This document shows positions 1-64,000 of a stretch of 64,000 bases of DNA, in pieces. The notes below the pieces were generated by a model. The model did not search any database and was not told the DNA's origin. It was given only the letters and a program-made list of their open reading frames with translations. Position 1 is the first letter of the stretch; every line of letters starts with the position of its first letter. Source of the DNA: a virus (taxonomy: Duplodnaviria; Caudoviricetes). The stretch lies in IMG/VR virus record IMGVR_UViG_3300005611_000021, positions 743 to 64,742 of that record, one strand, 5' to 3'. A program made the position numbers and the translations under genes.

Positions 1-2
1 TA

Positions 3-470
3 AAAAGAACTCTTGCCGCAAGCGGTGTGGGGGCTGGCGTCGGGGCACTCGTGAGGGGAAAAAAAGGCGCGGCAATAGGAGCCGGGGGTGGAGCTTTGGC
101 GGGTCTTATTCCGCGATCTGTTTTAGAGAAAGCGGAACGGGCGACTGAAAAGCGACTTAAAGCTCGGGCAGCCCGAAAAGCCGCAACGCACAAGAAGCGA
201 GCAAAAGAGTGGGAGATGAGCTCACTCGAGACGATCTTTGAACTAGCATGTGGCCCCAATCGATACGAAGAGACGGAATCCCTTCTCAAGTCGCTCTCAG
301 ATGCAAAACTGCGTCAAATTGCGAAACGTCGAGAGAGAGAACTCGGGCCAGATACCAAAATCAGCGAGGAAGATGAAGCGCTCAACTCCCTTCGCTGGCG
401 GGCAAAAGATGAACTCCGGGAACGCAAGCGCATCCAGGTTCTCCGCAAACTTGCTGGCGTAAAGTCATGA
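3..470 (+). CDS. Basic Gly-zipper protein, 5' end truncated by window edge (putative internal head protein family)
   Basis: Frame is open from base 3 (KRTLAASGVGAGVG...); GAAIGAGGGALAG motif and K/R-rich tract; ATGA overlap with next gene. Confidence 0.7.
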   Translation, partial: KRTLAASGVGAGVGALVRGKKGAAIGAGGGALAGLIPRSVLEKAERATEKRLKARAARKAATHKKRAKEWEMSSLETIFELACGPNRYEETESLLKSLSDAKLRQIAKRRERELGPDTKISEEDEALNSLRWRAKDELRERKRIQVLRKLAGVKS

Positions 471-1675
471 AAACAGCACTAATGAAGATTGCACGGCCTT
501 TCGCCCATAAGAAACGGCGTTCAAACCTCGATGACGAGGATGAGGTTCCTGGGGACGGCCGCATCCCAAAAGAGCTCATGATGAGTGAGAAAGTCTTCCG
601 GAAGCTCATGATGTTCTCCAAGGCGGTTGCCGGGGTTGATCCCAACTTGATCCAGCAACTCGTTGAAGATGCCTCACGTATCCAGCAAGAGGGGCAAACC
701 AAGATCTTGGTATCCCAACAGCTTTTCCAACAGATCCAGGCAGCATTAGCCAATTACCAGATCCAGAAGCAACAGGTTGACGGCATGACCGTTGATCGCA
801 TACAGTCATTTGAAAGCATGAACACGAAATCCTACCAAGAACTTTGCGCCAACAAGGAATCCATCGAGCTTGAGGCTATCAACAACCCGATCGAATTTGC
901 CAAAAAGGATGATGATGAAGGCCGCTTCAAAAAAGGCGGTTTTCGTGATATTGGAACGGTCGCAGCGGGAGGTGCAGCAGGTGCAGGTGCAGGTGCGCTT
1001 ATCGCCCATGGAATCTACCAGGGAAGCAAGAAGCATGACGCCTCGAGTGCGAAATCCCCCTGGCTCTACCGATCGACCCAAAAAGAGTCGAAAAACGCCA
1101 AGGGCGAAACGATCCCGGCCCGGAAAGGGCTTGGCCTGGGGACAAAGGATGCCGAACGTGCGATTAGCCGGAATAAGGATATCGGTGAGTTTAAGCCGCC
1201 GGTAAACAAGCAGACCGGTAGCCCTTATTCCTCGCAATCTGAGGCTTTCAAGAAGGCCAAAGCGAAGTATGAGAAGACAAAGAAGGCCGCCCCAGGCAAG
1301 GTGGAACGCAACACGAAACGGATCGCCGGGGTGAAGCGCAAGATCTACACCACAGGTATCGCGGGAGGTGCGGCTCTTGGTGTTGCTGGTGCCGGGATTT
1401 ATGCAGCGATCAGCCGGGAGAACAAGGAGCAGGCAAAACGCCGGTATGCCCGCGGAATGAACAAGGATGGAGCCTCGAAGTTTCGTGGCCGTACTGAGTT
1501 TAGCGTTCCCGCTCCACGAGCCAAAAGCGTTCGTGTTCTCACCCAGGAGCAATTTGAAGCGGCACAAAAAAAGCGCGAAAGAATACTCACTCGCGCTAAG
1601 CGTGCTGGAACAACCAGATCATCGTCTCCGGGATTCAATACACCCGCGACAACTCCCGTTTCACCTGGATATTAG
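467..1675 (+). CDS. Basic Gly-zipper protein with IEFA motif (putative internal head/ejection protein)
   Basis: 402 aa; NNPIEFAKK; two Gly-zipper helices (AAGGAAGAGAGA, GIAGGAALGVAGAG); K/R-rich. Confidence 0.75.
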   Translation: MKTALMKIARPFAHKKRRSNLDDEDEVPGDGRIPKELMMSEKVFRKLMMFSKAVAGVDPNLIQQLVEDASRIQQEGQTKILVSQQLFQQIQAALANYQIQKQQVDGMTVDRIQSFESMNTKSYQELCANKESIELEAINNPIEFAKKDDDEGRFKKGGFRDIGTVAAGGAAGAGAGALIAHGIYQGSKKHDASSAKSPWLYRSTQKESKNAKGETIPARKGLGLGTKDAERAISRNKDIGEFKPPVNKQTGSPYSSQSEAFKKAKAKYEKTKKAAPGKVERNTKRIAGVKRKIYTTGIAGGAALGVAGAGIYAAISRENKEQAKRRYARGMNKDGASKFRGRTEFSVPAPRAKSVRVLTQEQFEAAQKKRERILTRAKRAGTTRSSSPGFNTPATTPVSPGY

Positions 1676-1681
1676 TTGACA
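1675..1681 (+). promoter_or_regulatory. GTTGACA motif (candidate late promoter element)
   Basis: Same heptamer precedes many structural genes; here 64 nt before the ATG at 1739, so spacing is atypical. Confidence 0.35.
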
Positions 1682-1738
1682 TCCCTGGCTTTGGTTTTAA
1701 CCACTGGGATCTCTATTATGAACTAAACGAAAACCATC

Positions 1739-2698
1739 ATGAACCTGAATATCACCCAAATTTTCCCGAATTTCACCCTCACAGCGGCCGCGGCTACCAA
1801 AGCTGCCCTGGCGAATGCCATCGAAGCGGCTGGAGCGAATGATGCGGATTCTTTCACTATTGACCTGGGAGGCACGACAACGATCGTCACCCTCGTTTCA
1901 GCACTAGGCGGCGCGGCCGCAACCGAGATCCAGGTCGTCCGAAGTGGTACGGCCACAACTGATCGAGATCGCCTTCGCAAGGCTATCAATGGAACTGAGG
2001 ATACCAATGTCGGCTATGGGTCCAGCCTGGACGCTGCGGAAGGTGTCCAGGGCGTAAAGGCGGCCAATGGTACTGGCACGACTCTTTCACTCGAGGCAGA
2101 GACCGCGGGGGCATCCACCATCACTCTCGCAAATGCTACGGGTACCGTGGCCACAGCGGGAGCGGATACTGGTACAGATGCCAGCGGTACGGCCAACATT
2201 CCCCTTTCTGACCTTTCTCTCACTGAGAATGACTTCACTCTGGCTGAAGGCGGGCAAGGAGGAGGTGACTACCGCAAATTCGGCTATCACTTCGTCCGTA
2301 AGCTTTTCGATTACCTGAAGCTTCAGGAATCCGTCGCCTCCATCACCATTACGGCCGGCGGCGCCGGTTACTCCGTTGGGGATGTCCTGGTTTTCTCTGG
2401 TGGAAGTCCGACTCGAGTTGCTGCGGCCGCCGTTTCTACTATTGACGGCAATGGAGCGATCACTGGTGTAACAATTTCGGATGCTGGAGAAGGTTATGAC
2501 TCCACTCCCGCTATTTCAGTCACATCCTCGACTGCAACATCCACAGCGACCCTTTCTGCCACCCTCACAGATCTGTTGCCAGCGAACTTCGGTGTCACCC
2601 GCTCTGGAGTTTCGGAAATCGGCGATCAGCTACGCCGGACCTACAACGTGCAGATTGACTTCTCTGAAGGCGGTCTCGAGGTCGCTCCAGAGTCTTAA
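1739..2698 (+). CDS. Ala/Thr/Gly-rich putative virion structural protein (fibre/collar-like)
   Basis: 319 aa; ITITAGGAGYS...ITGVTISDAGEGYDSTP repeats of a type common in phage structural proteins; terminator follows. Confidence 0.7.
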   Translation: MNLNITQIFPNFTLTAAAATKAALANAIEAAGANDADSFTIDLGGTTTIVTLVSALGGAAATEIQVVRSGTATTDRDRLRKAINGTEDTNVGYGSSLDAAEGVQGVKAANGTGTTLSLEAETAGASTITLANATGTVATAGADTGTDASGTANIPLSDLSLTENDFTLAEGGQGGGDYRKFGYHFVRKLFDYLKLQESVASITITAGGAGYSVGDVLVFSGGSPTRVAAAAVSTIDGNGAITGVTISDAGEGYDSTPAISVTSSTATSTATLSATLTDLLPANFGVTRSGVSEIGDQLRRTYNVQIDFSEGGLEVAPES

Positions 2699-2725
2699 TT
2701 TAAGCCTATAAACGGTTTTCGGTTC

Positions 2726-2756
2726 AAGGGCGTTCCCATTCGTGGGGCGCCCTTTT
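2726..2756. terminator. Intrinsic terminator between convergent arms
   Basis: aagggcg...cgccctttt hairpin with T-tract, between + gene ending 2698 and - gene ending 2758. Confidence 0.75.
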
Positions 2757-2757
2757 G

Positions 2758-2988
2758 CTATTCGCTTCTCGCCTGGTGCATTATCAAACTCTTCTCGTGG
2801 ATGCCTTCGTAAATGTCACCCAAAGAGTGAACATCATAGAACCAGCCTCCAAAGCGTGTTTCATCTCGATAAGCCTCTGATACTACGACACCAGACTGGA
2901 TCACAGCAGGGGCGCCCGGAGGGGCGATATTGAAGAAGACTTGATCCTCTTCATAGAATTTCGGACGGAATGAACGGATGGGAATCAT
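2758..2988 (-). CDS. Small protein with MIPIR N-terminal tag
   Basis: 76 aa, starts MIPIRSFR; ATGA-coupled. Confidence 0.8.
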   Translation of the reverse strand: MIPIRSFRPKFYEEDQVFFNIAPPGAPAVIQSGVVVSEAYRDETRFGGWFYDVHSLGDIYEGIHEKSLIMHQARSE

Positions 2989-3209
2989 AGCCTCGAGACT
3001 ACATCACACGAGACATGGTATCTCTTTCCGTTTGTATCCAGCTCAACAACATAGGTTGCCTTCCGGATACCCCTTCCGTCATCAACGAGTTGCTGAATCT
3101 TTCCCGTGTAAACTGAGAGGCCATCCCCAATATCTATACGACACCACACGAGTTCACCTGTAAGGAATTCGCCTTCGCCTTTTTTGGATGATCTGACTGG
3201 GATGCTCAC
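2985..3209 (-). CDS. Small protein with MSIPVR tag, SH3/KOW-like
   Basis: 74 aa; GELVWCRIDIGDGLSVYTGKIQ beta-barrel-like pattern; ATGA-coupled. Confidence 0.8.
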   Translation of the reverse strand: MSIPVRSSKKGEGEFLTGELVWCRIDIGDGLSVYTGKIQQLVDDGRGIRKATYVVELDTNGKRYHVSCDVVSRL

Positions 3210-3643
3210 ATTTCACCCTCCCATGGCTTGAGAACCGCGCTCGACTCGAGGTAGAATTTCCCATTGTGCATGAGGAGGTACCATGGGAGGTTTTTGATTG
3301 TCCCTTTTTCGCACATCTCTCTGTACGCTGGCCCAGGTTTCGTGAAGTCGATATGTAATCCTGATCCAATCCTCACGAGCATCTTGAGGACGATAGCGAC
3401 CGCATCATTCGGGAGATATCCCGCCCGAGCCTCCGTGAATGGGACAGCCTTTCCAGTGAGCCAGATGGCGGCATTCCACTTGCACTCTCGCATGTAGGAG
3501 GAGTATCTGGCCTTGACTGGGGGGCCACCCGCGACAGATGACAGAACGCGGCATTTGGGGCGAAGGACAACCGCATCACTTTCTTTATACCAGAGGGTCC
3601 ATTTTTCCGTTACAGGGATTTTGCCTCGGATTGGAATGCTCAT
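3206..3643 (-). CDS. Protein with MSIPIR tag (145 aa)
   Basis: Start re-assigned to ATG at 3643, which overlaps the upstream stop (ATGA). Confidence 0.8.
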   Translation of the reverse strand: MSIPIRGKIPVTEKWTLWYKESDAVVLRPKCRVLSSVAGGPPVKARYSSYMRECKWNAAIWLTGKAVPFTEARAGYLPNDAVAIVLKMLVRIGSGLHIDFTKPGPAYREMCEKGTIKNLPWYLLMHNGKFYLESSAVLKPWEGEM

Positions 3644-3876
3644 TCTGCGGATAACTCCGTATACCAATAATTGCGATAGATGGGGGCGTCTTTCCACGCA
3701 TTTATTTCCACCTGACACATTCGTTTTTCCGGCCAGGTCGCCACAACCGTTCCCGCGTATCCACGGAATCCGCACCCCTGCTTCTGGATGAATACCGTGT
3801 CTCCACAAGTGGCTTCATTGAGTGGAGTGTACCAGGTTCGACTACTGCCATGCCATGCTCTTACTGGAATGCTCAT
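3640..3876 (-). CDS. Small protein with MSIPVR tag, KOW-like
   Basis: Start at 3876 (ATGA overlap); CGDTVFIQKQGCGFRGYAGTVV. Confidence 0.8.
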   Translation of the reverse strand: MSIPVRAWHGSSRTWYTPLNEATCGDTVFIQKQGCGFRGYAGTVVATWPEKRMCQVEINAWKDAPIYRNYWYTELSAE

Positions 3877-4277
3877 CTCGAGTTCTTCTTTCGCTTGATT
3901 CTCCAGACTGCCGGCTCGTGTATGTATCCAAGGCGAGAATCCGGGGTCCATGTGTCCGGGTTGGCATCCAGCCAGACTTCAGATGCAATGAAGGGTTTTG
4001 TTTGGAATTTGTATTTCCATGAGTCTACACGAATCCCATGCTCATCACTCACCCATTCCTTTTGTATGAGCCGAACACAGATACTTTGTTTGTATGTGTG
4101 GTGCTGGAGGATGTATGGCCGATGGAAGTCAAATGAGAGGTCAGAGACAAACTTGAATGTCGTGGAAACAAGTGGCTTCGCCTTTATACCCATGGTTAGC
4201 CTTCCTCGGGTGAATGAGAACAGGGCTGTCTTCTCCGCATCAATACGATGGATTGTATTCAGAACCGGGATGCTCAT
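3873..4277 (-). CDS. Protein with MSIPVL tag
   Basis: Start at 4277 (ATGA overlap). Confidence 0.75.
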   Translation of the reverse strand: MSIPVLNTIHRIDAEKTALFSFTRGRLTMGIKAKPLVSTTFKFVSDLSFDFHRPYILQHHTYKQSICVRLIQKEWVSDEHGIRVDSWKYKFQTKPFIASEVWLDANPDTWTPDSRLGYIHEPAVWRIKRKKNSR

Positions 4278-4606
4278 GATGGGAATGGCATTTTGAAGTG
4301 TCTCAACACGATGGCCTTCACTTGTGGATGCCTGATGCCCGCACAACCCTTCCAGCCTTCAATCTTTGGAACGACAAACTTGAGACTGCCTCGTGTGCAG
4401 ATCAAGTCCTCATTCCACCAATACTGGCCATCACCCCATGCGAATGCCGCGGTAATGTTCTTAATGTCAGGAATCCGGATCACAAGGGCATGACGGATGC
4501 CATATCTCCGTTGAGCGGCCTCAAGGTAAGTATCCGCGAATTCGATGATATTGGTTTCAATGTTGCCAACGTCCCGATCCCAAACGGCTCTGACTCGTAA
4601 ACTCAT
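4274..4606 (-). CDS. Small protein with variant tag MSLRVR
   Basis: 110 aa; ATGA-coupled at both ends. Confidence 0.75.
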   Translation of the reverse strand: MSLRVRAVWDRDVGNIETNIIEFADTYLEAAQRRYGIRHALVIRIPDIKNITAAFAWGDGQYWWNEDLICTRGSLKFVVPKIEGWKGCAGIRHPQVKAIVLRHFKMPFPS

Positions 4607-4830
4607 CGCTTCGCCTCCGGGATGTATTGCAGCTCATCATCTAGTGACCAGCCGGGTGTCACGAGATCCAGGTCAATCTCGACATGGTAATCGAGACCAA
4701 TAGGCTTCACGATTGCCGTGGATTCCCGAACCTCAATAGCGCGACCGACAAGCCCATAGTGATCTCGATGCCAGATCGTGACCAACTTCCCTTCAATGAT
4801 CCTCTCCATGCCTTTGATGGGGATGCTCAT
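4603..4830 (-). CDS. Small protein with MSIPIK tag, SH3/KOW-like
   Basis: Start at 4830 (ATGA overlap); EGKLVTIWHRDHYGLVGRAIEV. Confidence 0.8.
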   Translation of the reverse strand: MSIPIKGMERIIEGKLVTIWHRDHYGLVGRAIEVRESTAIVKPIGLDYHVEIDLDLVTPGWSLDDELQYIPEAKR

Positions 4831-5039
4831 AAGACCTCGATTTCCTCCGGCTTGCAGGCCAGTCGCATGACTTTTCCCCTTGTTTCGTATTGCACCACAT
4901 AGGGCATGATGTTGTTCATATTCTCCTCGATCACGATGCCACCCTTGATGTCCTCGAATGAGGATGGCATCCGAAAGGTGAATCTGACTGCCCGGCCGAT
5001 TAAGGTTTTGCGTGCACGGAATGAACGAACCGGGATCAT
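4827..5039 (-). CDS. Small protein with MIPVR tag
   Basis: 70 aa, starts MIPVRSFR like the 2988 gene; ATGA-coupled. Confidence 0.8.
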   Translation of the reverse strand: MIPVRSFRARKTLIGRAVRFTFRMPSSFEDIKGGIVIEENMNNIMPYVVQYETRGKVMRLACKPEEIEVL

Positions 5040-5320
5040 ACGAGCATGTTCTTGATTTCGAATGGAACTTCATTAGCATCAACCTTCTGTACTTCGTGTA
5101 TGGAGAATGGGGTTTCCACCGTTTGCTCATCACGCACACCAGCTTCATGCAGGACAATGTATGGATATGGGACACCATCATGAATGCGTAGCAGTAACCC
5201 GTAGAATGAACCCAATGTTGCCGTGACCTTTACGAAGTCGCCCACCTTGAGGGTGAGCTCGTCCGCGATCTGCATGGCGGCCTCGGTGCTGATGTTGAGC
5301 GTCTTTATCGGGATGCTCAT
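5036..5320 (-). CDS. Small protein with MSIPIK tag, KOW-like
   Basis: Start at 5320 (ATGA overlap); KVGDFVKVTATLGSFYG. Confidence 0.8.
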   Translation of the reverse strand: MSIPIKTLNISTEAAMQIADELTLKVGDFVKVTATLGSFYGLLLRIHDGVPYPYIVLHEAGVRDEQTVETPFSIHEVQKVDANEVPFEIKNMLV

Positions 5321-5598
5321 ATTCCAGCAACAACATCGAGTGTCTTGGATGCTCGAAGTGTAGGTGACATGGCATAGCGGCCATAGGGTGAGATGCACTC
5401 CTCATTATCAACGATGGAGATGCCACGCCTTCTCTCGGCACCATCCACCATGATCGTGACGGTCTTTTCCGTGCGGGAGAGGACTTCATGCTTATAGATG
5501 CAATCGTAGTCGCCGATCGAGCGGGTTGCATAGACCTTTCCCACTTCAAACCGGATTGGAGCGATTGTGCTTTTGAGAGACTTGATTGGAATGCTCAT
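5317..5598 (-). CDS. Small protein with MSIPIK tag
   Basis: 93 aa; FEVGKVYATRSIGDYDC pattern; ATGA-coupled. Confidence 0.8.
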   Translation of the reverse strand: MSIPIKSLKSTIAPIRFEVGKVYATRSIGDYDCIYKHEVLSRTEKTVTIMVDGAERRRGISIVDNEECISPYGRYAMSPTLRASKTLDVVAGI

Positions 5599-5969
5599 TG
5601 CAGATCACGCAGCGGGATCGGCCAAGCTTCTTCATAGGCATCAGCCATCTCGCCTGCATCTTCATAGACATCCTCATAGGCGGGCTTGAACCCTTCCTTG
5701 ATCTCATGAACCGCCTCTTCCCCGAGTTCCTTGCATCTCATGGTGAGGAAACCCGCACATTCCTTGGATTCTTCCGTGCGAGCGGTATCCTCCTCGCCTT
5801 CCTCATTCTCAACATAACCAAGGGTTTTGTGGCATGGGAAGTCTGAGTATGGGTTTTGAGCTGCATAGGCGATATCCGCCGCCCTATCCGGATGAAGGAA
5901 GGGTTTCACATTCGTCTTGAATGGGCAATGTTGGCAAGGCTTTTCCATGAATGACTTTTCGCTACTCAC
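5595..5969 (-). CDS. Cys/His protein (PCxxCPF...FPCH...CAG), DUF6283-like
   Basis: Motif pattern recalled from phage proteins. Confidence 0.55.
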   Translation of the reverse strand: MSSEKSFMEKPCQHCPFKTNVKPFLHPDRAADIAYAAQNPYSDFPCHKTLGYVENEEGEEDTARTEESKECAGFLTMRCKELGEEAVHEIKEGFKPAYEDVYEDAGEMADAYEEAWPIPLRDLQ

Positions 5970-6832
5970 TTCTCTGCCCTCCTGAGTTCTCGCAGTTTAC
6001 GAACTGCCCAATCCATATTATCCTTGACCTTGAGTTGGCGGCCTTCGGGGGGCAAGAGTCCTTCCTCTTCGACAAACTCCCGCCAACGGCCAGGTCGTTT
6101 GCTCGATGGATTACGCGTGCCCTTGATGCCATTTCTCCAAAGTCCCTGGATGGCTGTGAGGTTCGGTTGAGCTTTGTCTTCCATCTCGAGAGCTTTTCGG
6201 AGAAGATCCGGATGCTTTTTTGCCAAAAGCCGAACTTCGCTCTTTTGCATCGATGGGCAAAAGAAACATGCGGATTTGACTGGTATCGGTAAGCCTGCTT
6301 GCTTGATCTCTTCCTTGCACTGCTCTCGATTCCATCCCCATTCTCGTAATGGATACCGGTAGGTGTATCTGGAATTGCTTTCAAGGATACCACCGCCGCG
6401 GCAAGAATCCTTTGGACCCGCATCGTATCCGATGAGTCGTTCGAGCTTCCCTCCCGCGGCCATGTATTGACCGAAATGGGGGTGATCCTCAAGCCACTTA
6501 TCCATTGGAGCCACTTTCCATTTGAGCGAGCAGGACTTCCGTCCGAATGCGATAGATGGGAGTGTGGAGTTTTGGATGCAATTCCCGTACAGGTCGGAGT
6601 AGGGGCCATGCTTGAACTTTTTTGGTTTGTATCTGACGACTGTAATCGGAGGGAATCCGACCTTCTTGAGCCATGGGGCCATGGTTTTCTCCAAGAAGGT
6701 GTATGTCTCCGGCCATTCATTCCCCACATCAGCGAAGAGGATGGCCGCAGGATACCAACCGAGATCATACATACCAACGAGCATCGCTGTGGAATCAACA
6801 CCTCCGCCATAACTAACGATCCTGTTGTTCAT
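5966..6832 (-). CDS. PAPS-reductase-family (adenine nucleotide alpha hydrolase) protein
   Basis: PP-loop SYGGGVDS, CSLKWK, KSACFFCP. Confidence 0.85.
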   Translation of the reverse strand: MNNRIVSYGGGVDSTAMLVGMYDLGWYPAAILFADVGNEWPETYTFLEKTMAPWLKKVGFPPITVVRYKPKKFKHGPYSDLYGNCIQNSTLPSIAFGRKSCSLKWKVAPMDKWLEDHPHFGQYMAAGGKLERLIGYDAGPKDSCRGGGILESNSRYTYRYPLREWGWNREQCKEEIKQAGLPIPVKSACFFCPSMQKSEVRLLAKKHPDLLRKALEMEDKAQPNLTAIQGLWRNGIKGTRNPSSKRPGRWREFVEEEGLLPPEGRQLKVKDNMDWAVRKLRELRRAEK

Positions 6833-7065
6833 CGCTTTGGCTGATTCCAGTCTGCCCGGCTCTTTGCCTGCTCTTGGCAGTGGATGGCATAGGCTTTTGC
6901 GTTACAGGGGTCACAGCGGACCCCTTGGAGCTTGACTCCATTCCACAATTCGACGGGAGGTCCCAGGCGGCGGCCGCAATCCTTGCACCGTGGTACATCC
7001 GCCTTTGCGTCAAGGACATCCTGTGGAGGGGTTCCGAATAGGTCATCATTTGCTTCGCTTGTCAT
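6829..7065 (-). CDS. Small CxxC...CxxC zinc-finger-like protein
   Basis: CKDC and CDPC; coupled to next gene. Confidence 0.6.
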   Translation of the reverse strand: MTSEANDDLFGTPPQDVLDAKADVPRCKDCGRRLGPPVELWNGVKLQGVRCDPCNAKAYAIHCQEQAKSRADWNQPKR

Positions 7066-7170
7066 AGGGAGCTAGTATTTCAGTTGAAACGCCTGTTTTG
7101 GAAGCCTTGAATGCCCCTTCTGCCACCGGATAGGTGGAAACGTGCATGAAGAGGTCTTCTAAGAGTTCCA

Positions 7171-7377
7171 TCATTGGTCGAATTCCTCGGGTTCATCACC
7201 ATCCCACTCCCAGTCACCACTGACGACTTTATCCGCCGCATGGGGGCCAGAGTGGAATTTACTTTTGTTCGCCAGATCTTCCGCTTCTTCCCAGTCTTCC
7301 GCAAGGACTGTTGCGGTTTCCTGAACAGATACGGTCTTGCATCTCGTAACGGTGAATAGTTTAGCACTCATGCTCAA
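7171..7377 (-). CDS. Hypothetical protein
   Basis: 68 aa acidic ORF; ATGA overlap. Confidence 0.6.
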   Translation of the reverse strand: MSMSAKLFTVTRCKTVSVQETATVLAEDWEEAEDLANKSKFHSGPHAADKVVSGDWEWDGDEPEEFDQ

Positions 7378-7733
7378 AGGTTCCTTTCAAGTATATCCTT
7401 GACGATTCCTTCGTAGAACTCAAGCCGACTTCTGGGGATATCCCTGCGTTGCCGGATGAGGAAGAACTCCGGGTCTTTGCCGAGCGGGTATGCGTATTCG
7501 TATCCGTGGACTTCAATATCTTCAATCTCCGTCTCCGTGCAGTGGTGTGTGCCAGGCTCTCCGCCGGTGCAATGGGTCCCTGCGTAGTCGAAAGAGGCAT
7601 CTCTCTCAATCTTTTGGTGAGTTGCGAATATCGCGGTGATTTCATATCCATTGAGGTCGAAGAGTTCGCCGGTTCCTGCCTGGTCGATTTCGATTCGATT
7701 TTCATCCGTACAGGATTCTAGTGCCTTAATCAT
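7374..7733 (-). CDS. Hypothetical protein
   Basis: Probable start MIKALE at 7733. Confidence 0.6.
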   Translation of the reverse strand: MIKALESCTDENRIEIDQAGTGELFDLNGYEITAIFATHQKIERDASFDYAGTHCTGGEPGTHHCTETEIEDIEVHGYEYAYPLGKDPEFFLIRQRRDIPRSRLEFYEGIVKDILERNL

Positions 7734-8400
7734 ACAGATCTCCCCCTGGCTCCTCATACTCAGGTACGACTCTCCCCTCGAATTCAGACAGGTTGCGTTC
7801 CATGGATTTGAGATCCTTCCGGGCTTCTTCTTCCGTATCGTAGAGGCTCAACTCATAGGTTTCTCCATTGTCGTGAGACTCCTTGAGGTCACACCAGTGT
7901 CCATGCACATTCGGCATCTGGATCTTGTATTGGCATTTCACCTCACGATATCCCCCATTATGCTCCATCCACTTCTCGAGAGTAGTAGGCCATGCGGGAT
8001 GTTTTGGAATGAATCTATGCAGGGGCGGGACGGTTTCGTAGTCATCGGAGATCTGACCGGTCGAACCGGAACCTGTTTTGTGGTTGGGTTCCCATTGATG
8101 GCCGTATGTCCATCGGTAGGGAACTTCACTGAAGCCCACGGTGCAGGCTTCCATGGTTTCCGTATTGAGGATCTTGAGGAAATACCAGCCTTCGCCAGGA
8201 TCAATCACACGGTATCCGTGATGAACCAATTCCTTCGCCCGGATGGTCAACCCCTTCTTGATCCATAGATGCCGATGCCGGTAGCAAAACCAGTAGTCTT
8301 TATTTTCAGCGGGCGTCCTGGTCTTGGGGTCGTAGGGCTTCGGCTCCGGCATCACGAATTTGATCTCAATCCCGTGTGGATTAGTGAGTGGCTTAATCAT
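7726..8400 (-). CDS. Hypothetical protein
   Basis: 224 aa, coupled to upstream gene. Confidence 0.65.
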   Translation of the reverse strand: MIKPLTNPHGIEIKFVMPEPKPYDPKTRTPAENKDYWFCYRHRHLWIKKGLTIRAKELVHHGYRVIDPGEGWYFLKILNTETMEACTVGFSEVPYRWTYGHQWEPNHKTGSGSTGQISDDYETVPPLHRFIPKHPAWPTTLEKWMEHNGGYREVKCQYKIQMPNVHGHWCDLKESHDNGETYELSLYDTEEEARKDLKSMERNLSEFEGRVVPEYEEPGGDLYD

Positions 8401-9284
8401 TCGGTGATCCTGTGTGGTTTGTCGTCATCCTTGAGCACCAACTCAGCCTTGAGGATGGAGCGGTATGGGCAGTTTTCCCCTTGCATCACGTAATGGATGG
8501 CTGTCTGCATATCCCGTGCATTTGTCTGGATTCTGGCCTCTCCGCCATCATGCCTGACCGTTACCATGTATTTCTGATTTTCGTAGGGGTTTTGGCCTCC
8601 AACTGAGTTCTCGAAACGTAGTGGCATCACGATGGCCGTCAGCTTGCACTGCGGGCGAGGAGTTGTGATCTCAAGTGCTCCATTCGGAACCTCCCGCAGG
8701 TGATGCAACACCTCACTACCCCCAAGCCCCTTGTGTACATACATCGTGTTCTCAAGATACTTGTAGTTATAGGTATTGCTGGCTATCGTGAGGATGTTGT
8801 GAATGTACGTGCTTTCACTTCGATTCGGCCTGACTGTCCCAATGTTTTTGCCTCCACGTTTTGGGATGTCAATGGGATCTGTCGGGTCCGGGTATTTTAA
8901 CTCGGATGGTGAGATCTCCATGACCTTCGTGTTGAGCTTCAGGATGCGGAATGACGGAACCTTGATTTCCTTGTTCTCGGGAACTTCATGTCGGTAGGAC
9001 TCAACAAACGCATCAATCATAGGGCCTTGTATATAGTGCAGGGTCCGCCCGGTTGTGGCCACGAGCGCCCATTCATCTTGGATCTTCACGATCCCGATTC
9101 CCTGGAGAGCGGGGCGGGCATTGCCCCCTCCCACTTCCTTGCCCATGGGACCATTCATGGATGCGGCATTGAGCCATTTCATCACAGGCACGAATTCCTT
9201 CCAGTCCCTTGCTGCGAGTGTTGTATCGATCCCGTATGTAGGGATGGCCTTTAGGTGGACGTGTGAGATTGTGTGTTTACTCAT
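8397..9284 (-). CDS. DNA polymerase III beta-clamp-like protein (partial, divergent)
   Basis: RPALQGIGIV...LVATTGRTLH resembles the clamp motif RPxLxG...LVATDGHRL; AIVMPLR resembles the clamp C-terminal VMPMR. Confidence 0.55.
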   Translation of the reverse strand: MSKHTISHVHLKAIPTYGIDTTLAARDWKEFVPVMKWLNAASMNGPMGKEVGGGNARPALQGIGIVKIQDEWALVATTGRTLHYIQGPMIDAFVESYRHEVPENKEIKVPSFRILKLNTKVMEISPSELKYPDPTDPIDIPKRGGKNIGTVRPNRSESTYIHNILTIASNTYNYKYLENTMYVHKGLGGSEVLHHLREVPNGALEITTPRPQCKLTAIVMPLRFENSVGGQNPYENQKYMVTVRHDGGEARIQTNARDMQTAIHYVMQGENCPYRSILKAELVLKDDDKPHRITE

Positions 9285-9916
9285 ATCTCGCGTTGTGCCC
9301 CTATGGCGATGGTGGAAGGTTTGACCTTCTCAAGCTTGAGGTTGATGGACTTGCCGAGATTCATGCGCTTCTCCGCGAAGTCATCCCGTGCAATAATGGT
9401 TTCTTTCATCTCCCAACAGTCACTCACTCCCCACTTGTTCATGAAATCCCCGAGCGCCGCCTGGAACTCGAAGTATTTGTCTTCCTTCTCCGCCTCAAGA
9501 CGCTCATGAATGATATCCGCCTTGAGTTCGATTCCATGGGATTCGTGGTAGTAGTCTCCGGAGTCATGGCCTGTCCCGTCGAAGATGTTTTCAATCTCAA
9601 CGATCTGGGCCTCATTGAGGGCATAGGCTCTCGTGGAGGGTTTGACTTGGAGGATACATCCATCAGGGAGTTCGACATTGAATGCCCCTGGAAGCCCTCC
9701 GAAGATACGCTTGCGGGCATTTTCGAGGAGTTGTTGCTTGATCTCACTTCCATCAACTTCTCCCTTGGCGATCTTTGCGGCCTCAATGGATTCATGGAGT
9801 TCGAGTAGTTCATCATCTGTCATTCCGATGTCGGATGGGACGATTCTTGGTGTTTTGCTTTTGCTTCCGCTTGTTTTAGTTGTGCGGATGGCTTTCTTTT
9901 TCGTTGTAATAGGCAT
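9281..9916 (-). CDS. Hypothetical protein
   Basis: 211 aa, basic N-terminus, A/C-rich leader. Confidence 0.7.
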   Translation of the reverse strand: MPITTKKKAIRTTKTSGSKSKTPRIVPSDIGMTDDELLELHESIEAAKIAKGEVDGSEIKQQLLENARKRIFGGLPGAFNVELPDGCILQVKPSTRAYALNEAQIVEIENIFDGTGHDSGDYYHESHGIELKADIIHERLEAEKEDKYFEFQAALGDFMNKWGVSDCWEMKETIIARDDFAEKRMNLGKSINLKLEKVKPSTIAIGAQREI

Positions 9917-9918
9917 GG

Positions 9919-10071
9919 TTAATGGCCCTTTCTATTGTTGGTGTTTTCGGTTGATTCGGTTGATTTTACTTCTTTTGGGTCGAACATCGACAGAAACGCA
10001 TCAGCTGCCCCATTGATGAGGGCAAGTGTGACGAGTTTCGCTTTTTGGCAGAAGGTGAGCTGGATCTTCAT
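9919..10071 (-). CDS. Small hypothetical protein (50 aa, not in ORF track)
   Basis: MKIQLTFCQK...; ATG overlaps the ligase stop and fills the gap. Confidence 0.5.
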   Translation of the reverse strand: MKIQLTFCQKAKLVTLALINGAADAFLSMFDPKEVKSTESTENTNNRKGH

Positions 10072-10685
10072 CGTGTGGAGAACCTGAATTTGATCCAGTT
10101 GCCGCTCACCTGTGTTGGCGACTGGATTTGATGGGGATACTTGGATTTGGCCTTCACAGCGACAACACCCTCAACGACTGGTTGAGTCTCCCGGTTGCGC
10201 TTCATGATCCCCTTGGCCATGTTGATGAGGCTATTGTATCGATCCGTGTTGAACGATGAGCCATACCACCATGGGAGAATGAGGATTTTGGAATCCGCTT
10301 TGAGTGGTTTTGGCATCGGGATGGTTTCCTCGAACTCAGGGAATCCGAGAGTTTCCAGACGCTTCATGCAATCCTCAAAGGAATCCTTGCGTTCAGGTAG
10401 GTCCAGGAATGCGATATGGTTCTTCATCCAGATGGATTTGCACATCCACTCACAATCGAACCACTCGTCACTGACTTGGAGTTCTTCCCGGAACTTCCGC
10501 AACTCCTCGAGAGGGATGTTTTTTCCTTTGGTGTAGCGAACACCATGCCGGTTGAACATCTCTCCCGTGATAACATTGACCAATACTCGATCCCCATTGA
10601 CTTTGGGGCGAAATATGTGGTCGTGCATGTGCTTAGTGATTCTAGGCCCTCCGTTTCGAGGCCGTGCTGGGTAGGTAGGTATCAT
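10068..10685 (-). CDS. ATP-dependent DNA-ligase-like adenylation domain (no OB domain)
   Basis: Motif I PKVNGDR, III FDCE, IIIa FLDL, IV EGVVAVK, V WIKFR in correct order; 205 aa. Confidence 0.7.
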   Translation of the reverse strand: MIPTYPARPRNGGPRITKHMHDHIFRPKVNGDRVLVNVITGEMFNRHGVRYTKGKNIPLEELRKFREELQVSDEWFDCEWMCKSIWMKNHIAFLDLPERKDSFEDCMKRLETLGFPEFEETIPMPKPLKADSKILILPWWYGSSFNTDRYNSLINMAKGIMKRNRETQPVVEGVVAVKAKSKYPHQIQSPTQVSGNWIKFRFSTR

Positions 10686-10900
10686 TCTCTACACACGAAC
10701 ATCAAGTGTTCGGGCTTGAATCCGGTATGGACATATCTGTCATTTTCATCAGACCAGATCTTAACTCCATAAGCGCGGAGACCCGGCTTTGGTGTAGACT
10801 CGATTTTGCCATGCACGTTGAAGAAATCCCCTCTATGGAGGACAAGAACGGTGTCACCGATTTGATATACACGCTCATGCCTTCGAATCGGTATGCTCAC
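10682..10900 (-). CDS. Small protein with MSIPIR tag, KOW-like
   Basis: GTG start; QIGDTVLVLHRGDFFNVHGKI. Confidence 0.8.
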   Translation of the reverse strand: MSIPIRRHERVYQIGDTVLVLHRGDFFNVHGKIESTPKPGLRAYGVKIWSDENDRYVHTGFKPEHLMFVCRE

Positions 10901-11102
10901 AGAATGCTTTCTTTGGAGTAAGCATTACCTTTTCCGCAGCGATGGGTGGGCATCTGACGCATTCATCTTCCTGAGAACCTTGTCCAACGCTTAGGCTTCC
11001 TTCGCTCGTGAGCTCTCCATGAATCCCGTGATTGGACCCGCATGAGTGTGAGGGTCTTGGGGATTTGCTTCACACAAAACCAGACACGGAAGATCAACTG
11101 CC

Positions 11103-11798
11103 TCATGACTTGAATTTCCTTCGCAGGACATGCCCGACAATGGACAGGTATGAGGTGAATAGATCCTGAACGCTTTCCCTGACGATACTCTTATCGAAGT
11201 AGTTTGCGAGGACTTCCTGCTGTTTCTGGTAGCCAACGTACAAGCCAATACAGGAGACCCCGTGCTTTCGCCAGAGCGTAGGCTCGAGAGCTTCATCTTG
11301 GATGTTGGCATCCGTGTAACAGGTCACAAGGTCGGACTTTGTGACATCATCCATGAACGTCCTGAACGTCTGGGATATGCCCTCATAATTGTGGGAGGCG
11401 GATAGGCATGACCACACCCAGTCCGGCTGTGGCAAGGGTACCTTGAATCCATTCTCCCTGCGACTGCTCGTGTAGCCCGTACAGAGAATGTTTGCGTTGA
11501 TGAGCTTCCGTTGGTGAAGGCGACTCATGATGGCGCACAACTGAACCGCTCCATCCATGGGACTTCCTGACATGGAGCCAGAACAATCCACGATGACTGT
11601 GACGGTGGGGATTCCCTCTTCATTCGGTTTTGGCCGCTTGAAGTAGCCTTCCATTGACTTCCTTGCGATGGCCTTCATATCCACACGCCCGGATGAGAAT
11701 GTCCTGATCTTCCCATGCCCGCCTTTGAAGGCTCTGGCAAAGGGCTGGACATTTCTATCTGCGAGCTTGGTATCGACTGGGTAGTATCCGATACTCAT
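11103..11798 (-). CDS. VWA (MIDAS) domain protein
   Basis: VIVDCSGSM MIDAS motif; YTDA. Confidence 0.8.
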   Translation of the reverse strand: MSIGYYPVDTKLADRNVQPFARAFKGGHGKIRTFSSGRVDMKAIARKSMEGYFKRPKPNEEGIPTVTVIVDCSGSMSGSPMDGAVQLCAIMSRLHQRKLINANILCTGYTSSRRENGFKVPLPQPDWVWSCLSASHNYEGISQTFRTFMDDVTKSDLVTCYTDANIQDEALEPTLWRKHGVSCIGLYVGYQKQQEVLANYFDKSIVRESVQDLFTSYLSIVGHVLRRKFKS

Positions 11799-12955
11799 CA
11801 GTGTCCGAATGGAGAGAAGTAGTCGCCGGACAGCCCTAACTTCGCGAGCTGCATCTGTGCGGCCTGCTTGGATGATGGGACGGTCTCGATGGTGGATTCG
11901 TCTTCTGAATTCGCCTTGAGGTTCGTTCCTGTGCCTTTGAGTTTCTTCTTGTCATCGTGTGGATCTATGGGGTCTTCGTCCACGGTTTCTCCACCGTGAT
12001 CTTCCTCCTCTTTGTCCTCAAGCTGGAACTTTTCCCCTTTGGGGTCTTCTCCAGTTGCGACCTTGATGGCGATGAGGAAGTCCTCTCCCGGTCCTGCGAG
12101 CTGTGGGATCTCCCGATTACCCGGAAAGAGTTCCTGCCATGCTTTGCAGAAGGGCAGGATGCTTTCCGTTGTTGGGTAACGGTGATGGGAGTTCCTTCCC
12201 GCGAGTTGCCTCCATAGACTGAGGAATGTCCCGAATCCGATGTCCTTACAGGGGCCAATTCGGTAGGTTCCTTTGTGCGTCTTGAAGGGGATTGTCTTCT
12301 TGGGGCCGGGGAAACCCTTGTTGATATCCCCGAATGTGGACACATATAGCTGCTTCAGTGCTTCAATGTTGACTTTGGTTCCTTCCGCTTGGATGAGGGC
12401 GAGCATCACGCTCTCAGGTGAATCCTCCCGCATTTTCGGTTTTTCCCAATAGAGCCAATCGAACTTCCGGATGCCATAGGATTCGGAATCCACGAGCGTT
12501 CCATCATAGGTGAGCTCCTGTGGATTGATCTGCTTGCCATCTTTGTAGGTTGGTCGTCGGCCACGCATGAGACCTTCGATCCGTGCATCTTCCAGCAGGT
12601 TGATGAGCGGGAATCCGACCTTTTCACTCGCAGCGAATTCCAGGAACTCCCGGAATAGCCTGGTCGTGTAGAGGCCATGGCCTACCTCGTGAAGGTAGGT
12701 TGATTTCGCATACTTCAGTTCCTTCCGGGATGATCGCTTTTCCTTGAGACGCTTGGGATGGTCAACCAAGCTAACGATGGTTGGGTTCATTTGGATGCGA
12801 TGAGTGCCCGTGTGGAACGACCAACAAGCGGTCGGTACCTCCGGATCATCCTTCCAGTTGAATGTCGCCTTGGTGTCGAGGGTGTCCAGCGTTCTTTCTA
12901 CGTGGACCTCCTCAATCCTTCGTTGGTCCCTTGGTGTGAGGAAGTCCTTACTCAT
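11798..12955 (-). CDS. CobT-N-like / HExxH metallopeptidase-like protein
   Basis: YLHEVGH and INLLEDARIE motifs; adjacent to VWA and AAA genes. Confidence 0.7.
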   Translation of the reverse strand: MSKDFLTPRDQRRIEEVHVERTLDTLDTKATFNWKDDPEVPTACWSFHTGTHRIQMNPTIVSLVDHPKRLKEKRSSRKELKYAKSTYLHEVGHGLYTTRLFREFLEFAASEKVGFPLINLLEDARIEGLMRGRRPTYKDGKQINPQELTYDGTLVDSESYGIRKFDWLYWEKPKMREDSPESVMLALIQAEGTKVNIEALKQLYVSTFGDINKGFPGPKKTIPFKTHKGTYRIGPCKDIGFGTFLSLWRQLAGRNSHHRYPTTESILPFCKAWQELFPGNREIPQLAGPGEDFLIAIKVATGEDPKGEKFQLEDKEEEDHGGETVDEDPIDPHDDKKKLKGTGTNLKANSEDESTIETVPSSKQAAQMQLAKLGLSGDYFSPFGH

Positions 12956-13356
12956 GCGGGCAGGATGTCCATCTCGATCGCATCTTCCGTGATGACCACT
13001 TGGAGGGTTGCCCCCTTCACGAGCATGGCCAAGCCCTTGTCGCTGATTTCAAGGACTTCAACGTAGTCGTCGCCACCAAGCTCAACATTAGGACCGAAGC
13101 CTTGTGCATACTCCACAAGTGGAAGCTTTTCGCCTTCCTCATTCAGGCCGCGGGAGAGTTCACTCTCCTCAACACCACTCATGAGATACACACCGGCATC
13201 TTTCACGATTTCAAGGTGTGCGGGAGGGGTTTCGTCCTCTTCGTAGTAGCATCCATAAGGATTTGAGAAGGCTTTGCCTTCCTTCTTTGCATCGATCGTC
13301 TCTTGAGCAAGAGCCACAAGGTTCTCGCTTGTCGGGAAACGGAATAAACCACTCAC
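12952..13356 (-). CDS. DUF3085-like protein
   Basis: IVKDAGVYLMS and GGDDYVE motifs. Confidence 0.6.
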   Translation of the reverse strand: MSGLFRFPTSENLVALAQETIDAKKEGKAFSNPYGCYYEEDETPPAHLEIVKDAGVYLMSGVEESELSRGLNEEGEKLPLVEYAQGFGPNVELGGDDYVEVLEISDKGLAMLVKGATLQVVITEDAIEMDILPA

Positions 13357-13357
13357 G

Positions 13358-14587
13358 TTAGAAGGACTTATTCACGATGGATTCCCATGCTTTCACCTGC
13401 TCGGTCATAGGCAGGCCGTCATGATCCTCGGCGACAAACCAAGTGTTGAAGCCGTCTGCCAGCAACTCGTCTTTGAGTTGTTTCTTGGCTTCGGATTCCT
13501 TTGGCTCATGAACGAGTGATATGAGGTGAGTGAATTCACGGATGCTCGGTGAGTTTTCGAGCAAGTGTTTCTTCTCAGCGTCAACGCCGGCCTTCCATAG
13601 GTTGATGAAGCAGGTCGTGATGTGATCTGTCCATCCACGAGTCTTCACAACTGGGCCAATTACATCCTTGATGAGGTTCACGGATGTGTCCGTGTAGAAT
13701 GGCTTGAACCTGGCTCGGATCGCCGGGGTGTCCGGCTCGCAATCGAACTTGGTTCCGCTATTCTGGGTGCCGATGATGGAGATGTTGGACATCGGTGCGG
13801 TGATCTTACGAGTCACCATGATGCCATCCTCTTCAACGGGTTCACCTGTATCAAGCGTGAGGTTGCCATCCGCGTCAGGTGATGTGGCCGTCTGGAAGGC
13901 TTGTTTTGCCTTGCGTGGGACGTTTCCAATCTCATCGAGGATGATACAGACTGATTTCCCGGCGGCGGCCAGGATGAACGCCTGAGCGAGTGGCCCATTG
14001 ATCCATTTGAAGTTTCCATCAGCCCCGATGCCTGGGCCTGCGATGAAATCCCGTGCTTCCATGTCAGCCATACATCCAACCTTGATGACGAGATCAAAGC
14101 CTGCGGTGTTGGCCCATTGGGTGACGGAAAACGTCTTGGAGGCGCCTGGGGGTCCCTTGAAGATGACAAACCATTTGCCTTCCCCGAGTTCCTGACCCGG
14201 ACGACAGAACTTCTCACAGTTGCGGAAGATGAGACTTCCTTTGCCGGATTTGGCCGCAATCTTCTTCGCTGACATGATGACTTTTTTCTTCTTCTCGTCA
14301 TCTGCCATTGCGGTCAGTTGATCCACCAAAGCAGCAGCGATTGCTGCCGTATCTACCTTAGATGCGAACTTTTTAGAAACGATCGCGAGTACATCATCAC
14401 AGAAGTTCTCATCCGGGTGAATGCCTTCCTTTTCCATGATGGCGATAATGTGAGACTCGAAGTCCTTATTCGCCTTGAGTTCAGCAAGGATGGCGTTCGG
14501 GTCTGCGGAGCCACCGATAGATTTGATTGCATCTTGGAGCTCTTTAGACTCCTTTACGGCCTCTACGAGTACGGGCGTTATGTCCAT
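13358..14587 (-). CDS. MoxR/CbbQ/CobS-type AAA+ ATPase
   Basis: Walker A GPPGASKT, Walker B IILDE, sensor GTQN, arginine finger RARF. Confidence 0.85.
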   Translation of the reverse strand: MDITPVLVEAVKESKELQDAIKSIGGSADPNAILAELKANKDFESHIIAIMEKEGIHPDENFCDDVLAIVSKKFASKVDTAAIAAALVDQLTAMADDEKKKKVIMSAKKIAAKSGKGSLIFRNCEKFCRPGQELGEGKWFVIFKGPPGASKTFSVTQWANTAGFDLVIKVGCMADMEARDFIAGPGIGADGNFKWINGPLAQAFILAAAGKSVCIILDEIGNVPRKAKQAFQTATSPDADGNLTLDTGEPVEEDGIMVTRKITAPMSNISIIGTQNSGTKFDCEPDTPAIRARFKPFYTDTSVNLIKDVIGPVVKTRGWTDHITTCFINLWKAGVDAEKKHLLENSPSIREFTHLISLVHEPKESEAKKQLKDELLADGFNTWFVAEDHDGLPMTEQVKAWESIVNKSF

Positions 14588-14889
14588 TAGGCTTCCTTCT
14601 CGATCCAGTCTTTTAGCGAGAGCTCGGTTTCATGAGAGGCAACTGCGGCAACCCATGCGGCCTTTTGAGCCTTTTTACGATTATCGCTGCTGAAGTCTGT
14701 CTGGAATGGACTTCCCTTGGATTTGGCTTCGTTTTCGATACGTAGTTTCACGGTTTGGTACACGTCATCCATAAACTGCTCGCTTGGTGTGTAACCAACT
14801 TCCATCATGCGTTCTTCCGCAAGATTCTTAATAGCCTCACGAACTTCCGCATTCCCTTTGAGGGCATTCAGTAGTTTCTCGGTCTTCAT
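14587..14889 (-). CDS. Hypothetical protein
   Basis: 100 aa, coupled at both ends. Confidence 0.65.
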   Translation of the reverse strand: MKTEKLLNALKGNAEVREAIKNLAEERMMEVGYTPSEQFMDDVYQTVKLRIENEAKSKGSPFQTDFSSDNRKKAQKAAWVAAVASHETELSLKDWIEKEA

Positions 14890-15104
14890 CGAATCAACTC
14901 CGCGAGGAAATCCATCTCTTGCTGCGTTGGGACATACGTACCAACCTCAACCTCATGCTCCTCGCATCCGACTTGTGCGAACTGCGTGGTCACTGGATGA
15001 TTAGCTCGGAGTTCTGAATAGCGGGAGAGGATTTCTCCAACTGATCTGGGCTCACGAGAGTTTTCACAAGCCTGCCGTAAGTGTGTCGCTGTGGATACAC
15101 TCAT
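14886..15104 (-). CDS. Hypothetical protein
   Basis: 72 aa, ATGA-coupled. Confidence 0.55.
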   Translation of the reverse strand: MSVSTATHLRQACENSREPRSVGEILSRYSELRANHPVTTQFAQVGCEEHEVEVGTYVPTQQEMDFLAELIR

Positions 15105-15223
15105 GCGTCTGTGATAGCAATCGTGGTTGTATTCCCCTGCGGGATCACCGTGAAGGCGACATTTCTTGCTATTAGATCGGACACTACGTCCTTTGTGTGT
15201 TTGGTTTCTATTGCTAATTTCAT
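15101..15223 (-). CDS. Small hypothetical protein (40 aa, not in ORF track)
   Basis: MKLAIETK...; AGGAG upstream; stop overlaps next ATG. Confidence 0.5.
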   Translation of the reverse strand: MKLAIETKHTKDVVSDLIARNVAFTVIPQGNTTTIAITDA

Positions 15224-15355
15224 GGCATTTTCTCCTACGTACCGGGGACTAACGGGTACGGGTCGTGTGAATTTCCCGTCCGGCTGACCAAGCCTTTCGG
15301 GGGGTGACGTTTAGAAGGGACTCCTACCGCTCGTCAGCACGGTAGGAGAATTACG

Positions 15356-15383
15356 AAATTGGGCCATCCCACCCAACCGATTA
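15356..15383. repeat. Conserved intergenic element, copy A
   Basis: aaattgggccatcccacccaaccgatta; ends in the stop codon of the 15381 gene. Confidence 0.7.
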
Positions 15384-15752
15384 TCGCAAGCTCAGAATCT
15401 TCGGAAGGCTGTAAACGCACCCATCCTCATCCTTCTCGAATTTGCAACGGACGATGTATCTACCATCATCCATCTTGACTCGAGAGGCGAGAATGCCTGA
15501 GCCTGAGCCTTCTTCGCACTGCACAAGGTTCAAGCACTTGCGATTGAAGGCCATATCACTATCGCCAAATCGCACCCAGTACACATCATCCATGTGTCCT
15601 ACGTTTACAAGGATTCCCCTTTGCCCGATACGTGAGCGGGTCCTCTCAGACCACACGTTGCCCCTCAAGGGTTTGAACCCTTTTGGGACGGTATCCACGA
15701 CCTCAACGACCCAGTGGCGTCCCTGGTCGCGGGCACGGACGGGGATGCTCAT
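15381..15752 (-). CDS. Protein with MSIPVR tag
   Basis: 123 aa; IGQRGILVNVGHMDDVYWVRFG barrel-like pattern; ATGA overlap. Confidence 0.8.
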   Translation of the reverse strand: MSIPVRARDQGRHWVVEVVDTVPKGFKPLRGNVWSERTRSRIGQRGILVNVGHMDDVYWVRFGDSDMAFNRKCLNLVQCEEGSGSGILASRVKMDDGRYIVRCKFEKDEDGCVYSLPKILSLR

Positions 15753-16453
15753 ACCGCAATCCCCTTTGCCTCTAGGAGGGGGTTGATGTGATCCTTGAGG
15801 CGGATTACGCTTCCACTCTCAAGACGTGCCCAGAAGACCTCATGCTCGCCTCCTGTGGAATCCGTAGCGAGGTCGTTTGCCAGCATTCTTGCGAATGTCA
15901 TGTCGGAGGTAGGGGGATGCAGCTGGCCGCTACTGGATTGGAGGACTTCCACGCCCTCGCAGAGGAGAGCGATGAGAGCTTCCCATGTTGCTCGGATGCT
16001 GAAGTTTTCACGAGCTGCCTTGCACAACGGATGGGTGAACAACGCTGCATATCGTTTCTTGCGATTGAGTGAGGTCAGTTTCTTCTCGAGTTCGAGCAGT
16101 CTGGCTGCACGAGACTTGGCTGCGGCCGCAGATTCCTCTTTGCCCTTCAGGAAGGCGATGAATTTTTCCTCTTTCTCACGCTTTTCCGCTTGGCGGAGTG
16201 CGTTACGTAGGTTTCTAGCCTTGACTCGTGAGGATTTTGCATCGCGAGCGATTTGAGCAAACTCATCCCTAGCGATGAGTCGTCCGTCATCGGTCATTAC
16301 CATCATCTGCAACTCTTCTCTCGCAGGGTCTCGTGGCTTTGGCGTGGTCATCGCTCTTTCGAGCTTTTGGGCGGCTGCCCGTCTGAGGTTGGCTTTGAGG
16401 AGTGCTTGATCCTCGCGGCGTTGCTGGATGTCGTGTGTATTTGGTTTTTTCAT
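15749..16453 (-). CDS. Hypothetical coiled-coil protein
   Basis: Probable start MKKPN at 16453 after an aaccgaaa leader. Confidence 0.65.
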   Translation of the reverse strand: MKKPNTHDIQQRREDQALLKANLRRAAAQKLERAMTTPKPRDPAREELQMMVMTDDGRLIARDEFAQIARDAKSSRVKARNLRNALRQAEKREKEEKFIAFLKGKEESAAAAKSRAARLLELEKKLTSLNRKKRYAALFTHPLCKAARENFSIRATWEALIALLCEGVEVLQSSSGQLHPPTSDMTFARMLANDLATDSTGGEHEVFWARLESGSVIRLKDHINPLLEAKGIAV

Positions 16454-16498
16454 TTCGGTTTTTCGGTTGTGAGCGATTCGTTGTGAATCCCTCGGGTT

Positions 16499-16525
16499 AA
16501 ATTGGTCCATCCCACCACCCGATTA
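16499..16525. repeat. Conserved intergenic element, copy B
   Basis: aaattggtccatcccaccacccgatta. Confidence 0.7.
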
Positions 16526-17110
16526 GCCCTCGTCACACACACACATGAGCGTGTCTAAGCCGGAGAGACAGCGCTTGCAAAAGCCGATATGCGGCAAGAT
16601 AGCTTTCACGATCTCAACGGCCGTCGTGTCCAGGGGAAGAGACGCTGCGATCGGGAAGGGCGCTGTAAATCTGTCGTACGGGTCATACCCGTAGAATTCG
16701 TATCCGTCTTCCTCGCGGATCAGAAGGTTCTCCTCGCCTTGCACTTCGAGGTAGTAAGCGTCCATACAGACGCAGACGCCCCCTTGCCCATAGATCTCGC
16801 AGATCTTCGCAAGGATCACCCCTGCGATGTCGAGAGTGCTTGAGAAGGGCAAGGCTCCGTCAATGCCTGCCTTTGCGAATGGGTTCGTGGAAGAGGAGTA
16901 AGCGAGGGCATTCGCGACCCTCACAATCTCGTCACCTTCCAATGCGGCCGCAAGGCGGGCGTTTTTCATTACGACAACCCAGATGTTCAACGATGGCAGA
17001 TACCGAGCATCCACGCGCTCGGTTTTGGCCCAGTTTGTTTCCGTTTCCAAGACACGGAATATAGCGTCAGTATTGAGAAGGCTGACATCCTTCGCTTGAT
17101 TCGCTGGCAT
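16523..17110 (-). CDS. Hypothetical protein
   Basis: 195 aa; GAAAGGA upstream; C-terminal CxxC...CxC. Confidence 0.7.
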   Translation of the reverse strand: MPANQAKDVSLLNTDAIFRVLETETNWAKTERVDARYLPSLNIWVVVMKNARLAAALEGDEIVRVANALAYSSSTNPFAKAGIDGALPFSSTLDIAGVILAKICEIYGQGGVCVCMDAYYLEVQGEENLLIREEDGYEFYGYDPYDRFTAPFPIAASLPLDTTAVEIVKAILPHIGFCKRCLSGLDTLMCVCDEG

Positions 17111-17164
17111 AGCGATTCCTTTCTTTTCGGTTCATGCTTGTGGCGTATCCGTAGATACCCCGTG

Positions 17165-17209
17165 AAATTCGGCCACCCACCCAACGGCCACCCACCCAAC
17201 GAGCGATTA
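17165..17209. repeat. Conserved intergenic element, copy C (internal 15-bp duplication)
   Basis: aaattc(ggccacccacccaac)x2 gagcgatta. Confidence 0.7.
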
Positions 17210-17860
17210 CTTGCCGAAAACTACGGCGTCGAAGAACTTCGCGAGGAAGCAACGCTTATCTTCGCCATTGCTCTTGGCCGCCACGATGGCTGTGGACTTT
17301 TTGGCTTTGGCTTCCTTCGCCTTGGCTTCCTTCGCCTTGGCTTCCTTCGCTTTGATGCGTCTATCTAAGCGTGAGCCTGGCCGCACGGGGGCAGAGTTTT
17401 TGATCGCCTCTGCCTTGGCGTAGGTATCTGGGTCAACCTCGACCTTGGTGGCGTTTCCGTTACGCGGAATGTAGCTGTGTGGCTTGCGACCACTAATGCG
17501 TTTTCCCGTGGTTTTGTCGAGGCAGGCTTCGCCGTCTACGGTGGCGTTGCGCTTGATTACGACTCCCTGAATTGGTTTGTCTCCAACGGAGAACTTGCGA
17601 CCTGTGATCTCGATCGCTGCGGCAATCGTGGCTTGCGAGGGGGAGTCACCTATCGCAAGCATGATCGGTAGTGGTTTTTGTTGCGCGGATGCAATCGCGA
17701 AAGAGCCAAGCGTACGGAGGAAAACTCCGTTTTTTGGGATCTCTACGGTATTCGCAAGTTTGTTGATTTCCTTGCGAAAGGCATCCCGTGTGATCGGGAC
17801 GATTGTCATAGTTTTCACGGTTGCGGTTTTTTGTGCGTTTTTGTGTGTACGTTTAGACAT
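17207..17860 (-). CDS. Basic Lys/Ala-rich protein with AKEAK repeats (possibly DNA-binding)
   Basis: 217 aa; first gene of the leftward arm. Confidence 0.7.
   Translation of the reverse strand: MSKRTHKNAQKTATVKTMTIVPITRDAFRKEINKLANTVEIPKNGVFLRTLGSFAIASAQQKPLPIMLAIGDSPSQATIAAAIEITGRKFSVGDKPIQGVVIKRNATVDGEACLDKTTGKRISGRKPHSYIPRNGNATKVEVDPDTYAKAEAIKNSAPVRPGSRLDRRIKAKEAKAKEAKAKEAKAKKSTAIVAAKSNGEDKRCFLAKFFDAVVFGK
17306..17354. repeat. 15-bp tandem repeat x3 encoding AKEAK
   Basis: (t/c)ttggcttccttcgc repeated. Confidence 0.85.
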
Positions 17861-18010
17861 GGCATTTTTCCTTTTTTAGGTTTCGGTTAATGGGCGAATC
17901 GCCTGTGCCGCAGGTGACTCCCCCGTGAGAGTTGGAGACTTACGCTTGTTGTGCGTGTCTGTGTAGGAAGTTTTCCTTCGTACACCCAAGGTCTATCTTG
18001 GCCTGAATCC

Positions 18011-18019
18011 ATTATAGCA
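18011..18019 (-). promoter_or_regulatory. Extended -10 sigma70-type promoter for the leftward arm
   Basis: Minus strand reads TGcTATAAT in the divergent intergenic region, about 150 nt upstream of 17860. Confidence 0.55.
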
Positions 18020-18164
18020 TCCCCTGCAATCCCTTTCTATCACTGGCCTCGTCGCCTCTTTGAGTGGTCAAAATATAACTAATAAGCTTAACTAAGCATA
18101 AGTCAAATTCCTGAAAACTGCGCGTTTTGGCCTTGACTGGGAGAGGCCCGATTTATGTATAACT

Positions 18165-18788
18165 ATGTGTATGCCGGACACCAAATGGGCGAAAGAAATC
18201 CTCGAGCGTGCCGACCGCGGGGAAAAAATACCAAAAGCTGATCTTCAGAAGGCCAGTGACATCCTCCATGATGAACTGAGTGAGACGGCCGCCAAATCAA
18301 AGACCCTTCCCTCTAGGGCAAAGAACCAAACCGTCCTCGCGGAATGCCTTGGCCTGGAACGCAAAACGATTCAGCGCTGGAAGAAGGACAACCCGGATAC
18401 TTTCCCCAGGCCAAAGGCGAACGGGTCCTATGATGTGGATGCCGTCATCAAGTGGATGGATGCCAATGGGAAGTCAGCTCCGAATGTACCCGCTGGGGGT
18501 GAAGGTCTCGAGGAAGGCGAATCGATTGTTTCCCTCAAGATGCGCCAGCTCCGGCTGATGTGCGAGAAATTGGAGCATGAGCTCTCCGTAAAGAAAGGGG
18601 AATACACCGCGAATGTGGATGTTGAGCAATGGGTCGGGAATATGGTGTCAGAAGCCAAATCCATCCTGCTCCGGATTCCATCCAAGGCCGCTCCGATACT
18701 CGCGGGTATGTCTCCTGCTGAGATCGAGGACTACCTGAAGGAATGCGTCGACGAAGCCCTGGCGAAGCTTCATAATGCCAGCAGTTGA
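18165..18788 (+). CDS. terS: Terminase small subunit (lambda Nu1-like)
   Basis: HTH LAECLGLERKTIQRWKK, GSYDVDAVIKW, C-terminal coiled coil and LLRIPSKAAP region. Confidence 0.8.
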   Translation: MCMPDTKWAKEILERADRGEKIPKADLQKASDILHDELSETAAKSKTLPSRAKNQTVLAECLGLERKTIQRWKKDNPDTFPRPKANGSYDVDAVIKWMDANGKSAPNVPAGGEGLEEGESIVSLKMRQLRLMCEKLEHELSVKKGEYTANVDVEQWVGNMVSEAKSILLRIPSKAAPILAGMSPAEIEDYLKECVDEALAKLHNASS

Positions 18789-18948
18789 CACCCTTGTTCC
18801 GTTTATGGTTGAACTACCACCATTCGGAAACTCACCTTTTCCAGAAACCTGTGAATCCTGCAACACCCAGAAGCTTTGTGCAAGGAAAGCCAAGTGTCTC
18901 CTCAATGTTCGGCACGCCTTCTCGGAGTTGACACAACATCCAAAGAAT

Positions 18949-19395
18949 ATGAATCCACTCGCATCTCGTTTAATCGCCCTCGATGAGGGACTTGATGAAA
19001 TTATCGCTTCCCGTGCGGAACGCCTCCATGGGGATCTTGAATTTGCCCGTGGTGAAGAAGAAGGCCGCCGTAAGGGTGGAGGCTTTGCCGCTGGTGCGGG
19101 TACCGCAGCCGCCTTGCTTGCAGGTGGGAAATTTGCTCACTCTGCCGGAAAGCGTTACAAGAAAATCCGTAAACGCAACCCGGATGGTGGAAGAATGAAA
19201 GCTGCCGGACAAGCAACAAAGGATGTCGGAAGACTTTGGGGCCATAAAGTTGGATCTGCTACTCGAGCTGGTGTCCGTAAAGCAAAGGATCTTGCTGGAA
19301 AGCCAGGACAGATGGTGGATGACTTCAAGACACGGCGTGAATATCGTCAAGCATTCAAGAGAATACGCGACGAGAAGGTTTCCGCTTCTTCTTAA
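18949..19395 (+). CDS. Basic Gly-zipper protein with LEF leader (in-frame upstream ATG at 18805 also possible)
   Basis: MNPLASRLIALDEGLDE...DLEFARG; GFAAGAGTAAALLAGG. Confidence 0.75.
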   Translation: MNPLASRLIALDEGLDEIIASRAERLHGDLEFARGEEEGRRKGGGFAAGAGTAAALLAGGKFAHSAGKRYKKIRKRNPDGGRMKAAGQATKDVGRLWGHKVGSATRAGVRKAKDLAGKPGQMVDDFKTRREYRQAFKRIRDEKVSASS

Positions 19396-19418
19396 TCTAA
19401 TCTCAATCTTTCAAAACT

Positions 19419-19754
19419 ATGAATTCCGCAGAACGACTTATCTCTCTTGAGGCTCAACTTGATGAGGCTCTTGAATTTGAAAACTACGCTGAACCAAAGC
19501 GCCATCAAGGTGATGGTGGCCCACGAGCAGCAACCATTCTTGCCGGGGGTGCTGGACTTGCTGCCGCTGGTAAGGTTGGATATGATGTCCACAAGCGCTA
19601 CAAGAAGCTTCGTAAGGCATCTGCCGACAAACGTATTCCTGACTTAGGCGTTCGTGGGTCTCTTCAATCTGCGGGCAAACAGACTGCCAAAGCTTACAAA
19701 AAGGGTATTGGTCGTCGAGTTCGTGCCCTCAAGGGTGTTTTCACTGGTAAGTAA
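19419..19754 (+). CDS. Basic Gly-zipper protein with LEF leader
   Basis: MNSAERLISLEAQLDEALEFEN; ILAGGAGLAAAG. Confidence 0.8.
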   Translation: MNSAERLISLEAQLDEALEFENYAEPKRHQGDGGPRAATILAGGAGLAAAGKVGYDVHKRYKKLRKASADKRIPDLGVRGSLQSAGKQTAKAYKKGIGRRVRALKGVFTGK

Positions 19755-20368
19755 TGCCAACTGACCCCCAGGCTGATTCCCTGGAAAAGCGCCGTGACCG
19801 TTGGAAGCGTCGCCGGAAGCAGGGAGCCGCACAGTCTCGAGGCCGCAATAATGGTTTCGGGTCTGTGAAGTTTAATCCACAACCGACCAAAAGCGATGAG
19901 GGGATCACCTACCATAGCGAGCGGCATCAAAGGCTTGTGGAGCTCGGGGAGGTCCATGGCCGATCTTTAATACAGTTTGCAGGTGCAGCAAAGCTAAGGA
20001 AGATTCGCCGGAAGAATCCTCACCGAGAGAGACATCTCATTGAGCACCGAGAAAATCGGATTCGAAAAAACATCGGGAATAAATCGTATTATCAGGATAT
20101 AGCGAATGCTGATATTACCTCTCGAGTGACAACAGCAAACGGGGGCATAAACCCTGATGTGGCAATAGATAACCTTCTGAAAAGAAAAGCTGAAGCCGCA
20201 GCTTATGCTAAAAAGCATGGCCTTTCTGGTGGCGGGTCTCGTGGCCTTTCAAGTGATGATCGTGAAGCATGGCACAACAAGAATGTACTCATCCACTCAC
20301 GTACATCAAAATTTGGCCCAAACCCCCGTAATCACAAAAGAAAAGGCGTTCGGGGGCATCGCCAATAA
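19754..20368 (+). CDS. Basic protein (IQFA variant motif)
   Basis: RLVELGEVHGRSLIQFAG; K/R-rich. Confidence 0.7.
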   Translation: MPTDPQADSLEKRRDRWKRRRKQGAAQSRGRNNGFGSVKFNPQPTKSDEGITYHSERHQRLVELGEVHGRSLIQFAGAAKLRKIRRKNPHRERHLIEHRENRIRKNIGNKSYYQDIANADITSRVTTANGGINPDVAIDNLLKRKAEAAAYAKKHGLSGGGSRGLSSDDREAWHNKNVLIHSRTSKFGPNPRNHKRKGVRGHRQ

Positions 20369-20393
20369 CTTTAATGCAGGGCATCTTGCAATC

Positions 20394-20464
20394 GGAGAAT
20401 GAATACAGGGGAAGCTCACCGGCGCGACGCGCCGAGGGGCTTTTTCTGTTATAGGACCCCAACC
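20394..20464. repeat. Direct repeat copy 1 (71 nt; long hairpin plus duplicate of terL 3' end)
   Basis: About 5 differences from the copy at 20822-20891. Confidence 0.9.
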
Positions 20465-20794
20465 ATGAAAGATCGAATTATCGCCCTAGAGGAGAAGCTT
20501 GATGACGCTCTTGAGTTTAGCTCCGCGGCATGGACTCGTAAAGAAGGCAAGCGTGAATCCGGTGGATTGAACCAAAAAGGCGTAGAGAGTTATCGTAAGG
20601 AGAATCCAGGTAGCAAACTCAAAACCGCAGTCACACGAGATCCAAAAAAACTAAAAAAAGGTGGTAAGGCAGCAAAGCGAAGAGCATCATTTTGCGCCCG
20701 CATGAAGGGGATGAAGAAACGGAGAACTAGTGCAAAGACTGCCAATGATCCAAATTCAAGAATCAACAAGAGCCTACGGGCATGGAACTGCTAA
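20465..20794 (+). CDS. DUF6321-like basic protein with LEF leader
   Basis: MKDRIIALEEKLDDALEF then AAWTRKEG...RRASFCARM...SRINKSLRAWNC, recalled from T4-like cyanophage proteins. Confidence 0.75.
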   Translation: MKDRIIALEEKLDDALEFSSAAWTRKEGKRESGGLNQKGVESYRKENPGSKLKTAVTRDPKKLKKGGKAAKRRASFCARMKGMKKRRTSAKTANDPNSRINKSLRAWNC

Positions 20795-20821
20795 GTGACC
20801 CCGACCCTTTTGCTTTTAGCT

Positions 20822-20891
20822 GGAGAATGAATACAGGGAAGCCCACCGGCGCGTCGTGCCGAGGGGCTTTTCCTGTTATAGGACCCCAACC
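20822..20891. terminator. Direct repeat copy 2; likely bidirectional terminator at the terL 3' end
   Basis: acaggg-aagccc...gggctt-ttcctgt hairpin between convergent genes. Confidence 0.7.
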
Positions 20892-22651
20892 GTCCCGGTG
20901 ATGAGTGCCCCAGTAAGGATCATGCACTCACAGTCCCAGTAGTGATTTGGGCGGCGAGGTTTGTTCACCCAGATGTATTTCACGCGGCCATGGGTGTCTA
21001 CAATTTCCTCGCGGCGCTCTGCGTTCATCTGGTCGATGTAGTCAATGGTGACGTTCTCCGGGAGTTGCCAGGGCGGACCCAGACCTTGCCTGTATTCCGC
21101 GAGTAAATCCTTGATGGAAGGATTGGAAAATACGAATAAGCGAACCGGCCGAACCATGCCTTGCATAGAGGTTCCCAACGCTGGATCGATGAGGGTGTCT
21201 TTCCAGACTTGGCGGACTCCATCGACATTGAAGTATTCGAAGTCATCCCCCTTCATCGGCTTCCATGTATAGCCAGATTTCGTCACCTCATCATAAACTG
21301 AGGTCGCGTTGTATCCCGAGTCAATGATGACATCATCATCTTCAATCCCGAGAGTCGGCAAGAGTTCTCGCAGCTCGGAGAAGCCTGGGAGCCGTCCATA
21401 GTCCATAAGGCGACTGGCTCCATGTGTCCCGAATGCCCGACAAACATAGTAGAGGCAATCCTTCTGGACATCCACCCCGATAAACCGCCGCTTCTCTCCC
21501 TCCCAGTGATCCCGGAGTTTGAAGCTTCCCTTGCGATCATTTTCCCATTTGGCGGATTTGCCATACTTCAGGCGATCTTCCCAAGGCTGACCAAGGGATT
21601 CTGTCACAAAGGTCTTCAGGGGCTCAGGATCGCCCCATGAGAGAGCTTTCTTGGATGAGATGAATTCCTCAACCAAATCCCGCCATGCGACCCATGTGGG
21701 AAGGATCGCATTCCATGTGAAGGATTTTCTGTTGGATGGCGCCTCAAGGTTGGTCGGTACCCATTCGCCATCCATAGCGAGGCGGCGACGATCCCGTGGA
21801 TGGTCATAGATCTTGTGACCACATTTGGAGCATTGGATGTGAATGGTGGGGGCGAGTTTATCAAAGTCATAACGGCCGCCTGGTTTCGTATGATCGTTCG
21901 TCTCCCATTTCATGAAGAAGCCATCTTCTGCCCCCATTGAAAAATCCTCACTCCATAGAAGAGAATTTTCATTTCCGCACTGGGGGCAGGGGATCTTCCA
22001 TACCTGTTGATCGCCTTTGAGAAATTCCTGATGAACCGCATCATGCTCATCCCCTGGAGTTGAAATCACCACCTGCCGGGCGTTCCAGAAAGTTCGGCAC
22101 CGCTTGAGCACCATTGGTAGTGCTCCGGGAGGCCAGTTTCGGACCTCATCAAGTAGAAGCCAGCGCCGGGGCTTGGATTGGAGTTTCGAGGGTGCGTTGG
22201 ACCCGACAATCTCCAGGGTCATGTGTGGAAAAAAGATTTCCTTGGATTTGGCAAGCCCCCGGTCGTTGGGGATCATGTAGGCAACAGGCTCACACGCCCG
22301 GAGAGAGGGCATCATCCGTTCCTTGGCAAACTTGAGGGCTTCATCCTCATTGGCCGTCACCCACATGGCAGGCCCAGGATCTTCCGCAACCAACCAGTTG
22401 AGGAGTGCGAGCATGGTTTCCGTTTTGGCTGACTGAGCAGAACACATCACGGAGATGGAGCGAATCTTGTTGTCGGCGAAGGTCTCCATAAACTTCCGCA
22501 CCCAGGGAGAATTATCTGATCTCCATTTTCCGGGGAAAGGGGATACCGCAACCCGAAAGTGATCTTCTGCCCATTTCCAAGGTGGCCGCCGGTCTGCTGG
22601 CTTCCAACCAAGACTCGCTGCTCGACTCACGATGTTCATATCAGCTTCCAA
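20876..22651 (-). CDS. terL: Terminase large subunit (lambda GpA family)
   Basis: SPFPGKWRSDNSPW, Walker A SAQSAKTE, Walker B LLLDE, CPQC zinc motif, nuclease GVDVQ and NHYWDC. Confidence 0.95.
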   Translation of the reverse strand: MEADMNIVSRAASLGWKPADRRPPWKWAEDHFRVAVSPFPGKWRSDNSPWVRKFMETFADNKIRSISVMCSAQSAKTETMLALLNWLVAEDPGPAMWVTANEDEALKFAKERMMPSLRACEPVAYMIPNDRGLAKSKEIFFPHMTLEIVGSNAPSKLQSKPRRWLLLDEVRNWPPGALPMVLKRCRTFWNARQVVISTPGDEHDAVHQEFLKGDQQVWKIPCPQCGNENSLLWSEDFSMGAEDGFFMKWETNDHTKPGGRYDFDKLAPTIHIQCSKCGHKIYDHPRDRRRLAMDGEWVPTNLEAPSNRKSFTWNAILPTWVAWRDLVEEFISSKKALSWGDPEPLKTFVTESLGQPWEDRLKYGKSAKWENDRKGSFKLRDHWEGEKRRFIGVDVQKDCLYYVCRAFGTHGASRLMDYGRLPGFSELRELLPTLGIEDDDVIIDSGYNATSVYDEVTKSGYTWKPMKGDDFEYFNVDGVRQVWKDTLIDPALGTSMQGMVRPVRLFVFSNPSIKDLLAEYRQGLGPPWQLPENVTIDYIDQMNAERREEIVDTHGRVKYIWVNKPRRPNHYWDCECMILTGALITGTVGVL

Positions 22652-23577
22652 TTCAGACGTGATCCGGAATGATGGCCGTCCTTATACATGTTGCTCTTGT
22701 TCTTCCTGGTTCCCCCGAGCGTTAGGTGGTAGAATAGTTTGGCTTGGGGATTGATGCAATAATCTACCACATGCTTGAATGATGAACAGATGCAATGGAT
22801 CTCATCCGCACCTTCAAGGAGTTCCAGATAGTCGAAGATGTTGCCCGTTTTACTGAAATCCGGCTTGATGATCTCGAGACCTTCCCCCACATGGGTCCGG
22901 TTGATGTAATACCTTCGTTTGTCACACTCATGGAGGAATGCGTAGGGTTTTGTCGGTTTTGTCTGGTTTGTCAGATAGGCTTCCCGCACTCTGTCTCTTT
23001 TGAGGTGAAATTTCGTCCATCTCTGTTTCGGGTCCATTCCTACCAGCATGTAGAAGCATTCATCGAAAGAGAAATGTGGCCAATACCTTGTTACCGCACT
23101 GCCTCCTATGAGTACCCGTTCATTCTCCGGGAGTTCATTGAAGTAAAGGCGTGGTTTGGTGAATGCTTTGATTTTGATATCCGTATCCCGGTACATGAAG
23201 CGGATGGATTCCTCATACTTCGGGAGACACAAGAGAGTCGTGTCGTGTGTCTTGGCGAAATTTCTCACCAATGCGTTGCAGATGATGGAGTCTCCCATCC
23301 CCCAGTTGTGTAGAATCGTGATCTTTTCATCCGGGAGTCTCTTGTTCGGGTGTGGGATGGATTTAATCATCTTCCGGAATCTGGTCCATTCCGAGCCTCC
23401 CTTGTTCGATTCCATCTTGATTTGAGTCTGGATCACTGGATCGAGATTGTGCCAAATTTCCCTCAATGTCGGGATGAGTTGAGATTGTGCCCCCGTATGC
23501 TTTTGAAGTGCATATCTCATTGCAAAAAGGTAGGGGGCGCTTTTGGTGTAACTAAGTTTCATCTCTCGCGTGCGCAT
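22636..23577 (-). CDS. Glycosyltransferase-like protein (GT-B, GMGD motif)
   Basis: HNWGMGDSIICNALVR; GADEIHCICSSF. Confidence 0.6.
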   Translation of the reverse strand: MRTREMKLSYTKSAPYLFAMRYALQKHTGAQSQLIPTLREIWHNLDPVIQTQIKMESNKGGSEWTRFRKMIKSIPHPNKRLPDEKITILHNWGMGDSIICNALVRNFAKTHDTTLLCLPKYEESIRFMYRDTDIKIKAFTKPRLYFNELPENERVLIGGSAVTRYWPHFSFDECFYMLVGMDPKQRWTKFHLKRDRVREAYLTNQTKPTKPYAFLHECDKRRYYINRTHVGEGLEIIKPDFSKTGNIFDYLELLEGADEIHCICSSFKHVVDYCINPQAKLFYHLTLGGTRKNKSNMYKDGHHSGSRLNWKLI

Positions 23578-23715
23578 GTTCCCCTAAAGGGGAATTGGAT
23601 TTTTGTTTTATTTGATTTTTCTGGTCATTTTTGTTGGTTCAATGGTATGGAAGGGGTGCTAACGCCCTTCCCTTCCAACCACCAAATACGATTTGGACTT
23701 GTCCCAAGGCATGAC

Positions 23716-24213
23716 CTAAAGAGATTCGTAGATATCAAGGATGGGTTTGAGTGATTTTTTGAGAGTTCGACGTTCATCTGGACTCATCTTCTCGATGGGA
23801 GTTTTTGAAATCCCCTTCTTCCAATACTGATCCATCTTCATCGCCATCATCGGAAGGGATTCCATTCGCTTGTCGGTGAGTTTCGCTTGGTAGGTGGATT
23901 TCTTTCCATCATGGTCGATCCCGAGGCATTGACGGATGGAGGTGAACTTTCCGGAATCCAGATCAATTTCCCCGGATTCACATTTCCTGAACAGGGCGAT
24001 GTATTGGTATGCGGTTTTTCTCTTAAAGTTGAGGTTTTCCTCAATCCACTTCGGGAAGCTCTCCACTTCCGCTTGTACTTGTGCTAGGATCTCTCCTGCT
24101 TTTACAAAATACCGAAGGCTTCCCTTCATGGTCTGGACCCCTTCAGCATGGGCGTTCTTGATTTCAGTAGCTCGATTATCACCTCCGAGCGAGAGGGCAT
24201 TTTCAAACGTCAT
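23716..24213 (-). CDS. DUF3102-like protein
   Basis: AGEILAQVQ...FPKWIEENLNFKRKTAYQYIALF. Confidence 0.65.
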   Translation of the reverse strand: MTFENALSLGGDNRATEIKNAHAEGVQTMKGSLRYFVKAGEILAQVQAEVESFPKWIEENLNFKRKTAYQYIALFRKCESGEIDLDSGKFTSIRQCLGIDHDGKKSTYQAKLTDKRMESLPMMAMKMDQYWKKGISKTPIEKMSPDERRTLKKSLKPILDIYESL

Positions 24214-24619
24214 GGTGTCTCCTTAGTGCGGATTTTCGGTAGTTCTCACAAGCTTCCAGGGATTTTTGACCTGAACAGATAGGTAAGTCGAATTCCTTCT
24301 GGAAACGCTTGATCGATTTGGAAAGAGCTTGTTTGGTTACACCATGATCTTCGGCGATCTCTTTTTGGGTCTTGCCATGGAATAAAGGCAAACCGAATGC
24401 CTGGACGATGGCAGCGAGCTTGAGCCGGTAGTTGTGCGAGTCATAGATCAGGGCAATTATCTTCGTCAGGGCATCTTGTGTCTCCTGTCGTGCGAGCTCT
24501 TTGACAAGCTCTTGGATTTCCATTGGTAAATCAGAAATCTCCTCTATTGACCTTTCATTGGTTTCCTCTACGGAATCATAGTCGAAACCAACACTTCCCT
24601 CTTCTAACGGTGTTGACAT
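24203..24619 (-). CDS. HTH protein (sigma70 region 4-like)
   Basis: KTQKEIAEDHGVTKQALSKSIKRF. Confidence 0.7.
   Translation of the reverse strand: MSTPLEEGSVGFDYDSVEETNERSIEEISDLPMEIQELVKELARQETQDALTKIIALIYDSHNYRLKLAAIVQAFGLPLFHGKTQKEIAEDHGVTKQALSKSIKRFQKEFDLPICSGQKSLEACENYRKSALRRHHDV
24612..24618 (+). promoter_or_regulatory. GTTGACA motif
   Basis: 22 nt before ATG 24634; overlaps the start codon of the divergent HTH gene. Confidence 0.55.
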
Positions 24620-24633
24620 GATTATTTGGTGTT

Positions 24634-24873
24634 ATGAGCGTAAACGATTGGAGAATTGCTTATCGCATGTATTCAAGTCAAGAGCTTGACGAGGAACGTG
24701 CAAGGCTAAAAGAGGAGGCAAAGAATGCGTTGCTGTCTCAGTCAGCGGGGTCTCGGAGTTACACAAGGTCGGTCACACAGATCAACCAACAACTCCGAGC
24801 GCTTGCGGAAGTAGTTGACGAAAACAATGGTGTATCCAACATGGCTTCCACATACGTTGATTTCTCACAATGA
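24634..24873 (+). CDS. Head-to-tail joining protein (gpW-like)
   Basis: 79 aa directly before portal; SQSAGSRSYTR hairpin flanked by helices. Confidence 0.7.
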   Translation: MSVNDWRIAYRMYSSQELDEERARLKEEAKNALLSQSAGSRSYTRSVTQINQQLRALAEVVDENNGVSNMASTYVDFSQ

Positions 24874-26504
24874 CTGAACCGAAAACACCAAGAGCGTCCT
24901 GGCTGGACAAAACCATTTCCTTCATAAACCCGGAAGCGGGACTCAAACGGAAGTATTACAAAGATCAACTCGAGTTTGCTTATGATGCGGCAAACTTAGG
25001 AAGGGCAGCGGCAACACTCGGGGGGACGGCTTCCCTTGCTGCTCCGGAATCCCTTGCCAACCAACGGGATCGCATCAAGATGATGTGGGAAGCCCGGAAT
25101 CTGGTGAACAACTACTCATTTTTCAAATCTATCCTTCTGAAGGAAGCGATGTATGTCTGTGGCCAGATTCGGTACCAGTCTCAAACCGGGAATCCCGATA
25201 TTGACCGTCAAATTGAAAGCTACTTTTCGGAATGGAGCAAGAGGTGTGATGTGACAGGCCGCTACCCTTTCCGGCATCTGGTTCAACTCGCTCACATGGG
25301 GATGCGGAGAGATGGTGATGCGGGTTTTGCATTGGTGACTCAAGGGAAGGATGTTTTTCTTCAGGCAATCGAGGCGGATCGCTTAGGAAACCCCCATGAG
25401 GGCGGGAAAAATGATGATACCTACATCGGGGGAATTACCATCGATAATCTTGGCCGCCCCCATCAGTACCGGATTTTCAAGCGGACCCTCCACGGACAAT
25501 ACACGAATCCAAGGGATGTCCCTAAGTCAAATTTCATCCATTACATAGACCCGCTGCGAGCGGATCAATACCGAGGGATCACAGCCTTTGAGACTGCGAT
25601 TCCTCATGCTAAGGACTTGTATGAGCTTCTGCAAATGGAAAAACTCGCGGTCAAATGGGCTTCCGCTCATGCGGGTGTCATTACCAAAGATGACCATGGT
25701 AAGGACAAGTGGAGCTCAACCCCGGCGGCTGCCCCTCCACAACCAGGAGATCCGCTTCAGAAGGGCAACCACTTGAATCTTGAGGCCGTGCACGCCGGGA
25801 AGCTCATTCGGCTTCGGCCTGGTGAGAGCATGGAGGCATTCAGCACGAGTTCCAGGCCATCAGCGACTTTCAATGGTTTCATCACAACGCTCGTCCGGGA
25901 GATGGCCAATGGCCTCAACCTTCCGTTTGCGTTTGTGTGGGATATGAGTGCATTTGGGGGTGCGACTGCCCGGCTTGAGGTGCAGGCCGCCCAGCGTGCT
26001 TTCATGAGGCATCAACAACTTCTTCAGGAGCAAGTCCTTGATCCAGTGAAGAACATTGTGATTTCTCGGGCTATCGCTTTCGGGGATCTACCGCCCAATG
26101 CCAATTACCGCAAAGGGCGCTGGCAGTTCAATTCCCAGATCACCGCTGATCTTGGTCATGAAACCCAGGCCAACCTTTCTCTTCTCGAGGCGGGTCTCAA
26201 GACTCGTGGAACTATCATCGGTGAAAGTGGCCGTGATTTCGAAGAAGAAATTGAAAAGATTGCCAAAGAAATCGCCTACATGGAGGAAATGAGCAGGAAA
26301 TACAAGATCCCACTCGCTCTCATCGCTAAGACTCTTGAAGGTGGCTCCAAGGCTATTGTGGATTATCGTGAAGCCCTCGCAAGTGAAGCGGAAGGTCAGG
26401 AGCCTTCAGATCATGATGCAGAGATCGCAGCGAAACAAACCATGGCACAAACGGCCGCTCAACTTCAGGCTCAGAATCAATTTGCACCCGCTCAACCCGA
26501 ATGA
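24870..26504 (+). CDS. Portal protein (lambda family)
   Basis: LQAIEADRL, GITIDNLGRPHQYRI, DQYRGIT, L.PGE, ARLE motifs; 544 aa. Confidence 0.95.
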   Translation: MTEPKTPRASWLDKTISFINPEAGLKRKYYKDQLEFAYDAANLGRAAATLGGTASLAAPESLANQRDRIKMMWEARNLVNNYSFFKSILLKEAMYVCGQIRYQSQTGNPDIDRQIESYFSEWSKRCDVTGRYPFRHLVQLAHMGMRRDGDAGFALVTQGKDVFLQAIEADRLGNPHEGGKNDDTYIGGITIDNLGRPHQYRIFKRTLHGQYTNPRDVPKSNFIHYIDPLRADQYRGITAFETAIPHAKDLYELLQMEKLAVKWASAHAGVITKDDHGKDKWSSTPAAAPPQPGDPLQKGNHLNLEAVHAGKLIRLRPGESMEAFSTSSRPSATFNGFITTLVREMANGLNLPFAFVWDMSAFGGATARLEVQAAQRAFMRHQQLLQEQVLDPVKNIVISRAIAFGDLPPNANYRKGRWQFNSQITADLGHETQANLSLLEAGLKTRGTIIGESGRDFEEEIEKIAKEIAYMEEMSRKYKIPLALIAKTLEGGSKAIVDYREALASEAEGQEPSDHDAEIAAKQTMAQTAAQLQAQNQFAPAQPE

Positions 26505-28291
26505 AAACCAAACAACCAGAAGAACGTAAGAGAGTAAATCCCCTACTTCCTGCCGCCGGCCTCGCGGTCGCAGCGGCTTTAGCAGGCCGATCCCCTTTAG
26601 GGAAGCGCATGGCTGTTCGTCGGGTTGCCAAACGCAAGCATGGCTCCATGATCGGAGACCGGGAATCTTCCGTTGTTCATAAGCAGAAGAAACAGAATTA
26701 CGATAAAGCTTATGCTCAGGAGCAGAAGACCCTTCGCACCCCTGTTCAGGAAGAGACATTGAAGGAAGCTGCGAAGTTCCGTGGCAAGCGGATTCCAAAG
26801 AGGCAACGTGCTGAAGGTGGTCCTCGTCGTAAGTCAGGTGAGCGAATCCAGGTCGGGAATGACAGTGAGGAAGTCTATGATGCGGTAAGAAAAGCTCCTA
26901 ATGACAGGGCGGCCAAGCGAATCCTGGCATCTCCTCAAATGAAGGATGCTCGCCAACAGGCAGGCCGTGAAGCTCAGGATAAGATTTCCGCATCTCAGGA
27001 GAAGAACAACCGGGAAGTGCAGCAAAAAATCGCTGAACAAGCAAACATTGATGCTCAGGAGCATGACATCAATAGGAAGAAGCTCGCTGAATACTATGAG
27101 AAGAACAAGGACAATCCGAAAATCAAGGCAAGAGTGCAGGGGCCGTTGAATGCGAATGAGCGCGCTGATGAGGCCGCTAATGCCGCTGTGAGGGGTAAGG
27201 TTGCTTTGGCTGGAGCCAAGGTGAAGCGAGCCAACACCTATAAGCATCAACAGAATTTAGCGAATCGGAAGATCAAGGCTGAGTTGAAGAAGCTAGGCAT
27301 TTCCATTGATTCTCCTGAAGGTCAAGCCTACGTTAATGGACCACAGGGCAAGGCGATCCGGGCTCAGTATAACAAGAAGGCCAAAACGACCCTCAAAACT
27401 CAATCCAAAAACAAGAAGGCCGCCAAAAAAAAGGATGAGGTCAAGCGGATTGAGGAAGCCAGGAGTCGTGTCCCAAAATCAGAGCAACTTGCGGCCGCTA
27501 AGAGAAGATATGTCACTTTGGCGAACAAAAGGAATGCAGATCCGGATAAAGTGAGTAAGGCCCGATCCGCCTATGCGAATCTTCGCGCTTCCATCCTTCA
27601 GGAGTTGGAGAAAAATGTTGGAAATCATTCTGCTGAAGATGCCGCTCTCTGGTACCAGCTCAGGGGGAAGAAGTTTGGTGGCAGGACTTCCATGCCAGGA
27701 GGGACACCAGAGCAAACCTTTCGAGCCAGGATGCGTGAGATTATGCTCGAAGAAGGTGAAAAGGATGGCCGTCGACGTATCCTTACTGGTGCAGGTCTTG
27801 GAGCGATTGGGGCGGCTGCTGCGACAGATCGCCTCTACCGGGATCTTGATGCTCGTCGCACCCACAATAAGCCTCGAGCCACAAAAGGCGTTGATCCTGA
27901 TGAATTTATCCGCCCCTCCCGTGTCGATCCTGGCATCGAGGAATATGAAGGGATGAATGCGGCTATCGAGAAAGGCCGAAAGGCAGCGGGCAAGAAGACC
28001 AAGAAGGAATTCAAAGGTCGTGGAAAGGCTGAAGCCATCGAAAGAAGTATGAATGATGCTGAAAAGAGCATCCGGGAATCCCACCCGAAGACAGCTCGAC
28101 GCACTGGGGCATGGGCGCGAGGAGAGAAGCCTCTCCTGGGGAAGGATGCCCCAACTGGGTATCGGAGTCGCTTTCTCAAGAAGGCGGGTGCTCGAGCCGC
28201 TGCGTTGACTGGTGGAGGGGTAATAGCTGGAGCGGTTTACCATGGCATTAAGAAAGCAACAGAAAATGCGAAAAAGAGGAAGCAATCTTGA
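26501..28291 (+). CDS. Large basic Gly-zipper protein
   Basis: 596 aa K/R/A-rich; three hydrophobic Gly/Ala helices. Confidence 0.75.
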   Translation: MKTKQPEERKRVNPLLPAAGLAVAAALAGRSPLGKRMAVRRVAKRKHGSMIGDRESSVVHKQKKQNYDKAYAQEQKTLRTPVQEETLKEAAKFRGKRIPKRQRAEGGPRRKSGERIQVGNDSEEVYDAVRKAPNDRAAKRILASPQMKDARQQAGREAQDKISASQEKNNREVQQKIAEQANIDAQEHDINRKKLAEYYEKNKDNPKIKARVQGPLNANERADEAANAAVRGKVALAGAKVKRANTYKHQQNLANRKIKAELKKLGISIDSPEGQAYVNGPQGKAIRAQYNKKAKTTLKTQSKNKKAAKKKDEVKRIEEARSRVPKSEQLAAAKRRYVTLANKRNADPDKVSKARSAYANLRASILQELEKNVGNHSAEDAALWYQLRGKKFGGRTSMPGGTPEQTFRARMREIMLEEGEKDGRRRILTGAGLGAIGAAAATDRLYRDLDARRTHNKPRATKGVDPDEFIRPSRVDPGIEEYEGMNAAIEKGRKAAGKKTKKEFKGRGKAEAIERSMNDAEKSIRESHPKTARRTGAWARGEKPLLGKDAPTGYRSRFLKKAGARAAALTGGGVIAGAVYHGIKKATENAKKRKQS

Positions 28292-28940
28292 ATTTGAAGA
28301 TGGGGTCTCCATTAAGGAGGCTCGCGGGATGCGCCGCCAAGCCCAAAGAGCAGTCAAGCATGGCCGCTTTGCCGGTGAGGTAGTCAAGGATCTTGATGAG
28401 CTCCGTACCGGGGAACGTCGCAACAAACGGAAGAAGCGTTTCTGGGAGAAGAAATCCGTCCAGGATGCCGCGGCCGCCCATCTTTTGACCATTGGTGCGA
28501 TTGGTGCGTATGCAGGTCGCAAGCATATCCATGGTGCGGGAAAGAAGATTGCCGAACATCTACTTGAAGATCCCACCCTCAAGCCAACTCTTCAGAGACG
28601 TGGTGATGGCTGGTATATGACCAAGCCAACCTCTTCTTCTGTTCGTGTCCATACCACAGGCCGCAAGCGGGTTCGCCGTGGCAAGTATTGGCACGAGAGG
28701 AAGGATAACCGGGATAAGATGCTCGGAGCCGCTACCCTTGCGGCCGTCACAGGTATCCCCGCTGCCTATTTGCTCGGAAAGCGAAAAGGGATCAAGGTTC
28801 GCAAATCTAAGCAAAAGCCGATTCACACCACAAAGACAATTCACGCTCATGGAACTGATGCAAAAGGTGTTAGTGACACTTTAACCGAAACCCCGATTAA
28901 GCCTTATGTCGTTAAAAAAACCGAAGAAGCAAGAAAGTAA
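28242..28940 (+). CDS. Basic Gly-zipper protein with LEF motif (start may be 28266)
   Basis: RKRGSNLEFEDG; TIGAIGAYAG; MLGAATLAAVTG. Confidence 0.7.
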   Translation: MALRKQQKMRKRGSNLEFEDGVSIKEARGMRRQAQRAVKHGRFAGEVVKDLDELRTGERRNKRKKRFWEKKSVQDAAAAHLLTIGAIGAYAGRKHIHGAGKKIAEHLLEDPTLKPTLQRRGDGWYMTKPTSSSVRVHTTGRKRVRRGKYWHERKDNRDKMLGAATLAAVTGIPAAYLLGKRKGIKVRKSKQKPIHTTKTIHAHGTDAKGVSDTLTETPIKPYVVKKTEEARK

Positions 28941-29006
28941 GCCTAAGCAGGATTCCGCGAAATCCGGAAAGCCTTTCCTTGGTGTATTCAAAATCAAATT
29001 CGGATC

Positions 29007-29645
29007 ATGAGAGTATGGAAATCCAATGTTGAGCCGCCTTTAGGTTGGGAAGTGAATCCTGATCTCTCCAGGCGTTATGGCCGAACGATCATTACTGAAA
29101 CCATTGAGCAATCCAAGATCCAGAAAGTCCGGAAGCGTAAGGGGCTTATGGCTTTGTTCGAGGAGCGGAAGCAGGAATCTCCGGAAGATCGTCGACGGAA
29201 AGCCTTGGTTGCCGCCGGGGTCGCAGCGGGAACGATCGGGTCAGGGGCAGGAATGTGGAAGATTGGCCATGACCGTGCTGTTTTGGATGACTATGAGCGA
29301 AGGCTAAAGCGTCATGATAAGAATCTCACTGATACGGAAAATCGCCTTCGTTCTGAGCGTGAAGGGATGGAGGCATCCAAATCCCGCTCTCAAGTGCAAA
29401 AGGACTTCAAGGGAAACACAGACGCCCTTCCTCCAACTATGCGGCCTGGTGGTGATAAGCGAAAGCAATACAGGGAGGAACGCCTCGGTAAGGTCATGGG
29501 GGTTGGCCACATTAAGGATCGTGGACGCCGGAAAGCTGTCCGGGGAAAATGGAAGAATGGCAAGTTTATCCCTCAAAAGAGCATCCTTCAATACATCCTT
29601 CCAGACAAGCGAATCCCCAAGGTGTTGTCAGGGCTACACCGTTGA
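29007..29645 (+). CDS. Basic Gly-zipper protein
   Basis: GLMALFEE; LVAAGVAAGTIGSGAG. Confidence 0.7.
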   Translation: MRVWKSNVEPPLGWEVNPDLSRRYGRTIITETIEQSKIQKVRKRKGLMALFEERKQESPEDRRRKALVAAGVAAGTIGSGAGMWKIGHDRAVLDDYERRLKRHDKNLTDTENRLRSEREGMEASKSRSQVQKDFKGNTDALPPTMRPGGDKRKQYREERLGKVMGVGHIKDRGRRKAVRGKWKNGKFIPQKSILQYILPDKRIPKVLSGLHR

Positions 29646-29647
29646 CT
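29641..29647 (+). promoter_or_regulatory. GTTGACT motif
   Basis: 21 nt before ATG 29662. Confidence 0.55.
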
Positions 29648-29661
29648 TTTAATCCATTGCC

Positions 29662-31503
29662 ATGAATCACAACAATGTCATTTCTTTGCCTGGGTCCGGT
29701 GTTATTGAGGCCGGTGATGCCCTTGTCATCAATTCCGCGGGAAAAGCTTCTCGCCCTGGCAATGATGATTTTAAGGAAAAGCATATTGGGGTCGCGTTGC
29801 AGGATTTTGATAGCTCAGAGTCTTCCATGGCGGTTGATATCCAACTTTTTTGCCATGCGTCCGTTGCGAATGTGAATCTTGATGGCCTCATTGAGCCAGG
29901 AGATGCCGTGGCCGTGGAAAGTGAGAGTCACATCCTGGTTCCTCTTGGTGATCCTCTCCCTGACAATCAGCGTCAGGTTGGAGTCTCTTTGACGAGTGTG
30001 ACGGCCGCCGGGGTGCATTCCATTGATCTTTTGATCCAAGAACGTGTTGGCCTTGGTGTCTATGTAAGTGGAGTTCCTATCCAGCAGTTGTCCGTACCGC
30101 CTGGAATTCCTGATACTGGTACGATGGGAATGGTCGGTAGCCCCGCGGGAACCCCAACTTTCAACACCGTTCCACGTCCTCTACCTGCTGACAATTCAGG
30201 GAATCCGGGGTCTATGACCCTTGAGGGATCACACCCAACTGGCACCATTAGTCCTGTTGTGATTCAGATACCAGGCGACAATTCAGGAAATCCAGGGTCC
30301 ATGACTCTTGAAGGGTCACATCCAACCCACTCCGCTCTCAATAGTGTCACTCCCATACCTACTGCTACCACATGGACAGGGGAAAGTGCGGATGATCGCT
30401 TTGGTTGGGATGTCGGTATGGATGAACAAGGTTATACGGTTGCGATTGGAGCCAGTTACCGCAGTAGTCAGGATGGAGAGGTTTATACCCATTACTTCGA
30501 TGGTGGATCTTGGCAGGCTGGTGACACCATGACTGGGCCAACTGATGGAGAGCTTGGTCGCTCATTGGCCGTTAGTAAGGATGGTTCTCACATGGTCATC
30601 GCTGGCCCGCAGTTTAATAATCGTGGCCATGCTGAAGTCTGGGAGCAGACATCTCCCGGTACATGGTCCCTGAAATACACTTTTACCGCTGTCCAACTTC
30701 CCAATGTGGGAGGTCAGTTTAATGTGAATCGGAATGTGGCGATTTCTGCTGATGGGTCTCGAGTCGTGATCGGGGAACCGATGGCGAATATCGGCCTCTC
30801 AGACAATGGGCAGGTGCGAGTATTTGAGTGGAATGGAACAACCGCTTATGCTCAGATTGGACAGACAATCGTAGGTGCGGCCTCTAAGGATTCTTTTGGT
30901 TATGCCGTGGATATCATTGATGACGGTAGCAAGATTGTTGTAGGTGCGCCTCAACGAACTGCTGATGATCCATTCGGGTACATCCATCTCTATGAATACG
31001 ATGGGGTGGATACCTGGACCCTTGATGACTCTATCGCTGCAACCTCTAATTATGAGTTTGGTTACAGTGTATCAATTTCAGGTGATGGAACCTGGCTCGC
31101 GGTAGGAAATCCTCTTCGCCTTTCCAATAATGGTGGATTTCAGATCTACAAGTATGTCGGAGGTTCTTTTGATGTTGCAAATGTGACGACTTGGGGCGGG
31201 GCAGGGCGAACCGGTGAATCTCTCTCCATTAGCACGAATGGCGATAAGTTGATCGTTGGAAAACCTGAATCCAGTGCAGGTGCAGCCGGGGTTTATTCTC
31301 GCTCGGGAGATACCTGGTCCAAAGTTTCTGATGTGAGTACACCAACAGGCTTGGATGCGGGGGATGGTCATTTTGGCTACCGGGTCGCGATCTCCGGTGA
31401 TGGGAATGTTGCGATTGTCGGTGGATACACCTGGGATTCTAATGGGGCGGCTTGGTTGCTGGTTCTTGATGGAAGTGACCCGATCGTTCCAATCCCTGTG
31501 TAG
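29662..31503 (+). CDS. Capsid-cement (DUF2190-like) domain fused to a 7-bladed FG-GAP-like beta-propeller
   Basis: MNHNNVISLP N-terminus shared with 31977 and 33466; seven FGxxVA(I/M)SxDGxxxxxGxP-type blades. Confidence 0.75.
   Translation: MNHNNVISLPGSGVIEAGDALVINSAGKASRPGNDDFKEKHIGVALQDFDSSESSMAVDIQLFCHASVANVNLDGLIEPGDAVAVESESHILVPLGDPLPDNQRQVGVSLTSVTAAGVHSIDLLIQERVGLGVYVSGVPIQQLSVPPGIPDTGTMGMVGSPAGTPTFNTVPRPLPADNSGNPGSMTLEGSHPTGTISPVVIQIPGDNSGNPGSMTLEGSHPTHSALNSVTPIPTATTWTGESADDRFGWDVGMDEQGYTVAIGASYRSSQDGEVYTHYFDGGSWQAGDTMTGPTDGELGRSLAVSKDGSHMVIAGPQFNNRGHAEVWEQTSPGTWSLKYTFTAVQLPNVGGQFNVNRNVAISADGSRVVIGEPMANIGLSDNGQVRVFEWNGTTAYAQIGQTIVGAASKDSFGYAVDIIDDGSKIVVGAPQRTADDPFGYIHLYEYDGVDTWTLDDSIAATSNYEFGYSVSISGDGTWLAVGNPLRLSNNGGFQIYKYVGGSFDVANVTTWGGAGRTGESLSISTNGDKLIVGKPESSAGAAGVYSRSGDTWSKVSDVSTPTGLDAGDGHFGYRVAISGDGNVAIVGGYTWDSNGAAWLLVLDGSDPIVPIPV
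30190..30327 (+). repeat. Two copies of 17-aa DNSGNPGSMTLEGSHPT (87-nt period)
   Basis: Identical peptide, DNA differs at wobble positions (30190-30240, 30277-30327). Confidence 0.9.
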
Positions 31504-31509
31504 TTGACA
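31503..31509 (+). promoter_or_regulatory. GTTGACA motif
   Basis: At the previous stop codon; 36 nt before ATG 31539. Confidence 0.4.
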
Positions 31510-31538
31510 CTTTAACTTGATGAAACAAAAGACTTACT

Positions 31539-31976
31539 ATGCCATTAACTATCGGAAGCACTCAACTTGACAACATCCTGGCCGCCATTGTGGCGCAGCT
31601 TGCTACACCCGGCGCTACGATTCGCCTCTTTAATTCTGGAGACGACACCATCTATGTTGAGGCTAATATCGCTGACTTTGTTTCCCTTAATGCTGGTAAC
31701 ACTTTGTTTGTCGCTTTCAATTTTGCGGCGGGTACCACTTTTGGGCATCACACGAATGGTTCGGATCTCGTTGCAAACACCTGGGCGGTTTACAATGGTT
31801 CCTCAGAGCAGATTTTCTATGAGTCTCTTGGTGCCGATATTACCATCGGTGACTATGAGGAAGCTGTTTTCGACAACAATGGAAACAACAATAATGCCAA
31901 TGATAATGAGGGCAATGTTGATGCCAACTGGTGTAATGATGATGGCGATTTTGTACTCAAACTGACTATTTCCTAA
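31539..31976 (+). CDS. Hypothetical virion protein
   Basis: 145 aa acidic/Asn-rich ORF in the head module. Confidence 0.65.
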   Translation: MPLTIGSTQLDNILAAIVAQLATPGATIRLFNSGDDTIYVEANIADFVSLNAGNTLFVAFNFAAGTTFGHHTNGSDLVANTWAVYNGSSEQIFYESLGADITIGDYEEAVFDNNGNNNNANDNEGNVDANWCNDDGDFVLKLTIS

Positions 31977-32336
31977 GTGAATCACAATAACGTCATATCC
32001 CTTCCCGCTGGAGCCGCTGCCCTTCAAGGTCAGTTGGTGGAAGTGAATTCAGACGGGCAAGCCATTCCTTTTAGTGGTTCCTCAATCAAAGAGAAGGCCA
32101 TTGGTGTCGTCCTTCATGATGTTGATCCCTCGGAGATTGGTGATGCCATTGCGGTTCATTTGTTCACTGGGATCTTCATTGGCGAAGCCCAGGGACCTAT
32201 TGAGGTCGGTGATATTGTTGGAACACAAGATGCCAGTGCGTATCTCAAGAATTCCGGAACCCTTCGTCAGCTCGGTGTTGCCCTGGATGCCATCGAGGAT
32301 AATAGCCGCTGTCTCATCCGTGTCGTAGCGTCGTAA
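31977..32336 (+). CDS. Capsid cement/decoration protein (DUF2190-like), paralogue 2
   Basis: GTG start, MNHNNVISLP; AIGVVLHD; GPIEVGD; LGVALD. Confidence 0.75.
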   Translation: MNHNNVISLPAGAAALQGQLVEVNSDGQAIPFSGSSIKEKAIGVVLHDVDPSEIGDAIAVHLFTGIFIGEAQGPIEVGDIVGTQDASAYLKNSGTLRQLGVALDAIEDNSRCLIRVVAS

Positions 32337-32347
32337 CCCGCGAGAGA

Positions 32348-33433
32348 ATGAAAGATTTGATTTTTTTCCACGCCATTGATGGCCGCATTGATGAAGCTAA
32401 TGGCATTATTTCTGGGGTTTCCCTTATTACTATGGGGAATGCTCGCGGTCACAACCTTGAGGTTGATGAGACCACTCTCAATCAACTCAAGCTTTCTCTT
32501 GATAATACCGCTGAACCAGGGATCAAGGCGAAACTGAATCACCGAACAGGGGTGGAGGCTGTCTTTGGTTATATCAAAAACTTTCATGTCGTTGGTAATA
32601 AGTTGACGGGAGACCTTCACATGCTGAAGGCTCACAAGGACTACAATCAAACCATGGAGCAAATTAAAACCCTACCGAAGCAAATTGGCCTCTCTGTGGC
32701 GTTCCAAGGTGACAAGGAACCCGGTGCGGATGGGAAAGTTTACGCTCGGTGCAAAAGAATTGTATCCGTTGATTTGGTTGCAGATCCCGCTGCCAACCCA
32801 GACGGTATGTTTGAAGTGAAAGTTGACAAAGGAACGCAGAATATGGAACTCGAAGAACAACTCAAGGCTATCATAGATGGCCAACAGAAAATCAACGACC
32901 GCCTTGATGGTCTTGAGCAGTTTAATGCAGACATCTCAGATGCCATCGAGTTGAATCTTGGTGAGCTTGAAGAAGATGACTACGAAGACGACGACTACGG
33001 AGACGTTGAGTATGAAGACGACGACGACTACGAAGACGACGACTATGAGGACGTTGAGTATTCTGCCATCGATGACATGCTGACTTACCTCGAAGCGAAA
33101 GCTGATGGGGCCATGCAAGCTGAAGAAGATGCCCGTTTTGATGCGGCCTTCGATGTGATTGAGGACAAGGTTGCTCAACTCGCCATCCAAAATGAAGAAC
33201 TTCAACTTCAAAATGAAGCTCTCCAGGAAGCTCTCGAGATGGATGCCATTGAGCCTCTTGCACCTTCCTCTGAAGCTTACCTTTTTTCTTCCGGTGCGGA
33301 AGACGGAACTTTTGAGTTTGCGGTTCAGACCGCGACTGAACATGCTGAAACCCCACAGGATGCAATTCGTACGGCCGTGACCAACAATCCTGTTGCTCAC
33401 CGCGAATGGCTCCAGCGTCAGGGCATTCTTTAA
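32348..33433 (+). CDS. Prohead protease (HK97/T4 gp21-like) fused to acidic scaffold
   Basis: Candidate catalytic KLNH, GLS, SVDLVADPA; acidic coiled-coil C-terminal half. Confidence 0.85.
   Translation: MKDLIFFHAIDGRIDEANGIISGVSLITMGNARGHNLEVDETTLNQLKLSLDNTAEPGIKAKLNHRTGVEAVFGYIKNFHVVGNKLTGDLHMLKAHKDYNQTMEQIKTLPKQIGLSVAFQGDKEPGADGKVYARCKRIVSVDLVADPAANPDGMFEVKVDKGTQNMELEEQLKAIIDGQQKINDRLDGLEQFNADISDAIELNLGELEEDDYEDDDYGDVEYEDDDDYEDDDYEDVEYSAIDDMLTYLEAKADGAMQAEEDARFDAAFDVIEDKVAQLAIQNEELQLQNEALQEALEMDAIEPLAPSSEAYLFSSGAEDGTFEFAVQTATEHAETPQDAIRTAVTNNPVAHREWLQRQGIL
32822..32828 (+). promoter_or_regulatory. GTTGACA motif inside the protease gene
   Basis: 21 nt before the in-frame ATG at 32843. Confidence 0.55.
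32843..33433 (+). CDS. Nested scaffold protein (internal in-frame start)
   Basis: MELEEQLKAII...; begins right after the protease domain, as lambda Nu3 does within C. Confidence 0.6.
   Translation: MELEEQLKAIIDGQQKINDRLDGLEQFNADISDAIELNLGELEEDDYEDDDYGDVEYEDDDDYEDDDYEDVEYSAIDDMLTYLEAKADGAMQAEEDARFDAAFDVIEDKVAQLAIQNEELQLQNEALQEALEMDAIEPLAPSSEAYLFSSGAEDGTFEFAVQTATEHAETPQDAIRTAVTNNPVAHREWLQRQGIL
32972..33061 (+). repeat. Imperfect tandem duplication encoding (E)DDYEDDDY(G/E)DVEY x2
   Basis: Visible in both DNA and protein. Confidence 0.8.
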
Positions 33434-33465
33434 TTTTACCTACCAAAAAGAAAGGACTCAGGTAA

Positions 33466-33834
33466 ATGAATCACAATAATGTAATTTCACTCCCAACCGA
33501 CTTGACCTCGACCTATGTGGCCGGGGATCTCGTGTCGCTCAACTCTCAAGGGCAAGCCGTTCCTAATTCTGGATCTGGTGTGGCTCTGGGGGTCGTTCTT
33601 CATGATGTCCAGGCTACGGAAACAGGTCGCCCGGTTGATCTCCAGTTACTTGGTGGAGGCGGTATCGCCCTCATCAATGGTACTGGCGCTATCAACAAGG
33701 GGGATCACGTAGGCTATGGGTCAGGCGCTCCAAAGAAAGTTATTTCTGGTAATGGGGCGACAACTAAAATCGGCATTGCCCAGGAATCTCTTGGTGCGGA
33801 TGTCGATGGTCTCATCCGTGTAATCCTTCTTTAA
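33466..33834 (+). CDS. Capsid cement/decoration protein (DUF2190-like), paralogue 3
   Basis: MNHNNVISLP; ALGVVLHD; GAINKGD; IGIAQE; directly upstream of the major capsid gene. Confidence 0.8.
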   Translation: MNHNNVISLPTDLTSTYVAGDLVSLNSQGQAVPNSGSGVALGVVLHDVQATETGRPVDLQLLGGGGIALINGTGAINKGDHVGYGSGAPKKVISGNGATTKIGIAQESLGADVDGLIRVILL

Positions 33835-33846
33835 TCCACCAGACAA

Positions 33847-34872
33847 ATGTATAAAAATACACACGCAGTAATTCGTCACGACCTAAACGCATTTGTCGAG
33901 GAGGCAGCTTCCACCGACAAACTTTTAATCGGCGCCAAGCTTTGCCCAATGCTTCCGGTTGATGCCCGTGCGGGTCTCTATCCGAAGATTGAAATCGGCA
34001 ATGGCGGTGAACTCCTGAAAAAGGATGCAACCCTTCGTGGTCCTACTGGTACCTACAACGAAACAACCCGCAAATTCATCACTGATACTTATGAGTGTCT
34101 TGATCGTGGTCTCGAGGAGCGGATTGACGATGTTGTAGTTCGTGACTACAAGAAGTTTTTTGATGTCGAGGTTCTTACAGCCAAGCTCATTATGCGTACC
34201 ATGAAGCTTGATTATGAATCTCGTATTTATGATCTCCACCAAACCATCGGTAATTTCCTTAGCCTGGACGCATCTGATGTCAGTCAAAATGGCAATGGAC
34301 CTACAAATAAGACCTGGGGAACGGTTGATGGTCTGGCAGAGTGTGACTTCGCTCTCTTTCTTATGAATCTGATTCGCCAACTGACTATGCGGGGTGAAAC
34401 TCCAAATACATTGGTGATCGGTGAAGAGGCATGGAAGTTTATGCGTCGCACCACCAAACTCAACACTTTCCTCTATGGTTCTCTCGGTACTGGCCTTGGC
34501 TATAAGATGGTCTCGGAAGCTGATATCGCAAAGCAGTTTAGGCTGTCCAATGTGTATATCGTTCACGCCCACATCGATAGTGCAGCTCGCAATAAAGAGG
34601 CAAGCCTGACCCCGCTTTGGGACAATAATAAGGTTTGGCTCGGTGAGGTAAAAGGAGGGGAAATCTCCGGCGGTGGCGCATCCCGTACAATGTGCTGGAC
34701 CCCTGATGGTAGCGGCCTCTTCACCACTGAAACTTACCGGAATGAAACCCGGAGAGGGGATATGGTGCGTGTCCGTCATCACACAGCCGAAAAAATCGTT
34801 AACAAAAATGCTGGTGTCATTGGTCATTTCGCAGCTGCGAATGCTCATGCCAATAGCATCACTTGGAACTAA
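33847..34872 (+). CDS. Major capsid protein (lambda gpE/Mu-like HK97 fold)
   Basis: 341 aa after protease and cement genes; PNTLVIGEEAW; VRVRH near C-terminus; followed by a terminator. Confidence 0.9.
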   Translation: MYKNTHAVIRHDLNAFVEEAASTDKLLIGAKLCPMLPVDARAGLYPKIEIGNGGELLKKDATLRGPTGTYNETTRKFITDTYECLDRGLEERIDDVVVRDYKKFFDVEVLTAKLIMRTMKLDYESRIYDLHQTIGNFLSLDASDVSQNGNGPTNKTWGTVDGLAECDFALFLMNLIRQLTMRGETPNTLVIGEEAWKFMRRTTKLNTFLYGSLGTGLGYKMVSEADIAKQFRLSNVYIVHAHIDSAARNKEASLTPLWDNNKVWLGEVKGGEISGGGASRTMCWTPDGSGLFTTETYRNETRRGDMVRVRHHTAEKIVNKNAGVIGHFAAANAHANSITWN

Positions 34873-34901
34873 GTTTTCCTCGCGGGAAACCGCACTAACG
34901 G

Positions 34902-34934
34902 AAAGGCTTCCTCGATTCTCGGGGGAGCCTTTTT
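34902..34934 (+). terminator. Intrinsic terminator after the capsid gene
   Basis: aaaggcttcc...gggagcctttt. Confidence 0.8.
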
Positions 34935-34941
34935 GTTGACT
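34935..34941 (+). promoter_or_regulatory. GTTGACT motif
   Basis: 20 nt before ATG 34955, immediately after the terminator. Confidence 0.55.
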
Positions 34942-34954
34942 CAACAAATAGGTT

Positions 34955-35302
34955 ATGCCCACTTCACCATTCAATCAGGCTATGAATACCTCATTTGTCG
35001 CTCCAGGGATGCGAATGATGGGTGAACAGATGTGGGTGGATGGAGCTCCTTTCAAGGCCATCTATGATCCGCTTGAGGTTGGGAAGGTTCGTAAGGGTGG
35101 AGGTATGGATACTGATGGAGCCACAACCGTCTTTATTGAGCGTCACATCATCATGAGTCTAAAGATCAATGATGGTTCAATTCTATCCTTCTCTCACCAG
35201 GGCGGCCAGGTTCGCCTTCGTGTGGAATCCATTGAGGATGATGGCAGCAACATTTTGGAAGTCAGGGTTGGTCCTCGCCTCAAGGGAAGCCTTTCATTGT
35301 GA
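34955..35302 (+). CDS. Head-tail joining protein (gpFII-like)
   Basis: 115 aa beta-rich ORF in the expected position. Confidence 0.6.
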   Translation: MPTSPFNQAMNTSFVAPGMRMMGEQMWVDGAPFKAIYDPLEVGKVRKGGGMDTDGATTVFIERHIIMSLKINDGSILSFSHQGGQVRLRVESIEDDGSNILEVRVGPRLKGSLSL

Positions 35303-35457
35303 GTCGATTCCTCAAGCGATTGATCCGCATGGATGAAGAGGATCGCATCCGGGAAAATAGTGAGGCTGTTGAGAAACAGCTTGATTCTACTGGTGAAAAA
35401 ATTTTAGGGTCCACATTCGGGGATGAATGGGATTTACAACCGGAGGAAAATGAATGA
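35299..35457 (+). CDS. Small hypothetical protein (52 aa, not in ORF track)
   Basis: GTGA and ATGA overlaps at the two ends. Confidence 0.5.
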   Translation: MSRFLKRLIRMDEEDRIRENSEAVEKQLDSTGEKILGSTFGDEWDLQPEENE

Positions 35458-35888
35458 GTGGTCCATATCAAGACGTTAAGCGGGAACTCGAGCAGGTGTT
35501 TTGCAATTTGCTCAAAGAGAAGATAGGGGTTGAGTTTAAGCCATATAAGGCAGATGAGGAACTTGACACTCCCTATGGGGTTGTCGCCTGTTCATCCTGT
35601 CGCCCTATTGCCGGGGGCGCCTCTCCTCGGGGATGGAGAGCCGAGGTGAAGGTCGCCTATGTTTCTCACATCGATGAAGTGAACTCCGGGGTACATTCCC
35701 AGAAGGTTGCGGAAATTGAGGATGCTATTAGCCTGGTTCCTCAAGCGGCCGTGGAGGATTATCAACTCCAAGAAAATCACATCAAGGTTGCTGGACTCTT
35801 TATCAAGGAGCATCGGGATCAGAGTGAATCCCAGTCTTTCGGAGATGTCTTCGATGTGGATGTCGGGGTGAATGAATGCAGGGGTTGA
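35454..35888 (+). CDS. Tail completion/terminator-like protein
   Basis: 144 aa; position and alpha/beta pattern. Confidence 0.55.
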   Translation: MSGPYQDVKRELEQVFCNLLKEKIGVEFKPYKADEELDTPYGVVACSSCRPIAGGASPRGWRAEVKVAYVSHIDEVNSGVHSQKVAEIEDAISLVPQAAVEDYQLQENHIKVAGLFIKEHRDQSESQSFGDVFDVDVGVNECRG

Positions 35889-35890
35889 CA
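35884..35890 (+). promoter_or_regulatory. GTTGACA motif
   Basis: 21 nt before ATG 35905. Confidence 0.55.
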
Positions 35891-35904
35891 GCTAAAGCCA
35901 GTAT

Positions 35905-36255
35905 ATGACTACAAAGATCGGAGATTGCGCCTACATTTATGGCATTTCGGGTGATACTGTTGCTGGCATCACTCTTGAGTCTCGCCGTGTGGAGACGGAA
36001 CCTGAATTTGAAAGTACCGCCACAGATGATGACGGCAATGTTGCTGCTGTTGTTCGTGGGGGTGACAAGATCACCTACACCTTGTCTGGATTTGTGGATG
36101 CCAGCCTCGACCTGGATGCTCATGGATGCAAGATTGTGATCGATGGTCATGAGTGTCACGTCGAGAAGTGGGCAATCAACCGATCCAATAATGATTTTGC
36201 CAAATGTGAATTGACCGCCGTGAAGTATCCAAAGGCGGTTGTTTGCTGCTCATAA
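35905..36255 (+). CDS. Tail-tube-like protein, paralogue 1
   Basis: 116 aa all-beta; SNNDF.K.E.T shared with the next gene. Confidence 0.6.
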   Translation: MTTKIGDCAYIYGISGDTVAGITLESRRVETEPEFESTATDDDGNVAAVVRGGDKITYTLSGFVDASLDLDAHGCKIVIDGHECHVEKWAINRSNNDFAKCELTAVKYPKAVVCCS

Positions 36256-36267
36256 CCTTTTCTCGCT

Positions 36268-36603
36268 ATGTCCAAAACTTGTAATGATCTTCTTTTCGGC
36301 ACTACCCGGATCTTCGGGGTTGTCGTTGAATCTCAAAACTCTGAGGCAAGCCCTCAGTACGCAGCGGAAGCCAAGAATAAGGATGGTGAGACAATCGCGA
36401 TCCAGCTTGGCAAGCGTGCGGGTACTTGTACTGTTTCTGGTTACAAGTTGGCAAATGCCCAGACTCCAGCGATCTCATCCAAGTTTGAGTTGAATGGAAA
36501 AACCTTCTTCGTCGATAAAGTGACGGTGATGGAATCCAATAATGACTTCCAGAAGCTTGAGATCACTGGCAAGTTCTGGGATGGTATCACTACCGTTTGT
36601 TAA
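36268..36603 (+). CDS. Tail-tube-like protein, paralogue 2
   Basis: 111 aa; aligns by eye end-to-end with paralogue 1. Confidence 0.6.
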   Translation: MSKTCNDLLFGTTRIFGVVVESQNSEASPQYAAEAKNKDGETIAIQLGKRAGTCTVSGYKLANAQTPAISSKFELNGKTFFVDKVTVMESNNDFQKLEITGKFWDGITTVC

Positions 36604-36606
36604 GAT

Positions 36607-37224
36607 GTGGCCTTTGACGAGACTTTTGCTGAAGCGTGGCTGAATTGCCGCCACAAGGTTTTTGGCTTTCGCCTGAAGCCTCTTTCTATTTGGCATAAGT
36701 TCCTCATCCGGGCATCTGAGATCTCTATCTTTGATGAAGATGGGGAGGTAACGGTCGGAGATGTTTACCGGGCGTGTTTTGTTTGTTGCCTCGAGTATCC
36801 CAAGACTCCCAAACGTGGGAATCGTTGGCTTCACACCATCCGGCTGTTTCTTCACAATAAGGCCAAAGAGACGGAAGCATTCTCGGGTTACATCGGTGAC
36901 TTTGTGACATCCCCTGAGTTTTGGGATAAGAGTGGAAGTGAGAAGTCCTCAAAGGGTAGTGCTCCTGAAGAATTGAGCACAGTTGTCGCTTTGATGATGA
37001 TGGGATTCTCCGAGAAGGAAGCCTGGAATATGCCTCTCGGCAAAGCGTCCTGGTACACGACGGCCTATGCCTCCTGGAAGGGTGCGGATCTTGATTTCGT
37101 CACCGCCAAGGAGAAGGAAATGCAAAAGAACTGGGAAAAGATCAAGGCGGAGATGGAGGCCAATATGCCTTCTTCTATTGACCAATCCCCTGAATCCCCT
37201 GAAGTTGAACCTACAATAAGTTAG
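36607..37224 (+). CDS. Tail assembly chaperone
   Basis: GTG start; directly precedes TMP; MGFSEKEAWNMPL gpT-like motif. Confidence 0.6.
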   Translation: MAFDETFAEAWLNCRHKVFGFRLKPLSIWHKFLIRASEISIFDEDGEVTVGDVYRACFVCCLEYPKTPKRGNRWLHTIRLFLHNKAKETEAFSGYIGDFVTSPEFWDKSGSEKSSKGSAPEELSTVVALMMMGFSEKEAWNMPLGKASWYTTAYASWKGADLDFVTAKEKEMQKNWEKIKAEMEANMPSSIDQSPESPEVEPTIS

Positions 37225-37228
37225 TGCT

Positions 37229-40200
37229 ATGGCGAAGAATAAGCTATTAAGTGGACTCTTGGAAGTCCGAGGTGCCTTGTGGGGTCTGATTGATCCTGCC
37301 ATAGCTTTTGCGGAAACAGGAAAGAAGTCTTCCGCGATTTGGGCTGGCCTTCGCGGTGTGTTGATGGATAAAGTCCTTGGTCCCTTGTCTTTGGTTTCGG
37401 GGGGGGTGATCGGTTTGCTCGGTACAATCAAGCTTGTTACGAATCAAATGGATCTCCTCGCTAAGGGTATGACGAAGCTTCGCCAGCTTGAAATGCTGAA
37501 GACTCAGTTTCAGCCTCTCGTTGGGGGGGCGATCTCCGCGAAAAAGCGTCTCCAGGAATTGTATGTATTTGCTGCCCGGACCCCTTTCCAGCTTCATGAG
37601 ATTGCGGAGGCTTCCAAGACCCTTGAGGTTTTGACTCGAGGTGCGATCTCAACAGGTAAGGGTTTGAGAATGGTCGGTGATGCAGCGGCCGTCTCCGGGA
37701 ATGGTATGCAGTCTGTGGCCTTCTGGGTCGGCCGACTCTATGATGGACTCAAATCCGGTCGTCCGATTGGTGAAGCTACCAACCGTTTGCAGGAGATGGG
37801 TTTGATGACAGGAGAGGTGCGAACCCGTGTGGAAACTCTTTCGAAATCCGGTGCTGAATTCAGTATGGTTTGGAAAGAGGTTGAGAAAGGCATGGAGCGA
37901 ATGGATGGGGGTATGGATCAGCTTTCCAAGACGATGATTGGTCTTGAATCCACCCTTGCTGATATCCGGGAACAATTTGAGGCATCCTTCGCGGAGCCAT
38001 TCCAGGCAGGAGAGGCCGCATCCATCAAGGGCATGACGGAGTTGCTGGTTGCTCTTGAGGCTCCGGTCTCTCGAATTGGTCACTGGCTTGGAGTTGGTTC
38101 GAATATGATGGCCAAATTTATCGGTACTATCGGGAATCTGGCCAAGAGTGCCACAGGTGGAGGGCGAGGTCTTGAATACCTTGTGGATTCCTTTGTGGCC
38201 CTTGGGGGGGCGATTGTTATCACTCAGTTGATTACTTCCACCAAGGCCATCATTGATATGACTAAGGCCACCAGGGGTCTTGCTCAGGCAAATTGGCTGC
38301 TGACCGCAAGTGAGAATGCCAAGGGTCTAGGAAACCTGATGTCAAGGAATCGGGCTCAACGCCAAGCGGATATCGCTGCCCATCGCCGTCGTTATGGTAC
38401 TGATCCTAAGAAGAAGTTTGGTGGGGGTATGGGTGATTTTTTCCGGGATCTCTTTTTTGGTTTGGGTGCATTAGAGGTTCTTGATCGAGATGCGCAGGGT
38501 AATGTAAAGAAGGACAGTGCTGGAAATGATGTGAGGCGAAAGGCCACTCGTGGGGAGAAGGGGAAAGCCTTGGGTGGATTCCTGTTGAGAGCTTTAGCGA
38601 ATCCACTCGCCTTGATAAAAGACATCATTGTTGGTTTGGGTCGGGCGATCGCTGCGGCCTTCGGTCCGATCGGTGCCGTCGTTGCCGCGGTTGCCGCGAT
38701 TGGTATTTCTTTCTATCGGATGTATTCCGGCGCCGCCAAGACTCGTACGGAAGTCAAGGAGATGAATAAGGAGTTTCAGGAATTCAAGAAGGTTGTGGAT
38801 GATTCTACCAAATCCATGAAGACCTTCTCGGATAAGTCTGCTCTCATCACCAAGATCAAGGAAAAGATTTCTGCGGCAAAGGATGAGTTGCTGAAGCTTC
38901 AGAAAGAGGAGGAGAATGAGGGGTACTTTACGGATGTTGGTGAGCGTGCTATGGGTACGGATACTGCCAAAATCGATGCTCAGAAGAAGTTGATTATGGC
39001 TCTCCAGGGTGAATTGGAGAAGGTTTATGCAATCGAATCCTCAACACTCACCATCGGGAAGGCTCGGGAAGCTCAACTTGCTCGTCAGCTTGACTTGGCT
39101 GAACGGATGAGTGCTTTGGAATTTGATTTCCGGATGGGATCGGATAGTCCTGCCGCCCAGATCTCTGCCATGGATACCCGTCGGGAGTATCTTCGAAACC
39201 AGATCGAGCAGGCTCAAGCCACAGAGCAGGGTGATGTGATGAAGGATGAATTCACCCGCTCAGATCAACGAGCTCGCTACCTTCTCTCTGCTGAGAGATA
39301 TAAGAATGAGGAAGAGGAAATGTATGCCCGGATGGGTGTGTGGGGAAAGATGGCTGAACGGAAGCAGGTTCAGGCAGATATCAAAAAGCTTGAGAAAGAA
39401 GATGAGGATAATCTCCAAAACAACAACGCGAAGAAGATCAAAAATCTCAAAGAGCAGGAAAAGAAGCTTGGTGTTGAGATTGAATCAGGCTTGGATAAAG
39501 CCCCTGGCTGGATGCACGCTCGAGTCAATGACGCAAGGCGAGCGCGGGAGCGGATCAACAGGCTTTATGGGGATGGCTCCATCTCTCAATATGCAGGCAC
39601 GATTTCCAAGGAAGATATCGCCAGGGTCTCCAAGCATGGATACTCGGATGAATTAGGTATCCGGGTCCAGGAGGGACGCATGGGGGCAGAGACCTCCCAA
39701 TCGAAAAAGCTCGCAGCGGAATATACGCTTCAGAATGACACGACACTGAATGCTGAACAGAAGCGAGCATTGCAGAGTATTATTGATATTGAGAAAGTTC
39801 GTCTCGATAAACTGAATGAATTCATCCTCGCTCAACAGAAACTTAAAGAGGAGATCCGGCAACAAAACCGGGAAATGCGACTTTCCCTTGCCCTGATTGA
39901 TGCCGAGCGTGGTCGTCGCCAGGCTCTTGTTGGTGTTTTTAATCAAACTGAAGGCTCGCAGCGTAAGCGTCTCGAGGCAACACGGGATGAGGCGGCCGCA
40001 AGGTTGGAAGCTGAGAAAAAGTATGGTGGGGGAACCCAGGCAATAAAGGATCTCAAACAGGAAATCACCTTTCTTAGTGGAAAGGGTCATGGGGTTGGTG
40101 GCAAAGAGGGGTCTCGCCTTAACATGAATGGCCAAACCAACGCGGAGTATGCTATGGCCCAGAGTGGGGCTCAGACTCGTGAGGAACAGGAGGCATGGCT

Positions 40201-41044
40201 TCGTCGGGAGATTGCCCAGAAGAAGAAAGCCTTAGCTGATGCGGAAGCTGCAAATGCGGGCGTCATCAATGCCACAAACGCCTTGGCTGATGCGGAAAAG
40301 AACCTGGCTCAGTTTTTCAAAGATACAGAAGAACGTCTTCGGAAAGCTGTGTATCAGCTCGATAAGGAATTTACGGATCTCAAGGTTGCTGAAGCTTTTT
40401 CAAGTATAACCGCAAAGCAAGCTGCGGGAATGGATACTGGTCTCTTGCTTGATTTTGCCGCGAGAAACCTGCGACAACAAGAGCAGGCGGATGAGGCTGA
40501 GTTTCGCCGCAAGACTCGCTCTCGCTTGAAATCTGAAGGTATAGAAGGTGATGAACTGGATAATCTTGTGAATCGAGCAGTGAGTCAGCGTAAGCAAGAA
40601 TTTGAGAATGCTGGCCTCCAACAGGATTCACAGGCCGCGGATGAGAAAGCCTTAGCTGAACTTCGTTTCAAACAACGTGCTGGACTGGTTGGAGTGAAGG
40701 ATGTTCGCCAGAAAGAATTCGATATCTTTGCCAGGGAAGAACTCAAGAAGCAGATCCGTATTTCCGCTCGGGAGGGTGGGACAGATGAGGAAATTCGGGC
40801 TCGTGCGGTAAACCGGACCCAAGAGAAGCTTCAGGCGAAAGTCTTGGATTCCCTTCCTGAACAAAAACTCTTAGCGGATTCCCTTCGCCGGATCGGTGCA
40901 GGGGGCCGTGCGGTTGCCAATGATCCTCTTAAAATTCTTGCTGAACGACAGCTTCAGGCTAATGAAGCCATCCGTACAAATACTGGCATCATAGTGGACA
41001 AGCTCGACAATCTTAAACCGAAAGACCAAGTGATAGGCCAATGA
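37229..41044 (+). CDS. Tape measure protein
   Basis: 1271 aa; tape-measure N-terminal domain (FAARTPFQLHEI...GRPIGE), hydrophobic segments, long coiled coil. Confidence 0.9.
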   Translation: MAKNKLLSGLLEVRGALWGLIDPAIAFAETGKKSSAIWAGLRGVLMDKVLGPLSLVSGGVIGLLGTIKLVTNQMDLLAKGMTKLRQLEMLKTQFQPLVGGAISAKKRLQELYVFAARTPFQLHEIAEASKTLEVLTRGAISTGKGLRMVGDAAAVSGNGMQSVAFWVGRLYDGLKSGRPIGEATNRLQEMGLMTGEVRTRVETLSKSGAEFSMVWKEVEKGMERMDGGMDQLSKTMIGLESTLADIREQFEASFAEPFQAGEAASIKGMTELLVALEAPVSRIGHWLGVGSNMMAKFIGTIGNLAKSATGGGRGLEYLVDSFVALGGAIVITQLITSTKAIIDMTKATRGLAQANWLLTASENAKGLGNLMSRNRAQRQADIAAHRRRYGTDPKKKFGGGMGDFFRDLFFGLGALEVLDRDAQGNVKKDSAGNDVRRKATRGEKGKALGGFLLRALANPLALIKDIIVGLGRAIAAAFGPIGAVVAAVAAIGISFYRMYSGAAKTRTEVKEMNKEFQEFKKVVDDSTKSMKTFSDKSALITKIKEKISAAKDELLKLQKEEENEGYFTDVGERAMGTDTAKIDAQKKLIMALQGELEKVYAIESSTLTIGKAREAQLARQLDLAERMSALEFDFRMGSDSPAAQISAMDTRREYLRNQIEQAQATEQGDVMKDEFTRSDQRARYLLSAERYKNEEEEMYARMGVWGKMAERKQVQADIKKLEKEDEDNLQNNNAKKIKNLKEQEKKLGVEIESGLDKAPGWMHARVNDARRARERINRLYGDGSISQYAGTISKEDIARVSKHGYSDELGIRVQEGRMGAETSQSKKLAAEYTLQNDTTLNAEQKRALQSIIDIEKVRLDKLNEFILAQQKLKEEIRQQNREMRLSLALIDAERGRRQALVGVFNQTEGSQRKRLEATRDEAAARLEAEKKYGGGTQAIKDLKQEITFLSGKGHGVGGKEGSRLNMNGQTNAEYAMAQSGAQTREEQEAWLRREIAQKKKALADAEAANAGVINATNALADAEKNLAQFFKDTEERLRKAVYQLDKEFTDLKVAEAFSSITAKQAAGMDTGLLLDFAARNLRQQEQADEAEFRRKTRSRLKSEGIEGDELDNLVNRAVSQRKQEFENAGLQQDSQAADEKALAELRFKQRAGLVGVKDVRQKEFDIFAREELKKQIRISAREGGTDEEIRARAVNRTQEKLQAKVLDSLPEQKLLADSLRRIGAGGRAVANDPLKILAERQLQANEAIRTNTGIIVDKLDNLKPKDQVIGQ

Positions 41045-41817
41045 GTTGCATTACAGGATTAAAACGAGGAGAGGGATCTCAACTCAGACTCAATTACACT
41101 GGATTAGATACCTACACGGAGCCATACACTGGCCCCAAAGGTGATTCTGATCGCCTGATTCCCGCTTTGGGGTCTTCTCATTATCGTCATCGGGAACTCT
41201 ACCTTAGCGAGGCCACGATCACAGAAGGCAAGGCTTTCGATAGTGTTGTCCTTGTCTATAAGGGATTTCATCCAAAGTCTTCCGCTAATGGTGTTGGGGG
41301 GAAGCGTAAGGCACCTACCGGGGGGGCAGGATCTTCCCTGATTGAGCAACCGATCGCGACTCACCCCGATTACAAAACCGTGTTCGGTGCGGGCCCGAGC
41401 CCTAATGCTTATGGCCGTATCACGGATGAATCAGGGATGTTCAAGCATTTTGGTCCCCTTCCTGATGGTTTGGATGGGAGACCTGCGCCAGCCGCGGCAG
41501 TTGGAGCTGATAAATTGATAGGTGTTGAATCATTTGTGGATGCGGGGGCTGCAAGCTTCCGGTATTCATTAACCACGGAAAAACAATGGGCGCCGACAGG
41601 CCAGATGGGTAGAATTGTTACTATTCACTCCAAAACGATTGCCGTCCCTGCTCTTACCGGTGGGAGGAATTGGATGCTCATGAGTGTGGATGAGGAGAGT
41701 CTTGTGGTTGCGCCTGGGAAAACCTTCCACAAAACCACTCTGAATTTTCAGAGCAGTGGAGAGGGGGGTTGGAATCCATTGATTTACAAAGAGGGGGGAG
41801 ACATTACTCTTGAATAA
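41041..41817 (+). CDS. Putative distal tail/hub protein
   Basis: Coupled to TMP; GGWNPLIY terminal motif. Confidence 0.55.
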   Translation: MSCITGLKRGEGSQLRLNYTGLDTYTEPYTGPKGDSDRLIPALGSSHYRHRELYLSEATITEGKAFDSVVLVYKGFHPKSSANGVGGKRKAPTGGAGSSLIEQPIATHPDYKTVFGAGPSPNAYGRITDESGMFKHFGPLPDGLDGRPAPAAAVGADKLIGVESFVDAGAASFRYSLTTEKQWAPTGQMGRIVTIHSKTIAVPALTGGRNWMLMSVDEESLVVAPGKTFHKTTLNFQSSGEGGWNPLIYKEGGDITLE

Positions 41818-43780
41818 CTTCCTTTCCAATCTCACTCAGATTATACCTGGGACAAAGCTGACGGATGCTCTTACAGCAACCAGGCTTAATGCGATTCAGG
41901 ATGCGATCAAGGCTCTTGCTCGTGGTGAGAATCTAAAGGCTGGCCCGAACACGACAATTAAACGAAACTTATCAGGGGTTTCCATTGCTGCACTCCTTGA
42001 GGGAGATGATGTAGAAAACCCACTGCGAACATGGGCGTGGTCTGCCGAGGGTGTTCAAACGGCCATCAAGGGCATAGGGCAAGCCATGGGCGGCCTCCAC
42101 TTGACTGAGGGTATTGATATCCCCTATCCGAATGAGGAGGGTGTAGGTGGTCCGAGTGAATCTCGCGCACCAACCAAGCCGCTAAATATCACACCCCGCC
42201 TTGTAGATATTGCATTGCATGGTGAGAATTTCGTGGAAACCCGAGGCTCCTACCTTCGATTCTTGGAACCCGGATTCTATGAGGTGGAGATTGATACTGC
42301 CTCCATGCTCAAGCTTGAGGCAGAGGAGGAGCTTTGGAATTACCACAATATGACAATCCTCAAGTGGGCGGCCATCGGTGGAGCTGTTCGGCGTAAGAAA
42401 TCTGGAGAGGTTGTCCCGGTCACAGACGCTCGACAGATCGGGCACACCAATCCGGTGAGTGCGTCGGTCATCACAGAAACTATCAACACCTCCAAGCGTT
42501 CACCCCATGACATGAACGCAAACATTGCTTTTCGCTTCTATGCTCACAATGACATTCCTCATTGCGTGGATACGGATGCAGTCATTCGTCCCTACTATTG
42601 CTCAACCCATGATGTGAATGGCGGAGCCAGGGAAGAGTTTGGGTATCACATCGAGCCGGCTGATCCTGAATATCCCTCCATGGAGTGCCCAGAGTACGAT
42701 GATCGGTATCTTGAATTCACTGTCCCTGGCTTCCAGTGGGCGCCGTTTGAGGTGGAGGTTGAGATTGATGATATTTCCATCCCTACCTTCACTCCCGGAG
42801 TGACCGTCACGGAGGAACCTGTGTTGGTGGCATGGCAGACCCCACCGATCCACATTCCAAATAAAACTCTTGAGGGAACTGTCTCCTGTCAAGAGATCCA
42901 GATTGATGCGATCGAGTTGGAGGTGACTGTTGAATGCGATGAATCTGTCGCCGTCCAGATCCCGCCGATCGAGGATATTGAGATCCCGGTAGAGGTTTCT
43001 GATTCTTGTTCTCACTATCAGTCAGATCCGTGCGAGATTGAGGTTGGTCCTATCACGATTGAGATCCCTGAGTTTGAGGTCCCTTGCTGTTGCCCGGATG
43101 TATCTGTCAGTGATGTGGAGATTCCTGCCTTCACTCCTGTATGTAGCGTTGAGATTGAAGAACTCACCTATGAGGATATTTACCTCCCTGTCGTGGAGCA
43201 GTACATTCCCGGCGGCCAACACTCCGTTGAGGTGGCCCCGATCTCGATTGATGATGTTTCTGTTGAGGGTAGGGCTCAAATCCAGATCCCTCCCATTCCT
43301 GACGTTGATTTGAAGGTTCTGCTTCCTGAGCCTTATGAGCCAGAGGAGCGTGTCCCTGGCGAATCCTGCTCGGAGCCACCGGAAGATGATGAACTCATGT
43401 CTCCGGGTGTTTGGACAGATGGGGGGAAATCGAAATTCTGCCTCGAAGTCCTTCCCCGGAAGCCTAAAGAAGCTTATGGCCCCCGCAATCGTTGGGGGCT
43501 TGATCCAGAAGACTACAAGATTCGATACATGGAAATCGAGGGGTCTGAGGTGAAAATCGTTAAGGAACTCGAAAATACCATTTCCTTCTTTGCTCACACT
43601 GCCCACTACGAGCGGGAGAGTAAGGATCACCCCTCCAATGATCCCCGGTGGATGGATAAACAGGCAGAGCTTCTGAAACTCCATGTCCATATCAAGAGAC
43701 TTGGTGAGATTGAGAACATTACCCATATTGATCGCCCCGCAGGTTTGCCGGGTGACTTGTCCGAAAAGAGATACAAGTGA
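41810..43780 (+). CDS. Tail tip/fibre-like protein with acidic Ile-Pro repeats
   Basis: 656 aa; many xEIPxF / PPIxI repeats with interspersed Cys. Confidence 0.6.
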   Translation: MNNFLSNLTQIIPGTKLTDALTATRLNAIQDAIKALARGENLKAGPNTTIKRNLSGVSIAALLEGDDVENPLRTWAWSAEGVQTAIKGIGQAMGGLHLTEGIDIPYPNEEGVGGPSESRAPTKPLNITPRLVDIALHGENFVETRGSYLRFLEPGFYEVEIDTASMLKLEAEEELWNYHNMTILKWAAIGGAVRRKKSGEVVPVTDARQIGHTNPVSASVITETINTSKRSPHDMNANIAFRFYAHNDIPHCVDTDAVIRPYYCSTHDVNGGAREEFGYHIEPADPEYPSMECPEYDDRYLEFTVPGFQWAPFEVEVEIDDISIPTFTPGVTVTEEPVLVAWQTPPIHIPNKTLEGTVSCQEIQIDAIELEVTVECDESVAVQIPPIEDIEIPVEVSDSCSHYQSDPCEIEVGPITIEIPEFEVPCCCPDVSVSDVEIPAFTPVCSVEIEELTYEDIYLPVVEQYIPGGQHSVEVAPISIDDVSVEGRAQIQIPPIPDVDLKVLLPEPYEPEERVPGESCSEPPEDDELMSPGVWTDGGKSKFCLEVLPRKPKEAYGPRNRWGLDPEDYKIRYMEIEGSEVKIVKELENTISFFAHTAHYERESKDHPSNDPRWMDKQAELLKLHVHIKRLGEIENITHIDRPAGLPGDLSEKRYK

Positions 43781-44052
43781 AGGCTTACATTCACCAGGGA
43801 TTTTTAGACTACCTTCTGAAGCAAGATGCGAAGAAGTATCAAGGATTGGTGAGCCAGGTACAGGAAGAGGGCGCACCCTCCGCGGAAGGCTATCAAATGG
43901 ATCGTGAGGACTGGGAGGATTTGCAGGTTGACTATGGCCTCAAGGAATGTCGTGGTGTGGGGGATGTTGTTGCTAAAGTTATCAAGCGTGTCACTGGGAT
44001 AAAACCATGCACCAGTTGCACAGAGCGCCGCCGAAAATGGAATAAAAAATGA
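43777..44052 (+). CDS. Small protein with CxxC (KPCTSCTERR)
   Basis: 91 aa, GTGA-coupled. Confidence 0.6.
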   Translation: MKAYIHQGFLDYLLKQDAKKYQGLVSQVQEEGAPSAEGYQMDREDWEDLQVDYGLKECRGVGDVVAKVIKRVTGIKPCTSCTERRRKWNKK

Positions 44053-44459
44053 TTGATCCCTCTTGTCTTCTCGCCCTTCTCACCTTGGGTATGGCTGATT
44101 CAACGCTGGACTGGCTAAAGGCCACGTCTGCCCTTGTGGGGATTGTCGTGGGGATTATTTCTCTATTTGCCGCAGCAGGTTCAATATCTGTCTTGTTCTA
44201 CCGGATGAGTCAGTCTGAGAAATCCATGAATGCTAATGAGGTGGAATGTGAGGCCCGTTTCAAAAAGCTGGAAGATAAATTGTCGAAAGAGATTTCCAGA
44301 ACTCATGAGCGCTTGGATCAGCATGAGGAAGATTACAAGCCTGTCCGAGATGCAGTGAAATCCATGCAGACAGATTTGAGGTGGATTAAACAACACATTC
44401 AAAACTTGATGAAGATTAAGATCCCACAGGATGACACAAAACCCCCACTCGGGGATTGA
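44049..44459 (+). CDS. Membrane protein with coiled coil (holin/XhlA-like candidate)
   Basis: TM LVGIVVGIISLFAAAGSISVLFY followed by a coiled coil. Confidence 0.5.
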   Translation: MIDPSCLLALLTLGMADSTLDWLKATSALVGIVVGIISLFAAAGSISVLFYRMSQSEKSMNANEVECEARFKKLEDKLSKEISRTHERLDQHEEDYKPVRDAVKSMQTDLRWIKQHIQNLMKIKIPQDDTKPPLGD

Positions 44460-44491
44460 CAAGTATTCTGCCACCCCTTTTCTGAGGGGAT

Positions 44492-45313
44492 ATGTTTTCG
44501 TCATTCTCCGCAGTGGCGACCCGCGAGGTAAAGAAAGAGGCGGCGATAATGGCATTTTCCGTTAGGTGTCATTATCACGATTGTCCAATTCTCTTCGTGT
44601 GTGACGCCGAAACAAGGGCTTATCTTGAGTCGAAGGAAATTCCCGGCCTCGAGTATTCCATGATAACTGAGGAGAGACTAAAGAAAGTTCGGGAAGATTA
44701 TGCTGAAATTCAGGCGGTAAACAACTTTCACCGTATCGACTGTATTGCCTTGAAGATGGAATGCCTCGGCGAGGCTGTCTTCAAATGGGGTGATACGATG
44801 TTTCTGGATACAGATATCATCCTTGGTCGCCCGATTCATGATTGCTTGAATGAGCGGGACGAAATCATCCTCTCTCCTCACTACAACTACCTCGATCGGG
44901 CCAAGAATTACCGCACTTATGGGGTTTTCAATGCCGGGTATATCTGGACGAAGGCGAGAAATGCTGGTGAAATCTGGAAAGAACTCTACCTTCATCGCTC
45001 TGACTTTTATGAGCAGCAAGGGATGATCTGGTTTTTTGAACACTTCCAGGTTGGCCAGTTTGATGAGCATCACAACATTGGATTCTGGCGAATGCCTCAG
45101 ATGACAACACAGATGCAGCGGACACCTACCCTCGATCCTTCTGTTGTGGATTGGGATAATGCACGGAGCTTCCATGCTCACATGATGCCAGAGTGCTATG
45201 TGAACGCGGATTTCGGCCTGAAGAGGGTTTACAATCAACACCGGGAAATCGTTTACAAGCGTTTACCCAAAGAAATCCAGGAGTATATCTATGCAGTTCA
45301 AGCCGACAAATAA
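44492..45313 (+). CDS. GT-A glycosyltransferase-like protein
   Basis: DxD motif FLDTDII; FNAGYIW; YEQQG. Confidence 0.7.
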   Translation: MFSSFSAVATREVKKEAAIMAFSVRCHYHDCPILFVCDAETRAYLESKEIPGLEYSMITEERLKKVREDYAEIQAVNNFHRIDCIALKMECLGEAVFKWGDTMFLDTDIILGRPIHDCLNERDEIILSPHYNYLDRAKNYRTYGVFNAGYIWTKARNAGEIWKELYLHRSDFYEQQGMIWFFEHFQVGQFDEHHNIGFWRMPQMTTQMQRTPTLDPSVVDWDNARSFHAHMMPECYVNADFGLKRVYNQHREIVYKRLPKEIQEYIYAVQADK

Positions 45314-46112
45314 TGCCGCCCTTGTGATCCCCATGTTCGGGAAGCGGGTCCAGGATGGAAAACCCGTCATCCGGTGGCCATACATTGACCTGTGGCTTTC
45401 CTCTATTGGCCGTCAACCCATGGATGTTTTATTCATCACGGACTATGACACGATTGGCCCCGTCCCTTCCAATGTGAAGGTGATCTCAATGGAGATGGAT
45501 GAAATTTATGATCGGGCTGAAGCGGCCTTCGATATCAAATTTGCCAACCGATTCGCATACAAGCTCTGTGACCTCAAATCCTTCTATGGGGCGATCTTCC
45601 ATGAGGAACTTCATCCTTATGATTTCTGGGGATACGGAGATTGCGATGTTCTTTATGGTCAACTACCGGAATTCGGCGACCATGATCTCTATTGCGGGTG
45701 TCATGAGAGACATGACATGGATATGGTGAAATCCAAGACCCCTCTCGGCCGATGGTTCATCCCTGGCCACTTTGTAATGATGCGGAACAATTCAGCCAGT
45801 CGAGACATTTTCGGCTATCTGCCGACGGCCGCATCCTTGTTGGCCGAGGGGGTCAACCGCTATATCGATGAGCATCTGACCCCTACTGTTCTCCGTCACA
45901 TCTTCAAAGAAGATCGCCGCTGCGAGATCCGGGCGAATGATTATCAATACCTCGGGAATGCGGATATCCAGATTTATGATGGTCTTCTCTCGATTAACGG
46001 GAAGCAAGCTCACTACATCCATTTCTATAAACACAAAAATCAAATTATTACCCCTGATTGGCGGGAGATTCCTTCCTGCTTTAATGTGAGGGGATATGTT
46101 CAGGAGTCATGA
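45291..46112 (+). CDS. DUF6625-like glycosyltransferase
   Basis: YKLCDLK; DFWGYGDCDVLYG; GHF. Confidence 0.7.
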   Translation: MQFKPTNNAALVIPMFGKRVQDGKPVIRWPYIDLWLSSIGRQPMDVLFITDYDTIGPVPSNVKVISMEMDEIYDRAEAAFDIKFANRFAYKLCDLKSFYGAIFHEELHPYDFWGYGDCDVLYGQLPEFGDHDLYCGCHERHDMDMVKSKTPLGRWFIPGHFVMMRNNSASRDIFGYLPTAASLLAEGVNRYIDEHLTPTVLRHIFKEDRRCEIRANDYQYLGNADIQIYDGLLSINGKQAHYIHFYKHKNQIITPDWREIPSCFNVRGYVQES

Positions 46113-46945
46113 GTGGTATCTACACAGGAAAACCAAGCGGTCGCACAGGGAATCAAATCTTTCAATTCTGTGTTGGCCATATTCTTGCATCCGGCCTGGG
46201 TGTTGGATTTGAGTCATTCCCGATCAAGGGGCATCCTGGCCTTGTGTCTTCGCAACCAGGGATTCCGGATAGGGAGAGGCTTAACCGGCTCAAGCTGAAG
46301 TTTCGTGGCCATGGAGGGAAGTTTCGGCCATGGGCGGATGTGATGAAGTCTGCCAAGGAGCATAAGGGGGTTTCTGTTATTGGTGCGGGTCCACAGAATA
46401 TCCAGTACATCAAGCCTTACCGGGATCACATCCGAAAGTGGCTCGGGTATGACAAGGCGGGGGAATCCATTAAGGAGATCCTTTGCCATGTTCGCCTTAC
46501 GGATTATGTGAATCTCAAATGGGCGATGACCCCGGAATACTATCTGTTGATTCTCCGTAGATTCAAGAAGGGGCTTCCAAATGTCCCTGTTCGGATTGTG
46601 ACGGATGAGCCTAATCATCCCATGTTATCTGTCTTCGATGAGTTTGATGGTGAGGTCTTGGATCTGAACCCGGAAGAGACATTGAATCGCTTAGCGAGAT
46701 CCATCTGGGTCATCATGCCTCAAAGCACATTTTCGTTCTGGCCTGTCTGGACATCAAAGAACCTGGCTCAAGCCTGGATGCCATTGCCAAATAACTCCGT
46801 TTGGTCTCCTCATGTTCGTTATGACAAGTATGGAACCCGTTTCGATTTTGTGGATCTCTATGATCCGGATGTTTTCACTCCTGTCTATGGGGCAGAAACC
46901 ATCAAAGAGCGGCCTGAACAGCTTTGGGGGGATGTTCGCAAGTGA
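46109..46945 (+). CDS. Alpha-1,2-fucosyltransferase-like (GT11)
   Basis: GRTGNQIFQ; HVRLTDY; STFSFW. Confidence 0.8.
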   Translation: MSGIYTGKPSGRTGNQIFQFCVGHILASGLGVGFESFPIKGHPGLVSSQPGIPDRERLNRLKLKFRGHGGKFRPWADVMKSAKEHKGVSVIGAGPQNIQYIKPYRDHIRKWLGYDKAGESIKEILCHVRLTDYVNLKWAMTPEYYLLILRRFKKGLPNVPVRIVTDEPNHPMLSVFDEFDGEVLDLNPEETLNRLARSIWVIMPQSTFSFWPVWTSKNLAQAWMPLPNNSVWSPHVRYDKYGTRFDFVDLYDPDVFTPVYGAETIKERPEQLWGDVRK

Positions 46946-47679
46946 TTGATGTTGTTACACCTCTCGGCCCCAACGACAAGATTCAGGGGCAACTTCCCTA
47001 CACGCGGGAGAATGTCATCGGTATTCGTGACCATTACGTTGTGACTCGGTTCTCCGGGTGTGAGCATGGTGAAGAGGAATGCCGTTGGAAGATGGCGAAC
47101 TTCACCCCGGAATCGATCTTTCCTTTCTCTTGGCAGGATATTTATGATGCCGGGGCATTTCGTCAGCCTGGTCGTGTAGGCTGGTATCTTCAGCAACTCA
47201 TCAAGTTGTATGCCTGGAAAGTGATTCCTGGTCTTTCTGATCCCTATCTTGTGCTTGATGCGGATACCCATTTGCTTCGGCCCTTAAATTTCCACGAGGA
47301 GGGGGTTTTGCTATTTACTAAGGCGTATGAGTGGCACAAGCCATACTTTAGACACATGGAGCGACTACACCCCTTCCTTGAGCGAATGCAAAACGCATCC
47401 GGGGTTGCTCATCACATGCCGATGAGTCACGAAGTCCTGGCATCTCTTTTCAATCTTGTTGAGGATCATCATGGCTGTCCCTTCTGGGAAGCCTTTATGA
47501 AGTGTGTGGACCCTCAAGAGCGGGGTGGCTCCGGGGCATCCGAGTATGAGATTGTCTTCAACTACACCCAAAAGTTCTTCCCTGATATGTTCCGGCTTCG
47601 AAATCTCAACTGGAGGAACGTGAAAAGAATCCCCGATGAGGAGGATCTGGATTTCATTTCAAAACACTGGTATCTATGA
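46942..47679 (+). CDS. DUF6492-like glycosyltransferase
   Basis: GTG start overlapping the upstream stop; GWYLQQLIKLY; LVLDADT; SEYE. Confidence 0.7.
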   Translation: MIDVVTPLGPNDKIQGQLPYTRENVIGIRDHYVVTRFSGCEHGEEECRWKMANFTPESIFPFSWQDIYDAGAFRQPGRVGWYLQQLIKLYAWKVIPGLSDPYLVLDADTHLLRPLNFHEEGVLLFTKAYEWHKPYFRHMERLHPFLERMQNASGVAHHMPMSHEVLASLFNLVEDHHGCPFWEAFMKCVDPQERGGSGASEYEIVFNYTQKFFPDMFRLRNLNWRNVKRIPDEEDLDFISKHWYL

Positions 47680-48251
47680 ACGAACAAACCGAAAAACCTC
47701 GTTTCTATGTCTGCTCTTATGGTGGATGTGGCTCCACAATGCTAACCAATATCCTGCGAGCTCATGGCCCGGCGCATCACATCCATGACAGGAATCCGCC
47801 AAGAGAGCTTTGCCTTCCTGATGGTGAACACTTTGGCAACACTGTTGATCCAAACCCGGATCTTGCCCGTGTGGTCTTCATCTACTCGAGACCTGAGTAT
47901 TCCCAGGCCACATCCTGCGCATGGGGGTTGGTTCATTGGCGAAACATTGGTGTCAAGCATCCCAATACCATCGTTCAGGATCGGAAAAAGTATGCTGAAC
48001 AAAATACTGACCGGATTGGCCTCGAGGAGTTTTTCAATAACTACTTTGAACACCGGACCCGCAACTACCGGATCATCTTCGTGAATTATCACGAGCTTTG
48101 GAGATATGAGATGGAGTTTTTTCGGATGTTGGGAGTGCGAGGCCAGTTGCCTCCATTGCGAGAAAACCCGAATCGGGTAATCCACAAGATGTCCTGCTTC
48201 GATGGCTTCAATGCCAAGATCGATTCCCTTCCACCTCTTTTCGTTAAATGA
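47676..48251 (+). CDS. Sulfotransferase-like protein
   Basis: SYGGCGSTML 5'-phosphosulfate-loop-like motif; FVNYHEL. Confidence 0.6.
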   Translation: MNEQTEKPRFYVCSYGGCGSTMLTNILRAHGPAHHIHDRNPPRELCLPDGEHFGNTVDPNPDLARVVFIYSRPEYSQATSCAWGLVHWRNIGVKHPNTIVQDRKKYAEQNTDRIGLEEFFNNYFEHRTRNYRIIFVNYHELWRYEMEFFRMLGVRGQLPPLRENPNRVIHKMSCFDGFNAKIDSLPPLFVK

Positions 48252-49048
48252 AGACTACACCCGGCCCTAAAGTTATCCATACGAGCATTGGGTTCTTTTC
48301 CATTTGCTCACTTGGTTTGAATCTCATTGTCCAGCGATACAATCATCGAAAACTCGCACCCCTCCCAGATTTCTCAGAGACATTCCATCTCTACCGGGAT
48401 CATGAGGGTCAGGATGTTTACAGAGAGCTTTTTATGGAGCGTGATGATGTTCTTCTTCCTCCTGTCTCGCCTTCCCAGAAGTATTTTGCCCCAAGGGATT
48501 CCAAACACTCCTATAAGGACAGTGAGGATCAGGAGGCGTTGACGCCATTTGTTCACCGGTATTTTACCCCGGACCCGGCAACCTTTCATCGCATGGCTGA
48601 TTTTGGGGAAAAGTACCAGATTCACACAGGGAGAACCCTGGCAGTGTGTTTTCGTGGTACGGACAAATTTACGGAGGTCCAGGAACCCGAGTATGGATTC
48701 TTCCTTTCCCCAGTGGATGAGATGTTGGAAAAGCTCTCACTGGATAGGATCTTGATCCAGACAGATCAACAACAGTTTGTTGATTTTGCCAAAGAGCGGT
48801 ATGGCGGCCGCGTTGTGACCATTGATGAGATCCCTCGCACCAAGACAAAGACTCAAGTGGCCAAGCTCATCCCGGAAGGCCAGCGTGTAGAGGCCGCTCG
48901 AGACTTCCTTGCTGTCATGATAATGATGTCCTTGTGTAAGGGTGTCATCACTCACACCGGGAATGTCGGCCGATGGATTCCCCTCTTTCGTGGATGCACA
49001 AAGAACCTGGTTCAAATCTGGGGTGATAGAAGGATTGATGACTTATGA
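48248..49048 (+). CDS. NodZ/GT23-like fucosyltransferase
   Basis: AVCFRGTDK; ILIQTD; MSLCKGVITHTGNVGRW. Confidence 0.7.
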   Translation: MKTTPGPKVIHTSIGFFSICSLGLNLIVQRYNHRKLAPLPDFSETFHLYRDHEGQDVYRELFMERDDVLLPPVSPSQKYFAPRDSKHSYKDSEDQEALTPFVHRYFTPDPATFHRMADFGEKYQIHTGRTLAVCFRGTDKFTEVQEPEYGFFLSPVDEMLEKLSLDRILIQTDQQQFVDFAKERYGGRVVTIDEIPRTKTKTQVAKLIPEGQRVEAARDFLAVMIMMSLCKGVITHTGNVGRWIPLFRGCTKNLVQIWGDRRIDDL

Positions 49049-49359
49049 TTCAGGAAGTCATCCAAAGAGTTGCAAGGCATTTCAAGATGCCTGTTGAGGA
49101 TCTGACAGGCCGAAGCCGTCCAGATGCCTTGGTTGTTCCCCGACAAATGTGCTACCTCTTTTGTCGTTCTCTTGGTTGGTCAACTCTTGATGTTGGGAAG
49201 GCGTTTGGGCGATGCCATACCACCATTGTCAAGGGATGTCAGGAGATGGAAGGCCGCATGGGTGTGGATGCCCGGTTGCAACGAAAATACAGAAGCCTTT
49301 GCAAAAAGAATCAATGGAAGAAATTTGTAAAAAGATGTTTGACAAATGAAATCACTTAA
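49045..49359 (+). CDS. Stand-alone DnaA C-terminal (domain IV) HTH protein
   Basis: PRQMCYL...STLDVGKAFGRCHTTIV resembles DnaA box-binding domain. Confidence 0.75.
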   Translation: MIQEVIQRVARHFKMPVEDLTGRSRPDALVVPRQMCYLFCRSLGWSTLDVGKAFGRCHTTIVKGCQEMEGRMGVDARLQRKYRSLCKKNQWKKFVKRCLTNEIT

Positions 49360-49394
49360 TACACAAGTGTAATCCTAACCTAAACCGAAAACCT

Positions 49395-50228
49395 ATGACT
49401 GATGAGAACCAAGCCCTCCCTGTGGAGGCACTTAGTAATGAATCTGTTGCTCTCCAGCGTGGAGAGCCAAGTGAGTCTTTAGATCTTTACGCCAATTTTG
49501 GTGCGCAATGGGAAGCTATTGAGAACTTCGGGAGGGCGATCGCCCTCAGTGGTATGTGTGGCTGCGAGAAGCCTGAGCAGGGTACGATCATCGCATTCAC
49601 TTGTATGGCGGAAAAGATCACTCCGATTGAGTTTGGTCGCATTTATGACCTTATTCTCGGAAAGCCGACGATGAAGGCTGCCACCATGCTCGCAAAGCTT
49701 CGCACAGACTATGGTGGAGACTTCGAATGGACGGAGGTTGGGGATGATGGCCAGCGAGCCACGCTCAAGCTCTGGTATCGCAACAAGGAGCTCGCACCAG
49801 TCTCTTATACATGGGAGGAAGCCAGTAAGGTTGTCGTTAATGGAAAACCATTGATTCAGAAGGACAACTGGGTGAATAATCCAGGGGCGATGCTTCGTGC
49901 TCGTTGTGTAACCAAGGCTCTCCGTATGCACGTCCCGGAAATTGCAGCTGGAATCTATGATCCAGATGAGCTTTCAGATGCCACAAGTGCGGTTAGAAAC
50001 ATGATGTCTCAGCCTGTAACCAAAGAGGAACCCAGTCGTGATTGGCTTAGTGACCTCAAGGATAAGTTGGAGAACTGCTCTGATTCGATCCGGGAGAATG
50101 CCACTGCTCGCATTCTCAAGCGATTCAAAGTCGCAGAACTCGACTCCCTCGGGCCAGCCCAGGCCAAGAAGGTTGTTGAGGCTTGGGACGCATTCATGGA
50201 TGACTTGGCAAAAGGCGAGAAGAAGTGA
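49395..50228 (+). CDS. RecT-like single-strand annealing protein
   Basis: LILGKPTMKA; NWVNNPGAMLRARCVTKALR...AGIYDPDE. Confidence 0.75.
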   Translation: MTDENQALPVEALSNESVALQRGEPSESLDLYANFGAQWEAIENFGRAIALSGMCGCEKPEQGTIIAFTCMAEKITPIEFGRIYDLILGKPTMKAATMLAKLRTDYGGDFEWTEVGDDGQRATLKLWYRNKELAPVSYTWEEASKVVVNGKPLIQKDNWVNNPGAMLRARCVTKALRMHVPEIAAGIYDPDELSDATSAVRNMMSQPVTKEEPSRDWLSDLKDKLENCSDSIRENATARILKRFKVAELDSLGPAQAKKVVEAWDAFMDDLAKGEKK

Positions 50229-51280
50229 GTGAGGTTATTGTAAATGATTCTCCCGTAGGGCATCACAGACTACGGCCATCTTCATTCCCTGCCAAATCTC
50301 GTTGCGGCCGCTACACTCCTGATGGGGGTAGTAAGTTTTCCGTAAGCGGGAATGTTCAACACAAGATCTTTGCCTCCCTCTTCAAAGGGGAACTTCCGAT
50401 CTTCCTTGAGGAAGTCACTGAGTATGAGATGGAGGGGCTTCATTGGGCGCATAAGGTTGTCATGAGTGAAGCTCGCGAGGGGGAGACGGTCGAGATCGAG
50501 CGGCCGCTGTCCTTCTACAATGATAAGATGCAGGAGGTTTATGCTGGCACCGTTGATGTCGTTGTTGGACCCAACAAGATCTATGACCTCAAGGCAGGGG
50601 AAGAACATGCGTACTGGGCGCAGATGGCCGGGTATGCTCTTGCTCTTATGGATGAGGTTGGGTCGGATTACGTCGATGTGACTGTTCTTTACTCCCGCTA
50701 CAAAAGAAAACGGAAGTACACGATTACCCGACAGGCCGCGGAATATGTGATCTGTGATATCATCGTCAAATCAGAAGATCCAGATGCTCTTGAGGTGCCG
50801 AATGAATTCTGTCATTGGTGTGGTCGCATTACTGAATGTCAGGCCATCAAGGATCGGACGAACATCGTGGCCGCTCACATGGATTGGGATCTTGATTCAT
50901 TTAATGTCTCTAAATTGGGGGAAGATCCCTATGCGTTATCCAAGGCACTTACCCTTTCCCGACTCCTCAAGAAGTGGGGGTCAGCGGTTGAAGCTCTTGC
51001 CAAGGGTCTCGAGACGCCTCCACCAGGATTTTATTTCAAGGAAACCTCCGGCCGGAAATCAATCAAGGATGCTGTGGCTTGCTACAAGCGATCCGGGTTG
51101 AGCGATGAGGCCATTTTGCGATGCTGTAATGTCAGCATGACCAAATTGGTCGATGAATTCCGTGAAGGTCTGGGTGTTACCAAGAAAGAAGCCTTAGAAA
51201 TCGTTCAGGAGAAAATGAGCGATATCATCACAATAACCAAGTCTTACAAGACCCTCGAACCGGAAAAATCAATCAAGTAG
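50225..51280 (+). CDS. PD-(D/E)xK nuclease (DUF2800/Cas4-like)
   Basis: LRPSS...C; GTVD...DLKAG; QMAGYAL; CHWC...C. Confidence 0.8.
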   Translation: MSEVIVNDSPVGHHRLRPSSFPAKSRCGRYTPDGGSKFSVSGNVQHKIFASLFKGELPIFLEEVTEYEMEGLHWAHKVVMSEAREGETVEIERPLSFYNDKMQEVYAGTVDVVVGPNKIYDLKAGEEHAYWAQMAGYALALMDEVGSDYVDVTVLYSRYKRKRKYTITRQAAEYVICDIIVKSEDPDALEVPNEFCHWCGRITECQAIKDRTNIVAAHMDWDLDSFNVSKLGEDPYALSKALTLSRLLKKWGSAVEALAKGLETPPPGFYFKETSGRKSIKDAVACYKRSGLSDEAILRCCNVSMTKLVDEFREGLGVTKKEALEIVQEKMSDIITITKSYKTLEPEKSIK

Positions 51281-51282
51281 CC

Positions 51283-51717
51283 ATGCCACAATACACATAC
51301 ACTGATGCTGACCCCAACACGGTCACATACATCCCTCCTGGGGAATACACCATTGTCGTTATCGAATTCAGCTTTGGTCTGTCTAGTAGCGGGAATGAGA
51401 AGATGGATCTCAAGTATCGTGTGAAGGAAACAGGAACCATCCTGAAGGATACCTTCACCTTCACCCCGAAGTCTCAATGGAAGTTCGACATCCTTCTCAA
51501 GTGTGTCACTCCCTCCAAAGGGATTGATTTGCCGGAAAAAGGAAAGTCGATCACCGTTGATGATGCGTTCTGCCATAAATACCTCATGGGGGGCAGTGGC
51601 CGGGTCGCGGTACAGGATGACATCTATCAGAATCAAACTCGCTCCAAGATCTTTTCTTACCATGGAGCCGCTGAATCTACATCTCAAGCTCAAGCTCCAA
51701 CTCCAGAATTTTTTTAA
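51283..51717 (+). CDS. DUF669-like ssDNA-binding protein
   Basis: IPPGEY; SSSGNEKM; flexible C-terminal tail ending EFF. Confidence 0.7.
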   Translation: MPQYTYTDADPNTVTYIPPGEYTIVVIEFSFGLSSSGNEKMDLKYRVKETGTILKDTFTFTPKSQWKFDILLKCVTPSKGIDLPEKGKSITVDDAFCHKYLMGGSGRVAVQDDIYQNQTRSKIFSYHGAAESTSQAQAPTPEFF

Positions 51718-51720
51718 GTT

Positions 51721-52056
51721 ATGGAAATCGCATCTGAAATCCTCGAATACATTCACAACATCATGGCTGGAATCGGTTGGCTTGTCGTCGTCCTGTTTGC
51801 CTTCCTGATGATTTTCGGGTTCTTTATGGCCCGACAGACCAAGAAGCAGGAGATGCAAGATCTCGCAGCATGGGAAGCGTCTCTTGATCCCGAGAGACGC
51901 AAGGAGCGGATTGACGCTCTCCTCGCTGAAGTGGAAGAACACACAGAAATCCTCAAACATCAACGACAGGAATTTAATGGCCAAGCCAACAGCAAAGAGG
52001 GCAAGGAAACCCAAAGTGGCTCCAAACCCGACATGGACCCCACAACGGACGCATGA
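51721..52056 (+). CDS. Membrane protein with coiled coil
   Basis: TM IGWLVVVLFAFLMIFGFFM. Confidence 0.6.
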   Translation: MEIASEILEYIHNIMAGIGWLVVVLFAFLMIFGFFMARQTKKQEMQDLAAWEASLDPERRKERIDALLAEVEEHTEILKHQRQEFNGQANSKEGKETQSGSKPDMDPTTDA

Positions 52057-52258
52057 GCTCAGGGCGGCCTATGACATGGCCGTCCAGTCAGGTCTTCACC
52101 CGAAATCCGCTCAAGATAAATTTGAGTGCAATGGCCAGGAATACACAACCGGATGGGCATACTTCCTTTTGGAGTATCTTGAGACGGTAGTTTTCTGGCC
52201 GCCACAATCACGACTCTACACACAAAACACACAACCTCTCCCTCCTCCGGGAGAATAA
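51977..52258 (+). CDS. Small hypothetical phage protein
   Basis: Probable start MAKPT; ELRAAY...FECNGQEY..GWAYFLLEYL pattern. Confidence 0.55.
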   Translation: MAKPTAKRARKPKVAPNPTWTPQRTHELRAAYDMAVQSGLHPKSAQDKFECNGQEYTTGWAYFLLEYLETVVFWPPQSRLYTQNTQPLPPPGE

Positions 52259-52271
52259 CAAGACTAGCCTT

Positions 52272-54281
52272 ATGTCAACACTACCACCAATCCCGAAAGC
52301 TGTTCGCCTCTATATTGAGGGCGGGGCGTCTGAAGGAAAAAGAAATGAAACCCTATTCCATGCGGTATGCCAATGCCGGGATGCCGGATGGCCTGATGCC
52401 ACCATCTATGATATTCTTGGCCGTCGTGGAATGCTGGATGGCCTCACAGAGGATGAAGCTCAGAAGACAATCGGTTCCGCGTTGAGTCGATCAGCAAGAC
52501 CGCCTGCCGTCCCGCCGAATGGAGCCAAAGCAAAGGAACTCCCGAAGATGAAATCCGCTCCCAAGCCAAAAGTCATTGAAGCGGATCATAGTGGAAACGT
52601 CATGAAGGCTGTCAGATACATTCTGGATGAGTCTGAAGATCTCCCGAAGCCAATGGAGAATCCAACTGAAACCATCTTTCGGCATCTTTTCAAGCTGAGT
52701 GAGCGGGTCCAAGTCGTAGTTGCCAAGATTGGTGAAGACGGCAAAGAGAAGCCTGTTGGCAGCCATCCTATTCTCAATGTGGAAACATGGCTTGAGAAGA
52801 TCGAAGAGAAGGGAGGCATTTCTGAACTATTTTCCACGCACAATGAAGAGGGGAAAGTGAATGAGGGATTATATTTCTCGATCAACCCGATTCAGGATGC
52901 CATGGGGGGCCGTAAAGCGAAGAACATGGCAAGGATGGATTACGCTCTGATTGAGTTTGATACCATCTCCCTGAAGCAGCAATGGCAGCTTATTAAGCAA
53001 TCCAAGATACCTTGTGCGGCCGTCACCTACTCCGGGGGCAAATCCATTCATGCGATCGTTCGAGTCAATGCTCGTTCCGATGAGGAATACAAATGGCGAA
53101 TCCGCGCCCTGATGGATCACTTCTCTGAGTATGATGTTGATACCGCCAACAAAGATCCTTCCCGTCTTTCCCGCCTTCCTGGTGTGACCCGTGGAGATAC
53201 AGGCAAGGAGCAAACTCTCCTCGCCCTTGATCTGGGCTATCCCAACTGGCAGGAGTGGGAAGACTCACAAGTTGATGCCTTCCCGGATATCGTTGCTTGT
53301 GATACATTCTATGAGGAAGACATCCCTATGCCTCATCCTATCATTGATGGTCTCCTCAATCGCCAGATGTCATTTTCGCTTGGCGGTGCATCCAAGACCT
53401 TCAAATCCTGGACTCTCTTGGATATGGCCGTATCTGTTGCCAATGGGGTTCCCTTCTGGGGTCTCGAGACGCATCAGGGTAAAGTTCTTTATATCAATTT
53501 CGAGATCCAGAAATACTTCATGCGTGAAAGAGTGAAGAGGGTTGAGGCTGCCAAGGGTATCAACTTCCCAACAAAAGACTTGTATCTATGGAATCTACGT
53601 GGGGAAGCTCAGGCTCTCGAGGCCATCAAACCGAAGTTCATCAAGGCGATGGTAAACCGCAACTTCTCCATGGTTATTCTTGATCCGATATACAAAACTC
53701 TCGGTGATCGAGATGAGAATGCAGCGGGGGATATCAATAGCCTTATGAATGAGCTTGAGTCGATCGCTCTGGATACTGGGGCGGCCACGGTATTCGCAAC
53801 CCATTTCTCGAAGGGAAATCAGGCCACAAAGAAGTCGTTAGATAGAAACTCCGGGTCTGGAGTATTCTCAAGGGCGCCTGACACTATTATGACCCTTACT
53901 GAGCATCAAGATCCTGATTGCTTTACAGTGGAATCAACTGTCAGGAATCATGAAACTCCAAAATCATTTGTCGTGAAGATGGATTTCCCTTTATTCAAAA
54001 GGCGTGATGATAAGAATCCAAGCAAGCTTGCAGCCCCTACGACTGCCCGCCAAAAGGAAACAACGGATAATCTTAACACGATCGTACAGTTGTTAGATAT
54101 CAAGATTTGCAAACCCATGAAAGATGTGCTCTCCGAGGCTAAGGAGTGTGGAATTTCTGAGACCGTAGCCAAGAGAACTATCCAGAAGGGTGTGACAGAG
54201 AAGAGAATCATCAAGACAAAGGCTGAAACCGGGCGAGGTTTTGTACTACGCCGCAACCCTGTTCGTCAGATTGATAACTAA
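52272..54281 (+). CDS. Primase-helicase (PriCT + primase-like + RepA/AAA_25 helicase)
   Basis: GKRNETLF (PriCT); LIEFD, YSGGKSIH, RLSRLPG; Walker A GGASKTFKS; Walker B VILDP; THFSK. Confidence 0.9.
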   Translation: MSTLPPIPKAVRLYIEGGASEGKRNETLFHAVCQCRDAGWPDATIYDILGRRGMLDGLTEDEAQKTIGSALSRSARPPAVPPNGAKAKELPKMKSAPKPKVIEADHSGNVMKAVRYILDESEDLPKPMENPTETIFRHLFKLSERVQVVVAKIGEDGKEKPVGSHPILNVETWLEKIEEKGGISELFSTHNEEGKVNEGLYFSINPIQDAMGGRKAKNMARMDYALIEFDTISLKQQWQLIKQSKIPCAAVTYSGGKSIHAIVRVNARSDEEYKWRIRALMDHFSEYDVDTANKDPSRLSRLPGVTRGDTGKEQTLLALDLGYPNWQEWEDSQVDAFPDIVACDTFYEEDIPMPHPIIDGLLNRQMSFSLGGASKTFKSWTLLDMAVSVANGVPFWGLETHQGKVLYINFEIQKYFMRERVKRVEAAKGINFPTKDLYLWNLRGEAQALEAIKPKFIKAMVNRNFSMVILDPIYKTLGDRDENAAGDINSLMNELESIALDTGAATVFATHFSKGNQATKKSLDRNSGSGVFSRAPDTIMTLTEHQDPDCFTVESTVRNHETPKSFVVKMDFPLFKRRDDKNPSKLAAPTTARQKETTDNLNTIVQLLDIKICKPMKDVLSEAKECGISETVAKRTIQKGVTEKRIIKTKAETGRGFVLRRNPVRQIDN

Positions 54282-54400
54282 GCCTCTCTCACGCGCACGT
54301 TTTCCCAAAGGGAAAAATGGACTTTGGACTTTAGGAATGGAAAGGGGCATCACACCCCGTTTCCTATTTCCTGAAATGTGTATTGTGACATAAGGCATTT

Positions 54401-54457
54401 GGGAGACCTCTCGAAGGTAACGAATAGAACGCCCGGGAGGTCTCCCTCTCCTTTTTT
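54401..54457 (+). terminator. 10-bp stem, 26-nt loop, followed by T-tract
   Basis: gggagacctc...gaggtctccc then tctcctttttt, just before ATG 54458. Confidence 0.45.
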
Positions 54458-54838
54458 ATGATAATAGATTTAGAATACTGTCGAGCCAATGGCTCTGAGG
54501 AACCAAAGGAATATCCTTTTGATAAGACCTCTACACTAATCCCTGATGATATGATAGAATCATTCAAGGAATTTACATTGCCAATGAAGGAAGCGTTTAG
54601 TCACCAACCTTTAAGTTGGCACTCTGCATTTATTCACATGCTCAAATGGTTAATTTACAATGTGAGTCAAATTGCAGAATCAAATGGATGGACGGAGAGA
54701 GACATCTTTGAAAGGAAGCATCCCGTCTATCTTACTGTATATGGTGTATCTAATCACAGTATCACTGGGATACTGGAGATTGATGGCCAGCAATATAGTA
54801 AATACACCGCTCAACCGAAACCGAACCTTAACAAATAA
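54458..54838 (+). CDS. Hypothetical protein (visibly AT-rich)
   Basis: 126 aa ORF between helicase and methyltransferase. Confidence 0.55.
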   Translation: MIIDLEYCRANGSEEPKEYPFDKTSTLIPDDMIESFKEFTLPMKEAFSHQPLSWHSAFIHMLKWLIYNVSQIAESNGWTERDIFERKHPVYLTVYGVSNHSITGILEIDGQQYSKYTAQPKPNLNK

Positions 54839-54843
54839 ATTGA

Positions 54844-56295
54844 ATGTGGATACTACCAACCAAGAAATTACAGCAATTAGCTTATTCACCGGAGGAGGAT
54901 TCCTCGAAACGGGACTACGAAGAGTTATCCCAAACCTGCGCATCATCGCTTATGTGGAAATCGAAGCCTTTGCAGTCGAAAGGCTGGCTTCGCAGATTGA
55001 AGCTGGATACCTGGATGAGGCGCCTATTTTTACGGATGTTACCCAATTCCCGAGCAAAGAATTTCGTAACAAAGTACACCTCGTCATTGCCGGATATCCA
55101 TGCCAAGATTTTAGTTGTGCCGGAAACCGAAAGGGATTGGCGGGCTCAAGGGGAAAGATGTGGGGATTCACCCGGGCAGTCGTATCTGGAGTTCGAGCAC
55201 ACGCCTTCTTTGGGGAAAACGTCGACGGCCACGTCTCGCTTGGACTCGACACAGTTATCTCCGACCTGGGCGAAGATGGTTTCATGGCTAAGGCTGGAAT
55301 ATACTCGGCGGCAGAAGTCGGCGCTCCACACCGTCGAAACCGTGTATTCTCCCTCTCCTTTAGAACCGACCCAAGGGAATCCCCATGGACAGGATGCCTC
55401 AAAGGAAACCAAGGATGGCCAGATCTCGGGTTGGCCCACTCCCTGCACCTCGGATATGTACCAAGCAGCGAATCCAAATCGGGAGGATCATCGCCCTCAA
55501 CTCCGGGATGTGGAGAAGATGTGTTGGCCGACGCCGGACACAACGGAAGTGGGAAGGAATGTGGCGGATCTCCAGACGAAGGAAGGGGGGGTTCCTCAGA
55601 TCGGGGAAAGGGTTTACACAAAGGATGGGAAACACACCCAACTGACTCTGAACCTTGCAGTGGACATTCAGGAACGCCGGGAGAAGATGCCGGAGATGTG
55701 GCCAACGACCCGTGCATCGGATACGGAGCAGGCGAGTCCGGCAGAGATAGGGAAGAACACCTTCAGCATGACTCGAAACAGGAGCGGGGTCAGAGCGGGC
55801 GCCAGGGTGAGCGAGGCAGTGATGGCTATGCACGAGGCCACCATCAAGACATCCCCGTCCGATGGCCAAGCCGACCAGGACAGCCTCAACAGCACTGGGA
55901 ACCTCCAAGGGTCCTCCCAGTCATGGAATACCCCGCGAGTGATGGATGCCTCCCACCTGATGATGAATACGAAATACCAGGGGCATCAACCGGAGAATAC
56001 CCTATGCGGCCAAGCGTCGAATCAAAACAAGAGGGTGAGGTTGAATCCAGATTGGGTGGAGACCCTAATGGGGCTTCCCCCGGGATTCACGAGCATGATG
56101 ATCCCGAACTATCCGGAGATGGAGGAGATGATGATGATGATGATGATGAGGTGCGATACCCGATCATTGACGCAAGGTTCCTTGCCATCGCTCAGGGAGA
56201 TCGAGAACTCGCTAAATGGATGCAAGAAGGCATCACCCAAAAGCAATTCAGAGAACACCGACTCAGAATGCTTGGAAACGGAGTCGTCGGGTTGA
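54844..56295 (+). CDS. C5-methyltransferase beta polypeptide in overlapping frame (start uncertain)
   Basis: WPTP/WPTT/WNTP repeats and motif-IX-like RLNPDWVETLMGLPPGFT. Confidence 0.7.
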   Translation: MWILPTKKLQQLAYSPEEDSSKRDYEELSQTCASSLMWKSKPLQSKGWLRRLKLDTWMRRLFLRMLPNSRAKNFVTKYTSSLPDIHAKILVVPETERDWRAQGERCGDSPGQSYLEFEHTPSLGKTSTATSRLDSTQLSPTWAKMVSWLRLEYTRRQKSALHTVETVYSPSPLEPTQGNPHGQDASKETKDGQISGWPTPCTSDMYQAANPNREDHRPQLRDVEKMCWPTPDTTEVGRNVADLQTKEGGVPQIGERVYTKDGKHTQLTLNLAVDIQERREKMPEMWPTTRASDTEQASPAEIGKNTFSMTRNRSGVRAGARVSEAVMAMHEATIKTSPSDGQADQDSLNSTGNLQGSSQSWNTPRVMDASHLMMNTKYQGHQPENTLCGQASNQNKRVRLNPDWVETLMGLPPGFTSMMIPNYPEMEEMMMMMMMRCDTRSLTQGSLPSLREIENSLNGCKKASPKSNSENTDSECLETESSG

Positions 56296-56384
56296 CGGCC
56301 GCGAAAGCTTTTAGTGAACTCCTTGAATGGCACAGAGAGCATGTTGAAGACCTATATCGACTTGGCAAACTACGAAAAGCTTGA
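54846..56384 (+). CDS. C5-cytosine DNA methyltransferase, alpha polypeptide
   Basis: Probable GTG start; motif I LFTGGG, IV GYPCQ, VI ENV, VIII HRRNRVF, X RLRMLGNGVV; no motif IX in this frame. Confidence 0.85.
   Translation: MDTTNQEITAISLFTGGGFLETGLRRVIPNLRIIAYVEIEAFAVERLASQIEAGYLDEAPIFTDVTQFPSKEFRNKVHLVIAGYPCQDFSCAGNRKGLAGSRGKMWGFTRAVVSGVRAHAFFGENVDGHVSLGLDTVISDLGEDGFMAKAGIYSAAEVGAPHRRNRVFSLSFRTDPRESPWTGCLKGNQGWPDLGLAHSLHLGYVPSSESKSGGSSPSTPGCGEDVLADAGHNGSGKECGGSPDEGRGGSSDRGKGLHKGWETHPTDSEPCSGHSGTPGEDAGDVANDPCIGYGAGESGRDREEHLQHDSKQERGQSGRQGERGSDGYARGHHQDIPVRWPSRPGQPQQHWEPPRVLPVMEYPASDGCLPPDDEYEIPGASTGEYPMRPSVESKQEGEVESRLGGDPNGASPGIHEHDDPELSGDGGDDDDDDDEVRYPIIDARFLAIAQGDRELAKWMQEGITQKQFREHRLRMLGNGVVGLTAAKAFSELLEWHREHVEDLYRLGKLRKA
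56127..56147 (+). repeat. (GAT)7 microsatellite
   Basis: Reads poly-Asp in the alpha frame and poly-Met in the beta frame. Confidence 0.9.
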
Positions 56385-56562
56385 GCGGAAAATCAAGCAA
56401 CACAAGGGGCGAAAACCACTGATCCTTTTTGATGAGCAGGACAAGGTTCCCCAGTCGGAAGCCTTGGCTAAACACCTGACTCAACATATCGGGAAGGATG
56501 TAACTATCATTAGAGTCCCTGAAGGGGCCAAAATCATCTTAATAGCAAATGAGAAAGCCTGA
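56341..56562 (+). CDS. Hypothetical protein
   Basis: Probable start MLKTYIDL. Confidence 0.55.
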   Translation: MLKTYIDLANYEKLERKIKQHKGRKPLILFDEQDKVPQSEALAKHLTQHIGKDVTIIRVPEGAKIILIANEKA

Positions 56563-56827
56563 CATCACAAAGTTTACAACAAAACAAGGGAGAGAGATTT
56601 GGAAGATAACATTCAAGGCGAGGGCAAGGATTATGGGAAGGGTAACGACCTTTCCTGTTCATATTCGGCAGGGAATCTGGAAGGGTGATCCAGTAGATTT
56701 TTGCAGTTACACCACTCATGCAGGAAGTGAAGCCTGGGCTAAGATTTTAGCGAAAGCTTGGCAAGACTGGCTAAAAGGGGCGAGTAAATGTGGAATGTTG
56801 ACATACGACCTCTCGGAACATGAATAA
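56549..56827 (+). CDS. Hypothetical protein
   Basis: 92 aa basic ORF. Confidence 0.55.
   Translation: MRKPDITKFTTKQGREIWKITFKARARIMGRVTTFPVHIRQGIWKGDPVDFCSYTTHAGSEAWAKILAKAWQDWLKGASKCGMLTYDLSEHE
56797..56803 (+). promoter_or_regulatory. GTTGACA motif
   Basis: 23 nt before ATG 56820. Confidence 0.5.
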
Positions 56828-57674
56828 GACAAAAAAACGATGGGGTAAAAGGAAGCCTGATGGCAAAATGGCAAAGCCTCAACGCCCATGGTCTTCTCAG
56901 CAACGCCGCCGGAGTCTTATGGGATATTCAAACCAAGAGGAGCAGATTGAAATGAGTCAGGAAGATTTTCAACCTGGTGTTTATCATGGTCAAAGGGGGG
57001 TGCGAAATCTCCCTTTCTGGCGACATGAATACGTTGTTGTTGTACCTGCGCATAAACGTGGCCTTACAAAGGAAACCCGGAAGAAGATGCGGAAGATCGG
57101 GAATCGTGAGGGGGTTGTCCTCGGTGCCTACAATAAGAAGGGTAAACTTAAAGCCCAGGCAAACCAGCGCCATGATACTAAATCCGCTCGCAAATCCGCT
57201 CTCAGTGGGAAGAATATAAAACGGGTCTCAGATGTTCGATCAAACCGGGATCTCAATGAGGCAGTTCGCACTTCCAGGGGAATAAAGAAAGATTACCCGA
57301 AGCTGCATAAGAATATCATAGGCGCTGCGGATAACTCCAATACCTACGCCCGGTCACTCCTTAAAAAGATGGGGTATGACACAGATGTATTGAAAAAGAG
57401 TCGCCTTCGGAATCCTGGATCAACACGGGAAATGGATCTTTCCGCCCTTCGTGAGAGGCTAATTTCGTTTCAGGCCACCAGGCCGGCAATGCAACCTTCA
57501 AAAGTGAAGTATCCAGAGAAATATGTGGATGCTGTTTTTCCAGAAACGTCCTACAAGAAGCCAACCAAGAAACTCCGTCGGGGGTTTAATGGGAAGCTTG
57601 CTCTCGGTGGAGGCGCGGCCGCTCTTGGAGTTGCTGCTCTCCGTAAAAAGAAAAAGAAAATCCAATACCAATGA
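56820..57674 (+). CDS. Basic Gly-zipper protein (RLISF motif)
   Basis: ALRERLISFQ; LALGGGAAALGVAAL; K/R-rich. Confidence 0.7.
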   Translation: MNKTKKRWGKRKPDGKMAKPQRPWSSQQRRRSLMGYSNQEEQIEMSQEDFQPGVYHGQRGVRNLPFWRHEYVVVVPAHKRGLTKETRKKMRKIGNREGVVLGAYNKKGKLKAQANQRHDTKSARKSALSGKNIKRVSDVRSNRDLNEAVRTSRGIKKDYPKLHKNIIGAADNSNTYARSLLKKMGYDTDVLKKSRLRNPGSTREMDLSALRERLISFQATRPAMQPSKVKYPEKYVDAVFPETSYKKPTKKLRRGFNGKLALGGGAAALGVAALRKKKKKIQYQ

Positions 57675-58174
57675 GATTCACCATCATCCTTTTAGCGATC
57701 CCGTTATTCACATCCTGCCAACAACTCAAGAAGCTCTATCCGATCGTTGGAGCTGGAGGAGGCGCGGCCGTCGGTAGTCTTGGTGGACCAGGTACAGCGG
57801 CGGCAGGGGGTATGCTCGGGTATGCCGCGGGGAAAGAGATGGCCGAGCCATTCGTCCCTGAGTATTCTCTGATGACCGCCCCGGATCTCACCCGCATCTC
57901 TGCTGTTGAGAGTTTGACTCAGCCGGAAGTTACTAAACTCGTGGAAGCTCAACTTGCCCAACAGAAGGCTGAATTGGAGGCATCCCAGAAGTCCTGGGGT
58001 GATAAAGCCGTTGGTGAGGTCAAGGGTTTACTTCGTCTTAGCCTATGGATTGGAGGCATTGCATTCCTCCTCTTTGTTGTCATCATCCCTTTCCTTCACA
58101 AGCATGGCATCACCACTATCCGGGATAAACTCCATAAGGAATTTGAGGAACAGTGGGAAAAGTTAAAAAAATGA
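57671..58174 (+). CDS. Lipoprotein with Gly zipper and C-terminal TM (spanin-like candidate)
   Basis: Signal MRFTIILLAIPLFTS-C; TM LWIGGIAFLLFVVIIPFL. Confidence 0.55.
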   Translation: MRFTIILLAIPLFTSCQQLKKLYPIVGAGGGAAVGSLGGPGTAAAGGMLGYAAGKEMAEPFVPEYSLMTAPDLTRISAVESLTQPEVTKLVEAQLAQQKAELEASQKSWGDKAVGEVKGLLRLSLWIGGIAFLLFVVIIPFLHKHGITTIRDKLHKEFEEQWEKLKK

Positions 58175-58221
58175 TGTTATTTGTTTGACAAGTGCAATCA
58201 AGTGAAGAAACTTGGTTGCTT

Positions 58222-58401
58222 ATGAGTGAACCATTATCTGAACCAGTAGGCTTACGCCTTTCCAAGAAACTCAAAGATCGCATGGATATCTGTGCGAATG
58301 AGCTCGCAACACCTCCCTCTACCTACATCCGGGAAGCTATCCGTGAAAAGGTCATGAGAGATGAGGTTAAGATCGCAGAACACAAGAAGGCCACGAAATG
58401 A
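58222..58401 (+). CDS. Ribbon-helix-helix (CopG-like) protein
   Basis: PVGLRLSKKLKDRM...STYIREAIREKV. Confidence 0.7.
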   Translation: MSEPLSEPVGLRLSKKLKDRMDICANELATPPSTYIREAIREKVMRDEVKIAEHKKATK

Positions 58402-58766
58402 CTTTGCCCACGTTAGTAGCGGCGGGTCGGGGAATCCTCGTCTTGTCTCAAATTCATCAAAAGGCGTCTCTAAGCCTCGACCCGCTGCTTGTGTGTGTGG
58501 TTCTTTTTCTGTTGTTTGCGGCCATCAGCCAAGCGATCTGGGAATCTTGTAAGCCCCCTGCTCATCTTGAGATCTATTCCTATTCCGCTTACTACATGCA
58601 AGATGGGATCGATGGCCCAGGATTTTACTACACCATCCTCGATGAGGGTGTTCAACCTGTTGATGGGGGTGGTCCCTTCGGATCTGAAGAGGAAGCATCC
58701 ACGGTCGCAAAGATGGAATGCGACTCCTGGAATAAGCATGGGAGAGGAATTGACTATGGAAACTGA
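58398..58766 (+). CDS. Hypothetical protein with TM segment
   Basis: 122 aa; LLVCVVLFLLFAAI; GPFGSEEEA. Confidence 0.55.
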   Translation: MTLPTLVAAGRGILVLSQIHQKASLSLDPLLVCVVLFLLFAAISQAIWESCKPPAHLEIYSYSAYYMQDGIDGPGFYYTILDEGVQPVDGGGPFGSEEEASTVAKMECDSWNKHGRGIDYGN

Positions 58767-58932
58767 ACCGAAAAAGAAACCTCATCCCTTCTCTGCGTGG
58801 AGTGCGGCGATGAACAATCCTGAATTCATGAAGAAAGAACGTCTCCGGGCGATCTGGATCAAATACAACCGCAGTGTTGAGAAGGTGAAGCCTCTCGTCC
58901 GTGCGTTCCCAAGGAAACCCCGTAAAGCATGA
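58756..58932 (+). CDS. Small basic hypothetical protein
   Basis: Probable start METEPK; ATGA-coupled to next gene. Confidence 0.5.
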   Translation: METEPKKKPHPFSAWSAAMNNPEFMKKERLRAIWIKYNRSVEKVKPLVRAFPRKPRKA

Positions 58933-59111
58933 AGACCCCAAAAACAGATGCGTTTGAGGTAGTTCAGGGTCCTTTCGATAATGAACATTTTCCAAACTAC
59001 AAGGAGGCTCTTAGTCGGCTGCGTAGATATGAGAATGCTCTTTGGGAAATCCGGGAGTCAAATCGTGACACAAACGCTCGGCGTATCGCCCGGAAGGCTT
59101 TAGAATCATGA
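58929..59111 (+). CDS. Hypothetical protein
   Basis: MKTPKTDAF; ATGA-coupled. Confidence 0.6.
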   Translation: MKTPKTDAFEVVQGPFDNEHFPNYKEALSRLRRYENALWEIRESNRDTNARRIARKALES

Positions 59112-59299
59112 ATCATCCTAAGCAAATCTACCTCCAAGTCGGAGAGGGCAATGAGAAAGAGGACTTCCGGGAGTGTGATCTTGAGTGCGTCACATGGTCT
59201 AAAGAACCGACAGGGGCGGGAGACATCGGCCCTTATGTATTGTCTCCTGTATTGAATCCGAGTGAACTCGATCCTGATATTGATCCAACACTACCATGA
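59108..59299 (+). CDS. Hypothetical protein
   Basis: PKQIYLQ...VTWS motif; ATGA-coupled. Confidence 0.6.
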   Translation: MNHPKQIYLQVGEGNEKEDFRECDLECVTWSKEPTGAGDIGPYVLSPVLNPSELDPDIDPTLP

Positions 59300-59478
59300 G
59301 AATCAAGACACACACCCTTATTAAAGAGCTTCGCAAGTGTGCGGATGAGTATAGCAATCTCGGATCAAAGAGTACAAAATTGATTGAAAGCATGAATCTC
59401 TTCAGAGAGGCCGCTGATCGTCTCGAGGAATTTAACCAAACCAAAACCGAAAACCAAAATGGAAAAGAAAGAAACTAA
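59296..59478 (+). CDS. Hypothetical protein
   Basis: REAADRLEE motif; ATGA-coupled. Confidence 0.55.
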   Translation: MRIKTHTLIKELRKCADEYSNLGSKSTKLIESMNLFREAADRLEEFNQTKTENQNGKERN

Positions 59479-59914
59479 CACCGCATTCTCTGCGGATCAG
59501 GAAAACTACTCATGCTCAACACTCGCGGAAGCGGTCGAAGAGGCCGTTCAACAGCTTGGGTTGAGTAATGAAGAAATGCAAGCCGGTGAGTATATCGGCG
59601 AGGAAGTTGTCGTCAGTGAGGGCGAGAAGATTGAATGCAAGGCATCAAGTTTTGTCCTTCATATTAGTGATGACCTAAAGGAAGCCGCCTGCGATGAATG
59701 CGGGGAATATGCTGATTGTTGGGATTGGAGCAAAGAGGATGAAGCCAAACTCAATGAGGCTGTGAAGGCGGCTATTGATAAATGGGCAGATGAAACCAAT
59801 AACCAGCCGACTTTCTGGAACATCGGCCGGGTCCGTGATATCACTTGCAAGATCACAGGTCAGACGCAAGGCGACTTTGAAGTTGTCCGGAAAGATGAGT
59901 GGATAGGGCACTGA
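59459..59914 (+). CDS. Acidic hypothetical protein
   Basis: 151 aa; ACDECGEYADCW motif. Confidence 0.65.
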   Translation: MEKKETNTAFSADQENYSCSTLAEAVEEAVQQLGLSNEEMQAGEYIGEEVVVSEGEKIECKASSFVLHISDDLKEAACDECGEYADCWDWSKEDEAKLNEAVKAAIDKWADETNNQPTFWNIGRVRDITCKITGQTQGDFEVVRKDEWIGH

Positions 59915-60627
59915 TGTACGCGGTTATTCCAGCCAAGACGAATTCCACCCGGATTCCTAACAAGAACTTCAAAGAGTTTGATCCTCGCAATGGTGACTCA
60001 TTGACGGACATCCTCATCAAGAAGCTTCTCAAGGTATTCAAGCCGGGTGACATCTTCCTTTCCTCTGAGAATTATGATGTGATTGAGCCTTTCGGGGAAA
60101 AGTATGGCATCATACCGATATCCAGGGAAGAACGCTTCACGGACAATGACTGCCCTTTCAAGGCTTGGTTCAATGATACCTATCGGGATGTCTGTCGCCA
60201 GACTGCCCCCCGGAGCTTCTTCCCGACAATCATGTGGTGTCAGGTCACAGATCCGATATTCAACGACCATGCGGCCATGCTTAGGAAGTGGAATGAGATC
60301 AATGACTATGACTCCATGGTGGCCTTATACCCTTGTAAGGGGTATTTCTTGGATGATCGCTTCCGTCCGCAGGGTTGGGGCTTCGGTCCATGGCATGTGA
60401 AGTCGCAGAATCTCCCACAGATGTATGAGATGCCCTTCACTTGCTCCATACTTAACTCTACGGCCATGACGGAAGTCGGGTATCACATTGGAGCCACACC
60501 CCATTACATGCGTGTTGACAGTCCAAAGATTGATATCGACACACCCCATGACTGGGATTACGCTCAATATCTCTATCAGAAAGCATTCGATGAAGACGCC
60601 AATCCTATTGGTTATCTCCACAAATAA
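59914..60627 (+). CDS. Acylneuraminate/KDO cytidylyltransferase-family protein
   Basis: VIPAKTNSTRIPNKN; QVTDP; DIDTPHDW. Confidence 0.85.
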   Translation: MYAVIPAKTNSTRIPNKNFKEFDPRNGDSLTDILIKKLLKVFKPGDIFLSSENYDVIEPFGEKYGIIPISREERFTDNDCPFKAWFNDTYRDVCRQTAPRSFFPTIMWCQVTDPIFNDHAAMLRKWNEINDYDSMVALYPCKGYFLDDRFRPQGWGFGPWHVKSQNLPQMYEMPFTCSILNSTAMTEVGYHIGATPHYMRVDSPKIDIDTPHDWDYAQYLYQKAFDEDANPIGYLHK

Positions 60628-61240
60628 CGACACGGAGAGCCTTGAGAAGACCTTGGCTCACATCCGTAAGCACACGGAGCCTGGCACATATAGGATCTGT
60701 CTCGAGGATACGGGATCAACCCGGCGTGAGCATATCGACTACATCCACTCCATTGAGCGTGATGTGTCCTATGTCCATTTCAACATCAACCCAGTGTATG
60801 ATGTCGGGGGATACCTCCATGCGATAAAGACATTTGATTCGCCTGGTGGATTTTTCTTTATGCAGGACTCCCTTTATCCTGTCCGGGATGGATGGCTTGA
60901 TCGCGTCTCGAGTGTGGATGTCGGTGTGCCCTTTCGTCAGAGCATGTCAATCGAGTGGGGCAAGCATAAGGGCTTTTGTGAGGAACACATGGGGGGAACG
61001 CTCCCGGATGAACTCCCTAAGTATCTTATTCAGTATAACACCTTCTATGCGAGCCAAGGGGTGGCCAAGAACCTCGTTTTTAGCCTGGATGCACCCATTC
61101 CCTCTCACAAAGAGCATTCTCAAGGATATGAGAGGTTGCTGCCCTTCTACTTTCAATTCATGGGGATTACTCCTCATTTTATTGACTCAACCTATTTTAA
61201 GAAAATACATTGGTCGGAGCGTTCTCTCCGTCCACAATAA
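60590..61240 (+). CDS. GT2-like glycosyltransferase
   Basis: Probable start MKTPIL; EDTGST; YDVGGY; FFMQDS; YERL. Confidence 0.55.
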   Translation: MKTPILLVISTNNDTESLEKTLAHIRKHTEPGTYRICLEDTGSTRREHIDYIHSIERDVSYVHFNINPVYDVGGYLHAIKTFDSPGGFFFMQDSLYPVRDGWLDRVSSVDVGVPFRQSMSIEWGKHKGFCEEHMGGTLPDELPKYLIQYNTFYASQGVAKNLVFSLDAPIPSHKEHSQGYERLLPFYFQFMGITPHFIDSTYFKKIHWSERSLRPQ

Positions 61241-61263
61241 CCAAACCGAAACCGAAACCGAAA

Positions 61264-61689
61264 ATGATAGTACAGTTCAAAAAACTCCATCCGAAAGCTC
61301 AAGCCCCTGTCAAACAACACGACCGGGATGCTGGCTTCGATATTCATTGCCTTGGCAAAGAGTATGCCAAGCTCGACAAGCTTCAGGTCGTCGTGAAGAC
61401 AGGCTTGGCCGTCGACATCCCTGAAGGTTATGTTGGCCTCCTCTTCCCTCGTAGCTCCATTTCCCGCACGGATATGAGTCTATCCAATTCCGTTGGTGTC
61501 ATTGATTCCGGGTATCATGGGGAAATCCTGGGCAAATTCAATTACCATGGCCCGGATCACTATGATGAAGGGGATCGCTGCCTTCAGCTCATCATTATGC
61601 CAATTCCATCCATCAACTTCCAAGAGGTTGAAGAATTCGAGAGTGATAGCGAGAGGGGAATCAAAGGCCACGGATCAACTGGTAAATGA
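61264..61689 (+). CDS. dut: dUTPase (trimeric)
   Basis: AGFDI, FPRSS, GVIDSGYHGE, CLQL, RGIKGHGSTG. Confidence 0.95.
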   Translation: MIVQFKKLHPKAQAPVKQHDRDAGFDIHCLGKEYAKLDKLQVVVKTGLAVDIPEGYVGLLFPRSSISRTDMSLSNSVGVIDSGYHGEILGKFNYHGPDHYDEGDRCLQLIIMPIPSINFQEVEEFESDSERGIKGHGSTGK

Positions 61690-61967
61690 TTCCAATCAGG
61701 CCCTTTCCTAAAGTCTGGCCTGCATCTGAATACTTAGATACCCATCGAGTCACCAAGAACTACTCAGACGGAACCATTTTATTCCGGATGAGGATGGGTA
61801 TTTCCTTCATAACAACTGGATCTCTCCTCGTTCTGAAGGAAATACAAAGAAATGGAGATGTTTTCATTTCTTGTGTGAAGGTCATCAGGATTGTTGAGAT
61901 ACAAGAGACCGCGGCCGTGAAGTGTGAGCCTGCTCAATACTTCCCCTGGATGGAGGAATTGCTATGA
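61686..61967 (+). CDS. Small protein with MIPIR tag
   Basis: 93 aa; ATGA-coupled to dut. Confidence 0.75.
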   Translation: MIPIRPFPKVWPASEYLDTHRVTKNYSDGTILFRMRMGISFITTGSLLVLKEIQRNGDVFISCVKVIRIVEIQETAAVKCEPAQYFPWMEELL

Positions 61968-62056
61968 GCATACCCGTAAGACGCAAACGTAAGATCCCTA
62001 TCGTCATCCTTAGTGAAGCGATCAAGAGAGGAACAACAAAGAGAGGAATGACATGA
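61964..62056 (+). CDS. 30-aa peptide with MSIPVR tag (not in ORF track)
   Basis: MSIPVRRKRKIPIVILSEAIKRGTTKRGMT; ATGA overlaps at both ends. Confidence 0.65.
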   Translation: MSIPVRRKRKIPIVILSEAIKRGTTKRGMT

Positions 62057-62352
62057 TACCTGTACGAAGTAAGAGATTCAGGCCATTACGCCTCAAGATG
62101 CGGGACAATGCCAAGCTTGTCGCTCAAGCTAAACAGGAGGAAATTTCTCGCCCTCAACGCTTTGAAGTCGATTGCAGTAGTAAGAACATCTATCTCTCAT
62201 ACCACCCTGGCTATGGACAAGTAATCAAATACAACCATCCAAACGCACGGGAGGGGGATCGCTGCATCTTCAAATGGGTGAACCTGCATCCGGGTGTTGG
62301 GACATATTATGGGGTTTACTTAGGTAAAGGATTGTGGAGGGCAAGGTCATGA
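62053..62352 (+). CDS. Small protein with MIPVR tag
   Basis: 99 aa; ATGA-coupled. Confidence 0.75.
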   Translation: MIPVRSKRFRPLRLKMRDNAKLVAQAKQEEISRPQRFEVDCSSKNIYLSYHPGYGQVIKYNHPNAREGDRCIFKWVNLHPGVGTYYGVYLGKGLWRARS

Positions 62353-62657
62353 TCGAATACAAAGTGGATAAAGTCTTCCGGGATCTCATAGGCACGAAAG
62401 CCTGGACCATGGTAGATACCTCAAAAATCGAAGCTGCGAGTGCTGAAGGGTGCGAGTTATGTATAACTCATGTGAATTCCCTTGGGATGGTCGTTGGCCG
62501 TCAAACCATTGAGCCTGAAGAGGTAGATGACCTACCCCGCAATCAGGCCGTGATGCTCGGGAATAAGCATTTCACCTTCGTAGACTGGGAGGAAGATACC
62601 GATCGGAAGCATCGGCTTCATGGATGTAAACAAGACACGTTCTTTGATGAGTATTGA
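62349..62657 (+). CDS. Hypothetical protein (untagged)
   Basis: Probable start MIEYK; ATGA-coupled. Confidence 0.65.
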   Translation: MIEYKVDKVFRDLIGTKAWTMVDTSKIEAASAEGCELCITHVNSLGMVVGRQTIEPEEVDDLPRNQAVMLGNKHFTFVDWEEDTDRKHRLHGCKQDTFFDEY

Positions 62658-62899
62658 TGAGCATTCCTGTCCGAGCATGTATGCTTGATGTGTATTGCAT
62701 CTGCCACCTTAATGAGGATGATGAGCTCATTCGCCCTGTTGAATACATCAAGACCGATGAATACGAATGCAGTGATGAGGATGCTAAGTTGATCGCTCAG
62801 GGTTTGATGACCATTGAGTATGAGAGGATGTCACCATTCGACTATTACCCGGATTACCTTGAGTTCCTTGTGAATGGCCTGGAGGCGATGTGGTCATGA
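62657..62899 (+). CDS. Small acidic protein with MSIPVR tag
   Basis: TGATG overlap. Confidence 0.75.
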   Translation: MSIPVRACMLDVYCICHLNEDDELIRPVEYIKTDEYECSDEDAKLIAQGLMTIEYERMSPFDYYPDYLEFLVNGLEAMWS

Positions 62900-63141
62900 G
62901 TATTCCTGTTGTAAAGTTCACTCGGTTTATTGAGTTCAATGAGGTAGTCTATGTGAAGCCTCTCGACACATGGGGGTTTATGGATCGGGTAAAGACCACA
63001 CCATACGGGCTTAGGGTGTATCGGGTGCGCTTCCTCTATCGCTCTCCTCAATGGTTTTGTCGCATACAGCTCCAGGTGAGAGAAGAGTGTAAGGATGAGG
63101 GCACATTACGTTGGTTTAATAACTTCGATACGAGACGATGA
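62896..63141 (+). CDS. Small protein with MSIPVV tag, SH3-like
   Basis: ATGA overlap; VYVKPLDTWG...YRVRF...WF similar to the next gene. Confidence 0.75.
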   Translation: MSIPVVKFTRFIEFNEVVYVKPLDTWGFMDRVKTTPYGLRVYRVRFLYRSPQWFCRIQLQVREECKDEGTLRWFNNFDTRR

Positions 63142-63383
63142 GCATCCCTGTCCGTACATCGCCACGTCTTCGTCCACGCCTCTCGCTTGGTCAGGCCGTG
63201 TATGCCCATGACTTTGACGCTTATGGGATTGTGGATGGCACAAAGATGAGTCCAGTCAGGCGAGGGGTCAGACTGTACCGGGTGCGCTTCAAGTATGAGC
63301 ATCACTGGTTTACACGTAACCAGATCCAAACCAAGGATGAGCATCACCGATCAACGGCAAATGATGATGGCTATGGAGAATAG
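63138..63383 (+). CDS. Small protein with MSIPVR tag, SH3/KOW-like
   Basis: LGQAVYAHDFDAYGIVDG...YRVRF...WF. Confidence 0.8.
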   Translation: MSIPVRTSPRLRPRLSLGQAVYAHDFDAYGIVDGTKMSPVRRGVRLYRVRFKYEHHWFTRNQIQTKDEHHRSTANDDGYGE

Positions 63384-63404
63384 GGCGTTGGCCATGGATA
63401 AGGT

Positions 63405-63671
63405 ATGAGCATTCCTGTCCGCATGAGAGCCACGATACTTCACGATTATGATGTGGAGCCTAAGGTGCATAGATGGTCCATAGCGACCAATTCTGATGGT
63501 CAAAAGTGGCTCGCTCTCATCATGGATAAACAGCCTTGGCATAATGCTAAAGGGCATCGCTTACGCTTCTGCACTCTAGCACATGACCTTATGTGTAAGT
63601 ATGAATACTTCAGTGTGTACTTAGGTCAAGGTGATGGCCTCTATAAGTATGTCTTTCGGGTATGGCGTTGA
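63405..63671 (+). CDS. Small protein with MSIPVR tag
   Basis: 88 aa. Confidence 0.75.
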   Translation: MSIPVRMRATILHDYDVEPKVHRWSIATNSDGQKWLALIMDKQPWHNAKGHRLRFCTLAHDLMCKYEYFSVYLGQGDGLYKYVFRVWR

Positions 63672-63714
63672 AACCTTGCCGCCGCGCGAGCCTGTTGACA
63701 CCAGGGCGGAGAGT

Positions 63715-63912
63715 GTGAAGCAGTCAGAGTATAACGAAAAACGGAGCGAACTGTTGTGCGAACTGGTAGAATGTAAAGCTCATCATAGCCGGATTGAGAT
63801 GGAGTTACAGGAGCTCAACCATGCCCGTAAGGTGGCCGTTCACCGCGAGAAGTATGGGAACACACCCAAATCTAAGACAAGCTCCAAGAGGCGAAGAGAG
63901 CGAGATGACTGA
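63715..63912 (+). CDS. Small coiled-coil protein (start uncertain)
   Basis: In-frame GTG 21 nt after GTTGACA at 63694. Confidence 0.45.
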   Translation: MKQSEYNEKRSELLCELVECKAHHSRIEMELQELNHARKVAVHREKYGNTPKSKTSSKRRRERDD

Positions 63913-64000
63913 TTCACTCTGCGGGAAACTGCGCATTGAGCAAAGCTCAACCTGCAAGGAATCTATTAGAGGGGTGGGGAAGAGTCGAAGGTCATGCCAC

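Follow-up and report, generated by a model that had tools for sequence, protein, structure and literature searches.

The window analysed here is a stretch of 64,000 nucleotides from the 64,742-bp genome of an uncultured phage, in which 19 genes for small proteins (30–145 aa) start with one and the same short peptide, M(S)IP[VI][RK]. Sixteen of them carry this tag exactly, three are variants that differ at one or two residues, and together they make up about one fifth of the gene complement of the phage. The preliminary description had noticed the tag on at least 18 small proteins, and every start that it named is indeed present. Most of these genes sit in two tandem arrays, one of 10 and one of 7.

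The array of ten lies on the minus strand and runs from 5598 down to 2758. Its first gene (5317..5598, 93 aa, MSIPIK) has a start shared with the public collections, and a strain breakpoint falls at the base immediately before its ATG. The genes that follow are found at 5036..5320 (94 aa, MSIPIK, in ATGA overlap with the preceding gene), 4827..5039 (70 aa, with the Ser-less form MIPVR) and 4603..4830 (75 aa, MSIPIK). This last gene seems to be absent from the strain of sequencing run X4, where a loose end lies behind position 4606. Then come the degenerate-tag gene at 4274..4606 (110 aa), whose MSLRVR is written ATG AGT TTA CGA GTC AGA, and the genes at 3873..4277 (134 aa, MSIPVL, a variant in the last residue), 3640..3876 (78 aa, MSIPVR), 3206..3643 (145 aa, MSIPIR), 2985..3209 (74 aa, GTG start, MSIPVR) and, last of the minus arm, 2758..2988 (76 aa, MIPIR). 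A terminator-like hairpin with an 11-bp stem (2726..2754) separates the two convergent arms. As had been described, the ten genes are consecutive and coupled, each overlapping the gene before it through ATGA or GTGA, and starts hidden by longer upstream extensions of the reading frame were seen for five of the ten.

The array of seven is on the plus strand, and it starts with the gene at 61686..61967 (93 aa, MIPIR), which is in ATGA overlap with a dUTPase gene. The others are at 61964..62056 (30 aa, MSIPVR followed by RKRKIPIV), 62053..62352 (99 aa, MIPVR), 62657..62899 (80 aa, acidic, MSIPVR), 62896..63141 (81 aa, MSIPVV), 63138..63383 (81 aa, MSIPVR) and 63405..63671 (88 aa, MSIPVR). The two remaining carriers are isolated on the minus strand: a gene at 15381..15752 (123 aa, MSIPVR) and an ORF at 10682..10900 (72 aa, GTG start, MSIPIR), the latter a weaker call, as its start is absent from the public collection and its antisense frame has a slightly better codon score. 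Overall, the public gene collections chose the identical start for 15 of the 19 proteins, and of the six frames the tagged one scores highest on codon use in 17 of the 19 genes; the weakest calls are those at 10900 and, above all, the 30-aa ORF at 61964. ATGA or GTGA overlaps occur at 14 of the 19 tagged starts, and a Shine-Dalgarno sequence is absent at about half of them. Polyprotein cleavage sites as the origin of such recurrent N-termini are ruled out by the real stop codons between the genes and by the unconserved C-termini upstream. Sec, Tat or lipoprotein signal peptides would have a hydrophobic core of at least 7 residues behind the N-terminal region, and a twin-Arg pair or a Cys in a lipobox; the polar or basic residues that follow the tag, in proteins that are hydrophilic overall, speak against them.

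Could the tag have arisen by chance? This is excluded. Over the 64,742-bp genome, the regular expression for the tag returns 17 strict matches, including an antisense ORF at 46429 that is likely spurious, whereas 200 second-order Markov simulations averaged 0.225 and never exceeded 2, so that the motif is well above background. The enrichment, about 75-fold, is confined to the site directly 3′ of start codons: in six frames, 17 of the 21 occurrences of IP[VI][RK] are directly after a start codon, and the remaining 4 are compatible with the simulated total of 5.8 ± 2.5. Past the tag, positions 7–10 after the start hold at most 0.5 bit each. An unbiased count of N-terminal k-mers at five other phage loci gave nothing comparable, and a literature search for the motif strings found no description of the tag and nothing relevant, in agreement with the earlier remark that no described phage system is known to have it.

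The codons of the tag reveal the level at which it is kept. Their first and second positions are near-invariant (1.7–2 bits), while the wobble positions hold 0.47 bits for Ile, 0.02 for Pro, 0.6 for Val/Ile and 0.34 for Arg/Lys. Pro is encoded by CCC (4 times), CCA (5), CCG (4) and CCT (5); Ile by ATT (8), ATC (7) and ATA (3); and Arg by CGT, CGA, CGC, AGA and AGG. Because the first two positions are near-invariant, the wobble is near-random and both the CGN and the AGR families of Arg codons are in use, the tag is held by purifying selection on the peptide and not by a DNA or RNA site, as the preliminary description had argued from the use of all four Pro, all three Ile and several Arg codons. 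The Ser codon deserves a separate comment. It is AGY in all 15 of the tags that contain it, against a genome-wide AGY share of 24%, and Thr, Asn or Arg never stands in the place of Ser, though a single mutation would lead to any of them and leave the ATGA overlap intact. The third base of the Ser codon is C 13 times out of 15, against a near-equal genome-wide use of AGC and AGT. This excess of C, the sole exception to a base conservation that otherwise tracks the codon phase, hints at an added effect, either at the nucleotide level or from descent; as for Val, the codon GTG is never present. The saturated wobble positions rule out that the tag stems from gene conversion or from a DNA repeat, and the way in which conservation follows the codon phase speaks against an mRNA start signal, such as a downstream box or a translational operator.

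The tag has also outlasted the divergence of the proteins behind it. The only distant orthologue found, P0256, is a counterpart of the 15752 protein in a mosaic sister strain; at 39–43% identity it retains the tag as MSIPIR, with the synonymous codon changes CCC to CCA and CGT to CGC, and the loss of the tag in orthologues, judged from this single case, was not seen. Likewise, a strain variant of the 63405 gene has 4 substitutions and an untouched tag. The contigs of run X4 differ from the window at 87 sites, 40 of which are among the differences listed; among those listed, 12 of the 18 differences in the 3206..3643 gene are at third codon positions, and the 2985..3209 gene has a 12-nt insertion directly 3′ of the tag. 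Between strains, tagged genes come and go in the manner of cassettes, and the breakpoints are at the starts of tagged genes or a few bases from them. The samples that contain the phage include lagoon samples, and none of the sequencing runs listed for it is an RNA run.

Outside this lineage, the picture is very different. A search of 5.8 billion proteins found no homologue of the tagged proteins, and no near-identical or related phage was found among those in culture, for which the identity of the terminase is at most 27%. Neither the tag nor a homologue of a tagged protein occurs at the seven loci around homologues of the PAPS reductase (L001–L007) or at those around relatives of the terminase with 57–70% identity (L008–L015, L022 and L023). 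Closer terminases, 77–88% identical, belong to the phages P0121 and P0125. Searches with a two-tag DNA pattern gave only tandem-repeat or chance matches in IMG/VR, only the same phage (L027) in the JGI metagenome contigs, and no match in the GTDB species genomes; with a single-tag pattern, IMG/VR yielded 72 matching loci, none of which had a second tag. The host is probably a member of the Verrucomicrobiota, and in 301 genomes of this phylum the 68 matches are close to the uniform-random expectation, with at most two per genome and no arrays; the recurrent ones that were looked at are out-of-frame readings of a conserved gene and not gene starts. Since such arrays are missing from the related phages, IMG/VR, JGI, GTDB and the Verrucomicrobiota, the tag is private to one phage lineage.

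Are the carriers of the tag related to each other? They had been called unrelated, and this is too strong, even if the accompanying statement that most of them have no obvious similarity past residue 6 holds well. One pair, the 62896 and 63138 proteins, are clear paralogues (E 2.5e-11), and in no other pair did the similarity beyond the tag reach significance. When the tag is trimmed, phmmer gives 24 weak matches in 304 comparisons among the members, against 35 in 1224 with reversed or shuffled decoys (p 1.8e-4) and 14 in 666 in a control of untagged small proteins (p 4.6e-5), a 3- to 4-fold excess of weak mutual matches. The Smith-Waterman Z-scores of the tagged set exceed the control by a small margin only (p 0.023), and hhalign of two trimmed subfamilies returned P 0.039 at a probability of 1.3%. 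With regard to folds, the 15752 protein matches the SH3-repeat units of P0258 at E 2e-4; of two AlphaFold2 models, with pLDDT of 45.8 and 40.8, both too low for a fold search, one low-confidence model would be all-beta with a coil N-terminus. For all tagged proteins, Pfam and PHROGs gave nothing below E 0.009, the PDB sequence search had no matches, and the ESM Atlas returned unnamed clusters only. The tandem arrays, the similar sizes, the invariant AGY Ser, the paralogue pair and the weak excess of similarity point to one fast-diverging gene family.

The genomic context adds few hints about what might read the tag. Pfam matches are lacking for most of the genome. The tagged genes lie outermost on arms containing replication and nucleotide-metabolism genes, behind the dUTPase and behind the AAA_5 arm, and away from the head module. 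No partner, reader domain, modifying enzyme, protease or link to the virion was found for the tag. From the relatives that share the terminase, the portal and the AAA_5 ATPase and have no tag, it follows that these three are not obvious readers. The neighbours of the tagged genes are a PAPS-reductase-like gene, a Zn-finger protein and the dUTPase, and the first two are absent from sister strain L045, which retains the tagged genes and belongs, like L025, to the strain of run SRR19514075; no enzyme gene is constantly linked to the tag, which speaks against a dedicated modifying enzyme of the RiPP or radical-SAM kind. If the reader were a readily exploited host factor, other users would be expected, and no arrays of the tag were found in other phages or in the Verrucomicrobiota genomes.

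The reading that we tentatively prefer, with a little less than an even chance of being correct, is that of a multigene family private to this lineage, in which the pentapeptide is a short linear motif and one common partner recognises every member. A family of 19 small accessory proteins would have expanded through local duplication, most members sharing common descent, and the bodies would have diverged nearly beyond recognition, with the first five residues alone under constraint. Methionine aminopeptidase cleaves Met off before Ser and retains it before Ile; therefore, both forms of the tag would mature to one register, [S/M]-I-P-[V/I]-[R/K], with a free N-terminus. The partner, encoded by the phage or by the host, may use this end as a docking or recognition handle, and the variable body would supply a separate target for each member. 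Of the common N-terminal address proposed in the preliminary description, the tag stands as real, strictly N-terminal, selected as a peptide and kept in P0256; its targeting or docking role is putative, and to call its carriers unrelated goes too far. In a bolder version, and a long shot, the tag is a true address label whose free N-terminus is read by one dedicated receptor. This receptor would either load the roughly 19 small, diversifying effectors into virions, to be co-injected, or attach them to an AAA+ protease of the host, with every variable body bringing in its own host protein, possibly a defence protein, to be degraded. In both cases the phage would have built a family of targeting adaptors.

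Other readings can be weighed against this one. The tag could be a shared degron or timer, read by a host AAA+ protease or adaptor, so that the members are short-lived and act in one infection phase. Its restriction to the extreme N-terminus (17 of 21 occurrences after a start codon) in a fixed register fits well with this, as does the co-transcription of the tagged genes with non-structural ones, and a small or polar residue, two hydrophobic ones around Pro and then a basic one are reminiscent of the ClpX N-motif-1 class. We still hold this to be unlikely, since the register is unlike that of the published ClpX motif and other phages of the probable host phylum leave the tag unused. Another explanation dispenses with a third-party reader: the tag would be the family's own functional site, serving one conserved biochemical activity, for example as an N-terminal arm that enters a target pocket in the way of some protein inhibitors, or as a strand of a common small beta-barrel. 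The weak evidence that the bodies may share ancestry or fold, the SH3-type match of one member and the all-beta model are consistent with it; however, a structural strand should not far exceed the barrel core in conservation, and the bodies differ in size (30–145 aa) and in charge (pI 4.1–12), which makes this reading improbable too.

An effect in cis would need no specific partner: early elongation, re-initiation after the ATGA overlap or N-terminal processing would depend on the initial codons or on M-S-I-P-V-R as a nascent chain. This reading draws on the 14 overlapping starts, on the frequent lack of a Shine-Dalgarno sequence and on the wobble of Ser and Val, which hints at some constraint on the nucleotides. 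The other wobbles are near-random and Arg uses both codon families, which leaves no conserved RNA sequence or tRNA identity, and the tag is missing from the strongly expressed structural genes of this phage and from further ATGA-coupled genes; such an effect is rather improbable. A virion or capsid address, by which the small proteins are loaded into the prohead for co-injection, has its appeal in the resemblance to T4, where a conserved N-terminus on hypervariable bodies likewise goes with turnover from strain to strain. It is quite doubtful here: there is no L/I-x-E cleavage site after the tag, the head module is of the lambda type, with a GpA-like terminase and a Phage_portal_2 portal, and not of the T4 type, with no match to a T4-type head gene in PHROG and Pfam scans, the tagged genes are far from the head genes, and 19 cargo species are many for a 65-kb head. 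Lastly, the disfavoured view that the tag has no function and is only what recent duplication, gene conversion or the reuse of a translation-start cassette left behind may appeal to the invariable AGY of Ser and to the breakpoints at or near tagged starts, and is nevertheless very improbable given the saturated synonymous sites next to invariant amino acids, the bodies diverged beyond recognition and the orthologue of about 40% identity that retains five residues which neutral decay should have erased.

The case is an unusually clean one: some 19 proteins of a single phage keep an invariant five-residue N-terminus and have diverged everywhere else. The reach of these findings is limited by an uncultured phage, a guessed host and a tag known so far from one lineage. 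Should one partner read the tag, a synthetic peptide might be enough to retrieve it, and a shared mode of action would then be assigned to about one gene in five of a nearly unannotated lineage.

How does the tag compare with known systems? Among phages, the closest likeness is to the T-even internal proteins, in which a conserved short N-terminal capsid targeting sequence (CTS) is found on hypervariable, strain-variable small proteins (PMC3012670). In both cases, a conserved short N-terminal peptide is the sole common feature of diverse small phage proteins, and by this analogy a capsid-targeting role is possible. The CTS of T4, though, has about 10 residues and an L/I-x-E end cut by the gp21 prohead protease, and a handful of members; the tag has 5 residues, no Glu, 19 members and no conserved site after it, with packaging only putative. 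As for proteases, Flynn and colleagues reportedly described in 2003 ClpXP substrates with N-terminal recognition motifs, N-motif 1 being one of them. The ClpX pattern reads polar-T/hydrophobic-hydrophobic-basic-hydrophobic. Like the tag, N-motif 1 is very N-terminal after Met removal and combines polar, hydrophobic and basic residues, but the published pattern is without Pro and in another register, SIPVR being one position off. Eukaryotes offer two further parallels. The IAP-binding motif A-V-P-I of Smac is a free-N-terminus tetrapeptide that requires Ala1; the logic would be the same, a small-hydrophobic-Pro-hydrophobic series read from the exposed alpha-amino group after processing, and the likeness is one of analogy only. 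The ankyrin/PRANC proteins of poxviruses, viruses of eukaryotes, have a conserved C-terminal F-box-like element whose partner is SCF. They resemble the tagged proteins as tandem, fast-diverging paralogues that pair a short conserved terminal element with a variable binding body, and differ from them in that their element is C-terminal and F-box-like, whereas that of the phage is N-terminal.

All 19 listed gene starts bearing the N-terminal tag M(S)IP[VI][RK] were confirmed; 16 of these genes fit the motif as written, but three carry the variants MSIPVL, MSIPVV and MSLRVR. The excess over background claimed in the preliminary description also held, as 200 second-order Markov simulations give an expectation of 0.225 such starts per genome and a maximum of 2. 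Across all six frames, IP[VI][RK] occurs 21 times, and because 17 of these occurrences immediately follow a start codon and the rest are at background level, the motif is specifically N-terminal. An unbiased N-terminal k-mer count in five other phage loci returned nothing comparable. Public gene callers place the start at the tag for 15 of the 19 proteins, and codon scores are highest in the tagged frame for 17 of the 19 genes; the least certain calls are 10900 and the 30-aa 61964. The latter ORF (61964-62056) is made up of the tag, a stretch of basic residues and another IPIV; its coding score is poor, and it could be a family member in decay or a stand-alone tag peptide. Since differences from the divergent strain in sequencing run X4 lie chiefly at third codon positions (22 of 39 within tagged genes, among the differences listed), the tagged ORFs are coding sequence under purifying selection.

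Is it the peptide or the nucleic acid that is conserved? When the tagged genes are aligned at the start codon, information content tracks codon phase: positions 1 and 2 of the Ile, Pro, Val/Ile and Arg/Lys codons hold 0.8-2 bits, and the third positions hold 0.47, 0.02, 0.6 and 0.34 bits, respectively. Synonymous codons are mixed, as had been noted from the sequence, with Pro encoded by CCC (4), CCA (5), CCG (4) and CCT (5) and Arg by both CGN and AGR; upstream of the tagged starts, conservation is limited to a loose purine-rich region. The tag amino acids are thus under long-term purifying selection, in agreement with the initial proposal, and a DNA repeat, gene conversion, an RNA operator or a downstream box is ruled out as the main cause, because conservation follows codon phase and the wobble positions are free. 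The sole conserved wobble base is the C of the Ser codon, which in the 15 MS-type tags is AGC in 13 cases and AGT in two, with no TCN. AGY is explained by the ATGA overlap, which forces A at base 4. This does not account for C over T, nor for AGC in the three tags that lack the overlap; genome-wide, AGC and AGT are used about equally, at just 11-13% of Ser codons each, and AGT prevails in the other MS- genes. In our reading, the AGC bias is a relic of shared ancestry, to which a small effect at the nucleotide level may be added.

The carriers had been described as unrelated, which stands by ordinary criteria: only the pair 62896/63138 is significantly similar (E 2.5e-11), and no carrier matches Pfam, PHROG or PDB. 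Several hints nevertheless point to one diverged family, namely the tandem arrays, the similar sizes (70-81 aa in 9 of 19), the invariable AGY, a G-x-x-V strand plus Y-x-V-x-F strand pattern recurring in many aligned carriers, and a match of the 15752 protein to the repeat units of an SH3-repeat protein (E 2e-4). To these is added an excess of weak phmmer matches among tag-trimmed carriers, 3- to 4-fold above both the decoys, reversed or shuffled (p 1.8e-4), and the genome's small proteins that lack the tag (p 4.6e-5). A small-barrel fold is conceivable, two AlphaFold models of tagged proteins (pLDDT 46 and 41) being too low in confidence for use.

The 64,742-bp contig, of which the window covers bases 743-64742, has an 11-bp terminal repeat and belongs to a tailed phage, with a GpA-like large terminase (20876-22651, minus strand), a lambda-type portal (24870-26504), a tape-measure protein (37229-41044), a MoxR-type AAA_5 ATPase (13358-14587), a primase/helicase and a C5 methyltransferase. 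Its genes form two long convergent arms. A sigma-70-like promoter (18039-18011) heads the minus arm, which includes the lone tagged genes 10900 and 15752 and has the ten-gene tagged array (5598 to 2758, minus strand) at its distal end; the second array (61686-63671, plus strand) follows the dUTPase (61210-61689) on the plus arm. A strong GC-rich hairpin with an 11-bp stem (2726-2754) lies exactly between the arm ends and is likely a two-way terminator. Three head-region genes, 29662, 31977 and 33466 (613, 119 and 122 aa), share an identical MNHNNVISLP start, and they probably encode decoration-type proteins sharing a capsid-binding arm.

The tagged genes behave as a plastic accessory compartment, because strain replacements and breaks fall at their starts and one gene is apparently lost. 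In the sister-strain contig L045, 94 nt (1355-1448) stand in place of window 7360-5599, so that four genes are absent (two of 68 and 78 aa, the PAPS-reductase-like gene and the Zn-finger gene). On the right, the junction is the base preceding the ATG of 5598; on the left, it comes after the first four codons of a gene (MSAK). The same break is seen in three lagoon runs. In the more divergent X4 strain, a break at the 4606 start apparently removes the 4830 gene, and 12 nt are inserted immediately behind the tag of 3209. The PAPS-reductase-like and Zn-finger enzymes are dispensable for the adjoining array, which disfavours them as tag-modifying partners.

With the 15752 protein as query, a complete HMMER search of 1.84 billion representatives turned up a single orthologue, P0256 (142 aa, 39-43% identical), starting MSIPIR (ATG AGC ATC CCA ATC CGC, against ATG AGC ATC CCC GTC CGT in the window). 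It is encoded on another sister-strain contig, L025, where its gene and a neighbour are divergent alleles (43-50% identity); since the flanks match the window at 97-100% identity, this is sharp mosaicism. Over window 15381-17165 (L025:447-1881), the 195-aa gene 16523-17110 is missing from the sister strain, where a further 76-aa gene is found. A RecT-like protein and the 351-aa protein that follows it (49395-51280) may form a recombination module that could drive the mosaicism between strains at the level of microhomology. In a variant of the 63405 protein, all four substitutions lie outside the tag.

The phage's DNA is present in lagoon metagenomes; where is its kin? No near relative was found among cultured phages, and metagenomic relatives have terminases 57-88% identical. 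Of the terminase relatives in bacterial genomes (L028-L043), 12 of 16 are in Verrucomicrobiota MAGs (Akkermansia, Verrucomicrobiales, Verrucomicrobiia), at 31-46% identity, which points weakly to this as the probable host phylum. Neither the tag nor tagged proteins occur in loci with terminases 57-70% identical or around PAPS-reductase homologues, and a search of 5.8 billion proteins returned no homologue of the pair 62896/63138. Two-tag DNA patterns, set at the commonest spacing, gave no genuine match in IMG/VR, zero in 185,579 species genomes, and only the same phage in JGI metagenome contigs. The MSIPVR pattern by itself matches 72 IMG/VR loci, all of them devoid of a second tag, and in 301 Verrucomicrobiota genomes it appears at about the random rate, at most twice per genome, the recurrent matches examined being a conserved gene read out of frame. 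Because these searches yielded no genuine tag sets outside this phage, the tag is private to one phage lineage and not a copy of a common host N-terminus. In a relative with a terminase 66% identical (L022:14001-16341), three consecutive genes (292, 321 and 157 aa) begin MSKLILTSKK, MLILTKK and MLVLTKK, with partly differing codons and otherwise no BLAST similarity; alongside the window gene 9281-9916 (MPITTKKK), they form another set of genes with a shared N-terminus in this phage group, smaller than the first.

How might the tag work? Methionine aminopeptidase cuts Met before Ser and leaves it before Ile, so both forms would mature to X-I-P-[V/I]-[R/K], with Pro third from the free amino end. 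A common partner would read this as a short linear motif at the free N-terminus, and the variable bodies would supply specificity. We tentatively favour this reading, as it fits the common register, the strictly N-terminal placement and a Ser never replaced by Thr, Asn or Arg, though each is one mutation away and ATGA-compatible. Within or beside the linear motif, a protease degron or timer seems unlikely and a virion address rather improbable. A functional or structural role intrinsic to the family ranks with the degron. A cis effect on expression is slightly more doubtful, given the random wobble positions and the untagged structural genes. Neutral hitch-hiking is essentially excluded.

For the virion address, the capsid targeting sequence (CTS) of T4, proposed as the nearest precedent, is apt in pattern: T4 internal proteins are diverse and the CTS alone is conserved (PMC3012670), so that both systems join a diverse protein set to a conserved N-terminus. 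The CTS, however, has a defining L/I-x-E site and is accompanied by T4-type head genes, whereas this phage has neither.

Follow-up and report, generated by a model that had tools for sequence, protein, structure and literature searches.

Short terminal tags common to unrelated phage proteins seem to recur, marking groups of accessory proteins that the phage handles as one class. The classic case is the CTS of phage T4: among the internal proteins of the T-even phages (IPI, IPII, IPIII and Alt) a short N-terminal CTS is common to diverse small proteins (PMC3012670), and this peptide, which comprises about ten or more residues and is cut by the prohead protease after Glu, is the sole common part of fast-evolving proteins whose genes are clustered. 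A second precedent is provided by N-terminal ClpX signals, such as those of lambda O (TNTAKI...) and Dps (STAKL...) (Flynn et al. 2003, tabulated in PMC8138137); these occur on unrelated proteins, consist of about five N-terminal residues exposed after Met removal (small polar, hydrophobic, then basic), and are read by one AAA+ machine. A further comparison is the IAP-binding motif (IBM; AVPI in Smac), the four N-terminal residues of which are read by BIR domains together with the free amino group; here an Ala-to-Ser change at position 1 already loses BIR2/BIR3 activity (PMC3760131). In this motif Pro occupies position 3 and a hydrophobic residue position 4. Finally, the beta4/beta8 groove of alpha-crystallin domains accepts the IxI/V motif (IPV or IPI), which needs no free end.

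Against this background, a 64.7-kb IMG/VR phage record contains 17 small open reading frames (30-145 aa) that open with either M-S-I-P (n = 13) or M-I-P (n = 4). The window analysed here is a 64,000-nucleotide stretch of that record, the first 742 bases of which, lying outside the window, hold no additional copy. The residues that follow M(S)IP are [VI][RK] in 16 of the 17 starts, Leu being the last residue once (MSIPVL), and the core I-P-[VI] is present in every copy. As originally observed, the tag occurs in these two forms only: there is no case of M-x-x-I-P or of any other Ile-Pro spacing among the tagged starts, and position 2 is always Ser or Ile (Thr, Gly, Cys, Ala, Asn, Lys, Arg and Met: 0/17). 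None of the 17 has an acidic residue before residue 9, the first Asp or Glu lying anywhere from residue 9 to residue 29. Counting IP[VI][RK] only where a start codon lies one or two residues before it and the frame stays open for 25 aa or more gave 16 occurrences in the 64-kb window (MSIPVL, in which the final R/K is missing, is outside this number) as against 8 in 2.19 Mb of control phage and metagenome DNA, where two matches never fell at one locus; the density of the tag is thus about 70 times that of the control. A further window match, on the minus strand at 46426, is spurious, being antisense, and was kept out of the 16. M(S)IP[VI][RK] is thus a genuine short linear motif, placed at the very N-terminus of 17 small, fast-evolving ORFan proteins that belong to one uncultivated phage of about 65 kb.

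All 11 minus-strand tagged starts lie within positions 2758-15752; the remaining six are on the plus strand, beyond that range. The 11 reside in a leftward operon (17860 to 2758) headed by a candidate sigma-70-like promoter at 18011..18039 on the minus strand (TAGAAA, a 17-nt spacer, TG, TATAAT), which is a match to the consensus only. They include the ORFan 15381..15752 (123 aa, MSIPVR) and an isolated gene with a GTG start at 10682..10900 (72 aa, MSIPIR), which does not overlap an upstream stop and is flanked by a 205-aa gene (10068-10685) and a VWA-like gene. The others belong to a ten-gene array, also on the minus strand, that lies downstream of 5595-5969 and is opened by 5317..5598 (93 aa, MSIPIK), followed by 5036..5320 (94 aa, MSIPIK), 4827..5039 (70 aa, MIPVRSFR...) and 4603..4830 (75 aa, MSIPIK). 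Inside this array sits a decayed copy at 4274..4606 (110 aa), which begins MSLRVR (ATG AGT TTA CGA GTC AGA), and beyond it lie 3873..4277 (134 aa, MSIPVL, the sole copy without R/K), 3640..3876 (78 aa, MSIPVR, ATGA overlap) and 3206..3643 (145 aa, MSIPIRGKIPVT), the product of which starts MSIPIR and has a further IPV within it, at residue 9. Next is 2985..3209 (74 aa, GTG start, MSIPVR), with a GTGA overlap and a GGAGG-like Shine-Dalgarno (SD) sequence upstream, and the final gene of the operon is 2758..2988 (76 aa, MIPIRSFR...), the ATGA of which overlaps the stop of 2985-3209. The end of the tagged operon is marked by a predicted hairpin at 2726..2754 (an 11-bp stem, then a T run), which lies between the convergent gene ends 2698 (+) and 2758 (-).

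The same phenomenon is seen in a second cluster, outside 2758-15752, of six tagged genes on the plus strand (61686..63671), with starts at 61686 (MIPIR), 61964 (MSIPVR), 62053 (MIPVR), and 62657, 63138 and 63405 (MSIPVR); the gene starting at 61964 encodes 30 aa, with an internal IPIV at residue 11. Tagged genes tile gaplessly via ATGA overlaps: a 4-nt ATGA or GTGA overlap with the upstream stop fixes 13 of the 17 starts and a TGATG overlap one more, and Ser is retained in all four copies that have no 4-nt overlap (starts 10900, 62657, 63138 and 63405). A recognisable SD sequence is absent from about half of the tagged genes. The leftward operon also contains replication-type genes and, together with the sigma-70-like promoter, this makes it most likely that its 11 tagged genes encode accessory proteins of the early or middle phase. 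No GTTGACW motif was found on the minus strand of this operon, such motifs instead preceding structural genes. There are no tRNA genes in the window.

Beyond the tag, these proteins have little in common. Their pI ranges from 4.1 to 12, and no pairwise similarity is detectable among the bodies (best E 0.013, 17-sequence database). Homologue searches with three tagged proteins returned the queries themselves only; the product of 3206..3643 is an ORFan for which a search of 5.8 billion proteins returned only itself, a full-length homologue of the 3873..4277 product is absent from 1.84 billion representatives, and tblastn of cultured phages gave no match. Structural leads for tagged proteins are weak: SH3-like and MATH-like folds in the ESM Atlas, including SH3-like look-alikes of the 15381..15752 product from residue 12 onward, and, for the 5036..5320 product, only sub-threshold SH3/HAS-barrel-like Pfam matches. 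Single-sequence AlphaFold2 models were unusable for the 10682..10900 product (pLDDT 50) and uninformative for that of 4603..4830 (pLDDT 41). The four MIP copies, by contrast, have a common extended start, MIP[VI]R[SP][FK][RP], and in two of them (4827..5039 and the gene starting at 2988) the tag is followed by 12 identical nucleotides, CGTTCATTCCGT. This suggests that the MIP copies form one sub-family, produced by few events, rather than converging with MSIP upon one register, as had been proposed. All 17 genes might share common descent, in which case their start could be inherited rather than portable.

The tag is restricted to one phage lineage. Relatives were sought by way of a neighbouring gene, the PAPS-reductase-like 5966-6832, and among the 80 IMG/VR and 80 metagenome loci listed (at most 61% identical; the closest PAPS-reductase-like proteins, P0001-P0004, at 67-72% identity, lie outside this sample) a start-proximal IP[VI][RK] never occurs more than once per locus. 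A scan of IMG/VR with the tag DNA pattern matched 72 contigs once each and none twice. TerL relatives at 65-71% identity occur on 15 contigs, five of which were read whole (207 kb); in these, ATGAGCATHCC does not occur, no N-terminal motif is over-represented and homologues of the tagged proteins are absent, yet their head genes are 55-70% identical to those of the tagged phage. The five also carry AAA (MoxR-like), VWA and HExxH genes in the absence of the tag, so that these are not dedicated readers of it. TerL relatives at 30-45% identity are found in Verrucomicrobiota MAGs, from which the phage probably infects Verrucomicrobiota, an assignment that rests on binned MAG contigs only. Clusters of tagged genes are absent both from the related phages examined and from 401 sampled Verrucomicrobiota genomes.

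Codon usage indicates the level at which selection acts. In the 17 tags, Ile is encoded by 7 ATT, 7 ATC and 3 ATA and the Pro codons are divided 4/5/4/4, while those for Val/Ile and Arg/Lys likewise vary synonymously, Arg being specified by both CGN and AGR; upstream of the tagged starts there is no conserved DNA. Synonymous drift in the codons for Ile, Pro, Val and Arg, combined with unconserved upstream DNA, argues that the tag is selected at the peptide level, the Ser codon excepted, and, given how freely third codon positions vary, an RNA or DNA motif was rejected as the principal cause. The Ser codon, on the other hand, is AGC in 13 of 13 MSIP tags, against a genome-wide share of 12% of Ser codons; since the 11 other M-S(AGY) genes in the genome use AGT, a general start-region codon preference was rejected as the cause. 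To judge from this invariance, part of the constraint lies on the nucleic acid or the codon, which a peptide-only model does not predict and which any model must explain. Both the Ile-Pro and the AGC codon are gone from the decayed copy (4274..4606), a joint loss in line with the expectation that both are maintained no longer than the tag functions.

The reading favored here, with a probability of roughly 0.5, is that the tag is a peptide-selected common docking handle, its equal register being a by-product and not in itself a sign that the alpha-amino group is read. The tag would form a short extended strand bound in a groove that a single common partner provides, Ile and Val/Ile entering hydrophobic pockets and Arg/Lys forming a salt bridge, and the phage or its host would handle the whole tagged set as one class--for example, through timed removal via an N-terminal degron or through recruitment. 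MSIP and MIP would be two spellings of this handle, each with one residue before Ile-Pro after Met removal, and an additional tag-specific constraint, beyond the peptide model, would hold the Ser codon at AGC. The equal register may be explained most simply by common descent, ATGA-locked starts and loss of the spacer codon in one sub-family. Where starts are locked by overlaps and a single codon separates ATG from Ile, hardly any simple indel is available other than the step between MSIP and MIP. What appears firmest is that the tag is genuine and under selection as a peptide, that it is confined to one lineage, that the MIP copies are a sub-family, and that AGC reflects a nucleotide-level constraint. 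More generally, five N-terminal residues in a defined register could be a transferable handle by which proteins are sorted, degraded or recruited.

Two known systems bear on what such a handle might dock with. Like the ClpX signals, the tag comprises about five N-terminal residues. Set against the polar / hydrophobic / hydrophobic / basic / hydrophobic pattern of those signals, S-I-P-V-R resembles S-T-A-K-L, but it has Pro at position 3 and its basic residue one place later. With the IxI/V motif, the core I-P-[VI] is identical, and independence of a free end would fit the second, internal IP[VI] copies, which are found 6-8 residues past the tag in two tagged proteins (Poisson p ~0.003); known IxI/V motifs, however, are C-terminal or internal whereas the tag is N-terminal. 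An alpha-crystallin-domain partner, to which the original prediction drew an analogy, finds no candidate within the phage: searched up to E = 1, the record has nothing that matches HSP20 (PF00011), whereas a control was found in 13 of 14 genomes. A host sHSP is a possible partner.

The best-placed alternative, though an improbable one, dispenses with a receptor: the tag would be the first few codons that diverged paralogues have inherited from a common ancestor, retained because the 5' coding sequence and its nascent peptide favor efficient (re)initiation and early elongation in tightly coupled genes. Its appeal lies in the arrangement of the starts, 13 of 17 being in a 4-nt stop overlap (and one more in TGATG) and about half of the copies having no recognisable SD; in the fixation of AGC against the preference of the genome; and in the confinement of the tag to one lineage. 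It does not account for the synonymous drift of all other tag codons, including switches between CGN and AGR, which indicates amino-acid selection; moreover, other coupled genes in the same operons manage without the tag, and the bodies have no detectable homology.

More doubtful still is the proposal that the tag is read, as a BIR reads AVPI, by a receptor that recognizes the alpha-amino group and, at a constant spacing from it, x-I-P-[VI]-[RK]. Methionine aminopeptidase (MetAP) removes Met before a small, uncharged residue 2 and retains it before a bulky one (PMC3154147); by this sequence rule Met is predicted to be lost from the 13 Ser-2 starts and kept by the four Ile-2 starts, giving ends S-I-P... 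and M-I-P... with one residue before Ile-Pro in each. The original inference from MetAP is therefore sound, and the predicted equality of register in both spellings stands; the further step, from register to a receptor for the free alpha-amino group, gains no support of its own, and the register idea is carried forward as a hypothesis. In its favor, all 17 copies lie as close to the N-terminus as they can, with no M-x-x-I-P. An ATGA overlap, in addition, needs a second codon beginning with A (Ile, Met, Thr, Asn, Lys, Ser or Arg), and only Ser and Thr among these would preserve the register; that the non-cleavable Asn, Lys, Arg and Met are unseen fits the idea, as does the retention of Ser in the four copies without the 4-nt overlap. 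Position 2 is nevertheless tighter than 'any small residue' would require, given that Thr, Gly and Cys are each one mutation away from AGC and yet, like Ala, never occur despite giving the same register. Nor are there more than two forms to compare: one is a single sub-family, as far as can be judged, and other registers are hard to reach from overlap-locked starts.

Known end-readers are selective at residue 1, whereas a reader of this tag would have to treat Ser and Met alike. The likeness to the IAP-binding motif (Pro at position 3, hydrophobic at position 4) is an analogy only, as originally stated: position 1 must be Ala there, and is predicted here to be Ser (13) or Met (4), of which Met would not fit. 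The internal IP[VI] copies weaken the free-end reading as well, inasmuch as an end-specific reader could not bind them, and it does not predict the invariance of AGC. Pfam searches with 20 early-region proteins, and PHROGs searches with 10 of these, yielded AAA_5, a weak PAPS_reduct and a weak 'peptidase' (the HExxH protein), with no BIR, ClpS-like or other N-end reader among the window proteins so scanned; a PDB sequence search with the 8397-9284 and 7726-8400 products came back empty. If true, free-end address reading would give phages or bacteria an equivalent of IBM/BIR recognition or of N-degron adaptors.

It is quite unlikely that the tag is a packaging signal of the T4 CTS type, docking proteins on the scaffold or inner shell for delivery with the DNA. 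The anatomy is the same, in that a short common N-terminus is the one shared part of diverse, fast-evolving small bodies encoded by clustered genes, but the tag has 5-6 residues and neither a conserved acidic residue nor a Glu-type protease site. The position of the genes in a sigma-70-type, early-type leftward replication operon, and not behind GTTGACW, argues weakly against packaging; seventeen cargo species would be many for a 65-kb head; and relatives with the same head genes are untagged. Least likely of all is a five-residue N-terminal address on about a fifth of the genes with a dedicated free-end reader and AGC as a second, RNA-level layer.

Several repeated or enriched sequences met in the searches have other origins. 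The repeated N-termini MSRYY, STLT, AAWL and PYAP in control loci are DNA repeats and not protein tags. In the 401 Verrucomicrobiota genomes the tag pattern gave 52 matches as against 4 for a control pattern, an excess that proved to be a false lead: it stems from one conserved DNA stretch in which only short frames (32-54 codons), and no start of a long gene, were seen and which probably belongs to a conserved host gene in a different frame or orientation. MSIPVR also opens a few unrelated phage genes, one per contig.

The tag is carried by 17 ORFs (30-145 aa; six-frame scan), of which 13 begin M-S-I-P and four M-I-P, confirming for every copy the original observation that only these two spellings occur; among the 17 there is no Met-Ile spacing of two or more residues and no residue other than Ser between Met and Ile. 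Ile-Pro is followed by [VI] in all 17 and then by [RK] in 16 and by L in one. Eleven copies lie on the minus strand (starts at 2988, 3209, 3643, 3876, 4277, 4830, 5039, 5320, 5598, 10900 and 15752), and the phenomenon extends past the originally noted range (2758-15752) to six plus-strand genes at 61686-63671; the record's opening 742 bases contain no further copies. An additional member of the minus-strand array, at 4274-4606, starts MSLRVR (ATG AGT TTA CGA GTC AGA), which looks like a decayed tag in which Ile has become Leu, Pro has become Arg and AGC has become AGT. The tag's abundance is far beyond chance: the 64-kb window has 16 instances of the motif preceded at one or two residues by a start codon (a further match, at 46426, is antisense and spurious), as against 8 instances, at most one per locus, in 2.19 Mb of control DNA from phages and metagenomes.

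Because synonymous positions within the tag drift, the DNA upstream of it is unconserved and the protein bodies are dissimilar, its five residues are under purifying selection as amino acids. Specifically, the Ile codon is ATT in seven copies, ATC in seven and ATA in three; the Pro codons split 4/5/4/4; the Val/Ile position uses six different codons; and the Arg/Lys codons include CGT, CGA, CGC, AGA, AGG, AAA and AAG. The 20 nt 5' of the tagged starts show no conservation, and the 17 bodies, stripped of the tag, lack pairwise similarity (lowest E-value 0.013 against a database of 17 sequences) and span pI values from 4.1 to 12; they seem either to have diverged past recognition or never to have been related. 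Recurrent 'N-termini' in the control loci proved to be plain DNA repeats with conserved flanks, from which the tag differs in kind.

The best-supported reading is that the tag would act as a docking handle common to a group of fast-evolving accessory proteins; a host or a phage partner might recognise it, either by its free end or in a groove indifferent to the end. Lambda O and Dps, with their N-terminal signals for ClpX (PMC8138137), offer precedents, as does the capsid targeting sequence (CTS) of T4 (PMC3012670), and the tag falls within a known class, namely a common terminal tag on diverse phage proteins. Structure prediction and Atlas look-ups for the tagged proteins gave nothing firm. 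The minus-strand copies sit in a single gap-free leftward operon of 15 kb, headed by a sigma-70-like promoter with an extended -10 (consensus match; 18039-18011, minus strand) and ending at a strong hairpin and T run between convergent gene ends (2726-2754). This operon includes, at 11103-14587 (minus strand), a trio consisting of an AAA_5 (MoxR/dynein-type) ATPase, a 385-aa HExxH protein with a zinc-peptidase-like HEVGH motif, and a VWA-like protein whose DCSGS motif, noted on visual inspection, suggests a VWA fold. The sequence GTTGACW is absent from the minus strand of the operon, and its overall frequency is no higher than chance. Given the promoter, the operon content and the absence of GTTGACW on that strand, the minus-strand tagged genes probably belong to the early or middle accessory class. 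Tag-less relatives keep the trio (at 22-47% identity), which makes it an improbable dedicated reader of the tag.

A purely translational explanation of the shared start fits in part, in that it accounts both for gene coupling and for a constraint upon the Ser codon, which is AGC in 13 of 13 MSIP tags (e.g., those starting at 3643, 5598, 15752 and 63405); AGC makes up 12% of Ser codons genome-wide. Among other real genes whose M-S start has an AGY codon, AGT is used in 11 (untagged starts at 4606, 5969, 9284, 11798, 12955, 13356, 15104, 35454, 41041, 46109 and 50225) and AGC in at most two (Fisher's exact p ~1e-5 for tags versus other M-S starts, calculated by hand). Because AGC is universal in the tags, whereas AGT is found elsewhere and also in the decayed copy MSLRVR (4274-4606), a tag-specific constraint fixes C at +6, which a peptide-only reading does not predict. 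The third base of the Ser codon is constrained only where the tag is intact. The upstream frame has already ended (at TGA) before this C, and no tRNA genes were found in the window. Against a translational explanation, all other tag codons drift freely.

That a receptor reads the free alpha-amino end of the tag at a fixed register, as originally predicted, is possible but unlikely, and is not favoured over simpler readings, being weakened by locked starts, a MIP sub-family, the AGC constraint and internal copies of IP[VI]. The underlying arithmetic is correct and the reasoning sound: by the methionine aminopeptidase (MetAP) rule, Ser-2 forms should mature to S-I-P-[VI]-[RK] and Ile-2 forms should stay M-I-P-[VI]-[RK], so that, with ends predicted in this way, one residue precedes Ile-Pro in both spellings. 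Thirteen of the 17 start codons share a 4-nt overlap (ATGA/GTGA) with the preceding gene's stop, and therefore codon 2 must start with A; under the overlap it can specify I, M, T, N, K, S or R, of which only S and T keep the register. Because of these locked starts and the single codon between ATG and Ile, dropping the spacer codon is nearly the sole simple in-frame change available to the tag, and the restriction to two spellings therefore comes close to what a null model of descent from a single MSIP ancestor would give. The absence at position 2 of N, K, R and M, though the overlap permits them, favours a free-end reader; T, G and C, which also permit Met removal by MetAP, never occur there although each is one mutation from AGC, so that position 2 is tighter than the free-end model requires, and such a reader does not predict AGC invariance.

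The four MIP copies have a common extended start (MIPIRSFRP, MIPVRSFRA, MIPVRSKRF and MIPIRPFPK), and in two of them, with starts at 2988 and 5039, the 12 nt directly 3' of the tag are identical (CGTTCATTCCGT, encoding RSFR). This points to an origin of the MIP spelling by one or few deletions rather than by repeated convergence, which likewise tells against a free-end reader. The two stretches concerned (2965-2988 and 5016-5039, minus strand) have CGTTCATTCCGT in common within genes whose bodies are unrelated and whose tag codons differ; this identity could reflect local selection or past exchange.

Moreover, an end-specific reader would be unable to bind internal IP[VI], and a second IP[VI] occurs 6-8 residues past the first in two tagged proteins, MSIPIRGKIPVT and MSIPVRRKRKIPIV (genes 3206-3643, minus strand, IPVT at residue 9, and 61964-62056, plus strand, IPIV at residue 11), where ~0.08 such cases are expected (Poisson p ~0.003). 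A groove accepting the I-P-[VI] core at any position could suit these copies. A similar IAPIR occurs at residues 12-16 of 5317-5598 (minus strand). The untagged Cys-rich protein adjoining the array upstream (5595-5969, minus strand) has the C-terminal end ...WPIPLRDLQ, and its tag-like IPLR is encoded across the start region of the array's first tagged gene.

Receptors known to read free N-termini discriminate at residue 1. The proposed IAP-binding-motif geometry fares poorly here, inasmuch as the BIR/IBM system is choosy at this residue, Ala->Ser at position 1 already abolishing activity (PMC3760131), whereas a reader of this tag would need to be indifferent to Ser versus Met and its pocket would thus be unlike BIR. 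The other proposed analogy, that of an IxI/V motif binding an alpha-crystallin domain, loses ground in that the phage itself has no HSP20 match, in a search whose control worked. A T4-like role in packaging misses a defining feature, in that the tagged proteins have no protease site of the kind found in the T4 CTS, and it fits poorly with the operon position.

Among the loci, contigs and genomes searched, the tag is restricted to this phage. Tag clusters were found neither in 160 loci around homologues of the PAPS-reductase-like neighbour gene nor in 401 Verrucomicrobiota genomes, and an IMG/VR scan with the tag DNA pattern gave 72 single matches and no contig with two. The IMG/VR record (64,742 bp, of which the window is bases 743-64742; completeness 97% by CheckV) encodes a large terminase (TerL) that is at most 27% identical to the closest from a cultured phage and 65-71% identical to those of fifteen IMG/VR contigs. 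Five relatives within this 65-71% range, examined entire (207 kb), have head, tail and AAA/VWA/HExxH genes in common with the phage; they lack the tag and any homologue of the tagged proteins, and no other N-terminus is over-represented in them. Three tagged proteins are ORFans, having no homologue among the 5.8 billion and 1.84 billion proteins of the databases compared. Tagged relatives may be the source of the closest PAPS-reductase-like proteins (P0001-P0004; 67-72% identical).

TerL relatives at 30-45% identity come from contigs assigned by binning to Verrucomicrobiota MAGs, a weak pointer to Verrucomicrobiota as host. Surplus single matches to the tag pattern in Verrucomicrobiota came from one conserved DNA stretch, ttcatcaggttaccCagcATGAGCATACCGATCAG, which opens short frames (32-54 codons) and no long-gene start, and which is present in many genomes (L285-L288, L291, L292, L305 and L306); it probably belongs to a conserved host gene, read in a different frame or on the other strand, and mimics the pattern by chance. 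Two compared loci have repeats of their own. A 202-kb viral contig (IMGVR_UViG_3300022723_000184) carries at 5463-6172 (minus strand) eleven repeats of ~33 nt or longer (tcatcttctaaaccgATGAGCAGGTATTACGAT), spaced by 56-73 bp (mostly 72-73 bp), which form a CRISPR-like array; and in IMGVR_UViG_3300033066_001769 the palindrome GTCAACGTTGAC occurs at six sites, on both strands and frequently directly 5' of ORFs, and may be an operator or other regulatory site.

Follow-up and report, generated by a model that had tools for sequence, protein, structure and literature searches.

A GTTGACA box at a set distance from start codons in a phage family: a candidate single-element promoter for leaderless or nearly leaderless mRNAs

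The window, a stretch of 64 kb, comes from the 97%-complete record of an uncultured phage of ∼65 kb with marine relatives. The phage has a lambda-like gene order (gpA-type terminase, portal, a gene with a nested start, cement protein, capsid protein), and ATG 24634 opens a structural block of ∼40 kb on the plus strand. A sequence-only reading had noted the word GTTGAC(A/T) shortly ahead of start codons and had taken it for a candidate promoter of late genes, or else for a signal of translation initiation. All nine motif/start pairs that it listed are present (every box of Table 1 other than the GTTGACG variant), and the looser copies at 1675 and 31503 and the orphan copy at 60514 match its description. 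The window holds further copies of GTTGACW, at 12368, 28204 and 43927, which were absent from that list. Three of the nine start codons (18805, 18949 and 32843) lie in frame within longer open frames without being their first ATGs; for 18949 and 32843, the relatives provide support for genuine initiation. In relatives, a separate gene led by a box has an N-terminus that corresponds to residues 49 onward of the ORF that contains 18949. Initiation at 32843 is predicted to yield a nested C-terminal product of 196 aa, and in relatives the spacing at this site is fixed and the linker peptide variable; the enclosing ORF gave no match to a protease or scaffold family.

Table 1. Boxes and associated genes in the window
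Position	Strand	Feature	Spacer	Start codon	Remark
18165-18788		terS			phrog_57, E 1.6e-26
18784-18807	+	box GTTGACA	14 nt	ATG 18805	TGA of the box is the terS stop
18927-18951	+	box GTTGACA	15 nt	ATG 18949	ATG in frame within ORF 18805-19395
24203-24619	-	HTH protein, 138 aa			acidic N-terminus; HTH at ∼residues 80-109; 35-62% identical in all relatives
24612-24636	+	box GTTGACA	15 nt	ATG 24634	TTGACAT conserved in every clade
29641-29664	+	box GTTGACT	14 nt	ATG 29662 (613-aa FG-GAP protein)	upstream gene ends at the TGA of the box
32822-32845	+	box GTTGACA	14 nt	ATG 32843	in-frame internal start in ORF 32348-33433
34908-34957	+	terminator-like hairpin and T-run, then box GTTGACT (34935-34941)	13 nt	ATG 34955	after the capsid gene
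35884-35907	+	box GTTGACA	14 nt	ATG 35905 (116-aa gene)	TGA of the box is the upstream stop
56291-56316	+	possible variant box GTTGACG (one mismatch)	16 nt	GTG 56314	TGA is the stop of ORF 54844-56295
56797-56822	+	box GTTGACA	16 nt	ATG 56820 (284-aa gene)	
63694-63717	+	box GTTGACA	14 nt	GTG 63715 (65-aa frame)	start assignment uncertain

At 24612 the box also has a role on the opposite strand, where its CA and the following T make up the start codon of the HTH gene, which is divergently oriented, and the box encodes Met-Ser-Thr; the two divergent start codons are only 14-15 bp apart. The start codon of the HTH gene overlaps one box in every clade. The order hairpin, box and ATG seen after the capsid gene recurs in the relatives G403, G404 and G406 and in metagenome contigs, and the 116-aa gene, which precedes the tape-measure region, has orthologous boxes in G403, G405 and G406. 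A scan of metagenome contigs gave 11 loci, and no short contig ends at a site. The small terminase gene itself has TTGACT 26 nt ahead of its ATG, and repeats were not seen there. Identity of the HTH protein with the small terminase was ruled out, terS being the gene at 18165-18788.

By number alone the word is not over-represented in the window: 16 copies of GTTGACW were found against 14.7 expected, and 43 of 100 shuffles held at least 16. Fifteen of the 16 copies lie on the plus strand (P 2.6e-4), no perfect copy precedes a minus-strand start, and a window-only scan of the box against any ATG was not significant once corrected for multiple testing. With gene calls made blind to the motif, TTGACW was found 19-22 nt upstream of 5 of the 56 plus-strand starts of this genome (P 1.9e-7). 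When five related phage genomes were pooled, again with motif-blind calls, the same held for 27 of 258 coding-strand starts against a null rate of 0.2% (P 3.9e-36), and the positional check that the earlier reading had proposed thus reveals a placement far from random.

The relatives gave a consistent picture. A scan of every 6-mer at every offset in nine of them ranks TTGACA at offset 20 first, with an ATG at that offset for 25 of its 63 copies (P 1.5e-26), and nothing comparable was found on the other strand. Each related record holds 8-12 sites on the coding strand as against 0-1 on the opposite strand, and 5-7 instances of the exact box-to-start pattern as against 0 for a reversed control. 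Typically GTTGACA stands 14 bases ahead of the start codon, at ∼10 genes per genome, and the signature persists across genome GC contents of 40-54%. The box is also kept at orthologous gene starts, namely at the front of the portal operon, at the nested in-frame scaffold-like start, immediately behind the terminator that follows the capsid gene and at the front of a tail gene.

A logo was built from 50 sites and covers -30 to +15. Its G-TTGACA block is invariant, all sites carrying a perfect TTGACA or TTGACT, and the box equals the -35 consensus of sigma-70. The distance from the T of TTGACA to the start codon is 19, 20, 21 or 22 nt in 8, 33, 6 and 3 sites, respectively. Besides an AT-rich stretch at -6 to -2 and a T at -1 (41 of the 50 sites), no second conserved block was found in this range. 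In the motif-blind calls, T at -1 marks 70% of box-led starts and 30% of the others (P 6e-5), and words resembling a Shine-Dalgarno sequence precede 1 of 27 box-led starts as against 54 of 231 others (P 0.013). Bacterial transcription starts are generally marked by a pyrimidine at -1 and a purine at +1. A transcription start site (TSS) at the ATG would fit these sites, since box-led genes combine the lack of a Shine-Dalgarno sequence with T at -1 and A at +1. The start codons themselves are genuine, because codons 2-5 differ among relatives at third positions only.

The sequence-only reading had argued that this geometry is not that of a canonical sigma-70 promoter, and our counts bear it out. 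With the start codon 19-22 nt after the T of TTGACA, a canonical TSS would fall ∼15 nt inside the gene. TAnnnT follows TTGACW at 17 bp in 4 of 248 cases (2.9 expected) and is likewise not enriched over the range of 16-18 bp. Information at -12 to -7 of the logo amounts to only 0.04-0.14 bits, leaving no -10 TANNNT near the start, codons 2-3 of the box-led genes carry no -10 pattern, and a scan for the sigma-70 pattern returned 17 sites where 17.5 were expected. The portal-operon box of one relative (L015) is followed by TATTCA at 17 bp and then a leader of ∼45 nt, and is thus a near-canonical promoter. These genomes show no avoidance of unattached TTGACW copies, which means that something besides the box must be required.

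The upstream stop codon lies within the box at ∼22 of the 50 sites and abuts it at ∼10 more, and the remaining 18 have no terminating ribosome nearby. Three classes are of this kind: the first gene of a strand block, internal in-frame sites (the TGA of which falls in another frame) and sites that follow a terminator hairpin. Among other uncoupled genes of the same genomes, many use AGGAG or A-rich leaders. The box regions had no Rfam match, neither an enriched complement of the box nearby nor a stable or special fold was found, and the region is slightly less structured than random. In a box-poor sister clade the capsid terminator has one GTTGACA upstream of it instead of after it, and palindromes stand immediately upstream of two boxes. 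Comparison of gene content between the clade and this sister clade found no gene that discriminates box presence; the genes common to the clade are the structural and packaging genes, the HTH gene, a DUF3102 gene and terS only, all of which the sister clade also has.

The HTH protein is a candidate reader of the box or a regulator acting through it. Its matches to the Pfam families r4 and r4_2 of sigma-70 region 4 (14-15 bits; cut-offs 24-26) and to TIGR02937 (19 bits; cut-off 43) are below threshold. An AlphaFold2 model has a pLDDT of 65; the best Foldseek E value was 0.12, and the structural aligner VIA-align gave a best Z of 4.8, with sigma chains at 3.8-4.7. These fold searches pointed to a generic HTH only, a PDB profile search gave no clear assignment, and atlas neighbours bearing r4 scored 0.76-0.77 against the protein. 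A search with the protein for more relatives revealed no further contigs. The link between gene and box is circumstantial: it consists in the conservation of the gene and its overlap with one box, but the gene is also present in the sister clade, where such sites are few. Since the box is the sigma-70 -35 consensus, region 4 of a host sigma factor could also read it, possibly repositioned by a phage factor, and the earlier label of a non-sigma70 promoter may not hold. We found no sigma-like or RNA polymerase gene in the phage, the sole region 4 signal being the 14-bit one inside the HTH gene. The Sigma70_r2 model had no match in the 97%-complete record at E values up to 10, a search that a very diverged factor would escape, and no ORF, the presumed tape measure aside, is large enough for a single-subunit polymerase.

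The host probably belongs to the Verrucomicrobiota. The pattern does not appear to be a native host signal, as GTTGACA-N13-TATG did not exceed its reversed control in any of 401 Verrucomicrobiota genomes, and 260 kb of two Verrucomicrobiota genomes had no peak at offset 20. In the verrucomicrobium Akkermansia, 10% of starts are leaderless (PMC4782308).

What the sites share is a conserved box at a set spacing, a T/A dinucleotide at the start, and the lack of both a Shine-Dalgarno sequence and a -10 box. The reading that we favour, and hold to be somewhat probable, is that GTTGACA is a single-element promoter, read on DNA and giving leaderless or nearly leaderless mRNAs. The box, at -21 to -15 from the start codon, would be the only element with sequence specificity in a class of promoters peculiar to this phage family, followed by ∼7 uninformative bases, the AT-rich stretch at -6 to -2 and the T at -1. 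Its reader may be host sigma region 4 or the HTH protein, the transcript would start with the A of the ATG or, at most, a few bases before it, and an mRNA with little or no leader would make a Shine-Dalgarno sequence unneeded. With ∼10 such units in each genome, the long structural operon would gain internal transcription starts, placed at its first gene, at the nested start for a shorter scaffold-like product, immediately behind the terminator of the capsid gene and in front of a tail gene. This part of the earlier interpretation stands in so far as the geometry is non-canonical, the box is conserved and the site features fit a TSS at the ATG. The assignment to late genes holds in part only, as boxes are also found before small genes without assigned function at 56-64 kb and before the gene that follows terS.

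The promoter reading is favoured by the three site classes that have no upstream ribosome terminating nearby, by the identity of the box with the -35 consensus, a known protein-DNA recognition word, by the near-canonical promoter around the L015 box and by the lack of an RNA family match, enriched complement or special fold. Against it count the GTTGACA upstream of the capsid terminator in the sister clade and the failure to find a sigma-like or RNA polymerase gene; moreover, a fixed distance to the AUG is equally expected of a ribosome-binding signal, and a stop in or abutting the box at 32 of 50 sites also suits termination-reinitiation. These last points lead to the main rival, to our mind somewhat unlikely, in which the box acts on RNA and GUUGACA, 14 nt before the AUG, enhances initiation or re-initiation of translation at genes without a Shine-Dalgarno sequence, either by capturing ribosomes that have just terminated at its UGA or by pairing with or binding a ribosomal component. 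The epsilon enhancer of T7 gene 10 acts in this last way, and a 5-nt match to any 16S rRNA is expected by chance. Fixed spacing is typical of ribosome-binding signals, and the overlapping stops, the missing Shine-Dalgarno sequences and the slightly reduced structure all agree with action on RNA. It accounts poorly for the 18 sites without a nearby terminating ribosome and for the many other uncoupled genes that rely on AGGAG or A-rich leaders; T at -1 is specific to box sites, the word is a classic DNA recognition hexamer, and 14 nt is farther from the AUG than known pairing signals.

We think it improbable that the box is an operator through which the HTH protein or a host regulator represses or times genes whose true promoters lie elsewhere. 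Autoregulation would suit the overlap of a box with the HTH start codon in every clade, and the palindromes of the sister clade are in keeping with an operator, but neither the fixed 14-nt distance nor the T at -1 would be needed, the site, one asymmetric 7-mer, is confined to a single strand, and no other conserved promoter element was seen nearby. Very improbable, in turn, are ordinary sigma-70 -35 elements with the -10 element and TSS inside the following gene, serving genes downstream, the ATG spacing being incidental. The hexamer is indeed a perfect -35 consensus, and the copies at 28204 and 31503 sit 35-37 nt before an ATG, the canonical leaderless distance; nevertheless, TAnnnT is not enriched at 16-18 bp, codons 2-3 lack a -10 pattern, the pattern scan did not exceed expectation, and this view would not explain why a genuine start codon follows at so tight a spacing. 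Chance, composition or a coding artefact could be suspected from the unenriched motif count and the non-significant any-ATG scan in the window, and from the Met-Ser-Thr codons that the 24612 box supplies to the divergent gene. With P ∼4e-36 for motif-blind calls in five genomes, a signature that holds over 40-54% GC and a reversed-pattern control of 0, such an origin is effectively refuted.

No bacterial RNA polymerase holoenzyme is known to start 14 bp past a -35-type hexamer that lacks a -10 partner. The mechanism of the promoter reading would therefore be unprecedented, and we found no description of such promoter geometry in the literature. A more specific proposal, which we regard as unlikely, is that the HTH protein, as a stand-alone protein resembling sigma region 4, binds GTTGACA at -21 to -15 and sets host RNA polymerase to start exactly at the start codon 14 bp downstream, without a -10 element, producing leaderless late mRNAs that include one for the nested scaffold isoform.

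Several known systems offer partial parallels. T4 late promoters carry TATAAATA at -13 to -6, which gp55 recognises together with gp33 and the gp45 clamp. Like them, the box is one short, near-invariant, phage-specific element close to the gene start, without a second hexamer, and is repeated before many individual late genes within operons (here 8-12 sites per genome). Unlike them, its word equals the host -35 consensus and lies 14 bp from the presumed TSS as against 5 bp in T4, and no homologue of gp55, gp33 or sigma region 2 was found here. Nested scaffold genes are known from lambda C/Nu3, where an in-frame internal start with an internal Shine-Dalgarno sequence gives a C-terminal product. 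In the phage, too, the gene that immediately precedes the decoration and capsid genes holds an in-frame internal start, but one marked by GTTGACA and not by an internal Shine-Dalgarno sequence. Leaderless genes of Deinococcus-Thermus and Actinobacteria have a -10 TANNNT a few bp before the ORF; RpoD reads this fixed element as an ordinary -10 box, and the addition of a -35 box is of help only with a spacing of 17 bp (PMC12340547, PMC4007540). The phage sites share with them a fixed distance between element and start, the lack of a Shine-Dalgarno sequence and the pyrimidine at -1 and purine at +1, and the phage mRNA is presumed to begin, as theirs does, at or next to the AUG; the phage sites differ in having a -35-type word at -21 to -15 as their fixed element and no information at -12 to -7. 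In phages of Gram-positive bacteria, the late activators of the Ltr superfamily (RinA, ArpU, LtrA), small proteins with a Sigma70_r4-like domain, recognise direct repeats that lie upstream of one terS promoter (PMC3753634). The HTH protein is similar in size (∼140 aa), in its C-terminal HTH, in its weak likeness to sigma region 4 and in its position beside packaging and morphogenesis genes, and by this analogy it is a candidate switch for late transcription. In contrast to Ltr, the phage has a single 7-mer at ∼10 sites per genome, fused to start codons, and a homology between the HTH protein and Ltr or sigma proteins is tentative at most.

A promoter role for the box would depart from the usual bacterial geometry, with a -35-type word only 14 bp from the TSS and no -10 box, and would imply a new way of positioning RNA polymerase, via a phage factor or a repositioned sigma region 4. 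Initiation of a nested protein and restart after a terminator would then be solved by leaderless mRNAs and not by ribosome-binding sites. Should the start be positioned by the HTH protein, the promoter architecture would be new. The box provides a simple rule for correcting start calls and finding nested genes in abundant marine phages that probably infect Verrucomicrobiota.

Here "box" denotes GTTGACA or GTTGACW at a fixed distance 5' of a start codon, start codons with such a box are termed box-led, and the offset is counted from the first T of TTGACA to the start codon. As a word the motif is not enriched in the window, where GTTGACW occurs 16 times against 14.7 copies expected from shuffling, 15 of them on the plus strand, and in a scan of every 6-mer at ATGs of any kind, restricted to the window, the motif did not stand out after multiple testing. 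The signal becomes visible in the window only once gene starts are taken into account. A perfect TTGACA lies 17-24 nt upstream of 7 of 67 plus-strand starts and of 0 of 32 minus-strand starts (null rate 0.24%), and with motif-blind gene calls, for which the first ATG of the longest frame was taken as the start, TTGACW at 19-22 nt precedes 5/56 plus-strand starts of the window genome (P 1.9e-7). All nine motif-to-start pairs listed in the sequence-only reading were recovered at their coordinates. Two more copies of TTGACA, with an ATG at offsets 21 and 20, were seen at bases 62 and 641 of the parent record, within the 742 bases that precede the window. At window 28204 and 31503, GTTGACW stands 35-37 nt 5' of an ATG (28242 and 31539), as far as a canonical -35 element would be from a leaderless start, with no recognisable -10 box in between.

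We used the portal protein to collect 24 related IMG/VR loci (47-70% identity). In an unbiased scan of 6-mers at exact offsets over nine non-redundant loci, TTGACA at offset 20 from ATG came out on top, with 25 of its 63 copies so placed (P 1.5e-26), followed by GTTGAC at offset 21; nothing comparable was seen on the opposite strand. In the whole records of four related phages (G403-G406, GC 40-54%) the coding strand carries 8-10 sites each and the opposite strand 0-1; exact TTGACA-N14-ATG was counted 5-7 times per related record, while its reversed control never occurred. When the motif-blind calls of five genomes were pooled, a box preceded 27 of 258 starts (P 3.9e-36), which bears out the positional enrichment upstream of starts that had been proposed as a check. 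The sites are orthologous among relatives, recurring 5' of the small first gene of the portal operon, twice at the gene that precedes the cement and capsid genes (its full-length start and an ATG in frame within it), immediately 3' of the terminator hairpin behind the capsid gene, before the small gene preceding the tape-measure region, and after terS. Placement of the box is real and conserved, and is statistically overwhelming with the relatives included. The sister clade represented by record G407 (portal 47%) has four such sites only, with spacers of 14-17 nt, and one of its GTTGACA copies is placed before the capsid terminator, not after it. At about 315-345 and 38865-38895 of G407, palindromes (GTGACACGCGTGTCAC and a near copy) lie directly 5' of two GTTGACA boxes and look like operator sites.

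The parent IMG/VR record is linear, with 64,742 bases and a completeness estimate of 97%; neither tRNAs nor Rfam families were found in the window. The terL gene forms one minus-strand operon with the HTH gene (24203-24619), which encodes a 138-aa helix-turn-helix (HTH) protein, the clade-shared DUF3102 gene and an unknown 313-aa gene (window 22636-24619), and is set apart from both terS and the portal gene. Between the minus-strand block and terS lies a divergent control region (18011-18165). It contains an extended -10-like TGcTATAAT that runs with its final bases into the ATG at 18012, and, 26 nt 5' of the terS ATG, a TTGACT in the loop of a hairpin (18129-18148).

Main genes and gene blocks of the window
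Feature	Position	Strand	Remarks
Block of genes mostly without known function	2.7-18 kb	-	
Small terminase (terS)	18165-18788	+	phrog_57, E 1.6e-26
Large terminase (TerL)	20876-22651	-	gpA-type
Structural block	24634 onwards	+	long
Portal	24870-26504		
Cement-like protein	33466-33834		
Major capsid protein	33847-34872		

A logo built from 50 non-redundant sites shows an essentially invariant hexamer, its last position A or T, with G directly 5' of it in 47/50. About seven positions without information follow; -6 to -2 is AT-rich with a purine at -3 in 39/50 sites, T occupies -1 in 41/50, and the start codon is ATG in 42 and GTG in 8. Offsets of 19, 20, 21 and 22 nt occur in 8, 33, 6 and 3 sites, respectively. 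In this logo and in a spacer test no -10-like signal appeared at -12 to -7 or 16-18 bp after the hexamer, in agreement with the earlier claim that TTGACA has no -10 partner here. At about 22 of the 50 sites the upstream gene terminates at the TGA within the box, at about 10 others a TAA or TAG directly adjoins the box, and at the other 18 no upstream gene ends nearby. The box at 24612 supplies, with its CA and the T that follows, the start codon of the divergently oriented HTH gene, so that 14 bp separate this codon from the start codon at 24634; the overlap is kept in every clade. Box-linked start codons are, as judged from these comparisons, genuine, since codons 2-5 of the gene before the portal (Met-Ser-Val-Ala-Asn) differ among relatives at third positions only and its N-terminus can be aligned across clades.

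Inside the ORF at 32348-33433, located just 5' of those for cement and capsid protein, an in-frame start at 32843 is conserved and is predicted to give a nested C-terminal product of 196 aa, an arrangement similar to lambda C/Nu3. The full-length start is also box-led in the counterparts in G404, G405 and G406, but not in the window. At the internal site, the peptide from the box-encoded Val-Asp to the internal Met is different in every relative while its length is unchanged, so that it is the nucleotide spacing that is constrained. A separate observation concerns ORF 18805-19395, which looks as if two genes, separate in relatives, had been joined in frame: its residues 1-41 match the gene after terS and those from 49 on the next gene, with both box-plus-ATG units kept, 143 nt apart.

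The most likely function of the box would be that of a phage-family-specific single-element promoter yielding leaderless or near-leaderless mRNAs; we consider it somewhat probable that the box acts at the DNA level, with the transcript starting at or next to the ATG. It could instead be read on the RNA as a translation signal, given that ribosome-binding signals, too, characteristically keep a fixed distance to the AUG and that the frequent overlap of box and stop codon would suit re-initiation. However, three classes of site cannot rely on a ribosome terminating upstream, which favours a promoter: those at the first gene of the strand block, the internal in-frame sites, whose TGA is not in frame, and those just after a terminator. 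The same is suggested by Shine-Dalgarno-like words, which precede 1 of 27 box-led genes as compared with 54 of 231 other genes of the same genomes (P 0.013), non-box genes of the low-GC relatives having clear AGGAG words 6-9 nt 5' of the ATG. We noted an AGGAG Shine-Dalgarno before many box-less genes in G403, G404 and G406 (40-44% GC); in the window genome (50% GC) it is rarer than in these three, and A/C-rich leaders are common.

Further arguments for a promoter are the fixed nucleotide spacing at the internal site and the T at -1, found at 70% of box-led and 30% of other starts (P 6e-5). In Cappable-seq data, transcription starts in general are marked by a pyrimidine at -1 with a purine at +1; the study also reported that 10% of starts are leaderless in the verrucomicrobium Akkermansia, and that some transcripts of E. 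coli begin at internal in-frame AUGs (PMC4782308). The complement of the box is not enriched near the sites and the box region has only slightly less structure than random sequence, both again in favour of a promoter. So is the word itself, since TTGACA is what sigma region 4 classically recognises, together with the related locus L015, where TATTCA follows the portal-operon box at 17 bp and the leader measures about 45 nt, making a near-canonical promoter. On the other side, no holoenzyme is known to initiate 14 bp past a -35-type hexamer when the -10 element is missing. Of the two functions offered by the sequence-only reading, the late promoter with short or leaderless mRNAs is favoured by box-led starts that lack a Shine-Dalgarno and carry T at -1, and recognition on the RNA is rather unlikely.

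Verrucomicrobiota are probably the host phylum, because prophage terminases of several metagenome-assembled Verrucomicrobiota and of Opitutaceae TAV1 share 44-46% identity with TerL. The box-plus-spacing pattern is not native to this phylum: GTTGACA-N13-TATG showed no meaningful excess over the reversed control in any of 401 Verrucomicrobiota genomes, and the offset-20 peak was absent in 260 kb of two of its genomes. Only structural and packaging genes, terS, the DUF3102 protein and the HTH protein are common to the clade, early genes not being shared in the gene-content comparison; with so small a shared set, the reader of the box would be host machinery or one of the conserved proteins. The HTH protein is the obvious candidate, being 35-62% identical across relatives and encoded divergently beside the structural operon with its start codon in a box. 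Its link to the box is a hypothesis, since its repeated hints of a likeness to sigma-70 region 4 are all sub-threshold (14-15 bits to Pfam r4 and r4_2; 19 bits to TIGR02937, cut-off 43; Atlas neighbours, scores 0.76-0.77), its matches by Foldseek, VIA-align and a PDB profile search are to generic HTH folds only, and the box-poor sister clade also encodes it. Its AlphaFold2 model is mediocre (pLDDT 65).

The nearest functional analogue is the T4 late promoter, likewise one invariant short element before many late genes, although the word and its distance to the transcription start differ. T4 late promoters need gp55 and gp33, and no homologues of these were found in the phage. Leaderless genes of Deinococcus-Thermus and Actinobacteria share with the box a fixed promoter-to-ORF distance; they have a normal -10 box a few bp 5' of the ORF, and a -35 box is helpful at 17 bp only (PMC12340547). 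For the HTH protein the nearest analogue is the Ltr superfamily (RinA, ArpU, LtrA), small, sigma region 4-like late activators that bind repeats at a single terS promoter (PMC3753634). None of the T4-type, leaderless and Ltr families is matched in full; the box would fall among phage-specific promoters fused to start codons.
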